A stretch of DNA of 64,000 nucleotides from positions 1,779 to 65,778 of the forward strand of contig JBAZNZ010000004.1 of assembly GCA_041648975.1 (NCBI GenBank), given 5' to 3'. This document shows positions 1 through 64,000 of the stretch, in pieces. Source of the DNA: Candidatus Omnitrophota bacterium (lineage in GTDB: Bacteria > Omnitrophota > Gorgyraeia > 2-01-FULL-45-10). A program made the position numbers and the translations under genes. Under the pieces are notes generated by a model. That model saw only the letters and a program-made list of their open reading frames with translations, ran no database searches and was not told where the DNA came from. Each line of letters opens with the position of its first letter. The first letter of the stretch is position 1.

Positions 1-512
1 TGCTCTTCCGGCTTTGAGCCGGATATGGATTTGAGACCGTCAAGTTCGCCGGATATCTTCTGCAGGCGGTTCCTCTGGTCGGTTAGATTACCCTTCATCG
101 TCTTGATGAGCTGGTTTATCTTTTCGGCGAGGCTCATTAACTCGTCGCCTTTCCTGAGGATAAGATATGCGCTAAAATCGCCGTATGTCATATTGTTTAT
201 GAAACGTTCGATCCTGACGAGCGGGCCGGCTATCTTATGGGACAGGAAAATTCCTATTACGGCCACTAACGGCGTCACTATCAAAAGGCTAAAAAATATC
301 TTAAGGTTTATTGCCTTCATTATTGAGACAAAACGGCCCTGGGGATATATGAGCGCAAGCTTTTCACCGAAACTCGCCAGGCTCGTCTGGTATACGGCAT
401 ATGAGCACAGGGCCGCCGTGCAGAACATGAATATCAATATCATCCCCACATATTTAAGCTGGAACTGCCTTGATACGAGATACTGTTTCCTTTTAACAGC
501 GGATATCGGCAT
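1..512 (-). CDS. Sensor-type membrane protein, N-terminal 170 aa only (two TM helices + HAMP-like linker); C-terminus lies beyond the window start
   Basis: Minus-strand reading frame open from the ATG at 510-512 to position 1 (MPISAVKRKQYLVSRQ...IAGPLVRIERFINNMTYGDFSAYLILRKGDELMSLAEKINQLIKTM). Hydrophobic helices followed by a HAMP-like amphipathic segment. Not in the ORF track because it has no stop inside the window. Confidence 0.5.
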   Translation of the reverse strand, partial: MPISAVKRKQYLVSRQFQLKYVGMILIFMFCTAALCSYAVYQTSLASFGEKLALIYPQGRFVSIMKAINLKIFFSLLIVTPLVAVIGIFLSHKIAGPLVRIERFINNMTYGDFSAYLILRKGDELMSLAEKINQLIKTMKGNLTDQRNRLQKISGELDGLKSISGSKPEE

Positions 513-1496
513 TTAGTCGCTCCTCCACATTATAATTTCACGCCTTAACGTAAACCTGGCCGTGTCTCTCTTCGAATCCTTTATCATCCCAACAGCGTCA
601 TTAATCGGCATATAACGCGTAGGCCGGCCATCTATCGCGGTGACGAGGTCGCCTTTCTTCAGGCCCGCGCCGGCCGCGGCCCCTTTCCTGTCAACCTCTG
701 TAACCGTCAATCCATCGAATTCCATCCCGAACGACGCGCCCATAAGAGACTTGATGCTCGACAGGAAGTTCCTGCGCGGATTTATCATGACGTCCACAGT
801 CCGCTCGATGGAGCACTTTATTTCAAGGGCCGGCTTATCGAGAAGCAGGTCCATTATCTCTTCCTCCTGCATATAACCCGTCAGTTTGCCCCATATCGCG
901 ACAAGGGCGTCGCCGGGCTTTATGCCGGCTTCGGCCGCCGAGGATCTCGGCGCGACCTTTTCTATTATAATAACACCGTCTTTCGACCTGAGGGTAATGC
1001 CGAGCGTCCTCTTTGTTTTCGCCGCTTTTTCGGCGAGCCCTTCCCTGTCGCCTTTGTCTTTTGCCACAAAACCGCCTGTGCGCTCTATAACCTGCTGCCT
1101 CTCCACGCTGTCCTCTTTGCCGCCTTCCTCTTTGCGGAAAAGATAGCCGTCCAGGAAGATCATCCCGTCCCTTGCCGCTTTGAAATTTGGATTCAGGCCG
1201 AGAGCCATCTTGTAATACGCGTAAGCCCTGTTATAATCGCGGCGCGACCACGCCCCTTCAGCCAGCCTTACGAGGTTGTCCTCGGGATTGTCGAAACGCA
1301 TTTCGCGTATCGCCGATTTCAGGACGGCAATCTCGCCTTTCTCCGTAGAGAGCACAACCCTGTCTTTATATTCTTCGACGACTATCCCCTTAAGCTCATT
1401 CCCGTCACCGGTATAAATGGTGTCGGCAAGCGCCAAGCCGCAGGCCGCGGCCCCGACACCTGTAATAATAATTAGCGCTGCCAGCATCAGACGCAT
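513..1496 (-). CDS. Secreted or periplasmic protein with two PDZ domains and an N-terminal TPR-like segment
   Basis: N-terminal signal-like hydrophobic stretch. Two GLxxGD-type PDZ motifs (KPGDALVAI, LKKGDLVTAIDG). Confidence 0.7.
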   Translation of the reverse strand: MRLMLAALIIITGVGAAACGLALADTIYTGDGNELKGIVVEEYKDRVVLSTEKGEIAVLKSAIREMRFDNPEDNLVRLAEGAWSRRDYNRAYAYYKMALGLNPNFKAARDGMIFLDGYLFRKEEGGKEDSVERQQVIERTGGFVAKDKGDREGLAEKAAKTKRTLGITLRSKDGVIIIEKVAPRSSAAEAGIKPGDALVAIWGKLTGYMQEEEIMDLLLDKPALEIKCSIERTVDVMINPRRNFLSSIKSLMGASFGMEFDGLTVTEVDRKGAAAGAGLKKGDLVTAIDGRPTRYMPINDAVGMIKDSKRDTARFTLRREIIMWRSD

Positions 1497-1505
1497 AGTA
1501 ATCCC

Positions 1506-2687
1506 CTAAATTTTTACCGCCCTCTTCGCCTCATCGTAAACAGACTTTAACGGAACTTTCTTTTTGCGCGCGAGCTTCACGCATTCGTCGTATTCGGGCG
1601 ACGCCGTGAGGATGCCTTCCGGGCCGCTCGACAGCTTCACCGTAATATTGCCGTATTTTGTCTTTACAGAGGTGGATGCGCGCTCAAGCTTTAGCCTGTC
1701 CGCTTCATAATATCGAAGGCCTATGGCGGTACTCTCACTGAATATCGCCGACGATATACGCCCTATCAGGCGAGGCTCAGCCAGGACAGTCAACTTGAAC
1801 GCCGGTCTCGTTTTCTTCATCTGGATCGTCGTCGTGTAGACATCCAGCGCGCCTTCTTTGAACAATTTTTCAAACAGATATTCGAAACTCTGGGGGCTCA
1901 TGTCATCGATATTAGTTTCTATAACGAATATCCTGTCTTCAATGAAAGATGGCTGGGTCTCGCCTATGAGGACGCGAAGCATGTTCGGCCTCGTCTCCAA
2001 CACCCTCGTCCCGGCGCCGTAACCTATACTCGAGATCTTCATCTGCGGTATACTGCCGAAACCTTTCGAGAGCGTCTTCAATATGCCGGCCCCGGTCGGC
2101 GTTACGAGTTCGGCTTCTATCTCTGAAATATTAAGAGGGACGCCTTTTAGTAGTTCCAGCGTCGCCGGCGCCGGTATCGGCAGGACGCCGTGCTTAGAAT
2201 TGACGAATGTCCTACCCAGACTTATCTTCGACGAATAGACGGCTTCTATGCCGAGTTCATCGAGTGCTATCGCGGCGCCGACGATGTCTATAATGGAATC
2301 GATGTCGCCGAGCTCGTGCAGCCGCAAGTCGCTCGACTTACTTACCCCGTGGATCCCGGCCTCGGAGCTTCCTATATTTGTGAATATCGCTTTCGCGCTA
2401 TCTTTGACCTTCGCGCCCAATGAACTGTTGTCGATTATCAAGAATATCTCTTTTATGGAACGGTGCGAATGGCCCGCCGATCCGGTTACAACGCATTCAA
2501 ATCTTGTCCCGCTGATCCCGCCCCGCATCGCCTTAGTCTTCTTTAACTCATAACCCCTAAGCTTAAGCTTCCCGAGAGCTTTGGTAAGAGCGTCGAAATT
2601 GAGCCCGGCGTCGAGTAACGCAGCGATGGTCATGTCGCCCGATATGCCCGAGAAACAGTCGAAATAAGCAACTTTCATAATAAACAT
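1506..2687 (-). CDS. larC: Nickel-pincer cofactor biosynthesis protein LarC (nickel insertase, DUF111 family)
   Basis: N-terminus MKVAYFDCFSGISGDM and overall length are typical of LarC/DUF111. Confidence 0.85.
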   Translation of the reverse strand: MFIMKVAYFDCFSGISGDMTIAALLDAGLNFDALTKALGKLKLRGYELKKTKAMRGGISGTRFECVVTGSAGHSHRSIKEIFLIIDNSSLGAKVKDSAKAIFTNIGSSEAGIHGVSKSSDLRLHELGDIDSIIDIVGAAIALDELGIEAVYSSKISLGRTFVNSKHGVLPIPAPATLELLKGVPLNISEIEAELVTPTGAGILKTLSKGFGSIPQMKISSIGYGAGTRVLETRPNMLRVLIGETQPSFIEDRIFVIETNIDDMSPQSFEYLFEKLFKEGALDVYTTTIQMKKTRPAFKLTVLAEPRLIGRISSAIFSESTAIGLRYYEADRLKLERASTSVKTKYGNITVKLSSGPEGILTASPEYDECVKLARKKKVPLKSVYDEAKRAVKI

Positions 2688-2691
2688 CCCT

Positions 2692-2741
2692 TGAATGTTA
2701 CGTAAGGTTATAGAACGTTAATTAAGGTTACGTAAGGTTAC
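2692..2741. repeat. 10-bp-period repeat array, left arm (GTTACGTAAG-type units x5) flanking the Avd-like gene
   Basis: gttacgtaag|gttatagaac|gttaattaag|gttacgtaag|gttac. Confidence 0.8.
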
Positions 2742-3187
2742 TTTCGAAATTTCTCTCCCGGTACCTTCCATGTCCCTTCCCGTTCCATCTTATATAGCGA
2801 TTTCATAAATTGATTTGCCATATATGTAGCACTCTGAAACATTCTTGAAAACTCATCAAACTCTTCATTTGATATCAGACCATCTTCAAGGCAATCTTCG
2901 ATATCGCCACTTAACTCTTCTAATGATCCAAGGCTAATTTTTATGCTATGACTATATTCTCCTACAGTTCCCTTTCTGTAACCTTCGCGTATATTTTGTT
3001 TTGCACTTCTAGCGGCGTCTCGCATCTGAGAAACCAATCTAAAATGATTCTTAGAAAATCTTTCTGTTAAATTATGAATAATCTTGCGTATTTGACAAAT
3101 ATCCTGATAAAATTTCAAATTTTCATAAGCTGGCTTTCGCCATCGTCGCTGTAACCTTACGGAACCTTCTCTAACCTTACGTAACAT
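2738..3187 (-). CDS. Four-helix-bundle protein (23S rRNA intervening-sequence protein / Avd-like family, TIGR02436)
   Basis: The YENLKFYQ...IREGY motif pattern is typical of this family. The Arg-rich N-terminal 19 aa are encoded by the flanking repeat array. Confidence 0.8.
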   Translation of the reverse strand: MLRKVREGSVRLQRRWRKPAYENLKFYQDICQIRKIIHNLTERFSKNHFRLVSQMRDAARSAKQNIREGYRKGTVGEYSHSIKISLGSLEELSGDIEDCLEDGLISNEEFDEFSRMFQSATYMANQFMKSLYKMEREGTWKVPGEKFRK

Positions 3188-3197
3188 TATGTAACCT
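3151..3197. repeat. 10-bp-period repeat array, right arm (inverted AACCTTAC-type units), overlaps the start of the Avd-like CDS
   Basis: gtaaccttac|ggaaccttct|ctaaccttac|gtaacattat|gtaacct, which is the reverse complement of the left-arm units. Confidence 0.8.
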
Positions 3198-3936
3198 ACC
3201 TATTGACCAGACTCGCGAAATACGCCGCTCCAAAACCGTTATCGATGTTCACTACCGCCACCCCCGGAGAGCAGCAGTTCATCATCGTAAGAAGCGGCGC
3301 GAGCCCGCCGAAAGAAGCGCCGTAACCCACGCTCGTCGGGACCGCTATGACCGGCTTAGAGACGAGCCCGCTCACTACGCTGGCCAACGCGCCCTCCATC
3401 CCCGCTATCACTATGATCACGCTCGAGCGCTCCAGTTCGGCCTTCTTATCGAGAAGCCTGTGGAGGCCCGCCACGCCAACGTCATACAACATCTTAACCC
3501 TGTTGCCCATAAGCTCGAGAGTGACTCTCGCTTCTTCGGCAACCGGCATATCGGCAGTGCCCGCTGTTATCACCAGCACCTCGCCTTTTTTAAACACAGG
3601 CCTGGCCCTGCAATAGCTTATCGCGTTCGCGTCTTTATCGAATCTGGCTTTGGGGCACGTCTTCTTGAGCAGGCGATAGACTTCTTCGTTTGTGCGGGTC
3701 ACGAGCAGGATGCCGTCGTGGGCTATAATGCGTTTGGCTATTTTAATAATCTGGGCCGGCGTCTTCCCTTTACCGAACACTACCTCGGGAAAGCCGCGGC
3801 GAAGGCTCCTGTGGTTATCGATCTTGGCAAATCCGAGATCCTGGTAGGGAAGGTCCTTCAAGCGCGCGAGCGCCTCGCATACGGAGACGCGGCCCGACTT
3901 CAAATTATTCAAAACCTTACTGATCTTTTCGGTCAT
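3196..3936 (-). CDS. larB: Nickel-pincer cofactor biosynthesis protein LarB (PurE-like carboxylase/hydrolase)
   Basis: PurE/AIR-carboxylase-like C-terminal half (VIIVIAGMEGALASVVSGL...PVIAVPTSVGYG) plus a LarB-type N-terminal domain. Confidence 0.85.
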   Translation of the reverse strand: MTEKISKVLNNLKSGRVSVCEALARLKDLPYQDLGFAKIDNHRSLRRGFPEVVFGKGKTPAQIIKIAKRIIAHDGILLVTRTNEEVYRLLKKTCPKARFDKDANAISYCRARPVFKKGEVLVITAGTADMPVAEEARVTLELMGNRVKMLYDVGVAGLHRLLDKKAELERSSVIIVIAGMEGALASVVSGLVSKPVIAVPTSVGYGASFGGLAPLLTMMNCCSPGVAVVNIDNGFGAAYFASLVNR

Positions 3937-3942
3937 TATATT

Positions 3943-4341
3943 TTATCTGAAGATAAGAAACATCAATACGCCTATTATAAGGAAGGAAAGGATGTAGAAA
4001 TCGTTGAAATAGAAAAAATCTTTCACCCTTTCGACCGTAGTATAGTCGTATTGGCCCGTCACAGGCTCCCTGCGCTTTATCTCCCTCTCCATGTCCGTGT
4101 ATGGATGGCCGGGGGCATTTTTGCCGGCCGGCGCGGCTGGGCCCTGCCCGGCGGGAACGCCCTCCTCGATCTCGGAGATATCGAGCTTTATGGCGTCAAT
4201 CTGCTCTTTCCTGAACCGCAGGAAGGAGCCGCCTATCTTGTATGCCGGTATCTCGCCGATATCCACGAGCCTCATGACCTCTTCTTCGGATACCTTAAGA
4301 TAATCCGCGACCTCTTTTATACTCATTAATTTCTCGGGCAT
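3943..4341 (-). CDS. Tail-anchored protein with an N-terminal excisionase/MerR-type HTH and a C-terminal transmembrane helix
   Basis: SIKEVADYLKVSEEEVMRLVDIGEIPAYKIG matches the HTH_17 pattern. C-terminal FYILSFLIIGVLMFLIF is a hydrophobic helix. Confidence 0.6.
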   Translation of the reverse strand: MPEKLMSIKEVADYLKVSEEEVMRLVDIGEIPAYKIGGSFLRFRKEQIDAIKLDISEIEEGVPAGQGPAAPAGKNAPGHPYTDMEREIKRREPVTGQYDYTTVERVKDFFYFNDFYILSFLIIGVLMFLIFR

Positions 4342-4351
4342 ATGCGCTCTC

Positions 4352-4891
4352 TTATTTGATCTTCTCCGACGCCACCCATTCGTCTATCTTCGAGCGGTCG
4401 AACCTCCAGCTGTCGCCGTCCTTCATGCCCGGCAGCTTTCCGGAGTTCACCCACTCTGCGATCATGGCGGAATCCACCTCCAGATATTTGGCCAGCTCAT
4501 CCGGCGACATGGTATTCAGCCTATGTGCGTGTTCGGCTTTTGCTTTTGACATCATATTGCAGTTCCCCTCAAATACCGCGCCCTCGGCTACACTCAAGAG
4601 CGGCGTCTTTATATCGCCTACCACAACGGCAGGGGCTATCAATTTCAATTCCTTCAGGGCGCTAATATTGCCGTTGACCTTGCCGGCGATGACGATAGAT
4701 TCTCCGGTGATATCGGCGATCACCGCGGCATGTTCGCTTATCATGAGATTTCCCTTGGTATGGAGCGTGCCTTCGAACCTGCCGTTGATCTTCAGATTTA
4801 CAGGATCCTTGAATACGAGCGACCCTTGCATCGAAGCGTCAACATCCAACACCCTCTCCCCTTCATGCCTTCTATCCTTTTTTCCCATCAT
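4352..4891 (-). CDS. Bactofilin-domain protein fused to a C-terminal excisionase-type HTH
   Basis: Central bactofilin beta-helical repeats (GxxxGxVxG-like: INGRFEGTLHTKGNLMISEHAAVIADITGESIVIAGKVNGNI...). C-terminal MSPDELAKYLEVDSAMIAEWVNSGKLPG is an HTH_17-like motif. Confidence 0.7.
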   Translation of the reverse strand: MMGKKDRRHEGERVLDVDASMQGSLVFKDPVNLKINGRFEGTLHTKGNLMISEHAAVIADITGESIVIAGKVNGNISALKELKLIAPAVVVGDIKTPLLSVAEGAVFEGNCNMMSKAKAEHAHRLNTMSPDELAKYLEVDSAMIAEWVNSGKLPGMKDGDSWRFDRSKIDEWVASEKIK

Positions 4892-4920
4892 ATCTCACCT
4901 CCTGATTTTGCGAAGCAAAA

Positions 4921-5601
4921 TCAATCCGTCTCCCACTTCACGTTCCTGACTCCGTCCAGATGGCTTATCTCCGTTAATATCTGGTCGGCAAATTTCGTCT
5001 GATAAAATTTCAAGCCGAGTTTCAATATCATATTGGAGCCGTCCTTGGAACGCTCAACTTCGAAATCGGTTATCTCGGTCCTGTATTCCGCCAATATCTC
5101 CCTGATGATCTTCAACTGCTCTATACCGTCTTTTGTGTCAATGATTATATTCCTGTACCAATCCTTCCTGATCATCGCGTGTTCAAGGCGCGAAAATATC
5201 ATCAGCGCTATCAGGGTCAATGCCGCCGTTACCACCGCGCCGAAATATAATCCCGAACCTACGGCAAGCCCTATGCCGGCCGCGACCCACAGGCTCGCCG
5301 CTGTCGTAAGGCCTCGCACTGAAGAACGGTAATGCATTATCGCGCCCGCCCCCAGGAATCCTATACCCGTGATGACACCGGCCGCGATCCTTGCCGGATC
5401 GATGGGAGCCTTGGATGAATATACGTCGAACATGTGTATCGACGTCAGCATCACAAGCGTCGATCCTACACAAAGCAGTATGTGCGTCCTGAACCCCGCG
5501 GCCCTGCCGTGGAATTCGCGCTCAAAACCTATTGCCCCGCTCAATACCGCTGCCAGCACAAGCCTGAATAGCATCACCCAATTCGTCAACATACGCAACA
5601 A
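4921..5601 (-). CDS. mgtC: MgtC/SapB family membrane protein
   Basis: N-terminal MgtC signature ...LAAVLSGAIGFEREFHGRAAGFRTHILLCVGSTLVM. Confidence 0.85.
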   Translation of the reverse strand: MLRMLTNWVMLFRLVLAAVLSGAIGFEREFHGRAAGFRTHILLCVGSTLVMLTSIHMFDVYSSKAPIDPARIAAGVITGIGFLGAGAIMHYRSSVRGLTTAASLWVAAGIGLAVGSGLYFGAVVTAALTLIALMIFSRLEHAMIRKDWYRNIIIDTKDGIEQLKIIREILAEYRTEITDFEVERSKDGSNMILKLGLKFYQTKFADQILTEISHLDGVRNVKWETD

Positions 5602-5629
5602 CCCTCCGGCGAAGTTAAAAGATACACTT

Positions 5630-6637
5630 TTACCTTAATTCTAAATTCGGTTCAGCGCTCAGATAAAGATCGGACTTATAGCCTTTCTTATATAATGCCT
5701 CACCCAGGACCCCGACCATGGCCGCGTTATCGACGCAATATTCCATTTTCGGAAAATAGACCTTTACGCCAAAGTGCTCCGAATCTATAAGAAGTTTCTG
5801 CCTGAGCCTTTTGTTCGCGGCCACGCCGCCGCCTATAACTATCCTGTTGGTCTTGCAAAACCTTGCGGCGCGGTACGCCTTCTCGACCAGCACATCCAGG
5901 ATCGCCTCCTGGAATTCATAACATATATCATTGACGAGCGCCTTATCCGGCTTTTCCTGCCTTGCCCTTACATAATATAATACCGCAGTTTTGACCCCGC
6001 TGAAACTAAAATCTAAAGAATCTTTTCCGAGATAACTTCGCGGAAAAGAGACATTGGTTTTGCCCGTCGCAAGGCCTGCCGCCTTTTCGATGACCGGCCC
6101 GCCCGGATATCCCAGGCCCAGCAGCTTCGCCACTTTGTCGTAAGCCTCACCCACAGCGTCGTCCTGCGTCTGCCCGAGGAGCTTCTGCTTATCCACGTCT
6201 TCACAAAGGAAGAGCGCCGTGTGGCCGCCCGATACAACAAGCCCCACAAAAGGGAATTCAGGCCTGTCATCCTCATTCAGGAACGAGCTGTAAAGATGCG
6301 CGAGTATATGGTTCACTCCTATGATAGGAAGATCGAGGCAGTAACTCAACGATTTGGCCATCGATATTCCTATTAATAGAGCCCCGACCAGGCCGGGCCC
6401 GTTCGTTACGGCAATAAGTTTTATATCTTTAAGCCCTTTGCCGGAATCCTTCAGCGCTCCGGCCATCACCTCGGAGATATATTCCACGTGGTACCGTGAG
6501 GCTATCTCGGGAACAACGCCGCCGTATTTCTTATGAAGGTGGACGCTCGATGATACCTCATTAGACAGGACAGATCTGCCTTCCGACACCGAAACGCCTG
6601 TTTCATCGCATGAAGTCTCTATACCGAGCGTCAACAT
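5630..6637 (-). CDS. tsaD: tRNA N6-adenosine threonylcarbamoyltransferase TsaD
   Basis: MLTLGIETSCDETGVSV start and Kae1/TsaD family motifs throughout. Confidence 0.95.
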   Translation of the reverse strand: MLTLGIETSCDETGVSVSEGRSVLSNEVSSSVHLHKKYGGVVPEIASRYHVEYISEVMAGALKDSGKGLKDIKLIAVTNGPGLVGALLIGISMAKSLSYCLDLPIIGVNHILAHLYSSFLNEDDRPEFPFVGLVVSGGHTALFLCEDVDKQKLLGQTQDDAVGEAYDKVAKLLGLGYPGGPVIEKAAGLATGKTNVSFPRSYLGKDSLDFSFSGVKTAVLYYVRARQEKPDKALVNDICYEFQEAILDVLVEKAYRAARFCKTNRIVIGGGVAANKRLRQKLLIDSEHFGVKVYFPKMEYCVDNAAMVGVLGEALYKKGYKSDLYLSAEPNLELR

Positions 6638-6647
6638 ATATTCGATA

Positions 6648-7496
6648 TCACTCCATCATCCTGGAAAGAGGCACGAAGATTATGCCTTCCCTGCGCATCT
6701 CGGGCATCATCTTCGCAAGGACCGAGATCGTATTCTTCCTGTCATGGCAGACCGCTATAGCCCTGCCGTTCCTGAGCGCCGATCTCTTAAGCTCCATTAG
6801 CTGCTTTTCTATATACGCGGGATCGTTCGAATTGTCCAGGAAGACGTCCCTCCTCGCGTAACGGATCCCCGCGGCGGCTGCCGCTTGCCGGCATATGGAA
6901 TTCTCCGAAGTAAGGCTGTCAAAAAAATACAACCCATGCTTTTTTAAACGCTTGAATACGGCCGACATGACCTTCACATCTTCGGTAGCCTTCGAGCCCA
7001 TATGGTTCGACACGCCCTTTATCCCGGGAACACTCGCTATCTCCTTGTCAACCACCGCGAATATCTCCTCCTGAGTCATCCCGGACTTTATCGTATCCTG
7101 TTCTTCCCTGACGTCTTTCCGGTGAGGCTCTAACGGCATATGCAAAATAACTTCCTGGCCGCGCAGGTTCGCCAGCCTCGCTATCTCGGAGGAGTAACGC
7201 AGGTTCGGCAGCACCGATAATGTTATCGGCTCTTTTATATCAAATAGATCGTCCAGATTGGACACATTGTAACCGAAGTCGTCCATCACTATGGCGACTT
7301 TGGGGCCGCCTGCTTTCTTCTTCGCGGCAGTGGCCGCGGAAGCCGCCGGGGCTCTCTTCTTCGCGGCCGGAGCGGCGACGCGTATCCTCGGCGTTTCCTG
7401 TTTCGGCCGGAAGAGATGCGTATTCCGCCAGTATATTACTCCTGCGATTATGACCAATGCCGCTATTACCGCAAATCTGATTAATCTGGTATTCAT
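6648..7496 (-). CDS. Divergent polysaccharide deacetylase family protein (YibQ-like)
   Basis: Signal anchor, then VAIVMDDFGYN...ILHMPLEP...NHMGS, the YibQ/DUF610 pattern. Confidence 0.75.
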   Translation of the reverse strand: MNTRLIRFAVIAALVIIAGVIYWRNTHLFRPKQETPRIRVAAPAAKKRAPAASAATAAKKKAGGPKVAIVMDDFGYNVSNLDDLFDIKEPITLSVLPNLRYSSEIARLANLRGQEVILHMPLEPHRKDVREEQDTIKSGMTQEEIFAVVDKEIASVPGIKGVSNHMGSKATEDVKVMSAVFKRLKKHGLYFFDSLTSENSICRQAAAAAGIRYARRDVFLDNSNDPAYIEKQLMELKRSALRNGRAIAVCHDRKNTISVLAKMMPEMRREGIIFVPLSRMME

Positions 7497-8788
7497 TTTT
7501 CCTGTGGTTTATATATTTTAAAGGCCTTTATCAAATTCACCGCCATATCTAGCTGGTTATCCATCTCGACCTTATCCTGATCGAGCGCCTCTTTCGGGCG
7601 CGGCGCGCCTTCTCTTTCGACCTTCTCAAAGACGTCGGAACCATCCGGTTTCTTTTCATCCCTGGACTCTTCTCTATCTATTACCACGTCCGGCACAACA
7701 CCGGCATTCTTGATAAGCTTGCCGCTCGGCGTTAGATATAAGGCTGTTGTGAACCTGACAGCCGAATTATCCCTTAGCGGGACCACCGTCTGGACAGACG
7801 CCTTGCCGAACGTCTTTGTGCCGAGGACTATCCCCCGCTTATTATCCTGGACCGCTCCGGCGACTATCTCCGAAGCGCTTGCCGACCCTTCGTTCACCAT
7901 CACGACAAGCGGATAGTCCGGGTGCGTAGACTTCCCGCTCGACTTGAATACGGCGTCATTCTCGGAGCTCCTCGATTTTATCGATACAATGACCTTATCC
8001 TTAGGCAACAATCTTTCGGACACTCCTATCGCGCCCTCCAGGAGGCCTCCCGGATTATTGCGAAGGTCCAGTATGAGCGCGTTCATGCCGTCGGCTTCGA
8101 GCCTCTTCATAGCCGCCTCAAGATCGCGCGCAGTATTCTCCTGGAACTCTACAAGCTTTATATACCCTATCTTATCCTCGAGGAAAACGGCTTTCTTTAT
8201 GCTCTGTATCTTTATCACCGCTCTCTTAAGCGGCACCTCAAGGATCTTCTGGTCTTTCTCCCTCCATATCGTAAGGGCAAGCGGCGTACCCGGCTTGCCG
8301 CGCATCTCTTTCACAGCCTCATCGAGGGTCATCTTCTTCGTAATCTTGCCGTCTATCTTAACTATCTTGTCGCCCGGTTTTATGCCGGCCGTCTCCGCGG
8401 GAGTGCCGGATATGGGCGCGATCACCGTAAGTATCCCGTCCTTCATCGATATCTCTATGCCTATCCCGCCGAACTCGCCTTTAGTCTCAAGCCTCAGGTC
8501 GTTGTACTCGTCCGGCTCGAGGAACTGGCTGAAGTCGTCCATTGACGAAAGCATCCCCTTCAGCGCGCCGTAAACAAGTTTTTTTGAATCCACTTCTTCG
8601 ACGTAATCGCTCCTTAAGATGCTTATGGCGTCGGCAAAGAGTTCCAGCTGCGCGTACAGGTTGTCTTTGGACCTCTCTTTATCCGGTTTGCCTTTTTCGA
8701 ATCCGCCCGTCGCGATCGACGTTACAAGGACCAGCAATATCATGAAAAAGAATATCTTCCAACGCCTTGATATCGTCATTATCTTCAT
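7493..8788 (-). CDS. C-terminal processing peptidase, S41 family (CtpA/Prc-like) with PDZ domain
   Basis: PDZ (GIKPGDKIVKIDG) followed by the S41 catalytic region (LILDLRNNPGGLL, serine/lysine dyad context). Confidence 0.85.
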   Translation of the reverse strand: MKIMTISRRWKIFFFMILLVLVTSIATGGFEKGKPDKERSKDNLYAQLELFADAISILRSDYVEEVDSKKLVYGALKGMLSSMDDFSQFLEPDEYNDLRLETKGEFGGIGIEISMKDGILTVIAPISGTPAETAGIKPGDKIVKIDGKITKKMTLDEAVKEMRGKPGTPLALTIWREKDQKILEVPLKRAVIKIQSIKKAVFLEDKIGYIKLVEFQENTARDLEAAMKRLEADGMNALILDLRNNPGGLLEGAIGVSERLLPKDKVIVSIKSRSSENDAVFKSSGKSTHPDYPLVVMVNEGSASASEIVAGAVQDNKRGIVLGTKTFGKASVQTVVPLRDNSAVRFTTALYLTPSGKLIKNAGVVPDVVIDREESRDEKKPDGSDVFEKVEREGAPRPKEALDQDKVEMDNQLDMAVNLIKAFKIYKPQEK

Positions 8789-10215
8789 TCCCCCAGGACC
8801 TTTTTAAGAATCTTATTCACGACCGCGGGATTCGCTTTGCCTTTCGTCTGCCTCATGACCTGCCCAACGAGGAAAGTGAACGCGTTCTTCTTCCCGAGCC
8901 TGTAATCATCGACTGATTTTTTATTAACCTCCAGAACAGCCTTCACCGCTTCCTCCAGCTTCCCGGCGTCGCTTATCTGAGACATCCCCTTGCTCTTCAC
9001 GATCTCATGCGGTTCTGTTCCGGTCTCGATCGCCTCCGCAAGAACCGACTTCGCCATCTTTCCGCTTATAGTGCCGTCGTCGATCATCTTTATCAGGCCC
9101 ACCAGCCCTTCAGGCGGAACCTTCAGTTCCTTTATCGATATTCCCTTCGTATTCAGGTGGGCCATGATATCGCCCGTAATCCAGTTCGTCAGCGCCTTTG
9201 CGCCGGTATATAGTTTTACGCATTCTTCAAAATAATCGGCCAGGTCTATCTCGCTCGTCAGGACATTGGCGTCGTACTCGGAAAGGCCGAGATCCTTCTT
9301 ATACCTCTCTGACCTCGTCTCCGGCAGCTCGGGCATCTGGTCGAGAGCCTTCCGGACGACCTTAGCGTCGACTACAAAAGGGACAAGGTCAGGTTCGGGA
9401 AAATACCTGTAATCCTCGGCGTACTCCTTGGAGCGCATCGATACGGTGACCTGCTTTTCCGCGTCCCACAACCTCGTCTCCTGGACGATCTTCTCGCGGT
9501 CCGCCATTGCCGAGACCTGCCGCTTCGATTCATGCTCGAGGGCGAGCCTCACGCCTTTGAATGTATTCATGTTCTTGACTTCGACTTTCGTGCCGAGGAC
9601 CTTCTCACCCTGCGGCCTGATCGATATATTCGCGTCACACCTGAGCGAACCCTTCTCCATATCGCAATCCGACACCTTTAGATACTGCAGTATCGATTTC
9701 AGCCGCGTCAGGTAATCATAAGCTTCGTCCGGCGCGCTCAGGTCGGGTTCCGTCACTATCTCCAGAAGCGGCATTCCGCTGCGGTTATAATCGACGAGGC
9801 TGTAACTCTCGCCTTCCGGATGAATAAGCTTGCCCGCGTCCTCTTCGAGGTGGACGCGCTTTACCCTGATGCGCTTCTTCGCGCCCCGGGGGGCTATGTC
9901 GACGTATCCGTCGTAAGAGAGCGGCATATCATACTGCGATATCTGGAAATTTTTCGGCAGATCCGGATAGTAGTAGTTCTTCCTGTCGAACTTAATAAGT
10001 TTCTGTATCTTGCAGTTAAGGGCAAGCGCGACTTTTATCGAATAGAAGAACGCCTCTTCGTTCAACACGGGCAGGCTTCCCGGAAAACCCATGCATACCG
10101 GACAGACCTGAGAATTCGGCCTCTGTCCGAATTTCGTCGCGCATCCGCAGAACGCTTTAGTCTGCGTCGCAAGCTGCAGGTGGACCTCAAGCCCTATTAC
10201 TGTCTCGTATGTCAT
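8785..10215 (-). CDS. gatB: Asp-tRNA(Asn)/Glu-tRNA(Gln) amidotransferase subunit B
   Basis: MTYETVIGLEVHLQL...CGC...CPVCMG GatB signature, full length. Confidence 0.95.
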   Translation of the reverse strand: MTYETVIGLEVHLQLATQTKAFCGCATKFGQRPNSQVCPVCMGFPGSLPVLNEEAFFYSIKVALALNCKIQKLIKFDRKNYYYPDLPKNFQISQYDMPLSYDGYVDIAPRGAKKRIRVKRVHLEEDAGKLIHPEGESYSLVDYNRSGMPLLEIVTEPDLSAPDEAYDYLTRLKSILQYLKVSDCDMEKGSLRCDANISIRPQGEKVLGTKVEVKNMNTFKGVRLALEHESKRQVSAMADREKIVQETRLWDAEKQVTVSMRSKEYAEDYRYFPEPDLVPFVVDAKVVRKALDQMPELPETRSERYKKDLGLSEYDANVLTSEIDLADYFEECVKLYTGAKALTNWITGDIMAHLNTKGISIKELKVPPEGLVGLIKMIDDGTISGKMAKSVLAEAIETGTEPHEIVKSKGMSQISDAGKLEEAVKAVLEVNKKSVDDYRLGKKNAFTFLVGQVMRQTKGKANPAVVNKILKKVLGE

Positions 10216-10221
10216 ATCATA

Positions 10222-10280
10222 ATTGTGTAATGTTTATTGTGTAAAGTGTAATGCAAGTTTAATGTTTTATTGTGTAACGG
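10222..10280. repeat. TGTGTAA heptamer array, left arm flanking Avd-like gene 2
   Basis: tgtgtaa tgtttat tgtgtaa agtgtaa ... tgtgtaacgg, then GGAAAATT. Confidence 0.8.
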
Positions 10281-10284
10281 AAAA

Positions 10285-10656
10285 TTATACAGACGCTATA
10301 AGCTTCCCGAGCATATTACATATATGGATACAATTTTGTCTCAGTCCCGTGTGGCGCTGTTCTGAAATAATATTTTGCCTGGCCAGTATAGTCAGCATAG
10401 GAATACATTCTCGTGCAGAATTCAAAGAGATGCGATAGAATTGAGTCTTTTCTCTCTTCGATAATTTACCACTGCCCTCTGCCATATTATTAACTATCGA
10501 TAGAGATGCTCTGCGTAATTGATCCGCCAGGGAGAATTGGTAATCCCGCGGCAATTCTTTTGTCACATTAAATATATCCTGCACAAATTCTAATCCCATC
10601 CCATACACTTTTAATCTTTCAAAATCAAATATATATAGTTCTTTTTCATTATACAT
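10285..10656 (-). CDS. Four-helix-bundle protein (23S rRNA IVS / Avd-like family), second copy
   Basis: Family pattern (FERLKVYGMGLEFVQDIF ... NMAEGSGK). Sits exactly between two inverted TGTGTAA arrays. Confidence 0.8.
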   Translation of the reverse strand: MYNEKELYIFDFERLKVYGMGLEFVQDIFNVTKELPRDYQFSLADQLRRASLSIVNNMAEGSGKLSKREKTQFYRISLNSARECIPMLTILARQNIISEQRHTGLRQNCIHICNMLGKLIASV

Positions 10657-10667
10657 AGCAACATTCC

Positions 10668-10704
10668 ACCATCATTACACATTACACCTTACACATTACA
10701 CAAA
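10668..10704. repeat. TTACACA heptamer array, right arm flanking Avd-like gene 2
   Basis: cattacac attacac cttacac attacac aaat. Confidence 0.8.
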
Positions 10705-12146
10705 TCTGGCTTTCTTCTATGGTGTTCTGTCGACTGCTCAAACGCGTACGCCGCGCGCAATATCGTCTCTTCATCGAACGCCTTCCCTATCACCTGCAGC
10801 CCTATCGGGAGCCCCGCCTTAGTGAAACCGCACGGCACCGATATCGCGGGAAGCCCCGCCAGGTTCGCGGGAATAGTAAATACGTCCGAGAGATACATGC
10901 TTATCGGGTCTTCGGACCTTTCTCCGATCTTAAACGCGGCTGTAGGCGACGTCGGAGTGACGATGCAGTCGCAGTTATTCTCAAAAGCCTTCTCAAAATC
11001 CTCTTTAATCTTCGTCCTGACTTTCAAGGCTTTCACATAATACGCGTCGTAGTAACCCGTCGAAAGGCAATAGGTCCCGAGAAGGATCCTGCGCTTAGCC
11101 TCATCGCCGAAACCCTGCGAGCGCGTTTTGATATACATATCTATCATGTCTTTCGGGTCTTCCGCGCGGAGCCCATATTGGACGCCGTCGAAACGCGCGA
11201 GGTTCGAGCTCGCCTCTGCCGGACCGATAATATAGTAAGTGCTGACCGCGTATTCGGTGTGCGGCAGGCTTATCTCTACGATCCTGGCGCCGAGGCCTTT
11301 CAACACCTCAATGGCTCCCCTCACGCCTTTTTCTACCTCTTCCTCGATACCCTTTATGAAATATTCTTTCGGGACGCCGAGGCGCATCCCTTTTATGTCT
11401 TTGACGAGCGACTTCGTGTAGTCAGGCACCGGCGCGTCGACAGACGTTGAATCCATCTCATCGTGGCCCGCGATCACGCCAAGGAGAAGCGCGGCGTCCT
11501 CCACGTCCTTTGTTATCGGCCCTATCTGGTCTAGGCTGGAGGCGAACGCAATGAGCCCGTAACGGGAGACCCTGCCGTATGTCGGCTTCATACCGACGAC
11601 CCCGCAGAGGCTCGCGGGCTGTCGTATAGATCCGCCCGTGTCGGAACCGAGGGCGAGTATCGTCTCATCGGAGGCGACTGCCGCGGCGCATCCTCCGCTC
11701 GAACCGCCGGGGATCCTGTTAATATCCCACGGGTTCTTCGTCGGACCGTAGCAGGACGTCTCGCATGACGAGCCGAACGCGAACTCGTCCATGTTCGCCT
11801 TCCCTATCAGGATCGCGCCCTCTTCGTTCATCTTCCTGATCACGGTCGCGTCGTACGGCGGCTTGAAGCCTTTCAATATCCTCGAGCAGCAAGTCGTCTC
11901 TTCTCCCAGGACGCACATATTGTCTTTTACCAGGACCGGGATGCCGGAGAGCCTCCCGCGCTTATTGGCCTGGGTCTTTGCGCGCTCGACCGCCTTCTCC
12001 TTGCCCGGAAGCGCGAATGCCCTGATGCTCGGCTCGACAGCGCTTATCCTGTCGAAAAGCTCGTCGACTATCTTAGACGGCTGCAACCCTTCGCCGCTGA
12101 TCAGTTTTTTCAGTTCATGGGCCGTCAATGAATACAATTTTTCCAT
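10689..12146 (-). CDS. gatA: Glu-tRNA(Gln) amidotransferase subunit A
   Basis: Amidase signature GGSSGG...SLDQIGP, full length, between gatC and gatB. Confidence 0.95.
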
Positions 12147-12497
12147 CTATTTGCCTTCTATCCTTCGACGGGGCTCAGGATAGAATCCTGAGCTTTTGCC
12201 GAAGGATTCTATTATCTGCGGAACTTTAAAAAAGTCGCCTTCTTTCGATGGCGCGTTCTTGAGGGCCTCTTCCGGCTTTAACGATCCCTTAGGCGCGTCT
12301 TTCCTGAAGACGTTCTTAAGGCTCGCCAAAGGGTGGCTTGTAGGCTGGACGTTATCGGTGCTTAATTGATTTAATTTGCTTATATAAGATAATATAGATT
12401 CCAATTGTCCGGAATAAGAGCTAAGCTCTTTGTCGCTAAGACGAAGCCTGGCGAGAAGAGCGACATGTTTTACGGTCTCTTTGTCAATCTTTGGCAT
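12147..12497 (-). CDS. gatC: Glu-tRNA(Gln) amidotransferase subunit C
   Basis: ETVKHVALLARLRLSDKEL GatC pattern; start of the gatCAB operon. Confidence 0.9.
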   Translation of the reverse strand: MPKIDKETVKHVALLARLRLSDKELSSYSGQLESILSYISKLNQLSTDNVQPTSHPLASLKNVFRKDAPKGSLKPEEALKNAPSKEGDFFKVPQIIESFGKSSGFYPEPRRRIEGK

Positions 12498-12545
12498 AAT
12501 ATTATTACCTTTTGATATACCTTACCACAGTATATCGAGAATGTC

Positions 12546-12563
12546 AAATTTGCGTGCAAATTT
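12546..12563. promoter_or_regulatory. Palindromic operator-like site 1 upstream of gatC (AAATTTGC-GT-GCAAATTT), overlapping a TTGACA -35
   Basis: Perfect 8-bp arms with a 2-nt spacer. Minus strand reads ...aaatTTGACAttc. Confidence 0.4.
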
Positions 12564-12568
12564 GATAC

Positions 12569-12607
12569 TGAGGCATCGAAAAAAATGCGACTAGCGAGAG
12601 CATTTTT
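12569..12607 (-). terminator. Hairpin between the two operator-like sites (possible rsmA terminator or attenuator)
   Basis: ggcatcGAAAAAAATGCgactagcgagaGCATTTTTAgatgcc: 8-bp inner stem plus 6-bp outer stem. Weak U-tract. Confidence 0.25.
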
Positions 12608-12626
12608 AGATGCCGAAGTATCTTTA

Positions 12627-12646
12627 AAATTTGCGTGTAAATTTGG
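12627..12646. promoter_or_regulatory. Palindromic operator-like site 2 (AAATTTGCGTGTAAATTTGG), near-direct repeat of site 1, 80 bp away
   Basis: aaatttgcgtgtaaattt differs from site 1 (aaatttgcgtgcaaattt) by one substitution (C to T). Lies at the rsmA stop. Confidence 0.35.
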
Positions 12647-12648
12647 TA

Positions 12649-13488
12649 TCAATCGATTGAGTTCGCGATCCGCGCGAAGTCGGCGAGGCTTAAAGATTCC
12701 GGCCGGGAGGCCGGATCTACGGCTATCTTTTCTAATATCGAGGAAAGGCGCTCTTTTGGGATGCCGAGGACCTCTTCCCTGGAGAGGGAATTTATTATCG
12801 ACTTGCGCCTCTGGTTAAAAGATCCTCTTATGACCTTAAAAAGCGCTCCGTCATCCTTCGCCTCTACGGAAGGCCTGTCCAGGATATCGAGCCTTACCAG
12901 GCTTGAATCGATGTCAGGCGACGGATAAAAAGACGTCCTCTTTATTTTGTATATATGCTTTGGTCTTGTATAGTATTGGATAAAACAGCTGAGCGAGCTG
13001 TAATCTTTCGCGCCCGGTTCTGCCAGGATGCGGTCGGCAAACTCTTTCTGGACCACCATCACCACATATTTTATCGACAATCTGTTATCGATCAGGCACT
13101 CGATGATCGGGGTCGTGATATAATACGGCAGGCACCCCACCACTTTAAGCTTGCCCGCGGCGGAGGCCTTTTTGATGTCGAATTTCAATATGTCTTCGTT
13201 AAAGATACGCAGGCTGGGAAAGTCGTCTCCGATTATCTCTTCAAGTATGCCGTATGCCTTCTTATCCTTTTCCACCGCGGTCACGGCCGCGCCGGAACGC
13301 GCGAGGTCTATCGTAAGCGCGCCAAGCCCCGGGCCTATCTCCAGGACTCTATCGCCGGATAAGGCGCCCGCCTCGGATATTATCTTATCCCTTATATTCC
13401 CATCGATGAGATAGTTCTCTCCAAGCCTCTTCAAAGGCCTGAATCCGTATTTCGCAAACACTTCTTTTAGCTGAGTCTTGGTTAACAT
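12649..13488 (-). CDS. rsmA: 16S rRNA (adenine1518/1519-N6)-dimethyltransferase
   Basis: KRLGENYLID...LEIGPGLGALT KsgA/RsmA motifs. Confidence 0.95.
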   Translation of the reverse strand: MLTKTQLKEVFAKYGFRPLKRLGENYLIDGNIRDKIISEAGALSGDRVLEIGPGLGALTIDLARSGAAVTAVEKDKKAYGILEEIIGDDFPSLRIFNEDILKFDIKKASAAGKLKVVGCLPYYITTPIIECLIDNRLSIKYVVMVVQKEFADRILAEPGAKDYSSLSCFIQYYTRPKHIYKIKRTSFYPSPDIDSSLVRLDILDRPSVEAKDDGALFKVIRGSFNQRRKSIINSLSREEVLGIPKERLSSILEKIAVDPASRPESLSLADFARIANSID

Positions 13489-13507
13489 GTTTTAGTTCAA
13501 ACAACTT

Positions 13508-13648
13508 TGTGCAATGTGTAAAGTTTAATGTGTAATGTTGGTGTAAAGTAATCATGTGTAATGGAAAATTCGCTCAATTCAATCTTTTTTCATTACACAA
13601 TAATCCATTAAACCTGCTTTACACATTACACATCTAACATTACACAAA
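13508..13648. repeat. Palindromic TGTGTAA/TTACACA array with no gene at its centre (empty site), between rsmA and pdxA; supplies the pdxA stop codon
   Basis: About 8 TGTGTAA-type units, centre ggaaaattcgctcaattcaatctttttt, about 8 TTACACA units. The last unit ttacacaaaagtg contains the pdxA TAA. Confidence 0.85.
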
Positions 13649-14614
13649 AGTGTTATGCGTACAAAGCCGGTATGCCAGGAGAATCGCCTCGATCATCGAT
13701 GATGGGTCGGCCGTCCCTTTGCCCGCTATGTCAAACGCCGTCCCGTGGTCGGGGGAGGTCCTGACGAACGGCAAGCCTATGGTCAGATTAACGCCATCCT
13801 TAAAATATAGCAGCTTGAACGGTATAAGGCCCTGGTCGTGGTACATGGCAACGACCGCGTCGTACTTCCCGTTCATTAGATCGGCAAATATCACGTCGGC
13901 CGGGATCGGGCCGCTTATCCGGCCGACCTTTGCCGTGGCTTTCTCTATGGCGGGGATTATCGCCTTATCTTCTTCGTCGCCAAAGGCGCCGTTCTCGCCC
14001 GCATGCGGATTTAATCCCGAGACCCCTATGCGTGGATCTTTTATGTTGAAATATTCGCGCAGGTATTTATGGGTTATGCATATCGTCCTGCATATCGGCT
14101 CCACTGCAAGACTTCCAGGCACGCGCCTTAACGCGATGTGTCTGGTCACGAGCGTGATCTTAAGCCTGCCGCCGACGAACATCATCGCGAAATTCTTCGA
14201 GCCCGTCTTTTCAGCGAGATACTCGGTGTGTCCCTCGAACTTTTTAATTCCGGCCATCCTTATGGACATCTTGTTTACGGGAGCGGTTACGAGAGCGTCG
14301 GCTTCGCCCTTACGCAGGAGCCGGATGGCAGCGTCCAGATATCCTATCGCGGCTTTTCCAAAGACCGGGCTCTGAACGCCGTATTTAAAAGAGGCTGCAG
14401 GTACATTGGCTAGGTCTAAGAGCTCACACTTAAACTTCAGGGCCATGTCGCCCGCCGTCCTGTCCAGGGCGGCCCTGTCCCCTATAAGCAAAAAATCGGC
14501 AAGCCCTTTTATCTTTGGACTTGCCAGCGCCTTGAGGGTCACTTCCGGCCCTACGCCGGACGGGTCACCCATAGTAATGACTATCTTTTTTTTATTTGAA
14601 CGCGATGTATGCAT
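13640..14614 (-). CDS. pdxA: 4-hydroxythreonine-4-phosphate dehydrogenase
   Basis: IVITMGDPSGVGPEV PdxA N-terminus; surA-pdxA-ksgA synteny. Confidence 0.9.
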   Translation of the reverse strand: MHTSRSNKKKIVITMGDPSGVGPEVTLKALASPKIKGLADFLLIGDRAALDRTAGDMALKFKCELLDLANVPAASFKYGVQSPVFGKAAIGYLDAAIRLLRKGEADALVTAPVNKMSIRMAGIKKFEGHTEYLAEKTGSKNFAMMFVGGRLKITLVTRHIALRRVPGSLAVEPICRTICITHKYLREYFNIKDPRIGVSGLNPHAGENGAFGDEEDKAIIPAIEKATAKVGRISGPIPADVIFADLMNGKYDAVVAMYHDQGLIPFKLLYFKDGVNLTIGLPFVRTSPDHGTAFDIAGKGTADPSSMIEAILLAYRLCTHNTFV

Positions 14615-15560
14615 TCTTCTTGAGGCCTTCTATCCACCCCTTTACCTTTTCATTCGTCTTCTCCCTGTACAGAGCCTCCTCCACGTCCCGACGGGCTTCA
14701 TTCAGGGTAAGCGTCCTGGCAGGCCTCTTCTCGTCGATCTTGAATATATGATAACCGAGGCTCGTCTGGATGACATCAGAGACCTCGCCTTCGTTCATAT
14801 TGAAGACCGCTTTCTCTATTTCCGGGAGCAGGTCTCCTCTCTTCACATATCCCATGAGCCCGCCCTCTTGCGCGCCCGGGCCTTCCGAGTAGGAACTCGC
14901 CAATTCCGAAAAATCTCCGCCCTCTTTAAGCTTCCCGGAGATCTCCCTGGCCAGTTCCAGCGCCTTATTGATATCGGTCCCCTCCTTGACCCTTATAAGT
15001 ATATTACGAAGCTTCAAAGCTTCTTCCTGGGAAAAATCGTCCAGGTGGTTGTTGTAATAATTATTCACCTCGACGGGCGTAATAGATATTGTGCTTCCGA
15101 CCTTCATGTCCATCATCTTCCGCGTCATTATCTGTTCCCTGTACCGGCCCTTAAGCTCCTTCAATGTAAGGCGCTGGCTTGCCAGCGCTTCCTCGAAGAC
15201 CTCCTGAGAACCGAAACGCCTCTTCGCGTCTGCGACCTTCTCCTCTACCTCCCTGTCATCCACTGTTATGTTCTGTTTTTTGGCCTCGCTGAGGACGAGG
15301 CGGTCTTCTATCAGGCGTTCTACCGCTTTTTGTCTGGCATCTTCCAACTTTGCCATGAGCGCTTCGCCGCTGTATACCGTCTTGAATTTATCATATACGG
15401 GGACGAGCATGCCCTCTATCTCGCTGTCACAGATTATCTCGTCGTTCACCACTATCGCTATCTTATCCACGACCTCGGCATATCCCGGGTTCGCCGCGCA
15501 TATGGCCGATCCGATAATTACGGCCGGCAGAATCAGCATTTTAGCATTAATTTTTCTCAA
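14592..15560 (-). CDS. surA: SurA-like periplasmic chaperone / PpiC-type peptidyl-prolyl isomerase
   Basis: Signal peptide, SurA N-domain and a parvulin domain (VSDVIQTSLGYHIFKI). Confidence 0.75.
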   Translation of the reverse strand: MRKINAKMLILPAVIIGSAICAANPGYAEVVDKIAIVVNDEIICDSEIEGMLVPVYDKFKTVYSGEALMAKLEDARQKAVERLIEDRLVLSEAKKQNITVDDREVEEKVADAKRRFGSQEVFEEALASQRLTLKELKGRYREQIMTRKMMDMKVGSTISITPVEVNNYYNNHLDDFSQEEALKLRNILIRVKEGTDINKALELAREISGKLKEGGDFSELASSYSEGPGAQEGGLMGYVKRGDLLPEIEKAVFNMNEGEVSDVIQTSLGYHIFKIDEKRPARTLTLNEARRDVEEALYREKTNEKVKGWIEGLKKNAYIAFK

Positions 15561-16431
15561 GCTTCTCGCCTTCTTTCTCGCTCACGTCTTCAAGGGACTT
15601 GAAGACATCCTCTTTAATCTCGACTCCGTATTTTTTCTTGAGGTCCATAACGAAGGTATCGAAAAGCTCGCTGCGTTTCTTCTTCTTGAGCTCGCTTTCG
15701 ACAAAACGCCTGGTCTCTTCGTAACTCTGTATCTCCGGCTCTTTCTTGTCCGTCAGCTTTATTATGTGATAGCCGAACTGCGTATGGACGACATCGCTCG
15801 TCTGACCGACCTCAAGTTTCAAACAGGCTTTCTCGAAATCCTCGACAAGCTGCCCCTGCCTGAAATAGCCTACGTCTCCGCCGCGGTCCGCCGTCGCGTC
15901 CATAGAACGCTCTTTCGCGAGGTTCTCGAAGTTAGCGCCCTTGGTAAGCTCATCCAGGATCTCTCTTGCCTCTTTCTCTGTCGTAACCAGGATGTGAGAA
16001 GCCCTCCACATCGCGGGCCCTTTAAAACTCTCCTTATTCTCCTCGTAAAATTTCTTCATCTCGTCTTCCGAGACCTTCGCCTTATCCTCTATCTCGTTCT
16101 TTATAAGCTTGGCTATGAGTATCTTCTTCTTCGCGGCCTCGACGACCTCCTTCACCTCTTTATCATTCTCGACGCCTTTCTTTACGGCTTCCTCATAAAA
16201 CATCATCTCTACTATCGTCTCGTCGAGGAACCTCTTCCTGTTCTTTTCTACCATATTCCTGTAATAGGGAGGCATCTTGGCTATTCTCGACTGCAGCTCT
16301 GCCAGGGTAATGACTTTATTGCCCACCCTGGCGAGTATCTTGTCGCCTGCCGGCGGTTTCTTTGCGCACCCCGCCATAGCCGCTGACGCGATGACGACCG
16401 CAACCGATATATATATAATTATTTTCTTCAT
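15547..16431 (-). CDS. Parvulin-type peptidyl-prolyl isomerase, second SurA-like paralog (likely lipoprotein)
   Basis: N-terminal AMAGC lipobox-like sequence; parvulin core (ASHILV...QFGYHIIKL). Confidence 0.7.
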   Translation of the reverse strand: MKKIIIYISVAVVIASAAMAGCAKKPPAGDKILARVGNKVITLAELQSRIAKMPPYYRNMVEKNRKRFLDETIVEMMFYEEAVKKGVENDKEVKEVVEAAKKKILIAKLIKNEIEDKAKVSEDEMKKFYEENKESFKGPAMWRASHILVTTEKEAREILDELTKGANFENLAKERSMDATADRGGDVGYFRQGQLVEDFEKACLKLEVGQTSDVVHTQFGYHIIKLTDKKEPEIQSYEETRRFVESELKKKKRSELFDTFVMDLKKKYGVEIKEDVFKSLEDVSEKEGEKLEKN

Positions 16432-16482
16432 ATAACCGTTATTGTAGCATTTTAAACGGATTTCTTCAAGGATGTTCCGCTC

Positions 16483-18387
16483 TTACTTTGCCTTGCCATG
16501 TTTTAATCCGTCGATAGCCGATTTCAGGAACCTGCAGTACAGGTCAAATCCTACGGCGTTAATATAACCATGCTGCTCTAACCCTAAGAGGTTACCAGCG
16601 CCCCTTATCTGCAGGTCCTCCATAGCAAGCTTAAAGCCGCTCCCCAGCTCCTGGAACTTCTTTATCGCGTATAGCCTCTTCTGGGATTCCGCGCTCATAA
16701 CGAATTTTTTCGGTATCAATAGATAGGCGTAGGCCTTTTTCGTGAACCTCCCGACTCGGCCGCGCAGTTGGTACAGCTCTGAAAGGCCGAAGGCGTCGGC
16801 CCTGTTGATTATTATCGTATTCGCGTTAGGTATATCTATGCCCGATTCGATGATGGTGGTCGATACGAGGCAGTCGATCTTGCCGTTGATAAATTTCATC
16901 ATCGTATCTTCCAGGGCTTTCTCCGGCATCCTGCCGTGGGCCACCGATATGCTTACGCCGGGCGCCAGGCCGGCGACCGATTTAGCGAGAAGCTCTATGC
17001 CCTTTATCCTGTTATTTACGAAAAATATCTGCCCCGACCTCTTCTTCTCCCTCATGACGGCCTGCTTTATCAACGCGTCGTCGTAGTGCGTGACAACCGT
17101 CTCTACGGGAAGCCTCTCCGACGGCGGCGTGTTAATGACGGATATGTCTCTGCCGCCCATAAGGGCCAGATAAAGCGTCCTCGGTATCGGGGTAGCCGTA
17201 AGCGTAAGGACATCCACGCTGAAACGGAGTTTCTTAAGATATTCCTTATTATGGACGCCGAAACGCTGCTCCTCGTCGATTATCACAAGCCCCAGGTCTT
17301 TGAAAGAGATGTCGCCGGAAAGGAGGCGGTGCGTTCCTATTATTATGTCGACGGTGCCGTCGGATATGCCTTTTATTATGGCCCCCTGTTCCTTATCCGT
17401 CCTGAACCTCGACAACATCTCCACCGTTACGGGGAAATCCTTCATCCTGCCGCTGAATGTATTAAAATGCTGCTCGGCCAATATCGTCGTGGGAACGAGT
17501 ATCGCGACCTGTTTATTGTCCATGACGGCCTTGAACGCGGCCCTGATAGCGACTTCTGTCTTCCCGTATCCGACGTCGCCGCACAAAAGCCTGTCCATCG
17601 GTTTCGCGGATTCCATGTCTTTTTTAACATCCATCGTAGAACGCGCCTGGTCGGGAGTCTCTTTGTACGGGAATTTCTTCTCCATCTCCTTCTGCCAGTC
17701 GGTATCAGCCGAGAATTTGAATCCCGAGACCGTCGAGCGTTTTGCCTGCAGTTCCAAAAGCTCGACAGCTACCTGATGGATACCCTTCTTCGCGTTCTCT
17801 TTCGCGCGCTTCCACAGCTTGGCGCCAAGCTTATGGGTCTTCGGGAGGCGCTTTTCAAACCCGAGATATTTCTGCACTTTATCAAGGTCTTCGAACGGAA
17901 CATAGAGCTTATCGCCGCCGGCATATTCTATGACTAAGTGCTCGACATACTTACCGGCTGTTTTTAGCCTCTCCAGGCCAAGGTACTTCCCGATACCGTG
18001 GTCTATATGGACGACGTAATCGCCGGAGTCAATATCGACGAAGTTGTCTATGGGCGATTCTTCTTCGGTTTCTTCAGACCGCTTCCTTATCTTCCTCCTG
18101 GATATGCCTTTTATCGGCAGTATGATGGCTACGTTATGCTCCTCGACGATCTCATACGTGAGCGGGTCGAGACTCCTTATCTTGCCGACTTTGTCATGCG
18201 AAAATTCGATTCTGAGCGGGTATTCGAACGTTACGGGATATATAGTCAGGGAGTCCCCGATACGGGAAAAGTCGCCTTCCTCGGCGACTCTCTTGCAGGC
18301 GCGGTAACCGAACTCTACGAGCCTTGCGGCAAGAGATTCGATATCAATATCGTTCTCATCGACGCGGATTTTTATTGAGTCAAACAT
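16483..18387 (-). CDS. mfd: Mfd-like transcription-repair coupling factor, short form (RNAP-interacting domain + SF2 translocase, no D1a/D3/D7)
   Basis: RID-like GDYVVHIDHGIGKY...KLYVP; PFEETPDQ-like linker; helicase motifs GDVGYGKTEVA, DEEQRFG, TATPIPRTL, QLRGRVGR. Protein ends right after motif VI. Confidence 0.8.
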   Translation of the reverse strand: MFDSIKIRVDENDIDIESLAARLVEFGYRACKRVAEEGDFSRIGDSLTIYPVTFEYPLRIEFSHDKVGKIRSLDPLTYEIVEEHNVAIILPIKGISRRKIRKRSEETEEESPIDNFVDIDSGDYVVHIDHGIGKYLGLERLKTAGKYVEHLVIEYAGGDKLYVPFEDLDKVQKYLGFEKRLPKTHKLGAKLWKRAKENAKKGIHQVAVELLELQAKRSTVSGFKFSADTDWQKEMEKKFPYKETPDQARSTMDVKKDMESAKPMDRLLCGDVGYGKTEVAIRAAFKAVMDNKQVAILVPTTILAEQHFNTFSGRMKDFPVTVEMLSRFRTDKEQGAIIKGISDGTVDIIIGTHRLLSGDISFKDLGLVIIDEEQRFGVHNKEYLKKLRFSVDVLTLTATPIPRTLYLALMGGRDISVINTPPSERLPVETVVTHYDDALIKQAVMREKKRSGQIFFVNNRIKGIELLAKSVAGLAPGVSISVAHGRMPEKALEDTMMKFINGKIDCLVSTTIIESGIDIPNANTIIINRADAFGLSELYQLRGRVGRFTKKAYAYLLIPKKFVMSAESQKRLYAIKKFQELGSGFKLAMEDLQIRGAGNLLGLEQHGYINAVGFDLYCRFLKSAIDGLKHGKAK

Positions 18388-18409
18388 ATATCATGCAGGA
18401 AACACCTTT

Positions 18410-18536
18410 GTTTAATGTGTAAAGTGTAATGTGTAATGCCGGTGTAATGTATGCATGTGTAATGGAAAATTCTCTTCCATTACACAATTAACCCTTACAC
18501 CCACTTTACACATTACACATCAAACATTACACAAAG
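18410..18536. repeat. Palindromic TGTGTAA/TTACACA array with no gene at its centre (empty site), between mfd-like and argS
   Basis: Centre catgtgtaatggaaaattctcttccattacacaat, flanked by inverted heptamer units. Confidence 0.85.
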
Positions 18537-18557
18537 GAATCATTTTTAGCGGTCACA

Positions 18558-20243
18558 CTACATCTTCTTAGGGAGAGAGACGCCGAGCAAACGAAGCCCG
18601 TTTGCAAGGACTATCCTTACGCAATCCACAAGCACCAGCCTGGATTTTGCCAGGCTGTGGTCATCGCTTACGACCCTGTGTTTGGTATAGAAGGAATGGA
18701 ACACAGCAGCCACGTCCTGAAGGTATTGCAGCACGACGTACGGATCGAGTAATTTACCGCTCATGTTCACTATCCAGGGGAACTGCCGCAATAGTCTTAT
18801 CAGGTCCATCTCTTCCGGCTCCACCAGCAGTTTTGAATCGAACTTCGCCGCCAGATGGGCTGACTTACCGTATTCCATAATAGACCATATGCGCGCGTGC
18901 GCGTACTGTATATAGTAAACCGGGTTTTCGGATGATTCTTTCTTGACTGCATCTAGATCGAAATCGAGATGGCTCGATATCCTGCGCATTATAAAACAGA
19001 ACCTGGAGACGTCCTTGCCGACTTCATCCATCACCTCGCGCAATGTGATAAATTCGCCGGCCCTGGTTGACATGGATACCACCTGTCCGCTCCTATAAAG
19101 GGTCGCAAGCTGGACGATCAGCACAGAGAGGGAGTCTTCGGAAAAACCCAGCGCCCTTATGGCCGCCTTCATACGGGGTATGTAGCCGTGATGGTCCGGC
19201 CCCCATATATCGACTATCTTCTTGAAACCTCTCCTGTATTTTTCCAGGTGAAAGGCTATGTCGGGGGCGAGATATGTCGCGGAGCCGTCGGATTTAAATA
19301 CGACCCTGTCCTTATCATCGCCAAACTCGGTCGATTTGAACCAGACGGCGTTGTCTTTTTCGTATATATACCCCTTCTCCTTCAACAACCCTATTGCCTT
19401 CTCTACCTTGCCCGACCTTCTCAGGGACTTCTGGCTGTACCATACGTCGAATTTCACTCCGAAATCTTTAAGGTCGCGCTTTATGTCATTCAATATCCAG
19501 CGCAGACCGAATTCCCTGAAGACCTTAATATCTGTCGTCCCGGCGAATCTCTTTCCGTATTTTTTTTTGAATGCCCTGGCGATATCCGATACGTAGGAAC
19601 CTTTATAACCGTCTGAAGGAAATGCTTCTGTACCGCCGAAGAGTTCAAGGTAACGGGAGTGTATGGACTTGCCCAGTATATCCATCTGGGTGCCCTCATC
19701 GTTCAGGTAATATTCGCGGGTGACTTTATAACCGAGAAAATCGAGGATGTTGGCGAGGCTGTCCCCTATAGCGGCCTGTCTTCCGTGCGCGATTGTTAAA
19801 GGGCCTGTCGGGTTGGCGCTGACGAACTCCACCTGCAGCTTTATCCCTCTGCCTACACTGGCCTTGCCGAAATTGTGCCTCTTTCTCTTTATCTCAAGGA
19901 GGACTTTGCAGAGATATTCTTTGCTGAAAAAGAAATTGATGAACCCCGGAGCCTTCGTTTCGATGCGTTCTATTATGCCTTTAAGGCGGAATGTAGCGAT
20001 ATCCTGCTCCAGCTTGGACTTTATTACATCGGCCAGTTCCATCGGTTTCAAGCCGCGAGCGAACTTGGAGGCCTTCATAGCTACATTCGACGAAAGGTCG
20101 CCGTTCTGCTTGTCTTTAGGTATCTCTATCTCGGGTTTTATCTCGTGGGCTAGAGGAAGGCTCAGGTCCAGATCCACAAAAACTTCTTTTGCGGCTCTTT
20201 CTAAAAGGGAAATAACGTTCTTTTCGATCTCACCATGGCGCAT
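18558..20243 (-). CDS. argS: Arginine--tRNA ligase
   Basis: Class I HIGH region (ANPTGPLTIAHGR) and typical ArgS C-terminus. Confidence 0.95.
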   Translation of the reverse strand: MRHGEIEKNVISLLERAAKEVFVDLDLSLPLAHEIKPEIEIPKDKQNGDLSSNVAMKASKFARGLKPMELADVIKSKLEQDIATFRLKGIIERIETKAPGFINFFFSKEYLCKVLLEIKRKRHNFGKASVGRGIKLQVEFVSANPTGPLTIAHGRQAAIGDSLANILDFLGYKVTREYYLNDEGTQMDILGKSIHSRYLELFGGTEAFPSDGYKGSYVSDIARAFKKKYGKRFAGTTDIKVFREFGLRWILNDIKRDLKDFGVKFDVWYSQKSLRRSGKVEKAIGLLKEKGYIYEKDNAVWFKSTEFGDDKDRVVFKSDGSATYLAPDIAFHLEKYRRGFKKIVDIWGPDHHGYIPRMKAAIRALGFSEDSLSVLIVQLATLYRSGQVVSMSTRAGEFITLREVMDEVGKDVSRFCFIMRRISSHLDFDLDAVKKESSENPVYYIQYAHARIWSIMEYGKSAHLAAKFDSKLLVEPEEMDLIRLLRQFPWIVNMSGKLLDPYVVLQYLQDVAAVFHSFYTKHRVVSDDHSLAKSRLVLVDCVRIVLANGLRLLGVSLPKKM

Positions 20244-20257
20244 AATCTATTATTCGC

Positions 20258-20671
20258 TTATTTCTTTCTGGCCTTCTTTTTTTTGCGAGAGACCTTCTTC
20301 TTTGCGGCCGGAGCGCGGCGCTTTGCGGGGATTTTTCGGGCTTTGGAGGCGGTCAGTTCCCTGAAGCGCTCTTTGGGCGCGTCGCGCCAGAGTCGTTCCA
20401 GGTCATAAAAGCGGCGCGTCTCTTCCAGGAATACATGCACAACAACGTCGCCGGAATCGAGAACTATCCATAACGCTTCCCTCTCACCTTCCGACCGCCT
20501 GAGCTTTTCGCCTTTATCCCTTAAAACCTTTATGATATGGTCGGCTATAGCCCGAACTTGAGTAGTTGAAGCGCCGCTTGTTATAACAAAATAGTCACAA
20601 ACGCTCGACACTTTATTCATCTTTATCAAAACTGTGTCGAGCGCTTTTTTATCAGAAGCCGCGCCGGCCAC
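20258..20671 (-). CDS. rsfS: Ribosomal silencing factor RsfS (Iojap) with a Lys-rich C-terminal tail
   Basis: CDYFVITSGASTTQVRAIADHI...WIVLDSGDVVVHVF RsfS core. GTG start. Confidence 0.85.
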   Translation of the reverse strand: MAGAASDKKALDTVLIKMNKVSSVCDYFVITSGASTTQVRAIADHIIKVLRDKGEKLRRSEGEREALWIVLDSGDVVVHVFLEETRRFYDLERLWRDAPKERFRELTASKARKIPAKRRAPAAKKKVSRKKKKARKK

Positions 20672-20737
20672 AACCAGCGCTTTTGCCTTGGAATTTATGA
20701 CTTACCCCTTCTTAAGCTGCGGGATTATCTATTAAGA

Positions 20738-20881
20738 TTACTTCATTATCTTATACATACCAGTGCCACAAGACGAGCATTTGCCCTTCATAGCCTGTCT
20801 TCCATTTTTCATTGTGACTTTCTGGGTGTCCTTCATATCTTTCTTCGCTTTACACTTTACGCAATATCCGATTTCTGCCAT
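20738..20881 (-). CDS. DUF5679-like tiny zinc-ribbon protein (47 aa)
   Basis: MAEIGYCVKCKAKKDMKDTQKVTMKNGRQAMKGKCSSCGTGMYKIMK, a CxxC...CxxC ribbon. Perfect SD (AAGGAGGTG) and a consensus promoter upstream. Absent from the ORF track (shorter than its cutoff). Confidence 0.6.
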   Translation of the reverse strand: MAEIGYCVKCKAKKDMKDTQKVTMKNGRQAMKGKCSSCGTGMYKIMK

Positions 20882-20910
20882 TTAATTCACCTCCTTAAAT
20901 ATTTGAATGA

Positions 20911-20939
20911 ATTATACACTAAAAAACTCTCCCGGTCAA
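20911..20939 (-). promoter_or_regulatory. Consensus promoter for the DUF5679 small gene (TTGACC-17-TATAAT)
   Basis: Minus strand reads cTTGACCgggagagttttttagtgTATAATtcattcaaatatttAAGGAGGtgaattaaATG. Confidence 0.5.
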
Positions 20940-20964
20940 GGGGAATAGAGAATATTCTGTCCCT

Positions 20965-21546
20965 TTAAGTATATAGCTTACCCTCCAATATGTAGTCCCT
21001 TACCTTTGCCGGGACCAGATACCTTATGGACCTGCCCTCTTTCAGGCGTTTCCTTATGTCTTCTGAAGACACCTCTATCGGGGTTATGACAACGGTCTCA
21101 ACGTCCTCGGGGACCTCTTTCACCGGATATCCGGGCCTGTTGGCCACTATGAACTTCGACATCTTGAATATACCGTCTATATCCTTCCACGAAAATAGGT
21201 CTTTCAGCAAGTCCGAGCCTGTTATGAAATATAGCTGCGCTTTATCCCCGTAGATCCTCCTGAACTCCTTTAATGTATCTATTGAATACGATTTTTTCTT
21301 GGAATCGATCTCAAAAGTGGATACTTCAAAGGCGGGATTGCCCTCGATGGCAAGCTCGACCATCTTCAGTCGGTCCTGCGGCCGTATCTTCACATCCATA
21401 TTCTTGTGCGGTGGTATAAAAGCAGGGACGAATATGACCTTATCGAGCTTTATCTTATGGAGGGCGTCTTCAGCCAATATCAGGTGCCCCATATGTATAG
21501 GATTGAATGTGCCGCCGAGTATACCTATTCTCATAGCTAACTCCAT
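20965..21546 (-). CDS. nadD: Nicotinate-nucleotide adenylyltransferase
   Basis: GILGGTFNPIHMGH nucleotidyltransferase motif. Confidence 0.9.
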   Translation of the reverse strand: MELAMRIGILGGTFNPIHMGHLILAEDALHKIKLDKVIFVPAFIPPHKNMDVKIRPQDRLKMVELAIEGNPAFEVSTFEIDSKKKSYSIDTLKEFRRIYGDKAQLYFITGSDLLKDLFSWKDIDGIFKMSKFIVANRPGYPVKEVPEDVETVVITPIEVSSEDIRKRLKEGRSIRYLVPAKVRDYILEGKLYT

Positions 21547-21550
21547 TATA

Positions 21551-21652
21551 GTTATAAGTTGTAAGTCGTAAGTTGTAAGCGAATTGTATATAACTTATAA
21601 CTTATAACTTATAACTTACAACTTATAACTTATAACTTATAACTTACAACTA
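21551..21652. repeat. Palindromic TTGTAAG/CTTATAA heptamer array between nadD and proA; supplies the proA stop codon
   Basis: ttataag ttgtaag tcgtaag ttgtaag cg | aattgtatat | aacttat aacttat aacttac ... aacttac aac TAC(tag stop). Confidence 0.85.
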
Positions 21653-22906
21653 CTTTCTCACCTGCCCGCTGCCGTACACCACATACTTATATGACGTCAG
21701 TTCCTCAAGTCCCATGGGCCCTCTGGCGTGTATCTTATCCGTAGATATGCCCATCTCCGCGCCTTTGCCGAATTCGCCGCCGTCGGTAAAACGCGTCGAC
21801 GCATTGACATAGACGCAGGCTGAATCCACTTCCCGCAGGAACTTATCCGCTCTGGCCTTGTTCCTCGTGACTATGGCGTCGGAATGGTATGAGCCGTACT
21901 TCATTATATGCCGGATGGCCTCATCCACATCCCTGACCACCTTTACCGAGAGTTTCAGATCCAGATACTCCCTGTACCAGTCATCCTCTGTAGCCAGTTT
22001 CACGCAGTCTACCAGATCTTTGACTTCTTTAGAGCCCCTTATCTCGACACCGGAATTTTTGAGCCTTCTTATCATTTTGGGGAGGAAGCTGCCGGCGATC
22101 TTCCTATTCACAAGCATGCATTCCATGGCGTTGCATACCCCGGGCCTTTGGACCTTTGCGTTATAGCATATCTCTTCCGCCATCTTGAGATCAGCGCTTT
22201 CATCGACATAGGTATGGCACACGCCTTTGTAATGTTTGATGACCGGTATCCTCGAATTTCTCGTAACTTCCCTTATCAAAGACTCTCCGCCTCTTGGTAT
22301 GACAAGGTCTATCAGGCCTTCCTGTTTAAGCAGCCGATCGACGAGGCCCCTGTCCTTATCCTTGATCATCGATATCGAGTCCGCAGGTATATTGCATTTA
22401 ACAAGCGCCTTCCGCAGGACGTCGAATATCGCTATGTTAGAATTAAGCGACTCGCTGCCGCCGCGCAGTATGACAGCGTTAGAGGACTTCAAACACAACC
22501 CGATACAATCGCTGGTAACATTAGGTCTCGACTCATAGATGATAAGAATGACGCCTATAGGGACCCTGACCTTCTTTATCAGGAGGCCGTTAGGCCTTCT
22601 TATGGTATCTATGATATCTCCGACGGGATCCTTAAGCTTCGATATCTTCAAAAGCGAATCTGCCATCGACCTTATCCTCGCGTCCGTAAGCGTCAATCTG
22701 TCTATAAGCGCGGAAGACATTTTTTTTGCGCGGGCCATGGCCAGATCCTTACGATTCCGGGAAATAACGAATCTCGCGTTCTTTACCAACGCCGCGGCCA
22801 TAGCCTCAAGCGCCCTATTTTTGGACTTCGTATTCGCAAGCGCAAGGGCTCTGGAAGAAGCCTTAGCCTTTTCACACAATCTTTTTATATCGTTATTTTT
22901 TGCCAT
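21650..22906 (-). CDS. proA: Glutamate-5-semialdehyde dehydrogenase
   Basis: ProA family length and motifs; proB-proA synteny. Confidence 0.95.
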   Translation of the reverse strand: MAKNNDIKRLCEKAKASSRALALANTKSKNRALEAMAAALVKNARFVISRNRKDLAMARAKKMSSALIDRLTLTDARIRSMADSLLKISKLKDPVGDIIDTIRRPNGLLIKKVRVPIGVILIIYESRPNVTSDCIGLCLKSSNAVILRGGSESLNSNIAIFDVLRKALVKCNIPADSISMIKDKDRGLVDRLLKQEGLIDLVIPRGGESLIREVTRNSRIPVIKHYKGVCHTYVDESADLKMAEEICYNAKVQRPGVCNAMECMLVNRKIAGSFLPKMIRRLKNSGVEIRGSKEVKDLVDCVKLATEDDWYREYLDLKLSVKVVRDVDEAIRHIMKYGSYHSDAIVTRNKARADKFLREVDSACVYVNASTRFTDGGEFGKGAEMGISTDKIHARGPMGLEELTSYKYVVYGSGQVRK

Positions 22907-22915
22907 ATAATATTA

Positions 22916-24007
22916 TTATAGTATCACCAGGTTATCTTTGTGTACAATTTCGTCCTTACCTTTATAGCCCAGAGCGGCCTTGAACTGCGCCGTCTTCATA
23001 CCTTTTATCTTCGACAACTCTGCCGATGAATAGTTTACGACGCCCCTGCCTATTTCGACGAGGGCGTTATCTACTATGCTGACCACGTCCCCGGAAACGA
23101 AATGGCCGCTGACAGCGGACACGCCCGATGCGAGCAGGCTCTTGTCTTTCTTCTTCAGAGCTTCTCGTGCGCCGTCATCTATGCGCAGAGTACCTTTTGG
23201 CTTCGAAGAAAAACCTATCCATCTCTTCCTGGCAATAAACCTCTTCTCCCTGCGTCCGAAGACTGTCCCGACGTCTTCACCTGACATTATCCCTAGAAGG
23301 ACGTCTTTCTTCTTACCGTTTGCTATAACGCATTCTATCCCGGCCTGGGCGCTGTTCTTCGCGCATTCCAGCTTCGTCGACATCCCGCCCGTTCCGAGGT
23401 CGCAGGAACTGGCCCCTGCCAATTTCAATATCCTGGGCGTTATCTCGTCGACCGCGCTTATCACATTGCCATCCTGGTCCAGCAGCCCGTCGACATCCGT
23501 CAGGATAATAAGCTTATCGGCCTGGCATAAGTCGCCGAGCAGGTTTGAGAGCCTGTCGTTGTCGCCGCATCTTATCTCGTCGGTCGCGACCGTATCGTTC
23601 TCGTTGATTATGGGAATGACGTTATGTTTCAGCAGGGCATCTACCGTATGCTTTATATTAAGATATCTTTTCCTGTCGTTAAAATCTTCTTGAGTAAGAA
23701 GTATCTGCCCTACAAGATAACCCCTATCCTTAAAATATTCGCTGTAAAGGTGCATGAGATAGCCCTGGCCTATGGAAGCCGCGGCCTGAAGCTCGGCGAT
23801 GCGGTCAACGGGCCGCTTTTTAATGTTAAGAAGCCACATGCCCGCCCCGATCGCTCCAGACGTCACCAGGAGCACCTTTACACCCTTATCCTGGATATCC
23901 GATATCTGCCGGACAAGATCCTTCACCTTGTCCTTGTCAAGAGCCCTGTCCTTGGACGTTATGACTTTTGTTCCGACCTTTATGACTATCCTGCTACACT
24001 CTTTCAT
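22916..24007 (-). CDS. proB: Glutamate 5-kinase with PUA domain
   Basis: IVIKVGTKVITS... amino-acid kinase fold plus C-terminal PUA. Confidence 0.95.
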   Translation of the reverse strand: MKECSRIVIKVGTKVITSKDRALDKDKVKDLVRQISDIQDKGVKVLLVTSGAIGAGMWLLNIKKRPVDRIAELQAAASIGQGYLMHLYSEYFKDRGYLVGQILLTQEDFNDRKRYLNIKHTVDALLKHNVIPIINENDTVATDEIRCGDNDRLSNLLGDLCQADKLIILTDVDGLLDQDGNVISAVDEITPRILKLAGASSCDLGTGGMSTKLECAKNSAQAGIECVIANGKKKDVLLGIMSGEDVGTVFGRREKRFIARKRWIGFSSKPKGTLRIDDGAREALKKKDKSLLASGVSAVSGHFVSGDVVSIVDNALVEIGRGVVNYSSAELSKIKGMKTAQFKAALGYKGKDEIVHKDNLVIL

Positions 24008-24980
24008 CTTTAGACGCTTCCTTGAGCCTTTTGCATATTTCGTTAAGCAGTTCCTTTATCCCATCCCCGGCAACGGCCGATATAGGGAACAACTTCCTGC
24101 GGCCAAACCTCTTTTTAAACGCCGCCAGATTGGCCTTGCTCTCCGGACAATCTATCTTATTCGGCGCTATAACCTGCGTCTTTTTCGCAAGCTCTTTTGA
24201 ATATTGCTTCAATTCTTCGTTAAGTTTTATATAATCTTCGTACGGGTCTCTTCCGTCGATAGCGGAGATATCCACGAGGTGCACCAGTATCTTGGTCCGC
24301 TCTATGTGCCTCAGGAACTTATGGCCGAGGCCCTTGCCTTTATGGGCGCCTTCTATTAAACCGGGTATATCGGCAACTACGATGCTGTAATCTTCATAAA
24401 GCCTTACGACGCCCAGATTCGGTTCTTTCGTCGTGAACGGGTAATTTGCTATCTTGGGCCTTGCGCTGGAGATCTTGGAGATGAGCGTCGATTTGCCGGC
24501 ATTAGGATAGCCTACTATCCCTACGTCGGCCATGAGTTTTAATTCCAGCAAAATGGTCTTCTCTTCGCCCTGAGCGCCGGGCTCGGCCTCGCGGCCTCTC
24601 GAGTTCCCTTTCCCTCCCTTGCCGCCCCTGGCTATGATAACGCTGTCGCCGTTATTAACGAGGTCCCTCAATACGAGCCCCTTAACGGCATCTTTTATCA
24701 ATGTGCCTGCCGGGACCTTTATGCGGACATCCTCGCCTCTGCGCCCTTTTTTATGGTTAGAGCTTCCGTGAGTGCCGGAGTTGCCTTTGAAGTGCTGCCT
24801 GAATTGGAAATCTAGTAAGGTGTGGATGTTGGGATCGGCCTCGAATACTATATCGCCGCCGTCGCCGCCAAATCCGCCGTCAGGCCTGCCTTTCCTGTTG
24901 ATTATATCCCGGTACAGGCTGTTGCAGCCGTCACCGCCGTCACCGGCTTTGACATATATCCTGACTTCGTCTATAAACAT
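23994..24980 (-). CDS. obg: GTPase Obg
   Basis: MFIDEVRIYVKAGDGGDGC Obg fold N-terminus; G-domain GYPNAGKST. Confidence 0.95.
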   Translation of the reverse strand: MFIDEVRIYVKAGDGGDGCNSLYRDIINRKGRPDGGFGGDGGDIVFEADPNIHTLLDFQFRQHFKGNSGTHGSSNHKKGRRGEDVRIKVPAGTLIKDAVKGLVLRDLVNNGDSVIIARGGKGGKGNSRGREAEPGAQGEEKTILLELKLMADVGIVGYPNAGKSTLISKISSARPKIANYPFTTKEPNLGVVRLYEDYSIVVADIPGLIEGAHKGKGLGHKFLRHIERTKILVHLVDISAIDGRDPYEDYIKLNEELKQYSKELAKKTQVIAPNKIDCPESKANLAAFKKRFGRRKLFPISAVAGDGIKELLNEICKRLKEASKDERV

Positions 24981-24984
24981 TGCG

Positions 24985-25215
24985 TTACTTGGAGGCTTTT
25001 ACAATATTGACGATCTTGCCCGGAGTGAAATTAACCTTGCCGTCGACCAACGCGAATAGCGTGCCGTCCCTGCCGATACCTACGTTCCTGCCGGCCTTAA
25101 AGACGAAACCGCGCTGCCTCAATATGATATTGCCGGCCTTCACAGACTGGTTCCCGTACTTCTTTACGCCTAACGTCTGCGGCTGGCTGTCTCTGCCGTT
25201 AACTACGTGAGCCAT
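24985..25215 (-). CDS. rpmA: 50S ribosomal protein L27, N-terminal tail about 6 aa shorter than canonical
   Basis: [23 protein letters not shown]..., versus canonical MAHKKG(G/V)GS(T/S)RNGRDS. SD AAGGA 8 nt upstream confirms the start. Confidence 0.9.
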
Positions 25216-25233
25216 GTTGTCAGTCCTTTCAAT

Positions 25234-25284
25234 TCAAATGTTACGTAATGTTATGTAAGGTTCATTAAGGTTACGTAACGTTAC
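25234..25284. repeat. 10-bp-period GTTAC-type array (single arm, 5 units) between rpmA and rplU, abutting the rplU stop
   Basis: caaatgttac|gtaatgttat|gtaaggttca|ttaaggttac|gtaacgttac|tag. Confidence 0.8.
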
Positions 25285-25607
25285 TAGCTCCCTTTTCCTG
25301 CTTCTATTTCCTTAACCTTCAGCTTCAGGACATTCTGCCTGTGGCCTATCTTCTTCTTCTCGCTCTTGCGCTTTTTGTATTTAAACGCGACTACCTTATC
25401 CTGTCTTATCATGCCAAGGACCTCGCACACCACATGAGATCCCTTAACATGAGGGTTCCCTATATGGAGCGAGTTGCCGTCCTTTACCATCAATACCGTG
25501 TTAAGCTTTACCTCGCCGCCCTTCTTAGCGGCCAGTTTCTCAACCAGGATTATGTCGTTCTTGGCTACTTTGTATTGCTTACCGCCTGTCTCTATCACTG
25601 CGTACAT
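25284..25607 (-). CDS. rplU: 50S ribosomal protein L21
   Basis: MYAVIETGGKQYKV start. Confidence 0.95.
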   Translation of the reverse strand: MYAVIETGGKQYKVAKNDIILVEKLAAKKGGEVKLNTVLMVKDGNSLHIGNPHVKGSHVVCEVLGMIRQDKVVAFKYKKRKSEKKKIGHRQNVLKLKVKEIEAGKGS

Positions 25608-25717
25608 AGAACCCCCCGATTTGCTGTAATCTCACCCGGGGCAAATCGTCCCGAGGAGCTGTAATCTCACTCATGGTAACGAGGGACTACATCCGAAATA
25701 CCCCGTTTAGGACGATT

Positions 25718-25747
25718 AATATATCACAGCGCCGATTACTCCGTCAA
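25718..25747 (-). promoter_or_regulatory. Candidate promoter for rplU-rpmA-obg (TTGACG -35, TATATT -10), about 110-nt leader with a direct repeat (GTGAGATTACAGC x2)
   Basis: Minus strand reads TTGACGgagtaatcggcgctgtgaTATATTaat. Confidence 0.4.
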
Positions 25748-25780
25748 GGGAAAAAGGGAGGCCCCCATTCCGGCTCACTC

Positions 25781-27652
25781 TCAGGGCTCTTCCGCATGGC
25801 GCGTGCTGATATGTCGCCCTATAGTGGTAAATTGCATCAATTTTTCCCAAACATCATGATATCTCATATATCTCTTCACATCCGGGTCTTCGACCCTGGC
25901 GTAAGAACCCATATATTCCCTGAATTCCTCTTCCAGCGCAGGAAGGTCTTTTCCAAGACAGCCAAGCAATATATTAAGATCATCGGCGCCGCTATCCCTG
26001 CCCTTCTTCTTCGCGTCCATGCGTTCGCTCATCTTGACCTGATAATCCATGAACTGCTCATGGTACCTGTTCATGAGAAAAGAGGTAAATGCCCAGCTCT
26101 CGCCGTAAGAGGCAAACGCCGCTTTGTTGACCAGGCCCACAAAACTACCTATCTTAAAATTGGTAAGGAACTCTATCGGGTTGAGCTCATTCTTCCTCAC
26201 CGCTTCCTGGTATGAGAAGAGCCATTCTTCGTCGACGGATCCGATCGGATCGGTCCCGCAGTAAGTCGCGATCCCCTCATTCAGCCAGGATTGGGCGCTC
26301 GATTCGTTTATAATATCCTCTCTCTTGATCTTCTCAAGGTCCTTCGATGTCTCCCTCCTGATCTTCATGATCTCTTCCAGGATCTCTTTCTTCTTCTTCC
26401 AGTCTTTCTCCGCCATCAGCTCTTTCTTCTTTTCCGCCAATTTCTTGTCGTCCATATCGGGTTTCATTATCACGATACTCTGCAGGCCGTAATTATGGAA
26501 TACCTCGTGGGTAAATTCATGGCGCAGGACATCAAGGGACCCGTAAAGAAGTTCGCTCTTATATATACTGTGCATCTCCCAGAATATGTCCGTAAATTCC
26601 TTCGCCTGGCCTTCGAGAAAGATGTGGTAACTCTTAACCACGTTATCTTTCACCTTGTCTATCACCTCTTTATTGAAGGCGCCGGTCTGGCCTTCCACTA
26701 TCTCAAGGACCCATTTCTCCATCCTATTGCCGAACCCGTTATACGTATAAAGCACTTTGTTCAGCGGACTAAAATAGCCTACTACAAGCCATCCGGGCAC
26801 ACCGTCCGTAATCGCATATGTCCAGTAATCTTCTATGTCATCGAACATGACCAGAAAATTCTGGCACCCGGCGGTCCTACCCTTAAATATCTTGAAGAAC
26901 TTGAAATAGATATCGGTATGAGCCTGCCTGACCGTCTTGACATAAAGGTCGATCGATTTTGCGTAAGAATCGGAGAATAGCACTATGTCCCCTTCTTTAT
27001 ACATCTTCATCTTGGGGAACTGCTCCTTCAGGCGTCTCTCTATATCGTCGGATTCTTTATTCAGGGCGGGAGCGAAGATAAGGTAGTCGATATCGGCGCG
27101 TTTTACGGTCATCTCGAGTCCGCCGCCGCCTTCATCAAAAGACATCGTCATCTCATCACCCGTTATATCCGTTATCTTTCCGTCGAGGACCACGCCGTTG
27201 GTCCTCTTCGCGACAATGTCGTTCTTATACGGCCACTGGGCCTCCTTCCGGCTCTTGCGCTCTTCCCGGACCACCTGTTTGGCGCTCACTGCAAATTTCT
27301 CGTTATCCCATTCCACAATATATTCATCGGCTTTCTTTTCCAGCAATCTGCCGTTTATCACCCCTCCGTGTTTGAGGTATAAAGTTATTCCGTCATCCTC
27401 ATCGTCTTTTTTCAAGACATCCGGAAGTTTTACGGACTTCGTCACTTTCCTGATAAACTTTTCCTGCTCTCTGTTCATTCCGGTAATAAGACCGCCTGCC
27501 CGGTCGCCGACGCCTTTAACAAAATCGACGACTCTTGCAACCCTGGTATTAAGCGCGAGATTTGTCCGCAACTCGGACCTGAAGTGCCTGTATCCGTCGA
27601 CTGCCGCCGCGATAAACCCTATCACAAAAAATAATATTATAAGCCTTTTCAT
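25781..27652 (-). CDS. Secreted hypothetical protein with an HEXXH zinc-metallopeptidase-like motif
   Basis: Signal peptide; HEFTHEVFHNY (HExxH) with a downstream NEGIATY that could supply a third ligand. No confident family assignment. Confidence 0.5.
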   Translation of the reverse strand: MKRLIILFFVIGFIAAAVDGYRHFRSELRTNLALNTRVARVVDFVKGVGDRAGGLITGMNREQEKFIRKVTKSVKLPDVLKKDDEDDGITLYLKHGGVINGRLLEKKADEYIVEWDNEKFAVSAKQVVREERKSRKEAQWPYKNDIVAKRTNGVVLDGKITDITGDEMTMSFDEGGGGLEMTVKRADIDYLIFAPALNKESDDIERRLKEQFPKMKMYKEGDIVLFSDSYAKSIDLYVKTVRQAHTDIYFKFFKIFKGRTAGCQNFLVMFDDIEDYWTYAITDGVPGWLVVGYFSPLNKVLYTYNGFGNRMEKWVLEIVEGQTGAFNKEVIDKVKDNVVKSYHIFLEGQAKEFTDIFWEMHSIYKSELLYGSLDVLRHEFTHEVFHNYGLQSIVIMKPDMDDKKLAEKKKELMAEKDWKKKKEILEEIMKIRRETSKDLEKIKREDIINESSAQSWLNEGIATYCGTDPIGSVDEEWLFSYQEAVRKNELNPIEFLTNFKIGSFVGLVNKAAFASYGESWAFTSFLMNRYHEQFMDYQVKMSERMDAKKKGRDSGADDLNILLGCLGKDLPALEEEFREYMGSYARVEDPDVKRYMRYHDVWEKLMQFTTIGRHISTRHAEEP

Positions 27653-27671
27653 GGAACTCCCGGAGGGATAA

Positions 27672-27719
27672 GCCCTTCATAAAAATAGGGCCACGCCCGT
27701 TAAAGACATGGCCCTATTT
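27672..27719 (-). terminator. Rho-independent terminator after rng
   Basis: AAATAGGGCCA-cgcccgttaaagaca-TGGCCCTATTT hairpin, 13 nt after the rng stop, followed on the minus strand by TTTTAT. Confidence 0.5.
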
Positions 27720-27731
27720 CGTTAAAACGGT

Positions 27732-29249
27732 TTATACTTTCCCTTCCTCAATTTTAATATCCTCTATGTGAAGATTGGGATCCTCGATAACGCGGATAGT
27801 CTTCCTGAAACGCCTTTCCAGCGGCCTTATCATGTTCTTTTCCGGGGCCGCGATATTATACGCCACTTCCGGATGAAGGGAGACGAAGACCTCTCTCTTG
27901 CGGGAATCCTGCAAAAATCTCTCAAGTTTCCGCAACAGCTCTATCGACACCGTCGATATAGACTTGACAATCCCCCTGCCGCTGCAGTACGGGCACCTCT
28001 GATAGCTCTTCGACTCTATACTCTTCCTGACACGCTGCCTGGTCATTTCAATAAGGCCGATGCTGGAGATGTTTAGTATCTTAGTCTTTGCTTTATCGCC
28101 CTCAAGGTGCTTTTCCAGAGTTTTGTATATAGTCTTCCTGTGCTGGGGGATCTCCATGTCGATGAAATCTATAATTATTATCCCGCCGAGGTCGCGCAAC
28201 TTCAACTGCCTGGGCACCTCCTCCGCCGCTTCGATATTAGTTTTGAACGCCGTGTCCTCGAGGTTGCGCTTTCCCACAAATTTTCCCGAGTTGACGTCGA
28301 TGGCGACTAGCGATTCCGTTTGATCGAATATGAGGTATCCGCCGCTTTTCAGCTGCACGATCCTGTTGTATATCTTTTCTATCTGGCGCTCGATGTCGTG
28401 CTTCTCGAAAAGAGGTATCCTGTCCGTATGAAGCCTCAGCCTTGGCCTGAGATGCGGGGCAAGGATCTTCAGGAATCTCGATATCCTCTTAAATTCATCT
28501 CTTGAGTCTATATCCAGTTTCGACACATCATTGGTGAAGATGTCCCTGGCCACTCTCAGTATAATATCGTATTCCTGGTGTATAAGGCACGGTGGTTTGG
28601 CCTTTCTCGCCCTGGACTTTATATTGTGCCACAGGTTGGTGAGATACCTCATCTCCCTGAAAAAATCCTTCTGGCTGGCGCCCTGGGCCGCGGTCCTGAC
28701 TATCACGCCCATATCCTTTGCTATCTTCAATTCCTCAAGTATCTTCCTTATCCTGTCCCGCTCTTCTCTCGATTCGATCCTCCTCGAAAGGCCTATATGG
28801 TTATCGAACGGCATGAGGACAAGGAACCTCCCCGGTATGCTGACATGAGTGGTAAGCCTGGGCCCCTTCGTGCCTATCGGTTCTTTCACTACCTGGACAA
28901 GCACATCATCGCCCTTCTTAAGCAGCTCGCCTATGGAAGGAAGCGGCTTTTTCGGCTCGCCCCTTTCATGGCTTTCCTCTATAGGCCCGCCATCAAGCAG
29001 TTTCTCGTAACCCAGGGGATCCGACACGACGTCGGTCACATACAAAAATCCGTTCTTCTCCAGCCCGATGTTTACAAATGCGGCGCCCATTCCGGGCAAC
29101 ACAGATTCGACCTTGCCTTTGTAAATGTTGCCGAACAGGCTTTTCGCGCTGTCCGGCCTTTCAATATAAAACTCTTCTATCCTCTTATTCTCCATGACAG
29201 CGACGCGTTTTTCGTGCTGCGTCACATTAATATATATCTCTTTTTGCAT
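27732..29249 (-). CDS. rng: Ribonuclease G/E family endoribonuclease
   Basis: S1 domain N-terminus (GNIYKGKVESVLPGMGAAFVNIG) and RNase E/G catalytic core. Confidence 0.9.
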   Translation of the reverse strand: MQKEIYINVTQHEKRVAVMENKRIEEFYIERPDSAKSLFGNIYKGKVESVLPGMGAAFVNIGLEKNGFLYVTDVVSDPLGYEKLLDGGPIEESHERGEPKKPLPSIGELLKKGDDVLVQVVKEPIGTKGPRLTTHVSIPGRFLVLMPFDNHIGLSRRIESREERDRIRKILEELKIAKDMGVIVRTAAQGASQKDFFREMRYLTNLWHNIKSRARKAKPPCLIHQEYDIILRVARDIFTNDVSKLDIDSRDEFKRISRFLKILAPHLRPRLRLHTDRIPLFEKHDIERQIEKIYNRIVQLKSGGYLIFDQTESLVAIDVNSGKFVGKRNLEDTAFKTNIEAAEEVPRQLKLRDLGGIIIIDFIDMEIPQHRKTIYKTLEKHLEGDKAKTKILNISSIGLIEMTRQRVRKSIESKSYQRCPYCSGRGIVKSISTVSIELLRKLERFLQDSRKREVFVSLHPEVAYNIAAPEKNMIRPLERRFRKTIRVIEDPNLHIEDIKIEEGKV

Positions 29250-29542
29250 TACACCGTCTCCTCTGCCTTTATAATCCTTACCCCCTCAGGCAATTGTTCA
29301 TTGATTTTCCCGATAAATTCCTGCGGCGACAATCTCTTATCCATATGGAAAACAGCCTCCTGATCCATGCCCTCTACGCCGAGCTTGAGGGCTCTGGTTA
29401 TACTTATCTTAAGGTGGGGACTGAACCCTTTTGTCACGCTTACCGGAAGCGCCGCTCTCCGGGACGCCCTTTGGAAAAGCCTCATGAGATCCAGATGCGA
29501 AATAAAACGCGCGTTGCCGGTCTTGGAAAACGTTACTTTCAT
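29249..29542 (-). CDS. DUF2344 / TIGR03936-like radical-SAM-associated protein (short, 97 aa)
   Basis: RFISHLDLMRLFQRASRRAALPVSVTKGFSPHLKIS matches the DUF2344 core. Stop overlaps the rng start (ATGA). Confidence 0.65.
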   Translation of the reverse strand: MKVTFSKTGNARFISHLDLMRLFQRASRRAALPVSVTKGFSPHLKISITRALKLGVEGMDQEAVFHMDKRLSPQEFIGKINEQLPEGVRIIKAEETV

Positions 29543-29543
29543 A

Positions 29544-31220
29544 TTACCAGAATTTTTTATTCGGCCTCTTCTTGGCGGTCACGTCTTTCTGCTGAGTGAT
29601 CGTATACATAGGCACATAAGCCTTGTTCACATCCGGCAGGTCCTTGATTACACGCCCCTTATTCATAAGATTGACCGTGATAAAGAAAATAAGTTCCGTC
29701 TTCTGTTTTGTTATCTCTTTCTTAGTAACCAGGAGTCCCAAGTACGGCACATCGCCGAATATGTCTCCCAGGAACGGAAGCTTCTTTCGCGTATCGATAA
29801 TGTTCTCCTTTATCAATCCGCCGATAAATATCGTGTCCCCGTCTTTTACCATGACCTGCGTCTTGGCCTGCCGCACCGAGAAGACAGGCGCGACTACTCC
29901 GCTTGACTTATCAAGCGTATCGTATCTCAACAGGTCGCTTATCTGCGGCGTCAGGTCTATTACTATCTCATCCTTGTCGTTGACATGAGGGACAACCTTA
30001 AGCATTATGCCAAGATCTTTCGGTTCATACCCCGTTATCTCCATCTTTCCGGTAGTTGAACTCCTCTCGTATTTAGGCATATTAAGCGTATTTCCGACAT
30101 TAATGAAGGCTTCGTTGTTGTTAAGGGTAGTAATCCTGGGATTCGATATGAGGTCGGTGTTGGACCTTGATTTTATCATCTCCAGGACAGCCGAAAATTG
30201 GCTGAAATCAAGAGTGCCGAACGTGAACTGGTCTGTTCCGGCATAAGGAAATCCGAAACTCCCTGATTTTCCCCCATTAGCAGGGAACTCGCTGGCCGTT
30301 TCCGAAGCTACGCCTCCGCCCGAGGTAGTGGTCGTTGTCGACGGGCTGGAGCTCAAGACCTGCGGGAAAAATATCATACTATCCTGCGCCGAGTTAAACG
30401 GCATCTTGAAATAGTCAAAGGGAAATGTTGTCGGCCTCTTGGCGCCGCTGACGGAGAGCTTGACGTTCCAGTCAATGCCCAGTTTTTCGCTGTCATCCAG
30501 CGCGGTCTCTATTATCCTGGCCTCTATGAGGATCTGGTCGGTCTGTTTGTCGAGCCTCTCAACGACCTGGCCGATCTTGTATATGTTAGTGGGGATATCG
30601 GTAACGAGGACTGTGTTGGTCCTTTCGTCGTATGTGACCTTGCCCCTTTCGCTGACTATATCCTTTATCGATGTGGCGACATCCTTTGACTTGCTGTAAT
30701 TGAGATTGAAGGCCTGTGTTGTCAGCTCTTCCGCCTTGAGCTTATCGACAGTCACCACCCTTATTATATCCCCCTCCCTTTCGTAGGCAAACCCGTAGTT
30801 CCTTAAGATGATATCGAGCGCTGTCTTCCATGGCTTATTCGTCAATTTCAGGTCTATGGTGCCTTTTACATCGGGCGCAGGCACGATATCCACTCCGGAG
30901 ACTTCCGATATGTACGCCAGTACCGTCTTGATATCGGCGCCCTTAAAGTTGACCGTCACGTTGCCGGGTTCGACTCTGGCTGCCGGAACATCGGGTTCTT
31001 TCGGCTCTTCCGGTTGAACCGCGGCTGCTGGGACCACAACCGGCGTCATCATCTCATTCTCCTGGGGCCTATATGCCTGATCCTGGCCGATGGGGACCGC
31101 CTCCTCTACCGGCGGCTCTTTATAATTCTTTTCCTGCGCGACCGACACCAACGAGGAATCAAACAATAGACATAAAGAAATAGTCAAGAAGCCGACCAGA
31201 CAGATCTTTTTATTATTCAC
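29544..31220 (-). CDS. pilQ: Type IV pilus secretin PilQ
   Basis: Signal peptide, N-domains, C-terminal secretin domain (…LPFLGDIFGDVPYLGLLV…). Confidence 0.85.
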   Translation of the reverse strand: MNNKKICLVGFLTISLCLLFDSSLVSVAQEKNYKEPPVEEAVPIGQDQAYRPQENEMMTPVVVPAAAVQPEEPKEPDVPAARVEPGNVTVNFKGADIKTVLAYISEVSGVDIVPAPDVKGTIDLKLTNKPWKTALDIILRNYGFAYEREGDIIRVVTVDKLKAEELTTQAFNLNYSKSKDVATSIKDIVSERGKVTYDERTNTVLVTDIPTNIYKIGQVVERLDKQTDQILIEARIIETALDDSEKLGIDWNVKLSVSGAKRPTTFPFDYFKMPFNSAQDSMIFFPQVLSSSPSTTTTTSGGGVASETASEFPANGGKSGSFGFPYAGTDQFTFGTLDFSQFSAVLEMIKSRSNTDLISNPRITTLNNNEAFINVGNTLNMPKYERSSTTGKMEITGYEPKDLGIMLKVVPHVNDKDEIVIDLTPQISDLLRYDTLDKSSGVVAPVFSVRQAKTQVMVKDGDTIFIGGLIKENIIDTRKKLPFLGDIFGDVPYLGLLVTKKEITKQKTELIFFITVNLMNKGRVIKDLPDVNKAYVPMYTITQQKDVTAKKRPNKKFW

Positions 31221-31593
31221 TCTTTACCCCTCCTTCTTCGGATAACTTCACCGTATGTTCGTTACCGTCTAAATGTAATATTATAGAGTTCGGGCCGATC
31301 TTCTTTATCACAAGCTCCCCCGTTTTCTCACTTTCCCTGATTATCTCTCCGTTCAATATGGCCAGTCTCTTTCCGTCGGCTCCCATAGCTATTCCTTCGA
31401 GGTTGATCTCATATATCGACGTCACGTCTTTAAGTTTCGTAGTGACGCTCTTCTCCTGGCCTACAAGCGGCACAAGAGGGTCACGTCTCCCGTGCGCATC
31501 GTACCTTATGGCCTCCATGCCATGAAGATACGTGGCCGCCACAAGCGCCGCGAGGGCTAAACCGCTGATCTTACAGGCTCTGAAAAAAAACAT
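31213..31593 (-). CDS. pilP: PilP-like pilus assembly protein
   Basis: Small signal-anchored protein between pilO and pilQ. Confidence 0.55.
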   Translation of the reverse strand: MFFFRACKISGLALAALVAATYLHGMEAIRYDAHGRRDPLVPLVGQEKSVTTKLKDVTSIYEINLEGIAMGADGKRLAILNGEIIRESEKTGELVIKKIGPNSIILHLDGNEHTVKLSEEGGVKSE

Positions 31594-31616
31594 TTAAATA
31601 TCCACCTCACGGGCGG

Positions 31617-32195
31617 TTAGCCGCCCTTCTTCATTTTATAAGTCATGACCACCAGCTCGATATCATGTTTTTTCGGGTTGGAGCTGTTCGACTTCACGGC
31701 TATATCGACTATCTTCATGAATCTTTCGCCACCCTCAAGGCGGGCAAGAAAATTCCCGAGCTCATGGTATCCCGACTTTGCGCTTATGTGGATAGGTATC
31801 TCCTGAAAAGGGGTGTCTTTCCGCGCTTTATCCTCTTTTACGATATTCGGAGTTATGGCGGTGATCTTTACATTGGAGCTCTTTGCGACCGCATTAAGGT
31901 TCTCAAGCAGACCGGATATCGGCTGTTCGGCAGGCAGCATCTTCTCGTAGAGATCCATCTTTTCTTGTATGGCCGCCAGGTCGTTCTTAAGTTTGTCTAT
32001 CCTGGCTATGTCTTCTTTGGCCTTGGCCAATTCAAAACGAGCCTCATTCATTTTGACGAAACTGCCGAAGACCCCCACTAACTGCGGTACAAGCAGGAAA
32101 TTCAAATAAAATATGAATGCGATAACGGATACCAGGACGATCAATATCATCGTTTGTTTCTGGTTCTTATCGAATGTAAAAGGCAATTTTATCAT
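31617..32195 (-). CDS. pilO: Type IV pilus assembly protein PilO
   Basis: N-terminal TM helix then coiled coil. Position between pilN and pilP. Confidence 0.7.
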   Translation of the reverse strand: MIKLPFTFDKNQKQTMILIVLVSVIAFIFYLNFLLVPQLVGVFGSFVKMNEARFELAKAKEDIARIDKLKNDLAAIQEKMDLYEKMLPAEQPISGLLENLNAVAKSSNVKITAITPNIVKEDKARKDTPFQEIPIHISAKSGYHELGNFLARLEGGERFMKIVDIAVKSNSSNPKKHDIELVVMTYKMKKGG

Positions 32196-32215
32196 ATTTT
32201 CCGGCGATCCGGTTT

Positions 32216-32896
32216 CTATTCTTTGCTGTTAAAGAGGCAAGCTATCTTAAAATTCATTACCTCCTGGTCATCGAACTTGCTGCTTTTCATCGACACAAGT
32301 TCAATCTGCTGAAAATCTGAATAAAAAGAGGCGTTATCCTTAAGGCTGCTCATGAACTTGCCTATAAGCGCCGTTCCCTGCCCTCCTAGACTCGACGCGT
32401 AACCCGTCAATACAAGATATTTGAGCACAGAGCTTTCCGGCGGCTTTGTGGTATCTTTTTTTACCTTTGCGCCCGCCGGTGGAGGAGCTTTTTCCTTTTG
32501 CCTCTCCTCGTAACCGAAATCGGACAACCAGATACCCGATGTCATTGAATCGCTCAATTCGTTCAGCTTCGCTGCCCAGCTGAACCGCCCGTCCACAAGC
32601 TCATCAATAGCCCTCACCTTTTGATCTTTCAGCTGGATAAGCGTCTTTAAAGACTCCGCATATCTCTTTTCAGGCATCACCGACTCCAACTTCATCGATA
32701 GCGAGGCAAGCGTCGACTTACTGTATACGCCGCCAAAGAATAGCGCTATATGCATTACTGCCAACACGGCAACGAAACCTATAGCTATGTTCATAACAGG
32801 AATATTCTTTAAAAAATTAAGGTCGGCCAGGCCGATCTTCTTATACGCCGGTTCTCTTTTCCTGTATTCCTGCGGCAATAGATTAATCTGTACCAT
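32216..32896 (-). CDS. pilN: Type IV pilus assembly protein PilN
   Basis: MVQINLLP N-terminal signature and TM helix. Confidence 0.75.
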   Translation of the reverse strand: MVQINLLPQEYRKREPAYKKIGLADLNFLKNIPVMNIAIGFVAVLAVMHIALFFGGVYSKSTLASLSMKLESVMPEKRYAESLKTLIQLKDQKVRAIDELVDGRFSWAAKLNELSDSMTSGIWLSDFGYEERQKEKAPPPAGAKVKKDTTKPPESSVLKYLVLTGYASSLGGQGTALIGKFMSSLKDNASFYSDFQQIELVSMKSSKFDDQEVMNFKIACLFNSKE

Positions 32897-33017
32897 AAGC
32901 CCTGTGGTTGTCCTCGGCCGATAGGCCGTTGTCTTACTCGGGGCAATACTTAAGCGGCTATTGCATTACCGCTCTGCAGTTAACGCCTTGTTCTGGCCGC
33001 GAATGTATATCTTCCGC

Positions 33018-34049
33018 TCATCTCAACGCCAATCCTGCGGCGACGCCGTAAGAACCTTTCGATCCTTCCAGGAGTTTCGCGTCTATTCCGGAGGCGCTTT
33101 TATCTAAAAATGCGAGCGGATCCCAGGCGAAAGGCCGGACGCCGAAATATTCCTGAAACAGGTCTTCCAATCCGGCCAGGCCCGAACTGCCGCCCGAAAT
33201 ATAGATCTCGTCGACGCCCCTGCCGTTCTGGTTCTCGTAATAATTGAACGACAACTTCACTTCGTCGAGAAGATTATTGACTACGGGTTTCACCGCATCT
33301 ACTATCGACTGCCGTTTGTCGTGAGGTGATTCCTTGATCTTATCGGATGCCGCATTGTCCACGCCCAGGACCTTTGATATAGCGGCGCTGAACTCATTGC
33401 CGCCTATTGCCAGGTCCCTGATAAAATATGCCGTGCCTTCCCGCACTATGGCCAGATTGGTGAACCTGGCGCCAATATTCAGGATCGCAAAACTCTTATC
33501 CGCGGCGGCATCCGCCTTGTTCCTGGAAAATGAGCCCGCCAGAGCCAGGCTGTCCACATCTACTGCCGCCACCGACAGGCCTGAAGCCTCCGCTGCCTTT
33601 ATCCTGTCTTCGATCATATCTCTTTTAGCGGCTACCAGTATTAAATCTGTCTTGCTCCCGGCCTTGTCCGTACGCAGGACCTGAAAATCCACAACACACT
33701 CGCTTATATTAAAAGGTACGACCTTTTCCGCTTCGAACCTTACCGCGCTCTTCAGCTCATCGTCTTTCATCTTCGGCATCGTCACGAATCTCGCTACGAC
33801 AAACGGACCCGAGACGGAGATATTGGCTTCTTTAGCCGAAAATTTCGATTCCTCGACCAACCGCGTAACCGTTTCTGCCATCTCTATGCGGGAAGCGCCT
33901 CTTACCTTCTTCATCCCTAAGGATATCAATGACGGCGAAATGCCGCCGGATACCTCGACCGCCTTGACGAACGAGCTGCCGATATCAAGCCCTACGATCT
34001 TTTTCGCGCTGGGGCCGTGTCCGGTCTTTCCGAAAGGAGTTTCCGCCAT
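33018..34049 (-). CDS. pilM: Type IV pilus assembly ATPase-fold protein PilM
   Basis: Actin-like fold (IVGLDIGSSFVKAVEV ... DIGARFTNLAIV). Confidence 0.9.
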   Translation of the reverse strand: MAETPFGKTGHGPSAKKIVGLDIGSSFVKAVEVSGGISPSLISLGMKKVRGASRIEMAETVTRLVEESKFSAKEANISVSGPFVVARFVTMPKMKDDELKSAVRFEAEKVVPFNISECVVDFQVLRTDKAGSKTDLILVAAKRDMIEDRIKAAEASGLSVAAVDVDSLALAGSFSRNKADAAADKSFAILNIGARFTNLAIVREGTAYFIRDLAIGGNEFSAAISKVLGVDNAASDKIKESPHDKRQSIVDAVKPVVNNLLDEVKLSFNYYENQNGRGVDEIYISGGSSGLAGLEDLFQEYFGVRPFAWDPLAFLDKSASGIDAKLLEGSKGSYGVAAGLALR

Positions 34050-34549
34050 TATCGTGCCGCTTTATCGTTTGGGCGCTTCGCGCCGGGCTTATAATTAAAC
34101 TCTATCGATACGAGCTTCTTCAACGACTCGGACATCGCCAGCAAATTTTTAGACTTCTTATCATACGGATTCACTTTAAGCGCCTCTTTGCAGCTTTCGA
34201 TCTTATTATCCAATCCATCCATAAATTTTTTCTTGTCTTCAGGGCTTACGTTGGCCCAAGTTTTTACCATATTTACACCGACGTCATCTTCCGGATAATC
34301 CTGATATAAGGTTTGCAGGTCGGGAGGAATCCCTTTCTTTTCCAATGTCCGGTCCGTCCCTGTTCCGGCTTTGTGCCCATAAGCAGGAATGGCTGCGCCT
34401 GGAACCGTCTCTTCCGGCACTATGGCGCGCGCCGGGGCCTTCGTCTCTTTAGCGGAAGTGAAACGAAGCGTCCTGATAAAAAACACAGCCAATGCTATTA
34501 ATATTATAAAGAGCGCTGTATTTATATACACAAGATTCCTGTCTTTCAT
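34049..34549 (-). CDS. Hypothetical membrane-anchored protein inside the pilus locus
   Basis: Single N-terminal TM helix, no recognisable domain. Translationally coupled to the pilM start. Confidence 0.4.
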   Translation of the reverse strand: MKDRNLVYINTALFIILIALAVFFIRTLRFTSAKETKAPARAIVPEETVPGAAIPAYGHKAGTGTDRTLEKKGIPPDLQTLYQDYPEDDVGVNMVKTWANVSPEDKKKFMDGLDNKIESCKEALKVNPYDKKSKNLLAMSESLKKLVSIEFNYKPGAKRPNDKAAR

Positions 34550-34561
34550 ATTATAAGGTCC

Positions 34562-35929
34562 TCAGTTCTGCTGCCATATCGGCTCGAATTCCGTAGCCTC
34601 GTTCTTAATCCTGAACAAAAGAGATATCCTGTTATAACCCGGGGGCAGTCCCAGGGGCCAGTTCGCCGGATCGGACCAATCGACGTCGCCTCTGTTAATG
34701 TCCCTGTTCAGAAGCCCGGGTATGGGTAATACGGTGTCTATGTCCACATCCCCTTTGGCAAAGATAGCGCCGTCTGTCCTGCCTCCAAATAATGCGTTGA
34801 AATCGCCGTTAGCGTATATGACAATATTGCCTCTAACGCCTCCGAACGCCCTTATGCCGCCGGTATTGACATCGCCATACGACACTATGGTCAGCGTATC
34901 GTCCAAGCCGTTCGTCGGCTGAACTACAGTGACATCCCCCGTAGCTATGATGGTGTGGCTCGAGTCGCCTCCCCACCATGCTGTATCGCTAAAAAGTATA
35001 TCCACACTACCGTCAACAAATATTACAGGCGTACCCACGGGAACACTCCATGGATCGAATGTCTGGGAGCCTGTGTAATAATTTTCTTCGCCGGGCGTTA
35101 TCCCAAGGTCAACCCCCAAAGAGTTATTAGCGGCATCGTCCAGATATGTTGTATAATAATATGTAAAAGCGTCTTTATCATTTATCACGCCGTCGCTGTT
35201 GACATCGTCCGCGCTGAATATCGTTTCCTGCCCCTCTGGGATATCCGCGACGGTTACGCTGCCGTCGCTGTTTATATCCGTTATGAGACTGCCGTCGTTA
35301 TTGGTATCGTATGTATCCCCAAGCCAGAATGAGGGCGCGGAAAAACTCTGGTTCTCCAATGTCTCTCCCGATACCTGCACAAAATTATTTGTCGTAACCG
35401 TCGAACCGCTCGCCAGGGGCCCCTCTGCCCTTACCCATGACCTGAATCCCAGCAATTTCGCACCGGATAAGGACATCGGCCCTATACAGCCAAGCGGATA
35501 ACCGCTGTTAAACGGCGAATCGAAACCATACCTCACTATGACCCTTGACTTACGGCCGTTAACGGTCCCCTCTGACACTATCCCGAATATATCAGTAGTA
35601 ACTACATCGGCACTGGCGGTAAATGTCCCTACGGTCTGGCCTCCCGCGTTTCTCGTCTTCACAACGCTGTCTGCCGACGGCACGGCCAGAGGCCAGATAA
35701 CAGTCTGGCCTTCTTTCGATTTCATCAGGGCATACATTATCTCAGCGCCTGATCTCGCGGCGTAACGCGCGGACATAAGATCATTAGCGATCTTCGTCTG
35801 CAGTATCTCGCCGGACCCCATGCTGACGACAACTCCCGCTATCAGGACGAGCATTACAAGAAACGCGACGACTATAACTATGACAAAACCTTTATTATGT
35901 TTCATATGATACTCTCTGTCAGCTCGCAA
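34562..35929 (-). CDS. PilX-like N-terminal-domain protein with dockerin/EF-hand-like Asp-rich repeats (candidate pilus tip or adhesin component)
   Basis: KGFVIVIVVAFLVMLVLIAGVVVSMGSGEILQT PilX-like N-terminus. Repeats DTNNDGSLITDINSDGSVTV and DDVNSDGVINDKD. Confidence 0.5.
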   Translation of the reverse strand: MRADREYHMKHNKGFVIVIVVAFLVMLVLIAGVVVSMGSGEILQTKIANDLMSARYAARSGAEIMYALMKSKEGQTVIWPLAVPSADSVVKTRNAGGQTVGTFTASADVVTTDIFGIVSEGTVNGRKSRVIVRYGFDSPFNSGYPLGCIGPMSLSGAKLLGFRSWVRAEGPLASGSTVTTNNFVQVSGETLENQSFSAPSFWLGDTYDTNNDGSLITDINSDGSVTVADIPEGQETIFSADDVNSDGVINDKDAFTYYYTTYLDDAANNSLGVDLGITPGEENYYTGSQTFDPWSVPVGTPVIFVDGSVDILFSDTAWWGGDSSHTIIATGDVTVVQPTNGLDDTLTIVSYGDVNTGGIRAFGGVRGNIVIYANGDFNALFGGRTDGAIFAKGDVDIDTVLPIPGLLNRDINRGDVDWSDPANWPLGLPPGYNRISLLFRIKNEATEFEPIWQQN

Positions 35930-36524
35930 CGTTCTTTAATGACACTATATCGCTGTACTCGGCTTTGATATGCTGTCCGCCCGGCCTTGTGCCGGCGATA
36001 TCTTTCTCCACCGTTGCCGTGACTTTGATAAGATTACCGCACCCCAAATATTTCTCAAATTTCAGGTCCGACAATCCGATAGTGGCCATTATCTCATGGA
36101 CAGTTCCGTCATTATCCATATAATACAGCGCGTTCAGCCCGGATGCGGCATCAATGCCAAGATAAAAAGACCTTTCGTTCGAACCATCCGGCTCAAGAGC
36201 GTAATTTATCCTCTGGAGCGAAGGGATATCCGGCTCGGCTATCGCGTTAGCTATACCGTTCCTCCTTTTAAATGTAACCGCGCCCACACTGAATGTCCCA
36301 ACCGTATCATCCATACTGCCTTCCCGGATCGCCGAAAGGGCGATCCTCGCGATCCGCTGGGCTTCGATACGGGGCGACATCTCGTAAAACCAGGACCAGC
36401 TCATCACATATATCGACCATGCCGCCAGAAATATGAACATGGCGATAAAACTTGCCGTCAAAAGCTCTGTTAAAGTGAATGCGCGCCCGGTCCCGGCGTC
36501 AGGAAGACGTATGGTATGCGACAT
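35919..36524 (-). CDS. Prepilin-type minor pilin (PilW/GspJ-like), non-canonical leader
   Basis: GRAFTLTELLTASFIAMFIFLAAW, a class-III-signal-like N-terminus with Glu at +5-equivalent. Confidence 0.55.
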   Translation of the reverse strand: MSHTIRLPDAGTGRAFTLTELLTASFIAMFIFLAAWSIYVMSWSWFYEMSPRIEAQRIARIALSAIREGSMDDTVGTFSVGAVTFKRRNGIANAIAEPDIPSLQRINYALEPDGSNERSFYLGIDAASGLNALYYMDNDGTVHEIMATIGLSDLKFEKYLGCGNLIKVTATVEKDIAGTRPGGQHIKAEYSDIVSLKNVAS

Positions 36525-36999
36525 AGCAAACCGCCCTTTCGCTGCATGCCTGGCCGTTCATATCTTCATTCCATGTTACGACGAAGCCGACGATTTTAAA
36601 AGGAACCCCGATATATGTTATCTGCGTGCCATCGGCATTTTCCACATTATCCGGAAAATAAGGATCCGGAACCAGCGAGCCAACCAGGTCATCGGACGTA
36701 TCGGCCGTACCCCGAGTATCTATCGTAACGGGTGTCGGATCTGCCGAGGATATCGTTTCGTAATAATCGGCTTCGCCTCCGATCCCGCCGTCATATCCCG
36801 CGCGCAATTCCTGTTCCATGTAACCGCTGATGACGTTCATCGCCGCAAGCCTGTGCCTCGCGCGCGAGGCCCCGAGGTTTGAGATGGTAAAAGCGCCGAG
36901 GACGCTTACCAAAAGCGTGCCCAGAAGCACTATACTGATAAGGCTTTCGACCAACGTGAGGCCTTTATTGCCGCGTAAAAAAAATGGCCGCAGTATCAT
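36499..36999 (-). CDS. Prepilin-type minor pilin (PilV-like)
   Basis: NKG|LTLVESLISIVLLGTLLV, a canonical prepilin cleavage/methylation motif. Confidence 0.65.
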   Translation of the reverse strand: MILRPFFLRGNKGLTLVESLISIVLLGTLLVSVLGAFTISNLGASRARHRLAAMNVISGYMEQELRAGYDGGIGGEADYYETISSADPTPVTIDTRGTADTSDDLVGSLVPDPYFPDNVENADGTQITYIGVPFKIVGFVVTWNEDMNGQACSERAVCYVAYHTSS

Positions 37000-37352
37000 G
37001 GCAGTGTATGCCCCTCGCTCTCTTTACTGCATCTCACTTGAGGTTTGTCTCCGACAGGATAGATGGTATATACACCCTTGGAAGGACAAGCCGGCTTGCC
37101 GCCGTCGATGTAGACATAGATCACTTCTTCCTGTTCGATCGAAGGCTGCGTACCGCTCTGGATAGTATTGTCCAGAGCCCACTGTTCAATGGCTCCGTCA
37201 ATCTGTTTCAGGTTATTTATACAGGCATTCTTTGCAGCGGCCCTGCCTGTTTTGAGATAATTAGGGACAACGATTGCGAGGATGATTGCGATCACTAAGA
37301 CCACTATCATCAATTCTACCAAAGTGTAGGACTTGCGGTGGAAGAAGATCAT
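36996..37352 (-). CDS. Pilin paralog with Ser instead of Gly at the -1 cleavage position
   Basis: HRKS|YTLVELMIVVLVIAIILAIVVPNY; shares KNACINNLKQIDGAIEQWALDN and a C-terminal C...GHTLP with the upstream pilin. Confidence 0.6.
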   Translation of the reverse strand: MIFFHRKSYTLVELMIVVLVIAIILAIVVPNYLKTGRAAAKNACINNLKQIDGAIEQWALDNTIQSGTQPSIEQEEVIYVYIDGGKPACPSKGVYTIYPVGDKPQVRCSKESEGHTLP

Positions 37353-37382
37353 TATTATTATATATATTATTTCTTTTGATAT

Positions 37383-37411
37383 AATTTATCATAATAGTGG
37401 TAAGTTGTCAA
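37383..37411 (-). promoter_or_regulatory. Candidate promoter for the pilin paralog (TTGACA -35, weak -10 TAAATT)
   Basis: Minus strand reads cTTGACAacttaccactattatgaTAAATT, downstream of the pilA terminators. Confidence 0.35.
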
Positions 37412-37427
37412 GCTATAGTGCTTATAT

Positions 37428-37483
37428 ATTGAGAAAAGGACCTACGAGGTGCGACGAGTTTAAGTGATCGCTCCTCGTAGGTC
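37428..37483 (-). terminator. Second terminator-like hairpin after pilA
   Basis: GACCTACGAGG...CCTCGTAGGTC (11-bp stem), followed on the minus strand by CCTTTTCTC. Confidence 0.4.
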
Positions 37484-37504
37484 TATCATAGATCATTGGT
37501 TAAC

Positions 37505-37562
37505 TACAATAAATAACCCCGCGCTTTCCTGCAAGGAGTTCCTTGCATGTAAAGCGCGGGGT
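37505..37562 (-). terminator. Strong rho-independent terminator after pilA
   Basis: Minus strand reads ACCCCGCGCTTTacatgcaaggaactccttgcaggAAAGCGCGGGGT then TATTTATTG. 12-bp GC-rich stem with a nested inner hairpin. Confidence 0.6.
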
Positions 37563-37599
37563 CGCTTGTATCATTATGTGCTACAGCCAAACACGGACC

Positions 37600-37968
37600 T
37601 TATAATGTGTGGCCCGTTGTGCTATTCGGACATACCGGAGCAGCAGCCACTGTTGCAGGTGTGGCATACGCAGTAGTTCCGCATGTAGGCCATTTCTTCA
37701 GGTAATCAGGAACAACACCGATCGTAGCGCCGTCTGTATCCTTCACTACGGCATCCGTATCGTTCTTGCCCTGATCTATGGCCCACACCTGGATCGCTCC
37801 CTGTATCTGCTTCAGGTTGCCGATGCAGGCGTTCTTCAACGCAGTCTGCCTTGCTCTGACGAAGTTCGGAATGGCTATCGCCGCCAATAGACCGATAATT
37901 GCGACTACTATCATAATTTCAACAAGCGTAAAGCCTTTCCTGTTCATCTTTATCATCATATATATCAC
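37600..37968 (-). CDS. pilA: Type IV major pilin (PilA-like)
   Basis: NRKG|FTLVEIMIVVAIIGLLAAIAIPNF canonical class III signal. Own consensus promoter; two downstream terminator hairpins. Confidence 0.75.
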   Translation of the reverse strand: MIYMMIKMNRKGFTLVEIMIVVAIIGLLAAIAIPNFVRARQTALKNACIGNLKQIQGAIQVWAIDQGKNDTDAVVKDTDGATIGVVPDYLKKWPTCGTTAYATPATVAAAPVCPNSTTGHTL

Positions 37969-38084
37969 CTTCCTTTCTCCCAGGATTGGGTGCTTTTTTA
38001 TGGTATAGGAAAGTATAAAACTTTCCTATTTTAATATATAATACCTATAAACCTACTTGCCTCCACCTCAACCTTTCTTTTATT

Positions 38085-38113
38085 AATATACCATACAATA
38101 CAGCTATTGTCAA
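38085..38113 (-). promoter_or_regulatory. Consensus sigma70-type promoter for pilA (TTGACA-17-TATATT), about 116-nt leader
   Basis: Minus strand reads cTTGACAatagctgtattgtatggTATATTaat. Located just downstream of the pilC stop. Confidence 0.55.
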
Positions 38114-38125
38114 GACCATGGAACC

Positions 38126-39340
38126 CTACACTCCCATGACAGCGGTTATTTTGAATATCGGCAGGAACATACATATAACAATCGACCCTATAACAATACC
38201 CAAAAATGCTATTATAAGGGGCTCTATAAGGCTTGTCAGGGCGCTTACCGAAGAATCTACCTGTTCATCATAAAAATCGGCTATTTTTGACAGCATTTTC
38301 TCCAACTGACCTGATTGTTCGCCCACAAGGACCATCCTGGTAACCATAGGAGGAAATATCTTTGACCTTGCCAATGGCTGAGCTATACTTTCTCCTTCCT
38401 TAACACTCGTTCGAACATCATCTATGGCCTTTTCAACTACCTTATTTCCCGATGTTTTGCTGACTATTTCAAGCGACGCAAGTATTGGGACACCCGATTT
38501 TATAAGAGTAGCGAGAGTCCTGGTAAATTTGCTTATGGCAACCTTTCTGAACAGGATGCCAAAGATCGGCATTTTTAGCATAAATGAATCGAGCCGGAAC
38601 CGCCCTTTTTCTGTTTTAAGGAACTTGTTAAGCATAAATCCGCCGGCAATCAATCCTATAAATATCACCGCCGCGAATTTCTGGAGCGCATCGCTGATAC
38701 TGAGCAGGATACGGGTCGGCATTGGCAACTCTGCCCCAAATCCTTCAAATATGGTCCTGAATACAGGCACCACCTTCCATAGAAGAACGAAAGTAATACC
38801 AATAGCCATTAAACTGACTATAGCCGGATAGACAAGAGCTGATTTCACCTTCTTTTGAAGAGAGCTCGTCTTTTCCAGGTATTCCGCAAGTCGGTCGAGT
38901 ATCTCGTCCAACATACCGCTCGATTCGCCGGCTTTTACCATATTCACAAACAGGGACGAGAAGATGTTTTTCTGCTTTGACATGGCGTCTGAAAGGCTGG
39001 CGCCCGCCTCCACGTCGCTTCGCACATTAACGACGATGGCGGCAAAGGCCTTGTTGTCCATCTGCTCACCGAGAATATCAAGCCCTCCTACAAGAGGTAT
39101 GCCCGCATCCACCATAGTGGCAAGCTGCCGCGAGAATATCACTATATCATCCAATTTTACTTTCTTCTTGCCGCCGAGCAGGGAGGGAAATTTAAAACCG
39201 GAAACCTGTTCGCTGACCGAAACTATAATGACATCTTTTTTCCTGAGTATATCTATGACTTCCGCGCGGTTCTTTGCCTCAATGGTCCCGGTTACCGCAT
39301 TCCCGCTATTGTCTTTTGCCGCATATTTGAACTTTCCCAT
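38126..39340 (-). CDS. pilC: Type IV pilus inner-membrane platform protein PilC (GspF family)
   Basis: Two GspF repeats, about 400 aa, adjacent to pilB. Confidence 0.9.
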   Translation of the reverse strand: MGKFKYAAKDNSGNAVTGTIEAKNRAEVIDILRKKDVIIVSVSEQVSGFKFPSLLGGKKKVKLDDIVIFSRQLATMVDAGIPLVGGLDILGEQMDNKAFAAIVVNVRSDVEAGASLSDAMSKQKNIFSSLFVNMVKAGESSGMLDEILDRLAEYLEKTSSLQKKVKSALVYPAIVSLMAIGITFVLLWKVVPVFRTIFEGFGAELPMPTRILLSISDALQKFAAVIFIGLIAGGFMLNKFLKTEKGRFRLDSFMLKMPIFGILFRKVAISKFTRTLATLIKSGVPILASLEIVSKTSGNKVVEKAIDDVRTSVKEGESIAQPLARSKIFPPMVTRMVLVGEQSGQLEKMLSKIADFYDEQVDSSVSALTSLIEPLIIAFLGIVIGSIVICMFLPIFKITAVMGV

Positions 39341-39341
39341 C

Positions 39342-41066
39342 TCAATCCTCCGAAGTGACTCTCAAGACCTCTTCGAACGTCGTGACACCGTTCACAAAAT
39401 TCTCTATGGCATTATCCCTCAGTGTCTTCATATGGAGCTCTTTTACGGCGTAATTTTTTATATCGTCACTGCCGCTCTTTTTCATTACCATATCGCGTAT
39501 AGAATCATCAAGAAGGAGGGCTTCGAGAATACCTATCCTTCCATAATATCCCGTATCGCTGCATTTAGGGCAGCCCCTGCCCTTAAAAAATACCTTTCTG
39601 TCTTTTTTAACCACTTCATCGATATTAAAGCCTGCCCTTTCAAATACGTTCTTCGGGATCTCGACTTCCATTTTACAATTAGGGCATATCTTCCTCATGA
39701 GGCGCTGCGCCGACGACAAGACAAGGCTCGACGCGACAAGGAAAGGCTCGACTCCCATATCTATCAGGCGGGTTATCGCGCCCGCTGAATCGTTAGTGTG
39801 CAGGGTGCTGAGGATCAGCTGCCCGGTAAGCGAGGCCTTGATAGCGATATCCGCGGTCTCAAAATCCCTTATCTCTCCCACCATCACTATGTCCGGGCTC
39901 TGCCTCAATACGGACTTAAGGCCGTTTGCGAAAGTCAACCCTATCTCGGACCTTGCCTGTATCTGAGTAATGCCTTCCACCTCATACTCGACCGGATCCT
40001 CAAGAGTAATTATATTGCGTTCCGGCGTGTTAAGCTGCGTTACTATCGAATAGAGCGTCGTCGATTTTCCGCTGCCTGTAGGGCCGGTAACAAGTATCAT
40101 ACCGTACGGCCTTTCAAGCGCGGTCTTAAAGGTGCCAAGCGGGCCCGGCAGGAATCCGAGCTTATCCAGCCCGATGCTTAGGCTCGATTTGTCGAGCGCC
40201 CTTAAAACTATCTTTCCGCCGAACGCCACGGGAAGAACCGACACCCTGAAGTCTATCTCGTTCCCCAGAAAGTTTATCCGGAAACGTCCGTCCTGCGGCA
40301 TCCTCGTCTCGGTGATGTCGAGCCTTGACAGGATCTTAAGGCGCGCCAGGACGGCGTTCTGGTTCTTCTTAGGCAGTGAAAATACATCGTGCAGGCTGCC
40401 GTCTATCCTGTATCGTATCCTCAGGTTCTTCTCGCACGGTTCGATATGTATATCGCTCGCGCGGCGTTTCAAGGCTTCATTCAATATCAGGCCCACCATC
40501 TTTACGATCGGCGCGCTTTTCGATTCTTCGGCTACCTCGCTTATATCGACCCTGTCTTCCTCTTCCACCTTCTCTATCTCTACGGCCTCCGAAGAGACCT
40601 CCTCCAGGAGCTTTGTTATCTCCTGCGCATGGCCCCCGTAATAGTTATGTATCCCCTGCATGATGTCGTTCTCTGTGGCTATCACAGGGTCTATCTGGAA
40701 ATGGGTAAGCATCTTTATATCGTCTATCGCGAGTATATTAAGCGGGTCCGACATAGCTATCGTAAGGACGCCGCCGATCTTCGATACGGGTATTATCGAA
40801 TACTGCCTGGCCATCTTCTCCGGGATCAGCGGGATAAGCGACTTATCTATCTTATATTTCGTCAGGTCTATAGGAGGCATGTTAAGCTGGCGGCTCATCA
40901 CCACCATGAGGTCCTTTTCCGATACGAAACCGTTCCCGATCAATATCTTTCCAAGACTTCCTCCGGATTTTTTCTGTATCTCGAGGGCGCGGTCAAGATC
41001 CTTCTGCTTTACCATCTTACCGTTAACCAGAAGGTCTATGAGCTTATATCTGAATGATTCTATCAT
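39342..41066 (-). CDS. pilB: Type IV pilus assembly ATPase PilB (GspE family), copy 1
   Basis: Two N-terminal GSPII_E_N domains, Walker A GPTGSGKSTT, Asp box, His box, tetracysteine CPNC...CPKC. Confidence 0.9.
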   Translation of the reverse strand: MIESFRYKLIDLLVNGKMVKQKDLDRALEIQKKSGGSLGKILIGNGFVSEKDLMVVMSRQLNMPPIDLTKYKIDKSLIPLIPEKMARQYSIIPVSKIGGVLTIAMSDPLNILAIDDIKMLTHFQIDPVIATENDIMQGIHNYYGGHAQEITKLLEEVSSEAVEIEKVEEEDRVDISEVAEESKSAPIVKMVGLILNEALKRRASDIHIEPCEKNLRIRYRIDGSLHDVFSLPKKNQNAVLARLKILSRLDITETRMPQDGRFRINFLGNEIDFRVSVLPVAFGGKIVLRALDKSSLSIGLDKLGFLPGPLGTFKTALERPYGMILVTGPTGSGKSTTLYSIVTQLNTPERNIITLEDPVEYEVEGITQIQARSEIGLTFANGLKSVLRQSPDIVMVGEIRDFETADIAIKASLTGQLILSTLHTNDSAGAITRLIDMGVEPFLVASSLVLSSAQRLMRKICPNCKMEVEIPKNVFERAGFNIDEVVKKDRKVFFKGRGCPKCSDTGYYGRIGILEALLLDDSIRDMVMKKSGSDDIKNYAVKELHMKTLRDNAIENFVNGVTTFEEVLRVTSED

Positions 41067-42790
41067 ACCGTATCCAGGTCCTGTTCCCCGACTGTTACCC
41101 GAAGCACCTCGTCCAGGGTTGTCACGCCGTCGAGCGCGTTCTGCATCCCGTTCTCCCTGAGAGTCTTCATGCCTTCACGCCTGGCCTCTTCCCGTATCTT
41201 ATATTCCTGGGCTTCTTCCAGTATAAGGACCTTTATTCTTGAAGTTACCGGCAAAACTTCAAGTAACGCCGTCCTTCCCTTATAACCCGTGCCCAGGCAT
41301 TTATTGCACCCTTTGCCGCGATAGAACTTAACGCCCTTCTTATCAGTATCTATCTTAAGCTTTTCGGCCATATCTTTGCCGAGTTCGAAAGGCTCTTTGC
41401 AGCTCAGGCATATCTTGCGGACAAGCCTCTGCGCGCCTACCATTATTAAGGATGAGGTTATTAAGAACGGTTCGACGCCCATGTTAATAAGGCGGACTAT
41501 GGAACCGGTAGCCGTCGTCGTATGCAGTGTGCTTAAGACCAGGTGGCCCGTCAAGGCCGACTTGATCGCTATATCGACAGTCTCGAAGTCCCTTATCTCC
41601 CCTATCATTATAACATTCGGGTCCTGGCGCAATATCGAGCGTAAGACACTCGCGAAAGTAAGCCCGATATCGGGTTTTGCGGCGACCTGATTTATGCCTT
41701 CGATTATATACTCCACAGGATCTTCGACAGTGACGATATTCTTTTCGGGAGAATTCACATGCTGCATTACCGAATAAAGGGTGGTGGTCTTGCCGCATCC
41801 GGTCGGCCCGCATATCAGGATCATACCGTGCGGCTTTGAATCGGCTTTCTTTATCTCCTCCAGGGACCGGGTGTCAAATCCCAGCTTCTCTATATCAAGG
41901 GTAGCCTGGGACTTGTCCAGGATCCTCAACGCGACTTTTTCCCCGCGGCTGGACGGAAGAACCGAGACCCTGAAGTCCACTTCCCTGCCGCTCAACTTTA
42001 CCTTAAACCTTCCGTCTTGAGGCAGTCGTCTTTCCGCTATGTCCAGGTCCGACATTACCTTTATCCTGGATATTATGGCGTTCTGGAATGCCTTCGGCGA
42101 CCGCTTGCCTTCGCGCCATATGCCGTCAACGCGGTATCTTATACGGACCTCGGTGTCGAGAGGCTCGATAAGTATATCGCTGGAACGCATTGAAACGCCT
42201 TCCGCGAGAAGCATATTGGTGATCTTGACCACAGGCGCATCCTGGGTCATCCTCAATATGTCTGTGGAACTCTGCGATTCTTCGCCGGAGAGATTATCAA
42301 TAAGCTTCAGGTCATCGATATCGCCCACTATCTTCTCTATCGCCGCATAAGCATCCTCGTCATAATAATGGCCGAGCGCCTCCCTGATATCCTTTTCATA
42401 CGCGATGACCGGGCTTATTTTATATCCCGTGAGCGTCTTTATATCGTCTATCGCGAATATATTAAGAGGATCAGCCATGGCTATCATCAAGGTGTCTCCG
42501 ATCTTCGATATCGGCAGGATCATGTAATTTCTCGCTGTCTTTCTCGGCACCAATTTTATGACAGCGGGATCTATCTTATAGCGTGAGAGGTTTATAGGAG
42601 GTATGCCGAGCCCCTGGCTAAGTGTAACCATCAGGTCGCTTTTCGATACAAGGCCCAGGCTGATAAGTATATCGCTTAAAGACCCGCCCTTTTCCTTCTG
42701 GAATGAAATGGCCTTTTCGAGATCGGCAGGTTTAATGAGCTTCTTATCGACCAGTAATTTCGCAAGTTTCTCTTTTAATTCTGTAGCCAT
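41063..42790 (-). CDS. pilB: GspE-family pilus/secretion ATPase, tandem paralog of pilB (copy 2)
   Basis: Same architecture as copy 1 (GPTGCGKTTT, CLSC...CNKC). The two proteins are clearly divergent paralogs. Confidence 0.85.
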   Translation of the reverse strand: MATELKEKLAKLLVDKKLIKPADLEKAISFQKEKGGSLSDILISLGLVSKSDLMVTLSQGLGIPPINLSRYKIDPAVIKLVPRKTARNYMILPISKIGDTLMIAMADPLNIFAIDDIKTLTGYKISPVIAYEKDIREALGHYYDEDAYAAIEKIVGDIDDLKLIDNLSGEESQSSTDILRMTQDAPVVKITNMLLAEGVSMRSSDILIEPLDTEVRIRYRVDGIWREGKRSPKAFQNAIISRIKVMSDLDIAERRLPQDGRFKVKLSGREVDFRVSVLPSSRGEKVALRILDKSQATLDIEKLGFDTRSLEEIKKADSKPHGMILICGPTGCGKTTTLYSVMQHVNSPEKNIVTVEDPVEYIIEGINQVAAKPDIGLTFASVLRSILRQDPNVIMIGEIRDFETVDIAIKSALTGHLVLSTLHTTTATGSIVRLINMGVEPFLITSSLIMVGAQRLVRKICLSCKEPFELGKDMAEKLKIDTDKKGVKFYRGKGCNKCLGTGYKGRTALLEVLPVTSRIKVLILEEAQEYKIREEARREGMKTLRENGMQNALDGVTTLDEVLRVTVGEQDLDTV

Positions 42791-42825
42791 ATTTATCCGG
42801 TCCTATGATCGCGCAAAACCGCGTC

Positions 42826-43275
42826 TCAATGGCGGTTATAGTTCTTGCTTATCGCGTTAGTCACGTCGGTCATCGTGCTCACGAAGACCTGGACCTTGCA
42901 CTTCGTAAGCATCTCTATATCCTCAACTGCCTGGAAATTCAGCGGATTCGACATCGCTATCGTAAGGAGGTCGCCTATTTTATCTATAGCTATAAGGTTA
43001 TATTGTTTAGCGACGTGCTCGGGTATCATCTTGACGGCTTCGCTATTCACCTCATAAAATTCCAGAGGAAGATAGGGGAAACCGTATTGGACGGTCAGGG
43101 CCTGCGCTATCTCCTCTTCCTTGGCGAAACCCATCGCGACCATTATCTGGCCTATCAGGCCGCCCTTCTCCTCCTGAACCTTCAAGGCCTTAGCCAATTG
43201 CGACTCGTTTATCACGCCTCTTTCCAGTAGAAGTTCACCCAATTGTTTCGAGACAATACGTCTTATTGGAGACAT
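42826..43275 (-). CDS. Stand-alone GSPII_E N-terminal (MshEN-like) domain protein
   Basis: Two tandem N-domain repeats and nothing else. First repeat QLGELLLERGVINESQLAKALKVQ fits the MshEN c-di-GMP-binding motif except R to Q at position 1. Confidence 0.6.
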   Translation of the reverse strand: MSPIRRIVSKQLGELLLERGVINESQLAKALKVQEEKGGLIGQIMVAMGFAKEEEIAQALTVQYGFPYLPLEFYEVNSEAVKMIPEHVAKQYNLIAIDKIGDLLTIAMSNPLNFQAVEDIEMLTKCKVQVFVSTMTDVTNAISKNYNRH

Positions 43276-43296
43276 CGGAAACCTTTACTATCACGC

Positions 43297-44361
43297 CTAC
43301 TTTTTAAATATCCTCTTAAGATCATCGACATCAGTGGATCTCTCAAGTGCCTCTTCGTAAGATATAAGCTTCTTCTGGTATAGTTCATAAAGGGCCTGGT
43401 TCATTGTCCTCATGCCCTCTTTCTGCGAGGTCTGCATGACGGAATATATCTGATGGATCTTAGACTCCCTGATCATGCTGCGTACAGCGGCCGTGATCAA
43501 TAAAATCTCTACAGCCAGGACGCGGCCGTGGCCTCCGACCTTCGGCAGCAACTGCTGGGCCATAACGCCTATAAGGACAAATGAAAGCTGCGTCCTTATC
43601 TGGGCCTGCTGATAAGCGGGAAAGACGTCTATGAGCCTGTTTATCGTCTGGACGCAATCCGATGTATGGAGCGTGGCAAAAACGAGGTGGCCTGTCTCTG
43701 CGATTATAAGCGCGGATTCTATCGTCTCGAGATCCCTTAATTCCCCTATTAATATTACATCGGGATCCTGGCGCAGGACATGTTTAAGGGCCCCGGTAAA
43801 TGAATAGGTGTCGCTTCCAAGCTCGCGCTGGTTGACAATGGCCTTTTTATTCCTGTGAAGATACTCTATAGGGTCTTCGACTGTTACAATGTGACACGGC
43901 CTTGCGGCGTTTATCGAATCTATCATCGATGCCAGGCTCGTCGATTTTCCGCTTCCGGTAGCGCCTGTGACAAGCACGAGCCCTTTCGGACGGTTACATA
44001 AGTCCTTCACGACATCGATAGGCAGGCCGCATTCTTCTAACGGCCATATGTCGTGCGGTATCACCCTTATCGAGCACGCGATAGAGTCCCTCTGCTTGAA
44101 GACATTCACCCTGAACCGGCCCAGGCCGGATACTCCGAAAGCCAGATCAAGCTCCAATTCGCGCTCGAACTTCTCTTTCTGCGCGTCGTTCAGCAACTTA
44201 TAGGTCAGCTCTTTCGATTCCACCGGGGTGAGGATACCTCCTTCAACCGGGATGAGTTTTTCGTCTACGCGTATAACGACCGGCGCTCCCGCGGTAATAT
44301 GGATATCCGAAGCGCCTTTCTCTACCATCATCTTCAATAGCTTATTCATGTCGTGAGGCAT
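43297..44361 (-). CDS. pilT: Twitching motility ATPase PilT
   Basis: PilT length (354 aa), Walker A GATGSGKST and PilT-type N-terminus. Confidence 0.9.
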   Translation of the reverse strand: MPHDMNKLLKMMVEKGASDIHITAGAPVVIRVDEKLIPVEGGILTPVESKELTYKLLNDAQKEKFERELELDLAFGVSGLGRFRVNVFKQRDSIACSIRVIPHDIWPLEECGLPIDVVKDLCNRPKGLVLVTGATGSGKSTSLASMIDSINAARPCHIVTVEDPIEYLHRNKKAIVNQRELGSDTYSFTGALKHVLRQDPDVILIGELRDLETIESALIIAETGHLVFATLHTSDCVQTINRLIDVFPAYQQAQIRTQLSFVLIGVMAQQLLPKVGGHGRVLAVEILLITAAVRSMIRESKIHQIYSVMQTSQKEGMRTMNQALYELYQKKLISYEEALERSTDVDDLKRIFKK

Positions 44362-44392
44362 CTATCGTTCTCCTCTCAAAAAAATTTTAATT

Positions 44393-45808
44393 TTAAGCGA
44401 AGACCCTGTTCTTCCCGGCCGTCTTCGCCTCTTTGAGTAAATTCATGGCCTTTTTATATAATTCGTCTCCGGTCGCCCCGTCGATCGGGTTTTCGCTGAC
44501 ACCGCATGAAACGGTAAGCGCGGCCTTACCTACTCTTACGAGATTCGCGGCTTCTATCCTTTTCCTAAGGTCTTCGGCGATATCGGTCGCCTCTTTCTTG
44601 TTCTTCTCCGGCATGAGGACAGCGAATTCATCCACGCCGACCCTCGCCGCCTTGCCTACCGGCGGGATATTGTCCTTTATCAGCTTGGCCATCTTATTCA
44701 GAGCCTCTTCTGCGGCCAGCTCACCGTGCGTCTCCCTGAAGTTCTTGAAATTGTCGATATTAAATACGATGAACGCGCAAGGCCTCTGATAGAATATCGA
44801 GCGCTTTATCTCTTCCTCGAGCCGTGTGACGATAAAATTCTTATTATAAAGGTCTGTCAAATCGTCTTTTATCGAAAGCTCTTCGGTCTTCCTGTTCAAT
44901 ATGTCGCTCTCGATAGCTATCGTTATCTGTTTTGCGAATACCTTGATCATCTCTATATCGTCGTTCTTGAATTTGAAATCATCGGCCCTGCTGCCGACGA
45001 TAAAAAGCCCCAGGTTATTTCGTCCGGAAAACAAAGGGACGGCTATGATATTCTTTAATCCGTATCCGGCCTTCAACTCTTCCACCTCTTTCGACGGCTT
45101 CATCCCTTTATCCAGGACAAAAATAGCGCGTTCCTGCACGGCCCTTTCCAGGACACTGCGGCCGGTCTTCCTGATCACCAGGTTATCGAGGCTCTCCTTA
45201 TCGAGGTTGTAAGAGGTCTTTACCGAAAAATCCCCATTCCCCGCCTTGGGCATGTACAGCGCGCCGAAACCTGTATCGAATACCAGCGAGGACTTTTCCG
45301 TTATCATCTCCAGCAGCGGGTCGAGCTGTATGGAGCCTGCCGAGATCATGTCCCCGACCTGCAGGAGGCTCGACAATGCCAGGACCTTTTTGTTTATGTC
45401 TACATTTATCTCCCGCATCCTCTGTCCGTAATTCTTCAGTTCATCCAGGTTCGATCTTATCTTCTGGGTCATGGTGTTTATCGAATATGCCAGGTTGCCT
45501 ATTTCGTCTTCGCTCGACACAGACAGTTTCCTGTCATATTCGCCGTTGGCCATTATCTTGGCCTCGATAGCCATATCAATTACGGGATCCACCAGCCCCT
45601 TAGCCAGGGCAAGGCCCAGAATAGCTATTATTATCGAAGAGACCAGCACGACACTTATGGTAGATATTCCGTCGAGATTCGGAAAAACATAAGTCGAGAT
45701 AATATACATCGAAGCGAGGAGAGGTATGATAGACATCAGGCTGAAGGCGAGAAGAAGTTTGTATCTCAAACCCTTGTGGACTATGGTTAAACGCTTGAAG
45801 ATATTCAT
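44393..45808 (-). CDS. Membrane HAMP-GAF-GGDEF domain protein with degenerate GVDEF motif
   Basis: TM helix, HAMP, GAF-like region. GGDEF fold where the RYGGEEF position reads RVGVDEF and no RxxD I-site is present. Confidence 0.75.
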   Translation of the reverse strand: MNIFKRLTIVHKGLRYKLLLAFSLMSIIPLLASMYIISTYVFPNLDGISTISVVLVSSIIIAILGLALAKGLVDPVIDMAIEAKIMANGEYDRKLSVSSEDEIGNLAYSINTMTQKIRSNLDELKNYGQRMREINVDINKKVLALSSLLQVGDMISAGSIQLDPLLEMITEKSSLVFDTGFGALYMPKAGNGDFSVKTSYNLDKESLDNLVIRKTGRSVLERAVQERAIFVLDKGMKPSKEVEELKAGYGLKNIIAVPLFSGRNNLGLFIVGSRADDFKFKNDDIEMIKVFAKQITIAIESDILNRKTEELSIKDDLTDLYNKNFIVTRLEEEIKRSIFYQRPCAFIVFNIDNFKNFRETHGELAAEEALNKMAKLIKDNIPPVGKAARVGVDEFAVLMPEKNKKEATDIAEDLRKRIEAANLVRVGKAALTVSCGVSENPIDGATGDELYKKAMNLLKEAKTAGKNRVFA

Positions 45809-45898
45809 AATATCCTCCTAAATGAGATTATATCCCTAATATATTAATTTTATGGAAAGTATACTATATATATGGCAGTTTGTCAAACAGGGGGCGCT

Positions 45899-47587
45899 TC
45901 AAGATGTTATGATGATAAAATCCCAGGGCAATATTTCATCGGAAAGCCGGGCCCTGCCGGCATAGAACGAGTGGTCGACGCCTGCCTTCTCGAACGCCGC
46001 CATCCAGAGATCGAAATTGAACCTGTCTTTCCATCCGTCAAAACGCGCGCCGGACTTCCAGGCCTCATACACAACAGCGGCAAGAGCCCTGTCCCCTCTC
46101 GAAAAGACAGCTTCAAGATAACTCATCTTGACGGAATGAAAATCCATTTCGACCATCTTTGACCTCATCGACTTCCGCAATAAGTCGATCTTTTTATTCA
46201 GGATAGCGGCGCTGTCCATGGGCTCTCTCTGAAAAGGCGTGTGCGGCTTCGGGACGAAGGCATTTATGCTGGCGGTGATGTGGGCGGACTTTCCGTCAAC
46301 CTCCCTCTTAAGGTCGGAGATCTTGTATATCATCTCAGATATCGAGAGCAGGTCTTTCTCGGTTTCGCCCGGCAGTCCTATCATAAAATATAGTTTTACG
46401 TGCCGCCACCCGGCCTTATAAGATTCCAGCGCGGCGTGAAACAGTTTTTCTATGTCGATACCTTTATTAAGCGACTTCCTCAATTCGGGAGTTCCGGCCT
46501 CCGGCGCGAACGTAAGGCCCGCCTTCTTAACATTCGATATCAGGAGCGGCAGGTTTTTAAGCGCATCCTCTATCCTGAGCGACGGCACGGATATGGACAC
46601 GGACCGAGGGCCGAACTCTTCGTTAAGGCGCGCCATGATCTCCGGCAGGCGGGAATGGTCGACGCTGGAAAGAGAGAGAAGAGATATCTCGTCGTAGCCC
46701 GTCCGGGCGTAAGATTCCCGGGCAAGCTCCAGGATCTTCCCTACCGACCTTTCGCGGCAGGGCCTGTACGTAACCGTAGCCTGGCAGAATTTACACCCGT
46801 GTTTGCATCCGCGCATTATTTCAATTATCAGCCTGTCGTGGATTATCTGGATATTCGGGACTATCTGCTTGACCGGATAATACGCGTCATCTAGATTTCC
46901 GACAAATCGTTTTATTATCTTTGCCGGAGCGTCTTTCTCGATAATGGAAAATTTCTTCGGCGTTCCGTCTTCATTATATTCTGTATTATAAAATGACGGA
47001 ACATAAATACCTTTTATTTTGGAAAGGCGCGTCAATAATTCTTTTCTCGACTCTCCGGCCTTGTACGCATCCACGATCTCCGAGATGACCTCTTCCCCGT
47101 CGCCGATAACGAATGCGTCGATAAATTCCGCTATCGGCTCGGGGTTGTAACAGGAAGGGCCGCCCGCTATGATCAGCGGATCCTCATCCGTCCGTTCCGG
47201 CGCCCTCAGCGGGATCCGCCCAAGGTCCAGCATGTTCAGCACATTGGTATATCCGAGTTCATAGGTAACGCTGAACCCTATTATGTCAAAATCTTTAATG
47301 GGCCTTCTCGTCTCAAGACTAAAGAGGTCGAGATTATTTTTTCTTAAAACATCTTCGAAATCGCCCCATGGAGAAAAAACTCTTTCGCAAAGGCAGTCAT
47401 CCCGGTCATTCAGTATCCCGTATAATATCTTTGTCCCGAGATAACTCATCCCCACTTCATAGAGGTCGGGAAACGCGAGGAGCACCTTAACCTTATCGTC
47501 CGTCCACTCCTTCCGGACAGAGTTCCACTCCCCTCCGCAATACCTCCCGGGCTTCTGCACCGTCAGCAATAATTCTTCAAGATTCAT
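45899..47587 (-). CDS. Radical SAM protein, TIGR03960-like (B12-binding-like N-domain + radical SAM core)
   Basis: CKHGCKFC (CxxxCxxC) motif and family-typical N-terminus LLTVQKPGRYCGGEWNSV. Confidence 0.8.
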   Translation of the reverse strand: MNLEELLLTVQKPGRYCGGEWNSVRKEWTDDKVKVLLAFPDLYEVGMSYLGTKILYGILNDRDDCLCERVFSPWGDFEDVLRKNNLDLFSLETRRPIKDFDIIGFSVTYELGYTNVLNMLDLGRIPLRAPERTDEDPLIIAGGPSCYNPEPIAEFIDAFVIGDGEEVISEIVDAYKAGESRKELLTRLSKIKGIYVPSFYNTEYNEDGTPKKFSIIEKDAPAKIIKRFVGNLDDAYYPVKQIVPNIQIIHDRLIIEIMRGCKHGCKFCQATVTYRPCRERSVGKILELARESYARTGYDEISLLSLSSVDHSRLPEIMARLNEEFGPRSVSISVPSLRIEDALKNLPLLISNVKKAGLTFAPEAGTPELRKSLNKGIDIEKLFHAALESYKAGWRHVKLYFMIGLPGETEKDLLSISEMIYKISDLKREVDGKSAHITASINAFVPKPHTPFQREPMDSAAILNKKIDLLRKSMRSKMVEMDFHSVKMSYLEAVFSRGDRALAAVVYEAWKSGARFDGWKDRFNFDLWMAAFEKAGVDHSFYAGRARLSDEILPWDFIIITS

Positions 47588-47705
47588 CTTTTCAACTCCA
47601 TTAAGCCTCGCCTAAACCTAAGCACTGAAAATATTTCCCATTAATTTTTCGGGTCCCCGCCTGCCAGCGAGAGACTGCTTCAGGCGGGCAGGCTGCCGCG
47701 GCTTG

Positions 47706-47740
47706 GACTTTTTCTTTTAAAGGGCTCGTATGGGTTTACA
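47706..47740. repeat. Outer inverted repeat, left copy (IR-L), of the DUF3800 segment
   Basis: GACTTTTTCTTTTAAAGGGCTCGTATGGGTTTACA is the reverse complement of 49222-49257 (33/35 identical). Confidence 0.85.
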
Positions 47741-47747
47741 AACTGTA

Positions 47748-47779
47748 GTCGTAGGGGAGGTTTAAACCTCCCCTACGAC
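47748..47779. repeat. Perfect 32-bp palindrome (14-bp stem, TTAA loop) immediately inside IR-L
   Basis: GTCGTAGGGGAGGTTTAAACCTCCCCTACGAC. Confidence 0.9.
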
Positions 47780-47828
47780 ATAAGCGCGTATCTATATGCC
47801 CGAACTATTCTCTTCTGTATTCGGGACA

Positions 47829-47935
47829 CCCCATCCCTGCCCGCCAGACTTAGCTTGCTGCGATCAGGCGGGCATACTTCGCCCTTTATCGAGAAAAAGT
47901 CTGGAAGGAGCGTCACCCGTAAAAAATTCCCACCC
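47829..47935. repeat. Inner repeat copy B: GC hairpin (TGCCCGCC...GGCGGGCA) plus core motif CGCCCTTTATCGAGAAAAAGTCTGGAAGGAGCGTCACCCGTAAAAAATTCC
   Basis: Direct-orientation copy of the core motif shared with IR-R. A related hairpin (CCCGCCTG...CAGGCGGG) lies at 47655-47690 next to IR-L. Confidence 0.75.
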
Positions 47936-48152
47936 CACTTCCTTTTGCCGGCCAGGTTCGCTTTTCGCTCACCTGGCCGTCCTCCAACCTGCTTCCCACA
48001 AAGACCTAATATTATTCCCGCCCGGAAACATACGCGGGGCGGGATCCCGCCTCGCGTTAGATTCTAGGCGGGACAATGTGCTCACATAACGTCGGCTTAG
48101 GTTTTTAGCACTAAATTAACGTCCTTATAGGTCATCCCTACGAGATCATATT

Positions 48153-48947
48153 TCAATTATTGCCTATAGTCTTTTGCTCAATGTTTTCTGCTTGAGTAAA
48201 ATATTTTGATAAATTTGCAGTAAAAAATCTATTATTTTTTTGAAATATCTTTTTGAATTCGCTCTCTTTATCCTTTTTATAATATTTTCTGAATCCATTT
48301 GCGAGAGAATGGGCCATCTTCACGCAATATTCTGAATCATCTGCTTCTGAGATACTAACTACTAGCGCTTCTTCGCCCTTAAAATAAGGGGCGTTTGCAT
48401 ACCTGTTAACAGCTTTTGATACCCCCCGCAGTCTTTCATCTATCCACCTTCTCGCTTGCTCCTCAATTATTTCACGTTCTCTAATTTTTAATGAATATCT
48501 GTCGTATTTTATAAAAATATTATTTATTCTTTCTTTACAAGACACAATATCAAATATTGAATGTACAAGCGTCAAGCCATACGAAACTAGCCATACATAA
48601 TTATTTAAGGATGATATTTCTTTATTATTAAGCAAACTACTATTTTTTCGAGCCTCATATGCCTTGATAATAATATCACGGATTTTAGAATCGCTAAAAT
48701 TATAATATACGACATTAGCATACAATCTATGTCTCGTTAATATATCATTTAACATAATAAGATCATTATAAGAAGCTCCGCTTTTTCGTTCACAAAATTT
48801 ATATTGTTCTTTTTCTAATAACTCAACGTTTCCCCCGAGGTGACTTATTACAGCAAAACAAAAACAATTATCCTCTTGCTCTAACTCCTTATATCCTGAT
48901 TCATCACTAAAACAATATAGAGGATTACCTACGATCGCATCATTCAT
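48153..48947 (-). CDS. DUF3800-like hypothetical protein on an AT-rich insert
   Basis: N-terminal PLYCFSDESGY resembles the DUF3800 hh.DESG start. Composition is strongly AT-rich relative to flanks. Own promoter-like TTGATG-16-TATTAT. Confidence 0.55.
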   Translation of the reverse strand: MNDAIVGNPLYCFSDESGYKELEQEDNCFCFAVISHLGGNVELLEKEQYKFCERKSGASYNDLIMLNDILTRHRLYANVVYYNFSDSKIRDIIIKAYEARKNSSLLNNKEISSLNNYVWLVSYGLTLVHSIFDIVSCKERINNIFIKYDRYSLKIREREIIEEQARRWIDERLRGVSKAVNRYANAPYFKGEEALVVSISEADDSEYCVKMAHSLANGFRKYYKKDKESEFKKIFQKNNRFFTANLSKYFTQAENIEQKTIGNN

Positions 48948-49012
48948 TATTATTCACCATATCTTAATTGTACACCGTCTTTACTAAAATATTTAACCAG
49001 TTATTTGGATAA

Positions 49013-49040
49013 ATAATATCTATTACTAAGAAAGCATCAA
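49013..49040 (-). promoter_or_regulatory. Candidate promoter of the DUF3800 gene (TTGATG-16-TATTAT)
   Basis: Minus strand reads cTTGATGctttcttagtaatagaTATTATttatcc, with an AT-rich leader and SD GGTGA. Confidence 0.35.
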
Positions 49041-49060
49041 GTTCGCGCTGCTTCTATATG

Positions 49061-49140
49061 AAAATTTTTACGGGTGATGCTCCTTCCAGACTTTTTCTCG
49101 ATAAGGGCGAAGTTTGGGATGGGGCAGTACAGATACGCGC
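49061..49140. repeat. Inner repeat copy D, an inverted and partly deleted copy of the 47780-47935 segment
   Basis: aaaatttttacgggtgatgctccttccagactttttctcgataagggcgaag...gggatggggcag..agatacgcgc is the reverse complement of ...gcgcgtatct...ccccatccc...cttcgccctttatcgagaaaaagtctggaaggagcgtcacccgtaaaaaatt. Confidence 0.8.
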
Positions 49141-49221
49141 ACAGAATATACCTTAATGTCATGACTTCAGTGTCAAGTTAGACCGTTATCTACACCTTTT
49201 AGTATAAAGAAATAGGGAGAT

Positions 49222-49257
49222 TGTAAACCCCAAACGAGCCCTTTAAAAGAAAAAGTC
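49222..49257. repeat. Outer inverted repeat, right copy (IR-R), of the DUF3800 segment
   Basis: TGTAAACCCCAAACGAGCCCTTTAAAAGAAAAAGTC. Confidence 0.85.
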
Positions 49258-49330
49258 GAAGGAGCAGCAGGACCCGTAAAAATTTGATTCCACATAGGCA
49301 ACTGCCCGCAAGTTCCACGCGGACTGAGAT

Positions 49331-49365
49331 GCGAAAAATTAAAACGTCGAGCGGCGCATGCCGAC
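49331..49365 (-). terminator. Terminator-like hairpin overlapping the rodA stop codon
   Basis: Minus strand reads CGTCGGCATGCGCCGCTCGACG then TTTTAATTTTT. Confidence 0.4.
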
Positions 49366-50427
49366 GTTCAGCAAGAGCCCGATCGCGATGAGCGTAGTGA
49401 TGAGGCTCGATCCGCCGTAACTCACCAGAGGAAGCGGTATGCCGACGACAGGCATAAGCCCTATCGTCATCGATATATTTATTATCACCTGAAGCGATAA
49501 CATCACGCCGATGCCGGTAGCTATCGCCTTCCCGTACATATCGTTTGTGAGCGCGGCTATATTGAACGCGCGTTTTACGATGATAAAATACAATAGGATC
49601 AGCAGCACGGCTCCTAAAAATCCCCACTCTTCGCCGATCACCGAAAATATGAAATCGGTATGCCTTTCGGGTAGAAAATTCAACTGGTTTTGAGTGCCGT
49701 TCATCCATCCCTTTCCAAAGAATCCCCCCGAACCTACAGCTATCTTCGACTGAATAATAGTATATCCTGCCCCTAAAGGATCTATATTAGGATTAAGGAA
49801 TACCAGGAGTCTCTGCCTCTGGTATTCGCGTAAGCCGTGCCAGAAGAAAGGAAGCCCGGCAAGGCCCAACATGATCATGCCTGCCACATATTTTAAATTA
49901 ACTCCGCTTACGGCCAGTATAGAGAAAAAAACAGGGATCAACAGAAGCGCGGTCCCAAGGTCCGGTTGGAGAAGGACGAGAACGAACGGCACGGCCAGCA
50001 ATACAGAAGGGCCGACGATCCCCGTAAAACCGCTCATGGAATTTTTTCTGGTGCCCGCGTAATTCGATAGAGCGAGGATAACGCTTAACTTCATGAACTC
50101 AGACGGCTGGAACGCAAACCCGCCGATGGAGATCCATCGCTGGGCGCCAAGCCTGGCGTGTCCTAATACAAGCACCAGCACCAGCAGTATAATATTTATC
50201 CCGTAAAATATATATGACAGGTCGATAAATTTCTGGTATGAGACAGATACGCATATTATTAAAAAGACGATCCCGATGATCACGAAATTGGCTTGCCGGA
50301 ACAGATAGCTTTCGGCGAACGGTAGCGCCTTCGCCTGCGTAGCGCTGAATACGGACAATAGGCCTATTATCAAGATAAGGAACGTTACGGTAATGAGCGT
50401 CTTGTCAAGGTCCTTAAAGATCCTCAT
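49339..50427 (-). CDS. rodA: SEDS-family peptidoglycan polymerase RodA
   Basis: FtsW/RodA polytopic pattern, immediately downstream of mrdA. Confidence 0.85.
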   Translation of the reverse strand: MRIFKDLDKTLITVTFLILIIGLLSVFSATQAKALPFAESYLFRQANFVIIGIVFLIICVSVSYQKFIDLSYIFYGINIILLVLVLVLGHARLGAQRWISIGGFAFQPSEFMKLSVILALSNYAGTRKNSMSGFTGIVGPSVLLAVPFVLVLLQPDLGTALLLIPVFFSILAVSGVNLKYVAGMIMLGLAGLPFFWHGLREYQRQRLLVFLNPNIDPLGAGYTIIQSKIAVGSGGFFGKGWMNGTQNQLNFLPERHTDFIFSVIGEEWGFLGAVLLILLYFIIVKRAFNIAALTNDMYGKAIATGIGVMLSLQVIINISMTIGLMPVVGIPLPLVSYGGSSLITTLIAIGLLLNVGMRRSTF

Positions 50428-52149
50428 TTACAGATACCCCTTCTTTTTCGCTTCCTCGAATATTCCGTGCGCGATCGCGGCAGGCTCTATTCCGCCCTTG
50501 CCCCCATGTTCGAGAAATACTACTACACAGATCCTGGGATCGTCGTACGGCGCGAATCCGGCAAACCAGGCATGCGTCTTTCCCAGAGGATTCTCTGCCG
50601 TGCCGGTCTTGCCCGCGGCGACCACACCCTCTGCCCTTGCGCGCTTGGCCGTCCCGTTCGGGTCATTTATGACATCGAACATCCCTTCCCTTATGCGCTG
50701 GATCGTCGAGGTCCTAAGGCCTATCTTCTTCTTTTTCTCGGAGCGCATCTCATCTCCGTTTATCTTTTTCACTATATACGGCCTGACGAGACTGCCGCCA
50801 TTCGCAATAACAGAGGTCATGCAGAGCACCTGTATGGGCGTTACCATAAGATAGCCCTGGCCGATCGCGTAGTTCACCGTCTCACCTTCATACCATGCGC
50901 CTTTCCCCGCGGAGCGTTTCCATGCTTTTCCGGGGACCAGCCCTTTCACCTCGTCCGGCAGGTCTATGCCCGTAAGCGCGCCGTATCCGAAAAGCCTGGC
51001 ATACGACTCCATGGCGTCGACTCCCGCCGCTCTTCCCGCGCTGTAGAAAAAGAAGTTGCAGGAATTCATTATACCCTTACGCAAGTTCTGCGGCCCGTGC
51101 CCCGTCTCTTTCCAGCAATTGAACCTCGCGGAACCCAGCTTATAATACCCCGGGCAGGTAAAGATAGTATCCGGAGATATCTTTCTCGTTTCAAGGGCGG
51201 CGGCCGCGGTCACTATCTTGAATACTGAGCCGGGTGGATACAATCCCGATATCGCCCTGTTTGACATGGGTCTTCCCGCCTTGTTCGTGAATAAAAATTC
51301 CCTCCGGCCGGATGTATTCGGTTTCACGAAGATGTTCGGATCGAACGGCGGATGGCTGGCGAGAGCAAGCACCTCGCCGCTCCTTGGATCCATGACTATG
51401 ACCGCGCCCCTATGCTCTCCCAACAATCTGTCGCACGTAGACTGCAGGTCGGCATCTATGGTCAGATACAGGTCTTTCCCGACGGAGGGTTCTTTCAAAC
51501 CAAGCACCCGTGTCTGACGACCCTTACTGTCGACCTCTATCTGCGTGCCGCCGTCAACCCCCTTCAGGTAAGATTCATAATATTTCTCGAGACCGGAGCG
51601 GCCCATAAGGTCTCCCATGCGGTAACCGTACTCCCTTAAGCCCTCTAATTCCTCTTCGGCAACCTCTCCTAAATAACCGAATATGTGGCTGCCGTCTTTG
51701 CCGAGCCTGTAATCGCGCTTGGACTTTGTCTCGACCACGAGTCCGCCTATATTAAAGCTTGCCTCTTCGAGCATGACGGCTTTGTCCTTGTCCACATCTT
51801 CCGCTATCGTCACCGCGGTGTAAGGCCCGAGGCTCGCCTTTTCCAGGGAATTGATTATTTCGATGCCGGACATCCCTAGCGTCTCTTTCAATACGCGGAC
51901 GAGCTTTGCCCTGTCGCTCAACTCGCGGTAGATTACAGCCGCGTCAAACGAGAGCCGGTTCGACACAAGCGGTATCCCGTTCCTGTCGAATATTATGCCC
52001 CTTGGCCCGTCTATGGGTATTATGCGTATGGAGTTATTCTTGGAAAGCTTCGTATAGTATGGACACCTGATTATCTGCGTGTAAAATAGGCCGACCGCCA
52101 GCATAATGAAAAAAGCGGAAATTGCGGAAGTCAATATCCTGTCTCTCAT
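50428..52149 (-). CDS. mrdA: Penicillin-binding protein 2 (elongasome transpeptidase)
   Basis: PBP dimerisation domain plus transpeptidase SxxK/SxN/KTG motifs; mreBCD-mrdA-rodA order. Confidence 0.9.
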   Translation of the reverse strand: MRDRILTSAISAFFIMLAVGLFYTQIIRCPYYTKLSKNNSIRIIPIDGPRGIIFDRNGIPLVSNRLSFDAAVIYRELSDRAKLVRVLKETLGMSGIEIINSLEKASLGPYTAVTIAEDVDKDKAVMLEEASFNIGGLVVETKSKRDYRLGKDGSHIFGYLGEVAEEELEGLREYGYRMGDLMGRSGLEKYYESYLKGVDGGTQIEVDSKGRQTRVLGLKEPSVGKDLYLTIDADLQSTCDRLLGEHRGAVIVMDPRSGEVLALASHPPFDPNIFVKPNTSGRREFLFTNKAGRPMSNRAISGLYPPGSVFKIVTAAAALETRKISPDTIFTCPGYYKLGSARFNCWKETGHGPQNLRKGIMNSCNFFFYSAGRAAGVDAMESYARLFGYGALTGIDLPDEVKGLVPGKAWKRSAGKGAWYEGETVNYAIGQGYLMVTPIQVLCMTSVIANGGSLVRPYIVKKINGDEMRSEKKKKIGLRTSTIQRIREGMFDVINDPNGTAKRARAEGVVAAGKTGTAENPLGKTHAWFAGFAPYDDPRICVVVFLEHGGKGGIEPAAIAHGIFEEAKKKGYL

Positions 52150-52658
52150 AACAGCTCTTCGATCTCCCTCGGGTCATACATGGCGATGAATCTCGAAAAT
52201 ATGGGAACTGCCACAAGGCTTGTGTAGATACCGGCGGGTATTATAGAAGTGAAGAGGTACTCCGAAAAACGAAGGTCGAGCCATTTTGAAAATACTGAGA
52301 CGAGGACATAATGCATTGTCATGGAAAATATGGTAAAAAATAATACAAGCAAGCCCTGAGTCCTCTTCGATTCCCTGAAAAAATTAGTACTAAGCATGCC
52401 GGCCAAAAGGCCGGTGAGCGCGAATACGAAAGTATTTATCCCGAAGAAGTCCAGGCTGTAAAGGTCTTTCATTAAACCAGCGGCTATACCGCTCTCGAGG
52501 CCCATGCCCGCTCCTGCGAAGAGGCCGAAGAAAATGACGCATGCCAGCATTATGTCCGGCTTTGCGCCGAATATCTTCACATAGTCCAGGACGGTGAGGT
52601 GGATGAACAACGCTATCAGCAATATAACATAGACGTATATCCTGTTTATTTTATACAC
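52146..52658 (-). CDS. mreD: Rod shape-determining protein MreD
   Basis: Small polytopic membrane protein between mreC and mrdA. Confidence 0.75.
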   Translation of the reverse strand: MYKINRIYVYVILLIALFIHLTVLDYVKIFGAKPDIMLACVIFFGLFAGAGMGLESGIAAGLMKDLYSLDFFGINTFVFALTGLLAGMLSTNFFRESKRTQGLLVLFFTIFSMTMHYVLVSVFSKWLDLRFSEYLFTSIIPAGIYTSLVAVPIFSRFIAMYDPREIEELL

Positions 52659-53425
52659 AATACCTCTTCTAATTTCGAAAGGTCGTCCGTCGTCCTGACG
52701 ATCGCCGTCTTATAAAGCCTGCCGGGTTCCTTACTTATGCCCGTTACTTCGCCGACAAGTATGTCTTTAGGGAATATAGGGCCGAATCCGGCCGTTATTA
52801 TCTTATCGCCCTTGGCTACATCGGAATCAAGAGCGATGTATATCATCTTGCACATGCCGTCCGGCCTGCCGACCAGTATGCCGCCCTGCCTGTTCTTCTG
52901 TATCAATACACCGACCTTGGAATTCGGGTCTGTTATCAGCAGGATCCTGCTCGAACGCCTGCCCGCCTCGACCACCCTGCCGACCAACCCTTTAACCGAC
53001 AGGACAGCCCTGTCCTGCCTGATGCCGTTAGAGAGCCCTTTATCGATTATGATCGAGTTCGACCAGTTGGCGGGATCCCTGCCGATAACCTGGGCGGGAA
53101 TAGTCGTATGCGGAACGGCCTTCCTGAAATTTATAAAAGATTTAAGCCTCTCATTCTCGTCGTATACCATCTTTGCCTCTTCCAGCTTCCTGGACAGCAG
53201 GCTGATCTTATCGCGGAGGATGCCGTTCTCTTCCCGTAAACAGGCGAACGGTACGATCCTTTTGAACGCGGAAAAAAATCCATGGGAATATTTCAGGGGT
53301 CTTGAAACGGCATCTGTCACTTTAATACGCGCGGGGCTTATTATATTCTTGGAATTCGCTATCAGGAGTACCAGCAGGACGGCTATTAGCGCAAATTTCA
53401 GGATGTTGTTTTTTGAGGTGTGCAC
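52646..53425 (-). CDS. mreC: Rod shape-determining protein MreC
   Basis: Signal anchor, coiled coil and C-terminal beta domains. Confidence 0.8.
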   Translation of the reverse strand: MHTSKNNILKFALIAVLLVLLIANSKNIISPARIKVTDAVSRPLKYSHGFFSAFKRIVPFACLREENGILRDKISLLSRKLEEAKMVYDENERLKSFINFRKAVPHTTIPAQVIGRDPANWSNSIIIDKGLSNGIRQDRAVLSVKGLVGRVVEAGRRSSRILLITDPNSKVGVLIQKNRQGGILVGRPDGMCKMIYIALDSDVAKGDKIITAGFGPIFPKDILVGEVTGISKEPGRLYKTAIVRTTDDLSKLEEVLCIK

Positions 53426-53436
53426 ATCTTAATTTT

Positions 53437-53464
53437 AGCTATCAGCTATCAGCTAAAAGCTATT
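53437..53464. repeat. AGCTATC heptamer array (4 units) between mreB and mreC, abutting the mreB stop
   Basis: agctatc agctatc agctaaa agctatt a. Confidence 0.75.
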
Positions 53465-54536
53465 ACCTTTCGAGCCTGGGTGTAACGGTCACCTTCTTCA
53501 GATATTTTATCTCGCTCAATACCTTGCCTGTGCCGAGAGCTACCGCGGTCATCGGGTCTTCCGACAGGTGGACGGGGAGCCCCGTCTCTTCCGAAATAAG
53601 CTTATCTATGCCCCTCAAGAGAGAGCCTCCTCCCGCGAGGACTATGCCCTTCTCTATAAGATCCGACGAAAGTTCGGGCGGCGTGCGTTCAAGAGTTATC
53701 CTTACGGCTTCAAGTATCTGCGCTATAGGCTCTGCCATCGCCTCTCTTATCTCTTCGCTGGTTATAGTGACCGTCTTCGGCAATCCCGCGACAAGGTCGC
53801 GTCCCTTGACCTCAAGTTTAAGCTCTTCTTCCAGCGGATATACTGAGCCTATCTTTATCTTTATGTCTTCTGCGGTCCTCTCACCAATCATGAGGTTATA
53901 ATTCTTTTTCATGTAATTTATGATCGCCTCGTCCAGTTCGTCCCCGCCGACCCTCACAGATTTGGAGAAAACAACGCCGGCCAGGGATATGACGGCCATT
54001 TCGGTCGTCCCGCCGCCTATATCTATTATCATATTACCGGACGGGTCCTGTATCGGCAAGCCTACGCCTATAGCCGCGGCCATCGGCTCTTCTATCATGA
54101 AGACTTCTCTTGCGCCCGCATGCAGGGCCGAATCCTTCACCGCCCTCTTTTCCACCTCTGTTATGCCGGAAGGGATCGCTATAACTATCCTTGGACGGAC
54201 GAGAGGTTTCGCCTTATTAACTTTTTTTATAAAATACCGCAGCATCGCCTCTGATATTTCAAAATCCGTTATTACGCCGTGCCGCATAGGCCTGATCGCG
54301 ACTATGTTGCCCGGCGTGCGGCCGAGCATCCTCTTGGCCTCTTCGCCGACGGCAAGGACGTTCGTAGTGCCGGCCTGGACCGCGACGACTGAAGGCTCGC
54401 ATAAAACGATACCCTGGTTTTTTAGATAAACCAGGGTCGTAGCTGTGCCAAGATCGATGCCCATGTCGTTAGCAAACAGGCCAAGAACCTCATTATATAA
54501 TTTCGACGCTGTGCTTATAATATTCTTTATATTCAT
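53463..54536 (-). CDS. mreB: Rod shape-determining actin homolog MreB
   Basis: [13 protein letters not shown]... actin-fold motifs. Confidence 0.95.
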
Positions 54537-54555
54537 ATTATCTCTCTGTTAGGCG

Positions 54556-54584
54556 ATATTAACAAAAAAACAACATATTGTCAA
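54556..54584 (-). promoter_or_regulatory. Consensus promoter upstream of mreB (TTGACA-17-TAATAT), short leader
   Basis: Minus strand reads TTGACAatatgttgtttttttgtTAATATcgcctaacagagagataatATG. Confidence 0.45.
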
Positions 54585-54598
54585 ATAGAAACTGCGCC

Positions 54599-55870
54599 CT
54601 ATTTTTTTATCTTCTCCAGCATCCCGAAGAAATCCGGAAAGGATTTACTGACGCATGCGGTATCATCGATAACGCTTGAGCCCTTGGCGGCCAGCGCGGC
54701 TATTGCCATTGCCATGCAGGTCCTGTGGTCCCCGAAACTGCGTAGTCCCGCGCCTTTAAGCTCTTCAACGCCGTCAATGACGACGTCGGTCCCTTCGACC
54801 GTTATCCTCGCGCCCATAGCCCTGAGGTTCTCCGTCATAGACTTTATCCTGTCGGTCTCTTTGACCCTCAATTCGCCGGCGCCTTTTACAACTGTCCTAC
54901 CGCTTGAGAGAGACGCAAGCACGAATATTACAGGGAGTTCATCTATGATGCCGGGTATTGTTTCTTCTTCTATTATTATGCCTCTGGTCCGGCTATACTC
55001 TGCCTCAATGTCTCCCACGGGCTCGAAAGATCCTTTCTTATCAGATATCACGACCTTTGCGTCCATCTTTTCCAATATATCGAGTATCCCCGCCCTGGCA
55101 GGGTTTACGTTTACATTAAGTATCTTGACTCTTGAACCTTTTAACAGCATCGCGCCGGCTATAAAAAAGCTGGCGCTCGAGATATCGCCGGGGATCTCCA
55201 GAAACTTTCCGCTGAGGGCATGTCCGCCTTCCAGCGAAACATTGGTTCCTTCGGTTTTAACAACCGCGCCGAAATATTTCAACATTCTTTCGGTATGGTC
55301 CCGGGATGCGAACTTCTCGCTCACCGTAGTTACACCGTCGGCGTAAAGCGCGGCTAAAAGAATGGCGGATTTAATCTGCGCGCTCGGCACAGGAAGAAGA
55401 TAGTCGACAGGCATTACGACGCCGCCCCTTATCGTCAGCGGCGCATACCCTCCGGGGCCGGTCTTTATGTTCACCCCCATCATCGATAGAGGCTCGACGA
55501 CCCTGCCCATAGGCCTCTTCGATAACGACGGATCGCCTTTAAGAACGGTATCGAAATCCTGCCCTGCCAGTATCCCGGCAAGAAGTCTCATGGTCGTCCC
55601 GGACTCACCGACATCTATAGGCCCTCTGGGCTTCTTCAGCCCTTTCAGGCCTTTTCCTTCTATCGTCGTTCGGCCGCCTTCTTTCGATATGGCTATCCCC
55701 ATATCTTTGAACGCCCTGATAGTGTAGTTGCAATCGTCGCAATCCAAAAGGCCTTTTATCTCTGTCGTGCCGACGGCTATCGAACCGAGCATAACCGCCC
55801 TGTGCGATATGGATTTATCTCCGGGCATCTCTATGCTGCCCGATAGTTTTTGTACGGGTTCTATCTTCAT
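54599..55870 (-). CDS. aroA: 3-phosphoshikimate 1-carboxyvinyltransferase (EPSP synthase)
   Basis: PGDKSISHRAVML EPSP synthase motif. Confidence 0.95.
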   Translation of the reverse strand: MKIEPVQKLSGSIEMPGDKSISHRAVMLGSIAVGTTEIKGLLDCDDCNYTIRAFKDMGIAISKEGGRTTIEGKGLKGLKKPRGPIDVGESGTTMRLLAGILAGQDFDTVLKGDPSLSKRPMGRVVEPLSMMGVNIKTGPGGYAPLTIRGGVVMPVDYLLPVPSAQIKSAILLAALYADGVTTVSEKFASRDHTERMLKYFGAVVKTEGTNVSLEGGHALSGKFLEIPGDISSASFFIAGAMLLKGSRVKILNVNVNPARAGILDILEKMDAKVVISDKKGSFEPVGDIEAEYSRTRGIIIEEETIPGIIDELPVIFVLASLSSGRTVVKGAGELRVKETDRIKSMTENLRAMGARITVEGTDVVIDGVEELKGAGLRSFGDHRTCMAMAIAALAAKGSSVIDDTACVSKSFPDFFGMLEKIKK

Positions 55871-55892
55871 TTATTCCCCGCTGTATCTACGC

Positions 55893-55986
55893 CGTAATTA
55901 AGCGATTCTATGATCAAACCGACTTTGGCGATTAAGTGATTAAGTCTTACTTAATCACTTAATAACTTAATCGCTTAATCACTTAC
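55893..55986. repeat. Palindromic GATTAAG/CTTAATC array between aroA and rluD
   Basis: cgtaattaagcgatt ... gcgattaag tgattaag tc ttac ttaatca cttaata acttaatc gcttaatc acttac. Confidence 0.85.
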
Positions 55987-56006
55987 ATGTTGCCATACTG
56001 ATAATA

Positions 56007-56918
56007 TCACAAATGCCCCCTTGATATCAATTCCTTCATATCGTCGGGCAACTCGCTGGTGAATTCCATATGTTTCGATGTAGCGGGATGAGTGAAGCCG
56101 AGAGTCTTGGCGTGCAGCGCCGGGCGGAAAAGCTTTCCTTTGGTCCCGTACTTCTCGTCGCCCAATATAGGGTGGCCTATGTATGCCATATGCACTCTTA
56201 TCTGGTGTGTTCGGCCTGTGCCTAGAGTGACTTCCATCACGGTGAAATCCTCGAATCTTTTCAGGACCTTGTACCTGGTTATCGCTTCCCTGCTGTCCAC
56301 AAAATTGACCGCCATCTTCTTCCAGTCCCTCGGGCTCCTCCCTATCGGAAGCTCTATGATATCGTTATCCAGCTGGACGACGCCTTTGACAAGCGCTATA
56401 TATACCCTGCTTGCCGCCTTGGCCTTGAACTGCTTCGACAGGCTCCTATGCGCGCGGTCGTTCTTTGCCACTACCAGTAGCCCCGAAACATCCTTGTCTA
56501 TCCTGTGAACTATCCCCGGCCTGAAAGCTCCGCCCTCCCCTGAAAGATTTTTACAATAGCCGAGGAGGGCATTGACGAGCGTGCCGCTGTAATTGCCGGG
56601 CGCGGGATGGACTACAAGGCCTGAGGGCTTATTCACGACGAGGAGGTCTTCGTCTTCATAAACGATGTCAATGGGTATGTCTTCGGCCGATATCAGGGAG
56701 ACTTTCTGCTCGGGTATTGTAATTTCTATAGATTGGCCGGCCTTCATCTTGAAGTGGCTTTTTGCGCTCTCTCCGTCGAGCAGGACATGCCCTCCCGCAA
56801 TAAGCTTCTGCAGGAAGGCCCGTGAAAACGTTTTGGGAAGTTTCTCTACAAGAAACTTATCCATCCGTTTCCCTTTGTCTTCCAAATTTACTTTGAGGCT
56901 GATCTCTTCTTCTGCCAC
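56007..56918 (-). CDS. rluD: RluA-family 23S rRNA pseudouridine synthase (RluD-like) with S4 domain
   Basis: S4 domain (RMDKFLVEKL) and catalytic HRIDKDVSGLLVVAKN. Confidence 0.85.
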   Translation of the reverse strand: MAEEEISLKVNLEDKGKRMDKFLVEKLPKTFSRAFLQKLIAGGHVLLDGESAKSHFKMKAGQSIEITIPEQKVSLISAEDIPIDIVYEDEDLLVVNKPSGLVVHPAPGNYSGTLVNALLGYCKNLSGEGGAFRPGIVHRIDKDVSGLLVVAKNDRAHRSLSKQFKAKAASRVYIALVKGVVQLDNDIIELPIGRSPRDWKKMAVNFVDSREAITRYKVLKRFEDFTVMEVTLGTGRTHQIRVHMAYIGHPILGDEKYGTKGKLFRPALHAKTLGFTHPATSKHMEFTSELPDDMKELISRGHL

Positions 56919-57652
56919 TCTATCCCCTTATATATGAACAAAAGGAGTGATAACGCGAATATAAGAACACTTATGCCCTGTGATATGGTGAGCCCAAATA
57001 CTATCCTGGGATTATCGCCGCGGTAAAATTCCATGGCAAATCTCTTCGCGGAATAAAGAAGACAATAGGCAAGGAATATCTCTCCCGTAAGGTGTTTTGT
57101 ATCCTGCCATAACCTTAGAACGACGAAGATGAGAAACAAGACGAGCGCTGAATAGAGTTGCGACGGTTGCCGTAAAGCAACCTCAGCGGGAAAACATATG
57201 GCGAAAGGATTGGCCGCGGATGTTATCGCCCCGTAACAACAGCCGTTCAGGAAACATCCTATCCTCCCGAATGATTGCGCAAGGGCAAGGTACGGAGCTA
57301 ACAGGTCTGCGACCGCCCAGAAATCCAGCGACTTTCGCGCAATATACACAATCAAGGCAGCAAGCGAAGCGATAAACCCGCCGTACCAGACCAGGCCGCC
57401 CTTTGACAGGTTGAGCATCTCTAACGGATCGGCCATGTAGTATTTATAGTTCAGTAATATGTAAAATACGCGCGCTCCGATTATGCCGGACACCAGTATC
57501 AGGATGGCAAGGTCCATCACCTTGTCCCTATCGATCCCGAAGCTGGGGGCGCGTCTGTAGACAAGTAAAGCGGCCAGGCCGAAACCTAGAGCAACCATAA
57601 CGCCGTAGGAGTAGATAGTGATTGAGCCGAATTGCAGGATAATGGGATGCAT
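56888..57652 (-). CDS. lgt: Prolipoprotein diacylglyceryl transferase
   Basis: Lgt signature and polytopic profile. Confidence 0.9.
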   Translation of the reverse strand: MHPIILQFGSITIYSYGVMVALGFGLAALLVYRRAPSFGIDRDKVMDLAILILVSGIIGARVFYILLNYKYYMADPLEMLNLSKGGLVWYGGFIASLAALIVYIARKSLDFWAVADLLAPYLALAQSFGRIGCFLNGCCYGAITSAANPFAICFPAEVALRQPSQLYSALVLFLIFVVLRLWQDTKHLTGEIFLAYCLLYSAKRFAMEFYRGDNPRIVFGLTISQGISVLIFALSLLLFIYKGIEWQKKRSASK

Positions 57653-57658
57653 GAGAAG

Positions 57659-58105
57659 TTAGACGACCTTACCTTTAGTCTTATGAGTAAACAGCTTTAT
57701 CATCAATATCGCCGCCCCTATAGTTATAGCGGAATCAGCGATGTTAAAGACCGGCCAGATCCTGAAATCGAGAAAATCTGTTACGTGGCCGTACCATGCC
57801 CTGTCGACCAGGTTCCCAGCGGCGCCGCCGAGGATGAGCCCCAGCGCAAGAGATAATAATGCGTCCATGGACCGGTTTTTTATTGTATACACTACGATGA
57901 ATACGATAACGACGATAGAAAATACGGCAAATAACGCGGCCTGCCCCTTAAACAGGCCGAAAGCTGTGCCGTCATTCAAGACAAGGGTAAAATGGAAGAT
58001 CCCGGGCAATACTTTGACTGACTGGCCCTCTGCCAGATATGTCAGCGCTATAAATTTAGCCAGCCTGTCTAACGCCAATATGGCTAAGGCCGTCAAAAAT
58101 GTCAT
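57659..58105 (-). CDS. lspA: Lipoprotein signal peptidase II
   Basis: LspA family motifs (NxGxAFG-like NDGTAFGLF, FNIADSAI). Confidence 0.9.
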   Translation of the reverse strand: MTFLTALAILALDRLAKFIALTYLAEGQSVKVLPGIFHFTLVLNDGTAFGLFKGQAALFAVFSIVVIVFIVVYTIKNRSMDALLSLALGLILGGAAGNLVDRAWYGHVTDFLDFRIWPVFNIADSAITIGAAILMIKLFTHKTKGKVV

Positions 58106-58575
58106 TTGCCCTCATTGGATTTTTTACACTCTATGCATAATTCGGTATAAGGCAGGGCCTTCAAGCGCTTTTTCGCTATGGGCTTGTTGCATTGAAGGCA
58201 GTTCCCGTAAGTCCCGTCTTTTACGCGTTTCAAAGCCTCATCGATAAAGTAGAGCATCTTCTGCTCCTCAGTGGCGCGGTTAAGGGAAAAATCGCGTTCG
58301 TAGTCATCGCTTGCCATGTCGGCCATATGGAACGAATAACCGGAGAGATCGCCGGAGGCGTCGCGCTGGGACTTATTCAGTGTATTCTCCGCTATGTGCG
58401 ACAGCTCTCCTCCTACCTTGTTCCGCTCCGCTATGAGTAATGTTTCAAAAATTTTTAGCTCGGCTTTCGGCATCCTTTTGAGCTTCACAGCCTTTGGGCG
58501 AGCCGTTCTTTTTTTTCCCGCGGCCTTGATCTTTTTTATCCTTTTGATCTTTCGAGCTTTTTTAACTTTTGCCAT
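58102..58575 (-). CDS. DksA/TraR-family C4 zinc-finger protein with Lys-rich N-terminal tail
   Basis: C-terminal CLQCNKPI...CIECK zinc finger after a coiled-coil region. Between ileS and lspA. Confidence 0.7.
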   Translation of the reverse strand: MAKVKKARKIKRIKKIKAAGKKRTARPKAVKLKRMPKAELKIFETLLIAERNKVGGELSHIAENTLNKSQRDASGDLSGYSFHMADMASDDYERDFSLNRATEEQKMLYFIDEALKRVKDGTYGNCLQCNKPIAKKRLKALPYTELCIECKKSNEGK

Positions 58576-58590
58576 TTCCTTCTCCTTAAG

Positions 58591-61410
<2,820 letters not shown>

Positions 61411-61413
61411 TTT

Positions 61414-62289
61414 TTAGTTTATGTACTTTCCTATGATAAGGTTAAGCTGTTTCTTCGTCTTCGCCGGGATCGCGCCGGGCCTCGTTATTATCGAATCCTT
61501 GAGAGCCGAGCCGCACTGGCAAGGCCTATTACCTTTAAGCGCCGGTATTACTTTCTTCAATATATTCTTCGATGTCTCCACATTCTTACACAGGTTCTGT
61601 ATTATCATCTCCACCGAAACCGTTTCCCCTGATTCGTCGGAATGCCAGCAGTCGTAATCCGTGACGCAGGCAAGAGTCGCGTAACAGATCTCGGCTTCCC
61701 TGGAAAGCTTTGCTTCGGCAAGATTCGTCATACCTATGATATCCATCCCCCACGACCTGTAAAGTCTCGACTCGGCCTTGGTGGAAAATTGGGGCCCTTC
61801 CATGTTCACGTAGGCGCCTCCCATATGCATCGACGCTCCCAGAGAGCATCCGGCGTCATAAAGGGCCTTCGACAGATGCGGGCAGACCGGGTCGGCAAAC
61901 TGTATGTGCGCGACGACACCGTCGCCGAAAAAAGTCATTCGCCTTCCGCAATTCGTCCTATCGACGAACTGGTCGGGCACGACTATATGGAGAGGCTTAA
62001 GCTCCATCTTCAGGCTCCCGCACGCCGATACCGATATGATGCGCTCAACGCCCAGCTTCTTCATCCCGTAGATATTTGCCCGGTAATTTATTTCGCCCGG
62101 TAATACGTTATGGCCTTCACCGTGGCGCGCCAGAAAAACTACCTCTGCCCCTTCGAACGAGCCTGTAACGAAATCGTCGGATGTTTCTCCGAACGGCGTT
62201 TCGACTTTGACCTTCTTGACTTCCTTTACGCCTTCTATATTATAAAAACCGCTTCCGCCGATAATTCCGATCTTTCCGCTCATGATCAC
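61414..62289 (-). CDS. mtnP: S-methyl-5-thioadenosine phosphorylase
   Basis: KIGIIGGSG...PNP/MTAP fold motifs. GTG start (ATG two codons downstream is an alternative). Confidence 0.85.
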   Translation of the reverse strand: MIMSGKIGIIGGSGFYNIEGVKEVKKVKVETPFGETSDDFVTGSFEGAEVVFLARHGEGHNVLPGEINYRANIYGMKKLGVERIISVSACGSLKMELKPLHIVVPDQFVDRTNCGRRMTFFGDGVVAHIQFADPVCPHLSKALYDAGCSLGASMHMGGAYVNMEGPQFSTKAESRLYRSWGMDIIGMTNLAEAKLSREAEICYATLACVTDYDCWHSDESGETVSVEMIIQNLCKNVETSKNILKKVIPALKGNRPCQCGSALKDSIITRPGAIPAKTKKQLNLIIGKYIN

Positions 62290-62307
62290 CTCTTATAAAT
62301 GGAGGTT

Positions 62308-62410
62308 CCGTAAGGTTAGCGAAAGTTAATTAATGTTACGTAAGGTTACATCTCTAACTATATTTAACCTTACGTAACCTTCTCTAACTTTACGTAACAT
62401 TACGTAACCT
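62308..62410. repeat. Palindromic 10-bp-period array (4 GTTA-type units + 6 TAAC-type units) with no gene at its centre, between mtnP and yggT
   Basis: ccgtaaggtta|gcgaaagtta|attaatgtta|cgtaaggtta|c atct ctaac|tatatttaac|cttacgtaac|cttctctaac|tttacgtaac|attacgtaac. Confidence 0.85.
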
Positions 62411-62416
62411 CATTAC

Positions 62417-62755
62417 TTACCCCAACCTCACCGCGATACCAAACAGCGTCCTTATCAAGAATAACTTCAGGAACCAGATAAATATCAGAGCGAATATAGG
62501 CGAGATATCAAGACCTATAGAATAGGCCGGTATGATCCTCCTGAACGGCGCCAGAAGCGGCTCGGTAGTCTTGGTCAGGAATTGGACTATTACGTTATAC
62601 GGGTCAGGGTTGACCCAGCTTATCAATGCCCTTATGATTATCAGCCAGTTAGCTATAGTCAGTATGTAATCTAATATGGTAGTCACGGCAAATAAAAGGT
62701 TACCGACAGCGAACATATACATCACCTCCTGGATAGCTCTTTGGAGCGCTTGCAT
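62417..62755 (-). CDS. yggT: YggT-family membrane protein
   Basis: YggT pattern (LLxxLLxxYxxLIIIRALLSW). Annotated start overlaps proC by 34 nt; the real start is probably the internal Met (MYMF). Confidence 0.7.
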   Translation of the reverse strand: MQALQRAIQEVMYMFAVGNLLFAVTTILDYILTIANWLIIIRALISWVNPDPYNVIVQFLTKTTEPLLAPFRRIIPAYSIGLDISPIFALIFIWFLKLFLIRTLFGIAVRLG

Positions 62756-63534
62756 GCTTTCTTCAGAGCGTCTTTAACTGTGTTTTTTAACTTCTTTGCG
62801 TCGAATACCGATAATGCCGCTTCCGTAGTGCCGCCTTTCGACGTCACCTTTTTCCTCAGGACAGCGGGGTCCTCATCCAGTATTTCAAGAAGCTTCGAAC
62901 TGCCGCGCGCGGTCTGCAGTACAAGTTCCCGGGCCATATCCCTATCCAGGCCTAAGTCGCGGGCTCCCTCGATCATGGCCTCAATAAGATAGAAGAAATA
63001 CGCGGGCCCGCTGCCGCTAACAGCCGTTATCGCGTCAACCATCTTCTCATCGACCTCGATGACCTTCCCGACCGTAGAAAATATCTGCTTCGCCGTCTCG
63101 GCGTGCTCGTTCCCGGCGGCGCTGCCCCGGCTTATGCTCGATATCGCCTCGCCTACCGTCGCGGCCATATTCGGCATGACCCTTATCACAGGGACGTCTG
63201 CGCCCACGACCTTCTCTATGTGCCTGGTCGCTATACCGGCTACTATCGATATCAAAAGCTTTTTTTTCGATACGCCGCAACAGATCTCCTTGCTGAGGAC
63301 CTCGTCAAGGTCCTTTGGCTTGACAGCCAGGATAATGACATCGGAAAATTTGACCACAACGTTATTGTCTATCTCCACGATCATCCTATACTTAGTCTGG
63401 ATATAGTCCCTTCGCGCGGCGTCCATCTCGCTGACCATTATAGAAGTGCTCTTTTCCATGATCTCGGATAAACGTCTCAGGAGCGCCTCACCCATGTTCC
63501 CGCAGCCTATTATCCCGATTTTTTTAGTCATCAT
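62722..63534 (-). CDS. proC: Pyrroline-5-carboxylate reductase
   Basis: IGIIGCGNMGEAL Rossmann N-terminus; ProC dimerisation domain. Confidence 0.9.
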   Translation of the reverse strand: MMTKKIGIIGCGNMGEALLRRLSEIMEKSTSIMVSEMDAARRDYIQTKYRMIVEIDNNVVVKFSDVIILAVKPKDLDEVLSKEICCGVSKKKLLISIVAGIATRHIEKVVGADVPVIRVMPNMAATVGEAISSISRGSAAGNEHAETAKQIFSTVGKVIEVDEKMVDAITAVSGSGPAYFFYLIEAMIEGARDLGLDRDMARELVLQTARGSSKLLEILDEDPAVLRKKVTSKGGTTEAALSVFDAKKLKNTVKDALKKACKRSKELSRR

Positions 63535-63552
63535 GTAAATACCTGTCTCTTT

Positions 63553-63616
63553 TAAGTCAGCGATTAAGTATTAATTTTTATCACTTAATCGCTTAATTGC
63601 TTAATCACTTAATCAC
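63553..63616. repeat. Palindromic GATTAAG/CTTAATC array between proC and yggS
   Basis: gcgattaag tattaa ttttta tcacttaatc gcttaat tgcttaatc acttaatc ac. Confidence 0.8.
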
Positions 63617-63627
63617 AAAACTACGCC

Positions 63628-64000
63628 TCACTCCCCAAAAATCGCCCTTCCTATCCTAACCATTGTCGACCCCTCTTCTATGGCAACCTCGAAGTCATTG
63701 GTCATGCCCATGGATAATAGCTGTAAGCTGTAAGCTGTAAGCTGTAAGTTATTGATTTGGTCGAGCAACTGCTTGAGAGCGCGAAAATAAGGTCTTGCCT
63801 TCTCAGGATCGTCCGAATCCGGCGCTATTGTCATAAAACCTCTAACATTTATATTAGGATATAATAATAGAGTTTTAAAAAACTCTATTGTATCCTCAGG
63901 CCTTATCCCGAATTTCGTTCCTTCGCCCGACACATTAACCTGTATCAATATATCCTGGACCTTGTCCAGCTTAGACGCCTCTTTGTCTATTTCCTGGGCG
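63628..64000 (-). CDS. yggS: YggS-family PLP homeostasis protein, C-terminal part (N-terminus beyond the window end)
   Basis: ...ILIQVNVSGE...LSMGMTNDFEVAIEEGSTMVRIGRAIFG matches the YggS C-terminus. Frame stays open to position 64000. Confidence 0.8.
   Translation of the reverse strand, partial: AQEIDKEASKLDKVQDILIQVNVSGEGTKFGIRPEDTIEFFKTLLLYPNINVRGFMTIAPDSDDPEKARPYFRALKQLLDQINNLQLTAYSLQLLSMGMTNDFEVAIEEGSTMVRIGRAIFGE
63721..63748. repeat. Perfect (CTGTAAG)x4 heptamer tandem repeat inside the yggS coding sequence
   Basis: ctgtaagctgtaagctgtaagctgtaag, which encodes LQLTAYSLQL on the minus strand in place of the usual short G-L-x-L-D linker. Confidence 0.9.

Follow-up and report, generated by a model that had tools for sequence, protein, structure and literature searches.

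A type IV pilus gene block separates a TIGR03960 radical SAM gene from its DUF2344 partner in sampled Omnitrophota

Introduction

The genes for TIGR03960 radical SAM proteins (rSAM) and TIGR03936/DUF2344 proteins form a pair in many bacteria. Among 61 informative outgroup loci, from Bacillota, Chloroflexota and others, 51 have DUF2344 fused to rSAM or lying directly downstream of it, as expected from the original prediction that the two are normally fused or adjacent. The outgroup DUF2344 is full length (205-251 aa), and the usual gene order is mreBCD-mrdA-rodA-rSAM-DUF2344-rng-rplU-rpmA-obg-proB. Specifically, where the sequence extends far enough, the pair is followed by rng (31 of 49 loci), rplU, rpmA, and obg, and pilus genes are absent from the neighbourhood. 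Fused or contiguous pairs that include a full-length DUF2344 occur in Bacillota, in Chloroflexota, and in one MAG each of Brocadiaceae and 'Deltaproteobacteria'. The pairing is common, not universal: eight outgroup loci have no DUF2344 in the flank, and in a Brocadiaceae locus (L017) unrelated housekeeping genes spanning 6.6 kb part the pair independently.

Here we analyse a 64,000-nucleotide stretch of DNA (the window) from a Candidatus Omnitrophota bacterium (GenBank assembly GCA_041648975.1, contig JBAZNZ010000004.1). The window shares with the known pair the family HMMs, the CxxxCxxC motif, and the flanking backbone, and differs from it in three respects. In the window, 16.4 kb lies between the two genes, whereas the outgroup genes are adjacent or fused. 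The window DUF2344 consists of the N-terminal half of about 100 aa, in contrast to 205-251 aa in outgroups, and the window rSAM lacks a C-terminal tail of about 50 aa.

The genes between the two partners resemble described pilus systems. As in type IVa pilus clusters, they encode, in the canonical order, PilT, PilM, PilO, PilC, a secretin, PilB-like ATPases, and prepilins; as in MshE-type ATPases, MshEN c-di-GMP motifs score above cut-off, here alongside a GGDEF enzyme. Unlike type IVa clusters, the genes form one contiguous same-strand block inside a cell-shape and ribosome-biogenesis backbone, and the PilB genes are in tandem and accompanied by a separate MshEN protein. The component families are all known; the pilus locus itself is ordinary and is no new pilus type. 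The closest relatives of DUF2344 by fold are the TruA/Pus1-family pseudouridine synthases, a likeness at the level of the fold alone, with sequence identity of 11-19%. Those enzymes have a two-domain catalytic unit, whereas DUF2344 here has one domain, and we claim no pseudouridine synthase activity for it.

Results

The rSAM gene (45899-47587, minus strand) encodes a B12-binding-type radical SAM protein of 562 aa, which matches TIGR03960 with 716.2 bits (cut-off 462.3; model positions 1-563 of 605) and the Pfam families Radical_SAM_N2 (PF19864) and Radical_SAM (PF04055). Its CxxxCxxC motif, C261/C265/C268, is invariant across 25 sequences. The DUF2344 gene (29249-29542, minus strand) encodes a half-size protein of 97 aa. 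It matches TIGR03936 with 123.1 bits (cut-off 71.9) over model positions 4-96 of 209, namely the N-terminal half, and PF10105 (DUF2344) with 116.5 bits (cut-off 23.8) over positions 3-96 of 176. Both scores against the curated family HMMs exceed the cut-offs, which confirms the TIGR03960 and TIGR03936 assignments of the original prediction. Directly downstream of DUF2344 is rng (27732-29249, minus strand), encoding an RNase G/E-family ribonuclease (Rne/Rng TIGR00757, 515 bits).

The pair is framed by a conserved backbone on the same strand. Upstream of rSAM are mreB-mreC-mreD-mrdA(PBP2)-rodA (49339-54536, minus strand), identified by NCBIfam and Pfam matches and by synteny maps; the same genes precede rSAM in every Omnitrophota locus that extends far enough upstream, and in many outgroups as well. 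Downstream of rng are a clade-specific 623-aa ORF (25781-27652), rplU, rpmA, obg, and proB (together 22916-27652, minus strand), and synteny comparison gives the same downstream backbone order in relatives and outgroups. The 16.4 kb between rSAM and DUF2344 is occupied by the type IV pilus block, all on the minus strand. The ORF coordinates thus agree with the original prediction that the pilus locus lies between the radical SAM gene and DUF2344, with rng next.

The order of the block is HAMP-GAF-GGDEF, PilT, MshEN-only, two PilB-like, PilC, prepilins, three unassigned ORFs, PilM, a PilN-position ORF, PilO, a PilP-position ORF, and PilQ. The first gene encodes a HAMP-GAF-GGDEF diguanylate cyclase (44393-45808, minus strand), and a GGDEF gene occupies the same position in all Omnitrophota loci. 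It is followed by the PilT retraction ATPase (43297-44361, minus strand; TIGR01420, 476 bits, cut-off 319), which is missing from a deep clade of Omnitrophota-type loci, and by a stand-alone MshEN-domain protein with the c-di-GMP-binding motif (42826-43275, minus strand; PF05157, NF053729). The tandem PilB-type assembly ATPases (41063-42790 and 39342-41066, minus strand; T2SSE and MshEN domains) have TIGR02538 as their best match, with 631 and 641 bits, slightly below the cut-off of 676. NF053729, which describes the MshE-type c-di-GMP motif (cut-off 38), scores 57.0 bits in the MshEN-only protein and 44.5 and 51.1 bits in the two PilBs, so that the MshEN-only protein and both N-terminal PilB MshEN domains are predicted to bind c-di-GMP. 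The PilC platform protein (38126-39340, minus strand; PF00482) has T4P PilC models as its top NCBIfam matches, under their cut-offs.

The pilin and minor-pilin region (34049-37968, minus strand) contains three prepilin-type ORFs with the N_methyl motif (37600-37968, 36996-37352, and 36499-36999, minus strand), a fourth in which the motif is weak (35919-36524, minus strand), and two ORFs without a family (34562-35929 and 34049-34549, minus strand). The pilM-to-pilQ segment follows (29544-34049, minus strand). PilM matches TIGR01175 (184 bits, cut-off 133), PilO matches PF04350, and PilQ matches secretin domains and scores 241 bits against TIGR02515 (cut-off 284). The PilN-position ORF has a weak match (18 bits, cut-off 22.8) and the PilP-position ORF has no real match; the labels PilN and PilP follow from gene position, not from HMM matches. 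No prepilin peptidase is identified inside the block, and no integrase, transposase, or tRNA boundary is seen in it.

The junctions of the block carry possible transcription signals. A near-consensus sigma-70-like match (TTGACA-17-TATACT; 45858-45886, minus strand) lies in the 90-bp rSAM-GGDEF spacer and is, judged from the consensus match alone, a candidate start of the pilus-block transcript. Promoter-like and terminator-like sites also flank the first pilin gene. At the other end, the spacer between pilQ and DUF2344 is 1 bp, the DUF2344 stop overlaps the rng start (TAATG), and no terminator-like site is found on the minus strand. DUF2344-rng is therefore probably now co-transcribed with pilMNOPQ.

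We compared the window with loci anchored on rSAM (about 15) or on DUF2344 (about 85), drawn from some of the Omnitrophota classes. Every Omnitrophota-type locus recovered is interrupted, including loci whose rSAMs are 45-52% identical to that of the window. The order rodA-rSAM-GGDEF-(pilT)-MshEN-pilB-pilB-pilC is present in 11 of 11 Omnitrophota-type genome loci with downstream sequence, and DUF2344 is within 10 kb of rSAM in none of these 11. From the other side, metagenome loci have pilQ directly upstream of the short DUF2344 in 55 of 57 informative cases and rng directly downstream of it in 67 of 68; the pilQ-DUF2344 junctions are tight, many of them shorter than 30 bp.

The complete arrangement is present on a single contig in four divergent lineages, represented by L006 and L003 (rSAM 66% identical to that of the window), L027 and L125 (64%), L171 (52%), and L170 of the deep clade, where the rSAM of the counterpart locus L031 is 47% identical. 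For the deep clade, exact-sequence look-ups joined the loci on the rSAM side to those on the DUF2344 side, which blastn and pilC identity had not linked. In a neighbour-joining tree of rSAM, a simple distance tree of a single protein, one bipartition sets all 15 interrupted loci apart, with support in 99 of 100 bootstraps; the complete block is present in all three deep branches of the interrupted clade. The full pattern is broken in three lineages, so the pilus block is not inviolable. L100 and L147 keep short DUF2344-rng, preceded by other genes; in L167/L168, pilins-pilMNOPQ alone precede the short DUF2344, with unrelated genes further upstream.

Both partners changed architecture solely in the Omnitrophota lineage. 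Hundreds of Omnitrophota sequences share the DUF2344 form of about 100 aa, which is strongly conserved (22 columns are invariant among 40 sequences) and, by fold similarity, is a single TruA-like alpha/beta domain. The 97-aa protein is thus not a local remnant. A frameshift is also rejected as the cause of the short length, because the gene ends cleanly in the TAATG that it shares with rng and over 100 homologues are equally long. A search with an HMM of the C-terminal half, built from 56 outgroup proteins, finds nothing better than E~1 in the six-frame translation of the window, the rSAM C-terminus, rng, or about 100 Omnitrophota loci. Similarly, the rSAM C-terminal tail is 2-27 aa in Omnitrophota versus 41-76 aa in 67 outgroups.

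The composition of the pilus block is native, the same as that of its flanks in GC and codon usage, with an RSCU correlation of r=0.925. GC3 amounts to 0.593 for the block, against 0.625 for the flanks and 0.612 for the remaining window. The compositional test for a foreign pilus block is thus negative.

The rodA-rSAM spacer contains a genome-specific AT-rich cassette (47641-49342) with a 264-aa ORF (48153-48947, minus strand) of 31% GC and 24% GC3. Nested inverted repeats bracket the ORF, with 47883-47928 paired with 49062-49107 and 47693-47737 paired with 49226-49270. The ORF has no match in Pfam, NCBIfam, PADLOC, or PHROGs, and a DUF3800, defence-system, or phage identity is rejected. In particular, DUF3800, the family named in the original prediction, gives no match even at E<=5, and the sole match is to DUF1737 at chance level (E=0.15). 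The inverted repeat is not a dispersed repeat: it occurs in the window solely around this ORF and in 0 of 171 loci. In relatives, the rodA-rSAM spacer is 2-40 bp in five loci and up to 1263 bp, and the AT-rich insert is found in no relative examined. The AT-rich ORF is a separate, recent, compositionally foreign insert, outside the ancient arrangement.

Discussion

The gene order described here is best read as an ancient change inherited across the sampled phylum rather than a recent insertion, a reading to which we assign a probability of about 0.8. The ancestral backbone would be mreBCD-mrdA-rodA-rSAM-DUF2344 (about 220-250 aa)-rng-rplU-rpmA-obg-proB, which Bacillota and other phyla retain. 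A type IVa pilus cluster linked to c-di-GMP (GGDEF, pilT, MshEN, two pilB, pilC, pilins, and pilMNOPQ) would have been fixed between rSAM and DUF2344 in the ancestor shared by the sampled Omnitrophota, with vertical inheritance ever since. Both partners would have been shortened in this lineage: DUF2344, through loss of the C-terminal half, to one conserved TruA-like domain of about 100 aa, and rSAM through loss of a C-terminal tail of about 50 aa. The interruption of all Omnitrophota-type loci, divergent rSAMs included, points to a change close to the root of the sampled Omnitrophota and argues against block insertion in this genome. Direct results are the arrangement, its distribution and polarity, the shortening of both proteins, and the block's native composition; from them we infer that a single event lies behind the interruption.

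The original prediction held that the block had been inserted into a conserved gene pair, which stands as to the direction of change, since outgroups are contiguous, and fails as to recent insertion in this genome. A mobile or horizontally acquired pilus module, entering at a recombination-prone junction in this genome or a close ancestor, would account for a pair that other phyla have contiguous and this genome has split, and a foreign AT-rich ORF with inverted repeats does lie one gene away. However, the same arrangement is present where rSAM is just 47-66% identical, and in relatives the interrupted state is ancestral; the block matches its flanks in codon usage and GC and shows none of the integrase, transposase, or tRNA boundaries of a mobile element. 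The AT-rich insert is in a different spacer, between rodA and rSAM, and is absent from all relatives examined, so the proposed recombination-prone spot is not borne out. Recent insertion is thus highly improbable, and the locus is neither a mobile island nor a new mobile element. Another history, stepwise arrival of the pilB/pilC and pilin-pilMNOPQ modules, or an ancestral interrupted state with deletions in other phyla, would fit L167/L168, where pilins-pilMNOPQ alone are beside DUF2344, and L017, where the pair separated independently. It is distinctly unlikely in view of the contiguous pair across phyla and the confinement of the interrupted state to one rSAM clade. Because all three deep branches have the complete block, L168 is more simply read as a secondary split.

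A rival account is functional recruitment, in which the gene order would be kept because rSAM and the half-size DUF2344 gained a role tied to the pilus or to its c-di-GMP control, for example in the modification of a pilus component or of its mRNA, or in coupling pilus expression to rng-dependent RNA processing, and the truncations would reflect the new function. Linkage kept over very deep divergence, tight pilQ-DUF2344 junctions, and altered architecture of both partners in the Omnitrophota lineage alone are consistent with this possibility. We nevertheless consider it unlikely, as the outgroup pair is in the same backbone without pilus genes nearby, short DUF2344-rng persists without adjoining pilus genes in L100, L147, and partly L168, the TruA-like fold points to RNA and not to pilus proteins, and long-lived synteny is possible without shared function.

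The TruA-like fold, the Pfam pseudouridine-synthase clan, and the rng/rplU/rpmA/obg context together suggest that the rSAM-DUF2344 pair probably acts on an RNA substrate. Since the losses of the two pieces coincide, the DUF2344 C-terminal half and the rSAM C-terminal tail are likely interaction partners. The two shortened proteins presumably still cooperate in trans. A bolder version, which we regard as improbable, is that the split is itself functional: the tail-less rSAM and half-size DUF2344 would be a re-engineered RNA-modifying system, a DUF2344 homodimer may re-create a TruA-like two-domain cleft, and expression would be wired to the c-di-GMP-controlled pilus operon. Pilus production would then be coupled to rng-dependent and ribosome-maturation functions in ultra-small, possibly host-dependent cells.

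Full-text literature searches on TIGR03960, TIGR03936, DUF2344, and Omnitrophota pili turned up no account of the arrangement or of the two further points below. The interruption is a rare genomic change common to the sampled Omnitrophota and could serve as a modest, apparently undescribed synteny marker; it is present, for instance, in a MAG labelled Planctomycetales. It is also a natural experiment on an uncharacterised, widespread pair, in which physical separation of rSAM and DUF2344 is tolerated, and the one TruA-like domain is a fold-level clue to RNA as the target of the pair.

Gene order of the pilus locus

The ORF map and HMM scans define a long run of minus-strand genes. Specifically, mreB, mreC, mreD, mrdA and rodA (54536-49339) are followed by a 1.75-kb spacer with an AT-rich 264-aa ORF, the TIGR03960 radical SAM gene (rSAM; 47587-45899), a 16.4-kb type IV pilus block, a TIGR03936/DUF2344 gene (97 aa; 29542-29249), rng (29249-27732), a 623-aa ORF, and rplU, rpmA, obg and proB. 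The pilus block encodes, in order, a HAMP-GAF-GGDEF protein, PilT, an MshEN-only protein, two PilB-like ATPases and PilC, then prepilin-type proteins, three unassigned ORFs, PilM, a PilN-position ORF, PilO, a PilP-position ORF and the PilQ secretin. The order rSAM, pilus block, DUF2344, rng is that of the original prediction, and both family assignments exceed their cut-offs (716 vs 462 bits for TIGR03960; 123 vs 72 bits for TIGR03936).

The stop codon of DUF2344 and the start codon of rng share bases (TAATG), pilQ ends 1 bp from DUF2344, and most remaining junctions within the block measure −26 to +35 bp. Consensus scans place a near-consensus σ70-like site between rSAM and the GGDEF gene, in a spacer of 90 bp. 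They also show promoter-like and terminator-like sites around the first pilin gene, and no minus-strand terminator-like site between pilQ and DUF2344-rng. The MshEN c-di-GMP motif model scores above cut-off in three consecutive genes just 3' of the GGDEF gene (39342-43275), namely the stand-alone MshEN protein (149 aa) and both tandem PilB paralogues, and this trio is kept in all Omnitrophota loci examined. MshEN motifs beside a GGDEF enzyme are consistent with a pilus regulated by c-di-GMP.

The 623-aa ORF (25781-27652) shows weak DUF1570/Peptidase_MA similarity only. Comparison loci L092, L100 and L125 have a homologue at the corresponding position (partial in L094), and L003 and L005 lack one. 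The ORF was added to the backbone in a clade-specific manner.

Truncation of DUF2344 and of the radical SAM protein

The 97-aa DUF2344 protein matches only model positions 4-96 of 209, the N-terminal half, and is 100% identical to a protein of a Candidatus Omnitrophota MAG. Among 1.84 billion cluster representatives, family members are mostly 200-250 aa long and a few are fusions of about 850 aa. A minority measure about 100-135 aa, and these are enriched in the top matches. More than 100 of the closest homologues are 86-117 aa long, mostly about 100, and the named ones are all Omnitrophota/Omnitrophica. An alignment of 40 short sequences shows strong conservation: 22 columns are invariant, among them S15-H16-L17-D18, R21, R25, R28 and R29. 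Such lineage-wide similarity of length and these invariant columns argue that the short DUF2344 is a functional lineage-wide protein rather than a local remnant.

In non-Omnitrophota outgroups, DUF2344 is 205-251 aa long, counted from the conserved N-terminus. An HMM of its C-terminal half has no match in any Omnitrophota locus, nor in the six-frame translation of the window. Likewise, rSAM extends 2-27 residues beyond the conserved core in Omnitrophota vs 41-76 (median 52) in 67/67 outgroup proteins. Both losses are lineage-specific truncations, and the two lost parts may normally interact.

Conservation of the arrangement in Omnitrophota

In three MAGs, the surroundings of short-DUF2344 homologues read pilB-pilC-pilins-pilMNOPQ-DUF2344(100-102 aa)-rng, and loci around rSAM homologues show mreBCD-mrdA-rodA-rSAM-GGDEF-pilT-MshEN-pilB-pilB-pilC. 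The whole arrangement lies on one contig in four divergent lineages: overlapping loci L006 and L003 (rSAM 66% identical), overlapping loci L027 and L125 on a 710-kb contig (64%), L171 (52%), and L170 of a deep clade (47% for its counterpart L031). Throughout this clade (L170, L020, L026, L031, L045 and L077) the block lacks pilT, and a response-regulator/HD-GYP gene stands between pilB2 and pilC. Two further genes sit within the pilus cluster of L170, one weakly HepT-like/NTase_sub_bind and one for a '23S rRNA intervening sequence protein'; the intervals noted in L170 are 6412-7482, 11335-11730 and 15713-16075.

Scanning species-representative genomes with an rSAM alignment gave 80 loci. Pilus genes lie directly 3' of rSAM in 11/11 Omnitrophota-type loci with downstream sequence, and none of the 11 has DUF2344 within 10 kb; a twelfth was left out because its sequence is too short. 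One of the 11, L060 (CAYHAI010000116.1; rodA-rSAM-GGDEF-MshEN-pilB), comes from a MAG labelled 'uncultured Planctomycetales'; its rSAM groups within the Omnitrophota deep clade, and the label is probably wrong.

Scanning metagenomes with an alignment of the short DUF2344 gave 80 more loci, with pilQ directly 5' of DUF2344 in 55/57 informative loci and rng directly 3' in 67/68. There are three exceptions to the full pilus-DUF2344 pattern. An RND efflux operon lies 5' of DUF2344 in L100, and LPS and sugar-metabolism genes do so in L147, where the pilus neighbours of the short DUF2344-rng pair are gone. In L167/L168 (same sequence; L168 1-10000), from a divergent lineage, only pilins-pilMNOPQ adjoin the short DUF2344-rng; further 5' are LptC/LptD-like, transaldolase, ROK and two GGDEF genes. 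L147 also contains, 5' of DUF2344-rng, a UDP-glucose/GDP-mannose dehydrogenase gene (4288-7125) with an intein that has a LAGLIDADG-like region.

Polarity and age of the interruption

The 61 informative outgroup loci comprise Bacillota (including Negativicutes and Desulfotomaculia), Chloroflexota, a 'Deltaproteobacteria' MAG and a Brocadiaceae MAG. DUF2344 lies directly 3' of rSAM in 50/61 and is fused to it (896 aa) in 1/61; rng is directly next in 31/49, commonly then rplU-rpmA-obg-proB, and rodA and mre genes lie 5' of rSAM in many. Because the window keeps this backbone on either side of the pilus block, the most parsimonious account is that the pilus cluster entered a backbone already in place. 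All 15 interrupted loci fall on the same side of one bipartition (99/100 bootstraps; neighbour-joining, rSAM core), and each of the three deep branches in this clade includes a locus with the complete arrangement, which fits one old event.

The original prediction of a block insertion thus had the direction of change right, as outgroup adjacency indicates; its local insertion gives way to an ancient, vertically inherited event, with relatives sharing the interrupted order. A recent insertion is very improbable: the block is compositionally indistinguishable from its flanks (GC 0.491 vs 0.504; GC3 0.593 vs 0.625, the remainder of the window having 0.612; RSCU correlation 0.925), so the proposed composition check returned no difference. 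Stepwise assembly or reverse polarity is unlikely. The partial set of pilus genes preceding DUF2344 in L168 indicates a block there split or assembled stepwise, and outgroup adjacency speaks against the reverse polarity. Functional recruitment of the rSAM-DUF2344 pair to the pilus is slightly less improbable, though still unlikely. We favour, with a probability of about 0.8, a gene-order change common to the sampled Omnitrophota, in which DUF2344 also lost its C-terminal half and rSAM its tail.

The Brocadiaceae locus L017 is an independent break of the pair by unrelated housekeeping genes. Here 6.6 kb (1994-8599) encoding HPPK, LptF/G, CN hydrolase, a ComF-like phosphoribosyltransferase, a ribosome hibernation factor, PTS EIIA and an HPr-EI fusion separate rSAM from a full-length DUF2344 (205 aa), so separation alone need not force truncation. 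By this example, the pair may be able to work unlinked.

AT-rich element in the rodA-rSAM spacer

The AT-rich ORF (48153-48947, minus strand; cassette 47641-49342) is the sole compositionally foreign part (GC 0.311, GC3 0.242, RSCU r=-0.25). It lies inside two nested pairs of inverted repeats, 47883-47928 with 49062-49107 (46 nt, 93% complementarity) and 47693-47737 with 49226-49270 (45 nt, 87%). Four copies of the motif GACTTTTTCTnnnnAArGGGC lie in this spacer, and the motif is absent from the rest of the window and from 171 loci. Pfam, NCBIfam, PADLOC and PHROGs give no match, and the earlier DUF3800 label is unsupported, as Pfam yields nothing for DUF3800 even at E<=5. The element looks like a small foreign cassette.

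In five relatives the rodA-rSAM spacer measures 2-40 bp; elsewhere among the relatives it spans 138-1263 bp. The element is a separate, recent, genome-specific insertion, uninformative on the origin of the pilus arrangement, and the recombination-prone spot proposed there is unsupported. In L007 (18270-20784), the closest relative found by rSAM identity (70%), an opposite-strand IS-type transposase gene (DUF4372 and DDE_Tnp_1) interrupts pilC.

Follow-up and report, generated by a model that had tools for sequence, protein, structure and literature searches.

The type IVa pilus (T4aP) operon analysed here encodes two diverged PilB-type extension ATPases, PilB1 and PilB2, in tandem directly upstream of a single pilC gene, and we found that this pair is an old and fixed module in the phylum Omnitrophota, with counterparts in Verrucomicrobiota and Patescibacteria in which, as in Omnitrophota, exactly one partner has lost the otherwise conserved Asp387. 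In the textbook picture, a single homohexameric PilB extends a type IV pilus, and the sole exception that has been studied is the PilB/TfpB pair of Acinetobacter baylyi. We suggest, tentatively and with less than even confidence, that PilB1 and PilB2 make up an extension motor that requires both subunits and is probably a mixed hexamer, with a separate MshEN protein taking over its control by c-di-GMP. The conservation of the pairing across the phylum, together with its independent origin in two other phyla, points to a two-component motor and not to a spare copy.

The operon and its two PilB ATPases

All genes described below lie on the minus strand of the 64-kb window, that is, the whole stretch of Omnitrophota DNA that was analysed (64,000 nucleotides). 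PilB1 (41,063–42,790; 575 aa) and PilB2 (39,342–41,066; 574 aa) share 49% identity from end to end, and both matched, far beyond chance, the whole of the Pfam T2SSE model (442 bits, E 1.5e-132, and 432 bits, E 1.6e-129) and Pfam MshEN (84 bits at residues 61–146, and 81 bits at residues 61–147). The first-pass annotation was right in calling two diverged full-length PilB-type ATPases in one pilus operon unusual, and the Walker A motif (GPTGCGKTT in PilB1, GPTGSGKST in PilB2) and the CxxC...CxxC tetracysteine zinc motif (CLSC...CNKC and CPNC...CPKC, conserved in the orthologues) that it ascribed to both copies are seen in the sequence. The double N-terminal GSPII_E_N domain that it gave to each protein, on the other hand, has to be corrected, given that Pfam found a single MshEN stretch in each, the NCBIfam c-di-GMP-motif subdomain (residues 9–60) falls within the same N-terminal domain, and 575 aa leave space for just N1, N2 and the CTD; the extra MshEN domain belongs to a separate gene and not to the ATPases.

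The best-scoring family model for both copies was PilB TIGR02538 (630.8 bits for PilB1 and 641.1 bits for PilB2, both under the cutoff of 675.65). GspE TIGR02533 scored 590 and 595 bits, below its own cutoff of 630.25 and below the PilB scores, TfpB NF053534 reached 434 and 447 bits, far short of its cutoff of 850, and the ComGA and TadA models scored far lower than PilB on both. In addition, PilB2 directly precedes pilC, unlike TfpB, which is recognized in part by its non-synteny with pilC. The nearest solved structures for both are the Geobacter and Myxococcus PilBs (E about 1e-170 for both copies; 8e-172 for PilB1 with Geobacter PilB 5TSG/6OLJ), the alignment to 5TSG covers residues 8–569 and 8–573 of the two copies, and the N1–N2D–CTD architecture of about 570 aa was confirmed in both. 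Judged from sequence, PilB1 and PilB2 are thus full-length T4aP PilB-type ATPases; NCBI names their relatives merely “ATPase, T2SS/T4P/T4SS family”.

The gene order in the window is pilT, MshEN, pilB1, pilB2, pilC, pilins and pilM/N/O/P-like/Q, which gives the two PilBs the pilC, pilT, pilMNOPQ and pilin synteny of a T4aP system. The first gene of the probable operon encodes a membrane HAMP-GAF-GGDEF protein (44,393–45,808; Pfam GGDEF score 103.9, besides GAF and HAMP), with a promoter-like site before it at 45,886–45,858 (a consensus match only). The PilT retraction ATPase comes next (43,297–44,361; 354 aa; NCBIfam TIGR01420 PilT/PilU 475.7 bits, cutoff 319.1), its gene being restricted at this position to the close clade of the window (loci L003-5, L048, L083-86 and L089), and then the stand-alone MshEN protein directly upstream of PilB1 (42,826–43,275; 149 aa; Pfam MshEN 59.7 bits). 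The stop codon of pilB1 and the start codon of pilB2 overlap as ATGA, and 1 nt lies between the pilB2 stop and the start of pilC (38,126–39,340), whose product is a single-copy platform protein of 404 aa with two Pfam T2SSF matches (222.6 bits) and with 437 and 426 bits on the NCBIfam PilC models, both under their cutoffs.

After pilC, two short pilin paralogues are found in the window, as in L004, L048 and L083. Pilin A, the probable major pilin (37,600–37,968; 122 aa; Pfam N_methyl 37.1 bits; prepilin motif RKGFTLVEIM), has a promoter-like site at 38,113–38,085 and a terminator-like site at 37,536–37,517 (consensus matches only), and Pilin B (36,996–37,352; 118 aa; N_methyl 25.4 bits; HRKSYTLVELM) has Ser and not Gly at residue -1 of the cleavage site, where its orthologues in these three loci do have Gly. 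Three probable minor-pilin or tip genes (34,562–36,999; 166, 201 and 455 aa) were assigned from position and N-terminus only: the 166-aa candidate scored 20.9 bits on N_methyl, slightly below the cutoff, and the other two gave no match in the Pfam search, their N-termini being hydrophobic and prepilin-like. The pilM, pilN, pilO, pilP-like and pilQ secretin genes (29,544–34,049) were assigned by Pfam (PilM_2 177.6 bits, PilO 67.7, PilN weak at 18, Secretin 132.6 plus Secretin_N and STN), and PilQ scored 241 bits on NCBIfam TIGR02515, under its cutoff of 284.

Conservation of the pair and the loss of Asp387

Among the Omnitrophota loci, PilB2 follows in all 51 PilB1 genes having at least 1.7 kb downstream, and PilB1 lies upstream of all 49 PilB2 genes having room for it. 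Both genes are present in 60 loci, with a median gap of 12 nt (20 nt or less in 40 of the 60), and the order never varies, the first gene best matching PilB1 and the second PilB2. PilB1 orthologues share 51–81% identity within the phylum, each copy forms a clade with 100% bootstrap, and the divergence is 0.42 inside each clade and 0.94 between the two; orthologues of both copies are also found in a deeper Omnitrophota lineage (L092-96), all of which contradicts the recent duplication allowed for in the first-pass annotation. The sister relation of PilB1 and PilB2 has a moderate neighbour-joining (NJ) bootstrap of 68–84% and is absent with the widest taxon set. Of six linked genes, these two have the distance matrices that agree best (r 0.97, and a partial r of 0.82 once the radical-SAM signal is removed), which is a poor discriminator since a high r is expected for any homologous linked genes. 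Single-PilB loci also occur in Omnitrophota (L056, L057, L059 and L072), and in most of the phylum an rRNA operon, not the pilins, comes after the pair.

PilB pairs were also found in other phyla. Verrucomicrobiota loci have the arrangements PilB-PilB-PilC and PilB-PilT-PilB-PilC, and in Patescibacteria at least 13 clusters of single-chain N1-N2D-CTD-N2D-CTD proteins of about 1000 aa join covalently two PilB modules with active-type sequence, the second N1 domain being absent and the gene not adjacent to pilC. The NJ bootstraps, which reach 92–94% for a sister relation of the two Verrucomicrobiota copies and are 0% for every pairing across phyla, indicate that the pairs arose independently in separate phyla. 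In the literature that was searched, we found no description of either the fused Patescibacteria protein or the Verrucomicrobiota PilB-PilB-PilC tandem. When 123 conserved core sites were compared across the three paired lineages, D387 alone was missing from just one partner in each of them, the fused one included; a rough estimate puts the triple overlap expected by chance at about 0.03.

The first-pass annotation had proposed inactivating Walker or His-box substitutions as the sign of a pseudo-ATPase, and such a change exists only in part. K331, E357, E395, R257, R271, R286, T411, H420 and the four cysteines, a set that includes the Walker A Lys, the Asp-box Glu, the catalytic Glu and the three Arg fingers, are kept by both copies and essentially all orthologues; the catalytic set is complete in PilB1, and complete in PilB2 save for the first His of the His box, replaced by Gln (H413Q) and fixed so in the main clade. 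H420, the His that contacts the gamma-phosphate (PMC5424180), is retained, as are Walker A/B, the Asp box and the Arg fingers. Given that these remaining catalytic residues are kept under equal constraint, PilB2 does not look like a pseudo-ATPase in this genome, and both copies are apparently catalytically competent.

Private changes were scored at sites invariant in single PilBs: both copies retain 118 of these outgroup-invariant sites, another 12 have disappeared from PilB1 alone and a further 12 from PilB2 alone. The fixed changes include H203L, V284A, T324C, N422T and D433N in PilB1, the first of these removing the otherwise invariant His203 of N2D, and E281Q/G, N364T, D387S, N389D and H413Q in PilB2. 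Several of them affect elements assigned by McCallum et al. to the closed interface between adjacent subunits (PMC5424180; PMC6858323), namely T324C next to the P-loop and N422T and D423T after H420 in PilB1, and H413Q in the His box and D387S in LRQDPD beside R385 in PilB2. Asp387 is mapped next to this inter-subunit closed interface.

MshEN domains and the c-di-GMP signal

In Vibrio cholerae MshE, the MshEN domain is a c-di-GMP receptor (PMC5013675), and its motif test consists of two 24-residue motifs with a 5-residue spacer (Wang et al. 2016). When the relaxed pattern [RKPN]hGxxhhxx[GAS]hhxxxxhxxxhxx[QNKRYWST] was used, none of 49 PilB1 and none of 42 PilB2 orthologues had the motif pair, and 3 of the 42 PilB2 had one motif. 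In both copies, the Gly of both RLG c-di-GMP motifs (G7 and G38) is replaced, and both pass the NCBIfam MshEN c-di-GMP domain model (44.5 and 51.1 bits, cutoff 38), so that the N-termini of PilB1 and PilB2 retain the fold and have lost the c-di-GMP-binding signature.

No protein of the cluster is more conserved than the stand-alone MshEN protein, whose gene lies upstream of pilB1 at nearly all related loci. It scored 57 bits on NCBIfam NF053729 (cutoff 38), and among solved structures it comes closest to the first MshEN domain of Thermus thermophilus PilF. With any first residue allowed, both motif skeletons are present in 37 of 48 orthologues, and in 1 of 48 once that residue is required to be [RKPN]; the protein of the window has no first-position Arg/Lys in either motif. 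We regard this protein as a candidate c-di-GMP receptor or adaptor of the PilB pair, whose binding is predicted. In T. thermophilus PilF, a single ATPase bears three MshEN domains, and the Omnitrophota locus has three in a row on three polypeptides. As in PilF and MshE, these MshEN domains would control an extension ATPase; unlike in those proteins, the MshEN domains on the two ATPases have no motif Gly, and the free MshEN keeps the skeleton without the leading Arg. As a side observation, a domain of the c-di-GMP receptor type seems, in Omnitrophota, to have become detached from its ATPase. No stand-alone MshEN gene appeared in the BLAST annotation of the Verrucomicrobiota pair loci.

The GGDEF protein has a degenerate active-site motif, GVDEF where a diguanylate cyclase has GG[DE]EF, its orthologues have AGDEF, SGFEF, GDNEF, NEDEF, SDDEF and other variants, and the RxxD I-site was absent from the protein and its orthologues. 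In 38 loci, a REC-HD-GYP gene separates PilB2 from pilC, and the window has no HD-GYP gene. The degenerate GGDEF, the missing leading Arg/Lys and the lack of HD-GYP in the window all count against the c-di-GMP proposal.

One mixed ring or two separate motors

In the mechanism that we tentatively prefer, PilB1 and PilB2 would be an obligate co-expressed pair serving the single PilC encoded directly downstream, and they would co-assemble in one mixed hexameric ring, probably with three subunits of each, thus creating two non-equivalent subunit interfaces where a PilB homohexamer has a single type. The ring would turn and lift PilC to drive pilin polymerisation, as proposed for Geobacter PilB. 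A hetero-hexameric motor was among the options of the first-pass annotation, and the present data favour it, though only indirectly. Given that the MshEN domains of PilB1 and PilB2 have lost the c-di-GMP-binding glycines, second-messenger control may pass to the separate upstream MshEN-only protein, acting with the neighbouring GGDEF protein and, in most relatives, also with the REC-HD-GYP phosphodiesterase. Against the mixed hexamer counts the fact that PilB hexamers operate with C2 symmetry (PMC5424180), which an alternating 3+3 ring breaks.

The strongest rival, which we also consider a serious possibility, is that two separate homohexameric extension motors cooperate, either as initiator and processive extender, which has been suggested for TfpB and PilB of A. 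baylyi, or as primary and accessory motor, mirroring PilT and PilU on the extension side. In Acinetobacter baylyi, PilB and TfpB are two non-redundant extension motors of one T4aP, both required for full piliation without cross-complementation and with apparently temporally distinct roles (Ellison et al. 2021, PMC8213720), and a 2024 review (PMC11656802) explicitly takes no side between two hexamers and hetero-oligomers. The Omnitrophota pair resembles this system in having two PilB-family extension ATPases in one T4aP and is a further instance of the same two-motor theme; it differs in being a pair of adjacent, tightly spaced paralogues upstream of pilC, known from genes alone, whereas TfpB is as distant from PilB as GspE or MshE and is unlinked to pilC (PMC8213720). 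PilT and PilU are likewise adjacent paralogues of moderate identity and similar divergence in one pilus machine, and in PMC6762196, citing Chlebek et al., they are judged to be separate homohexamers on genetic evidence against mixed rings; they are, however, retraction motors with no N1/MshEN, and PilU depends on PilT. Every core catalytic residue is present in both Omnitrophota copies, each of which could run alone, the private changes close to the open/closed interface might equally serve to adjust two distinct homohexamers, giving each ring its own kinetics, and strict co-occurrence and co-expression fit two rings just as well. What argues for one mixed ring over two is that the pair is unsplit in 100 informative cases, that the loss of invariant sites is symmetrical, and that the one-partner D387 loss is also seen in the fused double PilB, where separate homohexamers are hard to build.

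The remaining readings are less probable. It is unlikely that one copy mainly regulates or scaffolds, gating the other as an ATPase that is slow or does no motor work: H413Q in PilB2 and the missing His203 in PilB1 would agree with it, but the full catalytic set, H420 included, and equal rates are found in both copies in all lineages other than UBA6233 (L047). There, PilB1 has no Walker A Lys, R286 or H420 and yet is a full-length ORF beside PilB2. Such a dead PilB1 would agree with a regulator, and it would also suit a structural partner in the two-subunit motor that we prefer; alternatively, the system may be decaying, as the GGDEF and MshEN-only genes are also missing. Quite unlikely is the suggestion, already made in the first-pass annotation, of one motor per pilin or filament, comparable to a single machine that makes two pili. 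The window and the three loci with two pilin paralogues would fit it, as would a promoter-like site for each pilin gene of the window (consensus match only), but in L086, L087 and L089 the tandem PilB pair comes with just one gene for a major pilin, the four single-PilB Omnitrophota loci carry two pilin genes, an rRNA operon follows the pair in most of the phylum, and PilC is single. Pilin number simply does not track PilB number. Very improbable, finally, is the other option of that annotation, one copy belonging to type II secretion or competence (or to an MSHA-type pilus) and sharing the operon. The GspE scores do come near the PilB scores, and the pilin N-termini also match the ComGC and GspG models; however, both copies rank PilB over GspE, TfpB, ComGA and TadA and are nearest to PilB structures, they form paired sister-type clades with neither splitting from the other or joining GspE or ComGA, T2SS-specific genes are absent from the locus, and pilT, pilMNO and the secretin are present.

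Geobacter metallireducens PilB (PDB 5TSG/5TSH/6OLJ) and Myxococcus xanthus PilB share the architecture, catalytic residues and tetracysteine of the Omnitrophota proteins, but they are single-copy homohexamers with H203, D387, H413 and the RLG motifs intact, whereas each Omnitrophota paralogue has lost a different subset of these. The Verrucomicrobiota and Patescibacteria pairs are alike in their two linked, active-type PilB modules and one-partner D387 loss, and unlike in being independent duplications, fused and not adjacent to pilC in the case of Patescibacteria. A wider reading, which we rate as possible but rather doubtful, is that PilB-type motors can be obligate hetero-hexamers that evolved at least three times, each with one partner losing Asp387, with the additional move of c-di-GMP sensing to a free MshEN protein in Omnitrophota. 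In these phyla, whose cells are small and possibly depend on a host, pili are thought to be important, and asymmetric rings may be a repeatedly used way of building or regulating the motor. The Omnitrophota, Verrucomicrobiota and fused Patescibacteria PilBs offer three independent natural experiments with a common asymmetry at D387.

The tandem PilB genes and their pilus locus

The first-pass annotation had described here two tandem, diverged and full-length PilB-type ATPases with Walker A and tetracysteine motifs, and these are indeed present: PilB1 (41063-42790, minus strand, 575 aa) and PilB2 (39342-41066, minus strand, 574 aa) share 49% identity across their full length, match the whole T2SSE Pfam model (E 1.5e-132 and 1.6e-129, respectively), and carry the Walker A motif, as GPTGCGKTT in PilB1 and GPTGSGKST in PilB2, together with the CxxC...CxxC zinc motif. 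The double GSPII_E_N domain ascribed to each protein was not recovered, as both Pfam and NCBIfam give one N1 domain per copy, made of the c-di-GMP-motif helices at residues 9-60 and the Pfam MshEN stretch at 61-147; the third MshEN belongs to a separate gene directly upstream of PilB1 (42826-43275, minus strand), encoding a stand-alone 149-aa protein that we call MshEN-only. An ATGA contains both the PilB1 stop and the PilB2 start, and pilC starts one base after the PilB2 stop.

The window comes from an Omnitrophota metagenome contig. On its minus strand, the gene order is HAMP-GAF-GGDEF, PilT (476 bits with TIGR01420, above cutoff), MshEN-only, PilB1, PilB2, PilC, two short pilins and three probable minor pilins, and then a 166-aa protein, PilM, PilN (a weak match), PilO, a PilP-like protein and the secretin. 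The T4aP locus is complete and combines two extension ATPases with a single platform protein; a search of the window found no additional PilB or HD-GYP genes. Promoter-like sites, which are consensus matches only, lie ahead of the GGDEF gene and of each pilin gene, and the same scan of the window gave none between the two pilB genes. Pilin B (36996-37352, minus strand) has Ser instead of the Gly at position -1 of its prepilin cleavage site (HRKS/YTLVE) that is found in its orthologues from the related loci L004, L048 and L083, and its processing may be affected. Two proteins without a Pfam match, one of 455 aa whose N-terminus is hydrophobic and the other the 166-aa protein, are encoded at 34049-35929, after the minor pilins and before pilM, and may be tip or PilX/PilY1-like components. 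A 264-aa ORF between the radical-SAM gene and rodA (48153-48947), also without a Pfam match, has a GC content of 40% against a window average of ~49%.

It had also been suggested that one copy could serve secretion or competence. For both copies, the best model was the T4aP PilB equivalog (631 and 641 bits, slightly below its cutoff of 675.65), followed by GspE (590/595), TfpB (434/447), ComGA (237/242), and then PilT and TadA, and the nearest solved structures were those of Geobacter PilB (5TSG, 6OLJ, 5ZFR) and M. xanthus PilB, with T. thermophilus PilF next and then EpsE/GspE. Judged by sequence, neither of the two is an ATPase of secretion, competence or Tad systems.

Using the residue numbering of G. 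metallireducens PilB and the roles assigned by McCallum 2017 and 2019, both copies keep K331, the Asp-box E357, the catalytic E395, the Arg fingers R257, R271 and R286, T411, the gamma-phosphate His420, the pore-loop D398 and E400, and the four Cys. Of the sites that at least 85% of 29 single PilBs share, both copies retain 118, while PilB1 alone has lost 12 and PilB2 alone another 12. The substitutions private to PilB1 include H203L (in the “SDIH” motif of N2D), V284A, T324C (beside the P-loop), N343D, Q367T, N422T and D433N, with D423 being Thr throughout PilB1, and those private to PilB2 include E281Q, N364T, D387S and N389D (both in “LRQDPD”), and H413Q. Several of these sites belong to the segments from which adjacent subunits build their closed interface; these segments comprise the P-loop Thr, T411, which packs between H413 and H420, and the LRQDPD Arg, equivalent to R195 of PilT (PMC5424180, PMC6858323). 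An inactivating Walker or His-box substitution in one copy had been named as an observation that would refute the initial idea, and PilB2 does have a changed first His-box histidine (H413Q), but the phosphate-binding His is another residue and is intact, and the constraint on PilB2 equals that on PilB1; PilB2 is not regarded as a pseudo-ATPase. Catalytic losses were found in the PilB1 of L047 (9953-11704, Omnitrophica UBA6233), with Walker A Lys to Glu, R286 to Cys, G394 to Ser and His420 to Arg, despite a full-length intact ORF beside PilB2; this locus may be decaying, as neither the GGDEF nor the MshEN-only gene was detected there.

Pairing of PilB1 and PilB2 across Omnitrophota

A scan of one genome per species, with the ORFs of related loci called by a custom script, gave about 50 Omnitrophota loci with the gene order radical-SAM, GGDEF, (PilT), MshEN-only, PilB1, PilB2, PilC, in which the best match of the first pilB was always PilB1 and that of the second always PilB2. 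PilB2 lies downstream of PilB1 in all 51 PilB1 genes with room downstream, PilB1 lies upstream of PilB2 in all 49 PilB2 genes with room upstream, and the gap between them has a median of 12 nt. The same picture emerged from a PilB2-seeded metagenome scan, which added a deeper lineage (L092-96) with MshEN-only, B1-like, B2-like and PilC genes, whose named relatives are also Omnitrophica. In most lineages (38 loci), a REC and HD-GYP (Pfam HD_5) gene of ~355 aa lies between PilB2 and pilC, as in L006 (13926-14999) and at the same position in 37 other loci, and it is absent from the window. In these lineages, which are most of the relatives, the pilB1-pilB2-pilC module is immediately upstream of a 16S-tRNA-tRNA-23S-5S operon (L007 14775-20171; L006 16650-17542; L022, L023 and L043), and this is why many MAG contigs stop ~1 kb after pilC; a hypervariable pilin region was rejected as the cause of these contig ends. 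Only in the clade of the window and a few others is pilC followed by pilins and pilMNOPQ.

Nine other Omnitrophota genomes (L056, L057, L059, L060, L062, L068, L070, L072 and L074) have a single PilB in the order PilT-PilT-PilB-PilC-pilin-pilin-PilM-PilN-PilO, with 43-46% identity to both paralogues of the window. The idea that each PilB serves its own pilin, which the presence of two pilins and two motors in the window had suggested, is contradicted in both directions, since some loci with the pair have one major pilin and some single-PilB loci have two pilins.

In neighbour-joining trees, the method used for all our phylogenies, with corrected p-distances only, PilB1 and PilB2 each formed a clade with 100% bootstrap. 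They grouped together with 68-84% support against Geobacter, Myxococcus, Gemmatimonadota, Firmicutes and the single Omnitrophota PilBs, a grouping that was absent from the tree with the broadest taxon set. The mean corrected distance is 0.42 inside each clade, 0.94 between the clades and 0.96-0.98 to the outgroups; therefore, the duplication is old, which answers the earlier concern about recent duplicates. Both copies evolve at an equal rate and show the top correlated divergence among the linked genes. Site-by-site co-variation of PilB1 with PilB2 across lineages (V284A/T324C with H413Q) was set aside as evidence because independent events were too few and exceptions occur. Given the fixed order, the tight spacing, the equal rates, the correlated divergence, the reciprocal losses and the single PilC, the pair behaves as one evolutionary unit.

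Paired PilBs in other phyla and a possible arrangement of the motor

Many loci of the types PilB-PilB-PilC and PilB-PilT-PilB-PilC were also among the results of the metagenome scan (L117-L161; e.g., L138 5893-10676 and L123 3977-9845); the tandem genes have their named relatives in Opitutales, Puniceicoccaceae and other Verrucomicrobiota, and the PilBs of the PilT-interrupted loci fall in the same two clades. These Verrucomicrobiota copies are sisters of each other with 92-94% bootstrap and pair across phyla in 0%, so this duplication is independent of that in Omnitrophota. A shared ancient PVC-wide duplication (with Omnitrophota PilB2 corresponding to the Verrucomicrobiota gene 1, and so on), an idea that came from small BLAST-score differences, was rejected on that same absence of cross pairing. 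Among 1.8 billion cluster representatives, we also found a fused double PilB in at least 13 clusters at 50% identity, a single polypeptide of ~1000 aa with the architecture N1-N2D-CTD-linker-N2D-CTD, whose named members are Patescibacteria (Parcubacteria, Paceibacterota; L163 8001-11057, L164 8001-11030, and the proteins P0122, P0126, P0128, P0130 and P0132, among others). Its gene lies between a DHH-family gene and ruvB, apart from pilC, and its two halves keep the catalytic residues and form separate clades.

In each of the three paired lineages, D387 has been lost by one partner and retained by the other, a pattern seen at no other of the 123 conserved core sites; it is replaced by Ser in PilB2, by Ala in the first Verrucomicrobiota gene and by Asn in the fused second half, with ~0.03 expected by chance for such a triple overlap. 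Among the non-fused representatives, loss of H203 goes with retention of D387 and H413, and loss of D387 with retention of H203. Mainly because a fused double PilB with the same D387 asymmetry exists elsewhere, the arrangement we tentatively favour from these comparisons is that PilB1 and PilB2 may co-assemble into a mixed ring. A close rival, also possible but given slightly less credence, is that two homohexamers cooperate on one machine, as has precedent in PilT/PilU (PMC6762196) and in PilB/TfpB (PMC8213720, PMC11656802); two extension motors in one T4aP are already known from A. baylyi (PMC8213720). In our literature searches, we found no description of a tandem, phylum-wide, paralogous PilB pair feeding one PilC, of a split-off MshEN protein, of independent Verrucomicrobiota PilB counterparts, or of a fused double PilB in Patescibacteria.

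A possible c-di-GMP link

In PilB1 and PilB2, other residues take the place of the Gly in each “RLG” motif (G7 and G38), and no PilB1 or PilB2 matches the relaxed motif that Wang et al. give for MshEN. In 37 of 48 orthologues, MshEN-only retains the two motif skeletons, but without the leading Arg/Lys; no other protein of the cluster is as conserved, and its closest resemblance is to the first MshEN domain of PilF. An active cyclase feeding these domains from the neighbouring HAMP-GAF-GGDEF gene (44393-45808, minus strand) became a weaker candidate, as the protein reads GVDEF where GG[DE]EF is expected, its orthologues have many differing degenerate active-site versions, and the RxxD I-site is absent; for these reasons, it is probably not an active cyclase. 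Second-messenger input may reach the motor by way of the free MshEN protein. In the HD-GYP gene of most relatives, the HD...GYP signature is intact.

Follow-up and report, generated by a model that had tools for sequence, protein, structure and literature searches.

An MshEN domain encoded on its own, between the retraction and extension ATPase genes of a pilus cluster, raises the question of whether the sensing part of a type IVa pilus motor can be a separate protein. The N1/MshEN domain of PilB is flexible and, to our knowledge, is covalently attached to the motor in every system that has been studied. Its role in pilus extension has been described as poorly understood (PMC11656802). The gene analyzed here comes from a complete type IVa pilus cluster within a 64,000-nucleotide stretch of DNA (the window) from a Candidatus Omnitrophota MAG. 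Nearly all Omnitrophota have type IVa pili, which are thought to serve these ultra-small putative predators or parasites for attachment to host cells and for movement on them (PMC10066038), so that a pilus regulator bears on the lifestyle of this phylum. We found no description in the literature of c-di-GMP signalling in Omnitrophota or of a stand-alone MshEN pilus regulator.

The mshEN gene and its pilus locus

The gene, referred to as mshEN, and the pilus genes around it are as follows.

45858..45886, minus strand: sigma-70-like promoter match, TTGACA-17-TATACT, 11/12, from a consensus scan only, upstream of the GGDEF gene
44393..45808, minus strand: gene that opens the putative operon, for a HAMP-GAF-GGDEF protein whose GGDEF domain is degenerate, with the signature GVDEF (Pfam domains)
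43297..44361, minus strand: pilT, retraction ATPase without an N1 domain (NCBIfam TIGR01420, 475.7 bits, cut-off 319)
42826..43275, minus strand: mshEN-like gene, 149-aa stand-alone MshEN/GSPII domain (ATG start; stop codon 42826-42828)
41063..42790, minus strand: pilB1, extension ATPase with a degenerate MshEN motif of its own (A10, S39, G60; Pfam T2SSE and MshEN)
39342..41066, minus strand: pilB2, second extension ATPase, motif I Gly replaced by Ile (Pfam T2SSE and MshEN)
38126..39340, minus strand: pilC, platform protein (Pfam T2SSF)
35919..37968, minus strand: pilin and minor pilin genes at 37600-37968, 36996-37352, 36499-36999 and 35919-36524 (N_methyl and pilin family matches)
33018..34049, minus strand: pilM, candidate docking partner of N1/MshEN_C domains (Pfam PilM_2, E 4.3e-52)
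29544..32195, minus strand: pilO (31617-32195), a small ORF (31213-31593) and the pilQ secretin (29544-31220) (Pfam PilO, Secretin, Secretin_N, STN)

These coordinates bear out the position between pilB and pilT that had been claimed for the gene. Its start codon lies 21 nt from the end of pilT, and 35 nt separate it from pilB1, which is in a different frame; the two starts are 485 nt apart. The pilB1 and pilB2 genes overlap by 4 bp and encode proteins that are 49% identical, and the 201-aa ORF of the pilin cluster has a prepilin-like FTLTELL at its N-terminus. From the promoter match to pilC, the only minus-strand terminator-like site found was a weak one inside pilC (39097-39084; 5 pairs, 3 GC), with none upstream of the pilC start, and mshEN appears to be co-transcribed with the sensor protein, pilT, both pilB genes and pilC.

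The protein is one complete MshEN/GSPII domain, in which two 24-residue motifs separated by a five-residue spacer are followed by a T2SSE_N1 subdomain.

43174..43245, minus strand: motif I, residues 11-34, QLGELLLERGVINESQLAKALKVQ, read from the sequence
43159..43173, minus strand: five-residue spacer EEKGG, residues 35-39, the same length as the MshE spacer (PMC5013675)
43087..43158, minus strand: motif II, residues 40-63, LIGQIMVAMGFAKEEEIAQALTVQ, read from the sequence
42829..43086, minus strand: linker YGFPYLPL and MshEN_C/T2SSE_N1 alpha/beta subdomain, residues 64-149 (Pfam residues 64-147)

The original prediction had described a 149-aa protein made only of GspE N-terminal repeats. The length and translation stood; the restriction to repeats did not, as the motifs occupy residues 11-63, which form the four-helix MshEN_N subdomain, and residues 64-149 belong to T2SSE_N1/MshEN_C. 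The Pfam MshEN family (PF05157) matched residues 64-147 (E 2.8e-16, 59.7 bits, gathering score 23.1), and NCBIfam NF053729, a 53-residue c-di-GMP motif model, aligned from its position 1 to its position 53 with residues 11-63 (57.0 bits, cut-off 38). A PDB sequence search returned the N-domain of MshE (5HTL, E 2.7e-18), and the protein could be aligned over its full length with the PDB N-domains of MshE, PilB and PilF. In the AF2 model (mean pLDDT 75), helices at residues 8-18, 24-37, 41-48 and 53-64 precede a beta-alpha unit. The top Foldseek matches of this model were 5HTL, 9G1W and 8PDK/8PFA (E 1e-9 to 1e-10), led by 5HTL, the complex of MshE with c-di-GMP (E 2.8e-10, TM 0.65-0.69). Thus, the predicted structure fits the two-subdomain MshEN fold, with a four-helix bundle and an alpha/beta T2SSE_N1 unit. 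No match to the T2SSE ATPase domain was found in the protein by Pfam search, and the PilB model TIGR02538 scored 74.3 bits against a cut-off of 675.65, over model positions 2-137 only; the JGI label 'type IV pilus assembly protein PilB' is therefore an over-annotation.

An identical protein is encoded in another Ca. Omnitrophota MAG (NCBI GCA_028715235.1). More than 3000 homologs were found at E<=1e-5, and the best 120 of these, the identical window protein apart, are all 145-157 aa long and 76-87% identical. Co-occurrence with pilus loci had been proposed at the outset as a check; in the Omnitrophota genomes compared, mshEN lies directly upstream of pilB in 28/28. The order (GGDEF)-(pilT)-mshEN-pilB-pilB-pilC holds in the 28 genomes and persists in relatives that are 38-51% identical, with variation in the upstream signalling gene, which may be REC, canonical GGDEF or pilT; across the phylum, mshEN is tied closely to pilB and usually to pilT as well. 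In these 28 genomes, as in deeper relatives, it forms a separate ORF that is constant in length and has a start codon, a stop codon and a Shine-Dalgarno-like sequence to itself. MshEN is the most conserved protein of the pilus locus in 24 of the 28, with a mean identity of 72.7%, ahead of PilT (71.1%), PilB2 (68.2%), PilB1 (66.2%) and the GGDEF protein (53.0%), and by this measure no other protein at the locus is as strongly constrained. We regard mshEN as almost certainly a real, pilus-dedicated stand-alone gene.

The breadth of the class should be read with care. A library clustered at 50% identity lists many matches of 140-200 aa, at least one of which (P0251) is part of a longer gene cut off by the end of its contig; raw counts of stand-alone MshEN proteins therefore overstate the class, and only complete-gene loci were relied on. 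The long relatives examined included no fusion of this MshEN subfamily to PilB. One of them, the 723-aa P0158, had been considered as an MshEN-PilB1 fusion on account of its length (149+575, or ~724), and was assigned by Pfam as MshEN-PilZ-DUF7305. The subfamily is tied to c-di-GMP signalling and to PilB partners by relatives that carry fused PilZ domains. Nor did mshEN arise by recent copying of one of the adjacent PilB N-domains, given its 31-35% identity to these domains, which are 53% identical to each other. Joining to pilB1 by read-through or frameshifting was ruled out by the stop codon, the 35-nt spacer and the difference in frame.

Predicted ligand contacts in MshEN, PilB1 and PilB2

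Motif I agrees with RLGxx(L/V/I)(L/V/I)xxG(L/V/I)(L/V/I)xxxxLxxxLxxQ at all constrained positions but the first, where Gln replaces Arg, and motif II is a looser match, both as originally predicted. Departures of motif II from the strict consensus are at positions 1, 2, 6, 12 and 17. Of these, Leu at position 1 is allowed under the extended consensus, and the others are Ile at 2, Met at 6 (Leu in most orthologs), Ala at 12 and Ile at 17. Phe at position 11 departs from the consensus in the form given in the abstract of the source paper and is permitted by that paper's VcMshEN form. The positions that experiments have shown to be critical are intact in motif II: Gly occupies 3 and 10, both 17 and 21 are hydrophobic, and position 24 is Gln.

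The original prediction had staked itself on conservation of the motif residues among orthologs. Within the set of 29 sequences made up of the window protein and its orthologs, G13, G42, Q34, Q63, L31 and I56 were each invariant (29/29), and the same was found in 120 close homologs. The remaining motif I residues L12 and L27 were each present in 28/29, and in motif II the counts were 28/29 for L40, 29/29 for G49 and 27/29 for L60. Gly at motif position 10 was present in 23/29 for motif I and 29/29 for motif II. Outside the motifs, G38 and G39 of the spacer were invariant across the 120 close homologs, and the linker YGFPYLPL was the most conserved stretch of the protein (mean column identity, 0.93).

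Mutagenesis of MshE and PilF indicates which of these residues matter. Among MshE variants, G11L no longer binds and G40I has lost affinity 72-fold (PMC5013675 supplement). In the GSPII-A domain of PilF, binding is lost when motif II starts with Ser and falls ~10-fold on a change of Gly to Ala (PMC12002112). Ile at positions 17/21 in PilF costs only 2.4-fold. As judged by alignment, every residue that is critical for c-di-GMP binding in these studies is retained by the 149-aa protein. The precedent of GSPII-A nevertheless makes a near-consensus motif look necessary yet insufficient (PMC12002112).

Some features of the sequences count against our reading. Gln at motif I position 1 was present in 112 of the 120 close homologs (Q24, P3, K1 and L1 in the set of 29), and it lies outside both the R/K/L of PMC11731258 and the relaxed [RKPN] of Wang et al. 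(PMC5013675). This substitution need not be disqualifying, because K and L are tolerated in GSPII-B of PilF (PMC11731258) and R9 substitutions in MshE change affinity less than fivefold (PMC5013675). Indeed, in GSPII-B, which binds at 6 nM, K or L at position 1 gives higher affinity, and L196 starts motif II (PMC11731258), the counterpart of L40 in the 149-aa protein. The guanine-contacting Asp of the C-subdomain (MshE D108, PilF D266) is an invariant Asn in the 149-aa protein; this residue, N110, aligns with D266 of GSPII-B, the equivalent of MshE D108 (PMC11731258). Finally, the NF053729 cut-off of 38 is also passed by both neighbouring PilB N-domains.

These PilB N-domains match less well, as had been claimed, with 51.1 bits for PilB1 and 44.5 bits for PilB2 on NF053729, and they lack the critical glycines. 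In PilB1, the Gly of motif I position 3 survives in 1/29 sequences (lost in 28/29) and that of motif II position 3 in 3/29, and no sequence (0/29) has Gln at position 24 of motif II. In PilB2, Gly at motif I position 3 was found in 0/22, the residue there being I, V, L or T. Both proteins carry residues of the types that abolish or weaken binding in PilF GSPII-A. Sequence comparison indicates that the PilB N-domains have kept the fold and hydrophobic core and lost the contact residues, which shows that the fold does not need these residues. Since the binding residues are kept in the 149-aa protein and lost in both PilB1 and PilB2, it probably senses c-di-GMP for both motors.

Proposed mechanism and alternatives

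The original prediction had proposed a detached receptor for c-di-GMP or a related dinucleotide that could regulate the PilB/PilT motors in trans. The predicted fold, the invariant contact residues, their loss from both PilB proteins and the gene order all point in that direction and support the proposal in part. On balance, we favor the hypothesis that the stand-alone MshEN (GSPII/PilB N1) domain serves the extension motor of type IVa pili in Omnitrophota as a separate subunit for sensing c-di-GMP. The 149-aa protein probably binds c-di-GMP; the chance of a trans effect on the motor or platform appears about even. One c-di-GMP molecule would be bound between the two 24-residue motifs, with the backbone amides of G13 and G42 contacting the guanines, L12, L27, L31, I41, I56 and L60 forming hydrophobic clusters, and Q34 and Q63 contacting ribose and phosphate. 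Nucleotide binding might re-orient both subdomains, as in PilF GSPII-B, and the N1-type subdomain would then contact the PilB1/PilB2 motor or the PilM/PilC platform. In this way, the c-di-GMP level, or input from the upstream sensor protein, could be coupled to pilus extension versus retraction. We infer the docking role of PilM from the T2SS GspE-N1/GspL structures cited in PMC11656802.

A bolder version of this hypothesis, which we offer only tentatively, is a split motor in which the free, diffusible N1, sometimes present in two copies, is a second-messenger clutch that chooses PilB1, PilB2 or PilT at PilM/PilC. The free N1 would load onto, or compete with, PilB paralogs that are blind to c-di-GMP, and the variable upstream gene (degenerate GGDEF, active GGDEF or REC) might provide a lineage-specific input.

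A local source of c-di-GMP was sought in the adjacent GGDEF protein. Its alignment to PleD revealed replacement of D327 by N, N335 by R and D344 by E, absence of the RxxD I-site, and GVDEF in place of GGEEF; by this comparison, key catalytic and substrate-binding residues are gone and the domain is catalytically degenerate. Its GGDEF signature also drifts among orthologs. We therefore dropped this protein as a local c-di-GMP source for the clade, and the proposal survives only for a distant relative (L040), whose GGDEF gene has canonical DID, ND, RxxD and GGDEF motifs and overlaps the mshEN start. No further GGDEF, EAL, HD-GYP or PilZ gene was found in the window by Pfam searches of most ORFs, and no riboswitch was found in the 20 kb scanned with Rfam.

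The degenerate GGDEF neighbour and the lack of another c-di-GMP gene found in the window would suit a ligand-independent adaptor or decoy, whose motif residues are kept because they build the four-helix bundle. Such a protein might compete with PilB N1 for PilM/PilC, chaperone PilB N1, as the Xanthomonas PilZ does, or serve as a docking domain for PilT. PilZ of X. citri sets a precedent, being a small protein that partners PilB N1 and does not itself bind (PMC11656802), and PilF GSPII-A, which has the same fold and a near-consensus motif, is a non-binder and the best single-domain sequence match to the 149-aa protein. In addition, conservation of the C-subdomain and linker (0.78-0.93) matches that of the motif region (0.82). 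However, GSPII-A is off consensus at both Gln residues and at motif II positions 1 and 3, and the 149-aa protein is not. Its invariant residues are those that would contact ligand (Gly at position 3, Gln at position 24), whereas Gly at position 10, which makes a helix-helix turn without ligand contact, varies in motif I, though it is invariant in motif II. Exactly these contact residues have been lost from the PilB N-domains, which keep the fold and core, and the distant ortholog in L040 is translationally coupled to a canonical GGDEF gene. We consider the adaptor or decoy unlikely, although by no means negligible.

Retention of a binding site could also mean that the protein is a receptor for another ligand, such as 3'3'-cGAMP or another nucleotide, with Q11 and N110 shifting the specificity. 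These two ligand-facing positions are consistently non-canonical, and MshEN binds cGAMP weakly (Kd 3.3e-4 M; PMC5013675). Nevertheless, both half-sites keep the Gly/backbone geometry that reads guanine O6/N7, along with both Gln residues, and the Asp-to-Asn change alters a single auxiliary contact that is dispensable in MshE; nor was a signature of cGAMP, another CD-NTase or Hypr-GGDEF seen in the locus. A different ligand is thus improbable. PilB proteins with two to four MshEN domains do exist (PMC5013675 Supplementary Table 4; P0121), and some apparent stand-alone database matches are contig-end pilB fragments (P0251), from which one might suppose that mshEN is a non-functional leftover, a split or truncated piece of a third pilB or of a two-MshEN pilB, that either lacks any independent role or becomes attached to PilB1 through read-through or a frameshift. 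Its existence as a separate ORF, constant in length and with its own signals, in 28 genomes and deeper relatives, its rank as the most conserved protein of the locus and its low identity to the neighbouring PilB N-domains all argue against this, and we give a leftover hardly any credence.

Should the c-di-GMP-sensing hypothesis hold, a free, extremely conserved sensing domain alongside attached copies that lack the site would amount to a natural separation-of-function experiment, and separate polypeptides would permit assays of binding, docking and motor activation. For annotation, the ~150-aa proteins that are now labelled 'hypothetical protein' or 'PilB' merit a family name of their own, and predictions of c-di-GMP-responsive PilB should check the critical Gly and Gln positions, not HMM scores alone.

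Comparison with known systems

The best structural match, the MshE N-domain of Vibrio cholerae (5HTL), has the same two-subdomain fold and shares with the 149-aa protein the tandem 24-residue motifs, the five-residue spacer and the Leu-Gly, hydrophobic and Gln contacts (PMC5013675). The two are ~28% identical. MshEN of V. cholerae is the N-terminus of a T2SSE ATPase, whereas the 149-aa protein has no ATPase, and MshE has Arg at position 1 of both motifs and Asp108 where the 149-aa protein has Gln, Leu and Asn.

In Thermus thermophilus PilF, GSPII-B (8PDK) has a motif pair (KLGELLLQKG...EQ / EKTGD / LLGRILV...) that is very similar to that of the 149-aa protein. Neither motif has Arg in either protein, motif II begins with Leu, and the spacer length and fold match. 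The differences are that GSPII-B is the middle of three domains fused to the PilF ATPase, that it has K in place of Q at motif I position 1, and that its C-subdomain pair is D266-R268 rather than N110-L112. The non-binding GSPII-A (9G1W) gave the top single-domain score of the PDB sequence search (61 bits) and the second-best structural match; as in the 149-aa protein, a hydrophobic residue ahead of motif I is able to pack on the C-subdomain. GSPII-A has H33 and R62 instead of Gln, S39, A41 and an ideal N-cap (L4-T5-I6-G7-D8-K9), whereas the 149-aa protein has Q34, Q63, L40 and G42. It has no Ser/Thr/Asp cap at the equivalent position; the ideal N-cap is absent, with R6 and S9 instead of T5 and D8, although the conserved Ile-Val is kept at the I6 position. 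It is the N-domains of PilB1 and PilB2 (GGSLS, GGSLG) that resemble GSPII-A.

MshEN proteins without an ATPase are already known. The nearest precedent for a free-standing MshEN receptor is PA3740 of Pseudomonas aeruginosa, which consists of MshEN followed by a diverged T2SSE_N1; it appears among the experimentally established c-di-GMP binders in the supplement of PMC5013675, with a link to swarming. Its second subdomain is highly diverged according to that source, whereas that of the 149-aa protein is a canonical T2SSE_N1 (59.7 bits); we found no description in the literature of complementary motif loss in a cognate PilB for PA3740. The N1 domain of T2SS GspE in its GspL complexes (2BH1, 4PHT) has the same fold as residues 64-149, with weak Foldseek matches, and by analogy suggests that an N1-type C-subdomain docks to PilM or a GspL-like platform protein. 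GspE N1, however, belongs to the ATPase, and many GspE N-domains bind no c-di-GMP (XpsE; PMC5013675).

Finally, in the PilZ-FimX-PilB(N1) complex of Xanthomonas citri (7LKO), a small free protein contacts PilB N1, and the signalling input comes from a multidomain protein whose GGDEF domain is degenerate (PMC11656802). In the mshEN operon, too, the gene of a small free protein accompanies that of a HAMP-GAF protein with a degenerate GGDEF, a resemblance that is an analogy only. In Xanthomonas, the small protein is a non-binding PilZ beta-barrel and the c-di-GMP site is in the EAL domain of FimX, whereas in Omnitrophota the small protein is an MshEN domain and is itself the predicted binder.

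Identity and conservation of the free MshEN protein

The ORF at 42826..43275 (-) begins with ATG, ends with TGA and encodes the 149-aa sequence given in the original prediction, here called the free MshEN protein (gene mshEN). An identical protein was found in the Candidatus Omnitrophota MAG GCA_028715235.1 and in one ENA metagenome contig; it is annotated as 'hypothetical protein' at NCBI, and close relatives as 'PilB' at JGI. The protein matched Pfam MshEN (E 2.8e-16), NCBIfam NF053729, a model of precisely the 53-residue c-di-GMP site (57.0 bits, cut-off 38), and, in a PDB sequence search, the N-domain of MshE, a Vibrio cholerae ATPase (5HTL, E 2.7e-18). By these sequence scores, the MshEN match is far above chance level. 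The only constrained position of the 24-residue MshEN consensus that motif I (residues 11-34) does not fit is position 1, where Q replaces R. The spacer EEKGG is of canonical length (five residues), and motif II (residues 40-63) is a looser match, as predicted. The N-terminal domains of PilB1 and PilB2, the tandem extension ATPases encoded next to mshEN, matched NF053729 less well (51.1 and 44.5 bits), again as predicted. The claim that the protein consists only of these repeats was not borne out: the two motifs make up a four-helix MshEN_N subdomain, but residues 64-149 form a T2SSE_N1 subdomain of alpha/beta type. The same four-helix plus alpha/beta architecture is seen in an AlphaFold2 model (mean pLDDT 75, unreliable at residues 1-8), and the model's top PDB structure matches were MshE with c-di-GMP (5HTL, E 2.8e-10) and the GSPII-A and GSPII-B domains of Thermus thermophilus PilF.

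More than 3000 homologs were found at E<=1e-5, the best 120 of which are all 145-157 aa long and, the identical window protein aside, 76-87% identical. In 28/28 Omnitrophota genomes drawn from a species-representative collection, mshEN lies directly upstream of pilB1-pilB2-pilC. It is directly preceded by pilT, except in loci without pilT (L022, L026-L029), where it directly follows the GGDEF gene. In 24 of the 28 genomes, no other protein of the locus is as well conserved as free MshEN. Its mean identity is 72.7%, followed by PilT (71.1), PilB2 (68.2), PilB1 (66.2), PilC (63.7) and the GGDEF protein (53.0). We conclude that mshEN is a real gene.

Two other origins were considered. The free protein is 31-35% identical to the neighboring PilB N-domains, whereas those two are 53% identical to each other, and it is therefore not a recent copy of either. 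Simple read-through from mshEN into pilB1 was excluded because a stop codon, 35 nt and a different reading frame separate them. Elsewhere, an apparent stand-alone MshEN protein (P0251, locus L034) proved to be a pilB gene cut by a contig end; single-domain MshEN counts from metagenome protein collections are therefore inflated by such fragments.

The pilus cluster and its upstream genes

The mshEN gene is situated inside a complete type IVa pilus cluster with every gene on the minus strand, in the predicted position between pilT and pilB (pilT - mshEN - pilB1 - pilB2).

Genes of the pilus cluster (window coordinates)
44393-45808 (-), HAMP-GAF-GGDEF gene, first in cluster order
43297-44361 (-), pilT, after the GGDEF gene and before mshEN
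41063-42790 (-), pilB1, directly after mshEN
39342-41066 (-), pilB2, 4-bp overlap with pilB1
38126-39340 (-), pilC, after pilB2 and followed by pilins
33018-34049 (-), pilM, after the pilins and followed by pilO
29544-31220 (-), pilQ secretin, after pilO, last in this order

A sequence scan identified a strong sigma-70-like match immediately upstream of the GGDEF gene, and the sole minus-strand terminator-like match as far as pilC is weak and lies inside pilC (39097-39084). No Rfam family, including c-di-GMP riboswitches, matched in the pilus region scanned.

The pilB genes (39342-42790, -) are tandem full-length paralogs, 49% identical. Both products have a Walker A motif together with Cys clusters, and both score slightly under the TIGR02538 cut-off. 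The pair is kept across Omnitrophota, raising the question of hetero-hexamers or division of labor. Three ORFs of the cluster, at 32216-32896, 34049-34549 and 34562-35929 (-; 226, 166 and 455 aa), had no Pfam match; for those of 226 and 455 aa, NCBIfam gave no match either. The 226-aa ORF occupies the expected pilN place between pilM and pilO. Most Omnitrophota loci examined have, between rodA and the pilus operon, a gene for a B12-binding radical SAM protein belonging to the uncharacterized TIGR03960 family (in the window 45899-47587, -; 716 bits). Between rodA and this gene, a low-GC islet (48000-49200; GC 0.32-0.36 versus ~0.48 in the surroundings) contains a 264-aa ORF (48153-48947, -) with no Pfam, NCBIfam or PADLOC match. 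This ORF was found only in the two loci with the window's own sequence and in none of the other Omnitrophota genomes; the islet is probably a recent insertion.

In relatives at 38-51% identity, the core arrangement is kept and the upstream signaling gene is swapped.

Gene order at loci of deeper relatives
L035: REC-mshEN-pilB-pilB-pilC
L038: rodA-mshEN-pilB-pilB-mshEN-pilC, with two free mshEN copies
L040: rodA-GGDEF-mshEN-pilB-pilC-PAS kinase-sigma54 regulator, with 4-bp overlaps
L043: rodA-pilT-mshEN-pilB

What is conserved is thus the pairing of mshEN with pilB, accompanied by an input gene that depends on the lineage. At L038 (51% identity), the free genes (6001-6456 and 10034-10486) flank the pilB pair, amounting to one free domain for each PilB paralog. 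At L040 (GCA_029263055.1, 40% identity), a 304-aa GGDEF protein (5090-6004) with canonical DID, ND, RxxD (RRYD) and GGDEF motifs is encoded upstream of mshEN and overlaps its start by 4 bp. The L040 sequence suggests an ancestral locus in which an active cyclase was coupled to a free sensor. Other relatives of the subfamily, from a 50%-identity protein library (P0147, P0158, P0205, P0246, P0249, P0161), are fusions, namely MshEN-PilZ, X-MshEN-PilZ, MshEN-PilZ-DUF7305 and one with a DnaA-type ATPase domain; none of these architectures is listed in the MshEN catalogue of 2016.

Ligand-site residues and predicted c-di-GMP binding

Residues were counted in 29 free MshEN sequences (the window's and 28 orthologs), 29 PilB1 and 22 PilB2 sequences. 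The predicted motif is conserved among the orthologs: Gly at position 3 and Gln at position 24 are each found in 29/29 sequences in both motifs, and positions 2, 17 and 21 are hydrophobic in 27-29 of the 29. In contrast, 1/29 PilB1 sequences carry the motif I Gly and 3/29 the motif II Gly, while the motif II Gln is missing from all of them (0/29), and PilB2 has Ile, Val, Leu or Thr instead of the motif I Gly (0/22); both PilB N-domains have Ser at motif II position 1. The same contrast was also found in the deeper relatives (38-51% identity). Previous studies showed that the backbone amides of the motif Gly and of the residue after it recognize guanine O6/N7 (PMC5013675); in MshE, G11L abolishes binding and G40I weakens it 72-fold (PMC5013675 supplement). 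For PilF GSPII-A, a ~10-fold loss was reported for Gly-to-Ala, and a Ser at motif II position 1 eliminates binding (PMC12002112). Because the PilB N-domains keep the fold after losing the Gly and Gln residues, the fold evidently does not need them, and their invariance in free MshEN therefore points to ligand binding beyond structure alone.

The R-to-Q change at motif I position 1 probably does not matter much for predicted binding. In MshE, R9 stacks on guanine, and substitutions of R9, D12 or Q32 change affinity less than fivefold (PMC5013675). PilF GSPII-B has Lys and Leu at the two position-1 sites and an affinity of 6 nM, which K167L improves to 2 nM and K167R weakens 25-fold; the MshEN consensus was therefore extended to (R/K/L) (PMC11731258). 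Motif II of free MshEN begins with Leu, as in GSPII-B, and at motif I position 1, 112/120 close homologs have Gln and more distant homologs have P, K or L.

Other observations call for caution. The best single-domain sequence match in the PDB is GSPII-A, which does not bind even with a perfect consensus restored by six mutations, and whose N-capped extra turn of helix alpha1 packs against helix alpha7 of the C-subdomain (PMC12002112). Free MshEN has no ideal cap residues (R6 and S9 instead of T5 and D8) but does carry a conserved Ile-Val at the I6 position. Also in free MshEN, an invariant Asn replaces the guanine-contacting Asp of the C-subdomain (D108 in MshE, D266 in PilF); this contact can be dispensed with in MshE and contributes about 4-9-fold in PilF. 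Furthermore, the window's GGDEF protein (44393-45808, -) differs from PleD by D327N, N335R and D344E, has no RxxD I-site and has GVDEF in place of GGEEF, and the signature drifts among orthologs (GGDEF, SGDEF, AGDEF, SGFEF, GPNQF, DSDSL). Judged by these residues, it is not a credible cyclase in the window's clade, and the HAMP-GAF-GGDEF protein probably serves as a sensor or scaffold without catalytic activity, not as a diguanylate cyclase. Domain searches covering most ORFs of the window found no other GGDEF, EAL, HD-GYP or PilZ genes.

Proposed mechanism and relation to known systems

We propose that free MshEN serves the extension motor as a detached N1/MshEN subunit. One c-di-GMP would bind between motifs I and II, undo the initial turn of alpha1 and change the orientation of the two subdomains, as in GSPII-B. 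The protein could then contact the PilB1/PilB2 motor or the PilM/PilC platform via its N1-type subdomain and the YGFPYLPL linker, which is invariant and its best-conserved stretch. Docking of N1 to the stator, inferred from T2SS GspE-GspL structures, is the current view for PilB (PMC11656802). Input may come from the upstream membrane sensor, with HAMP-GAF-degenerate GGDEF in the window and REC or intact GGDEF elsewhere. Altogether, the observation behind the original prediction was confirmed, and its interpretation as a detached receptor that could act on the motors in trans is partly supported, with comparative evidence strongly in its favor.

In open-access MshEN papers, a PilB cofactor review from 2024 and two papers on Omnitrophota genomics, we found no account of a free complete MshEN protein within a pilus motor operon, its phylum-wide conservation or the reciprocal ligand-site loss in the cognate PilB. 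Omnitrophota are thought to rely on type IV pili in their lifestyle (PMC10066038). The MshEN family itself is well known, with many architectures catalogued. One catalogued protein, PA3740 of P. aeruginosa, combines MshEN with a diverged N1 and, like free MshEN, has no ATPase; it is listed as c-di-GMP-binding and linked to swarming (PMC5013675). Free MshEN is therefore not a new kind of system but a natural split, clean and amenable to testing, of a motor domain that is poorly understood, and the proposed series of sensor, free MshEN and PilB is loosely analogous to FimX-PilZ-PilB of Xanthomonas.
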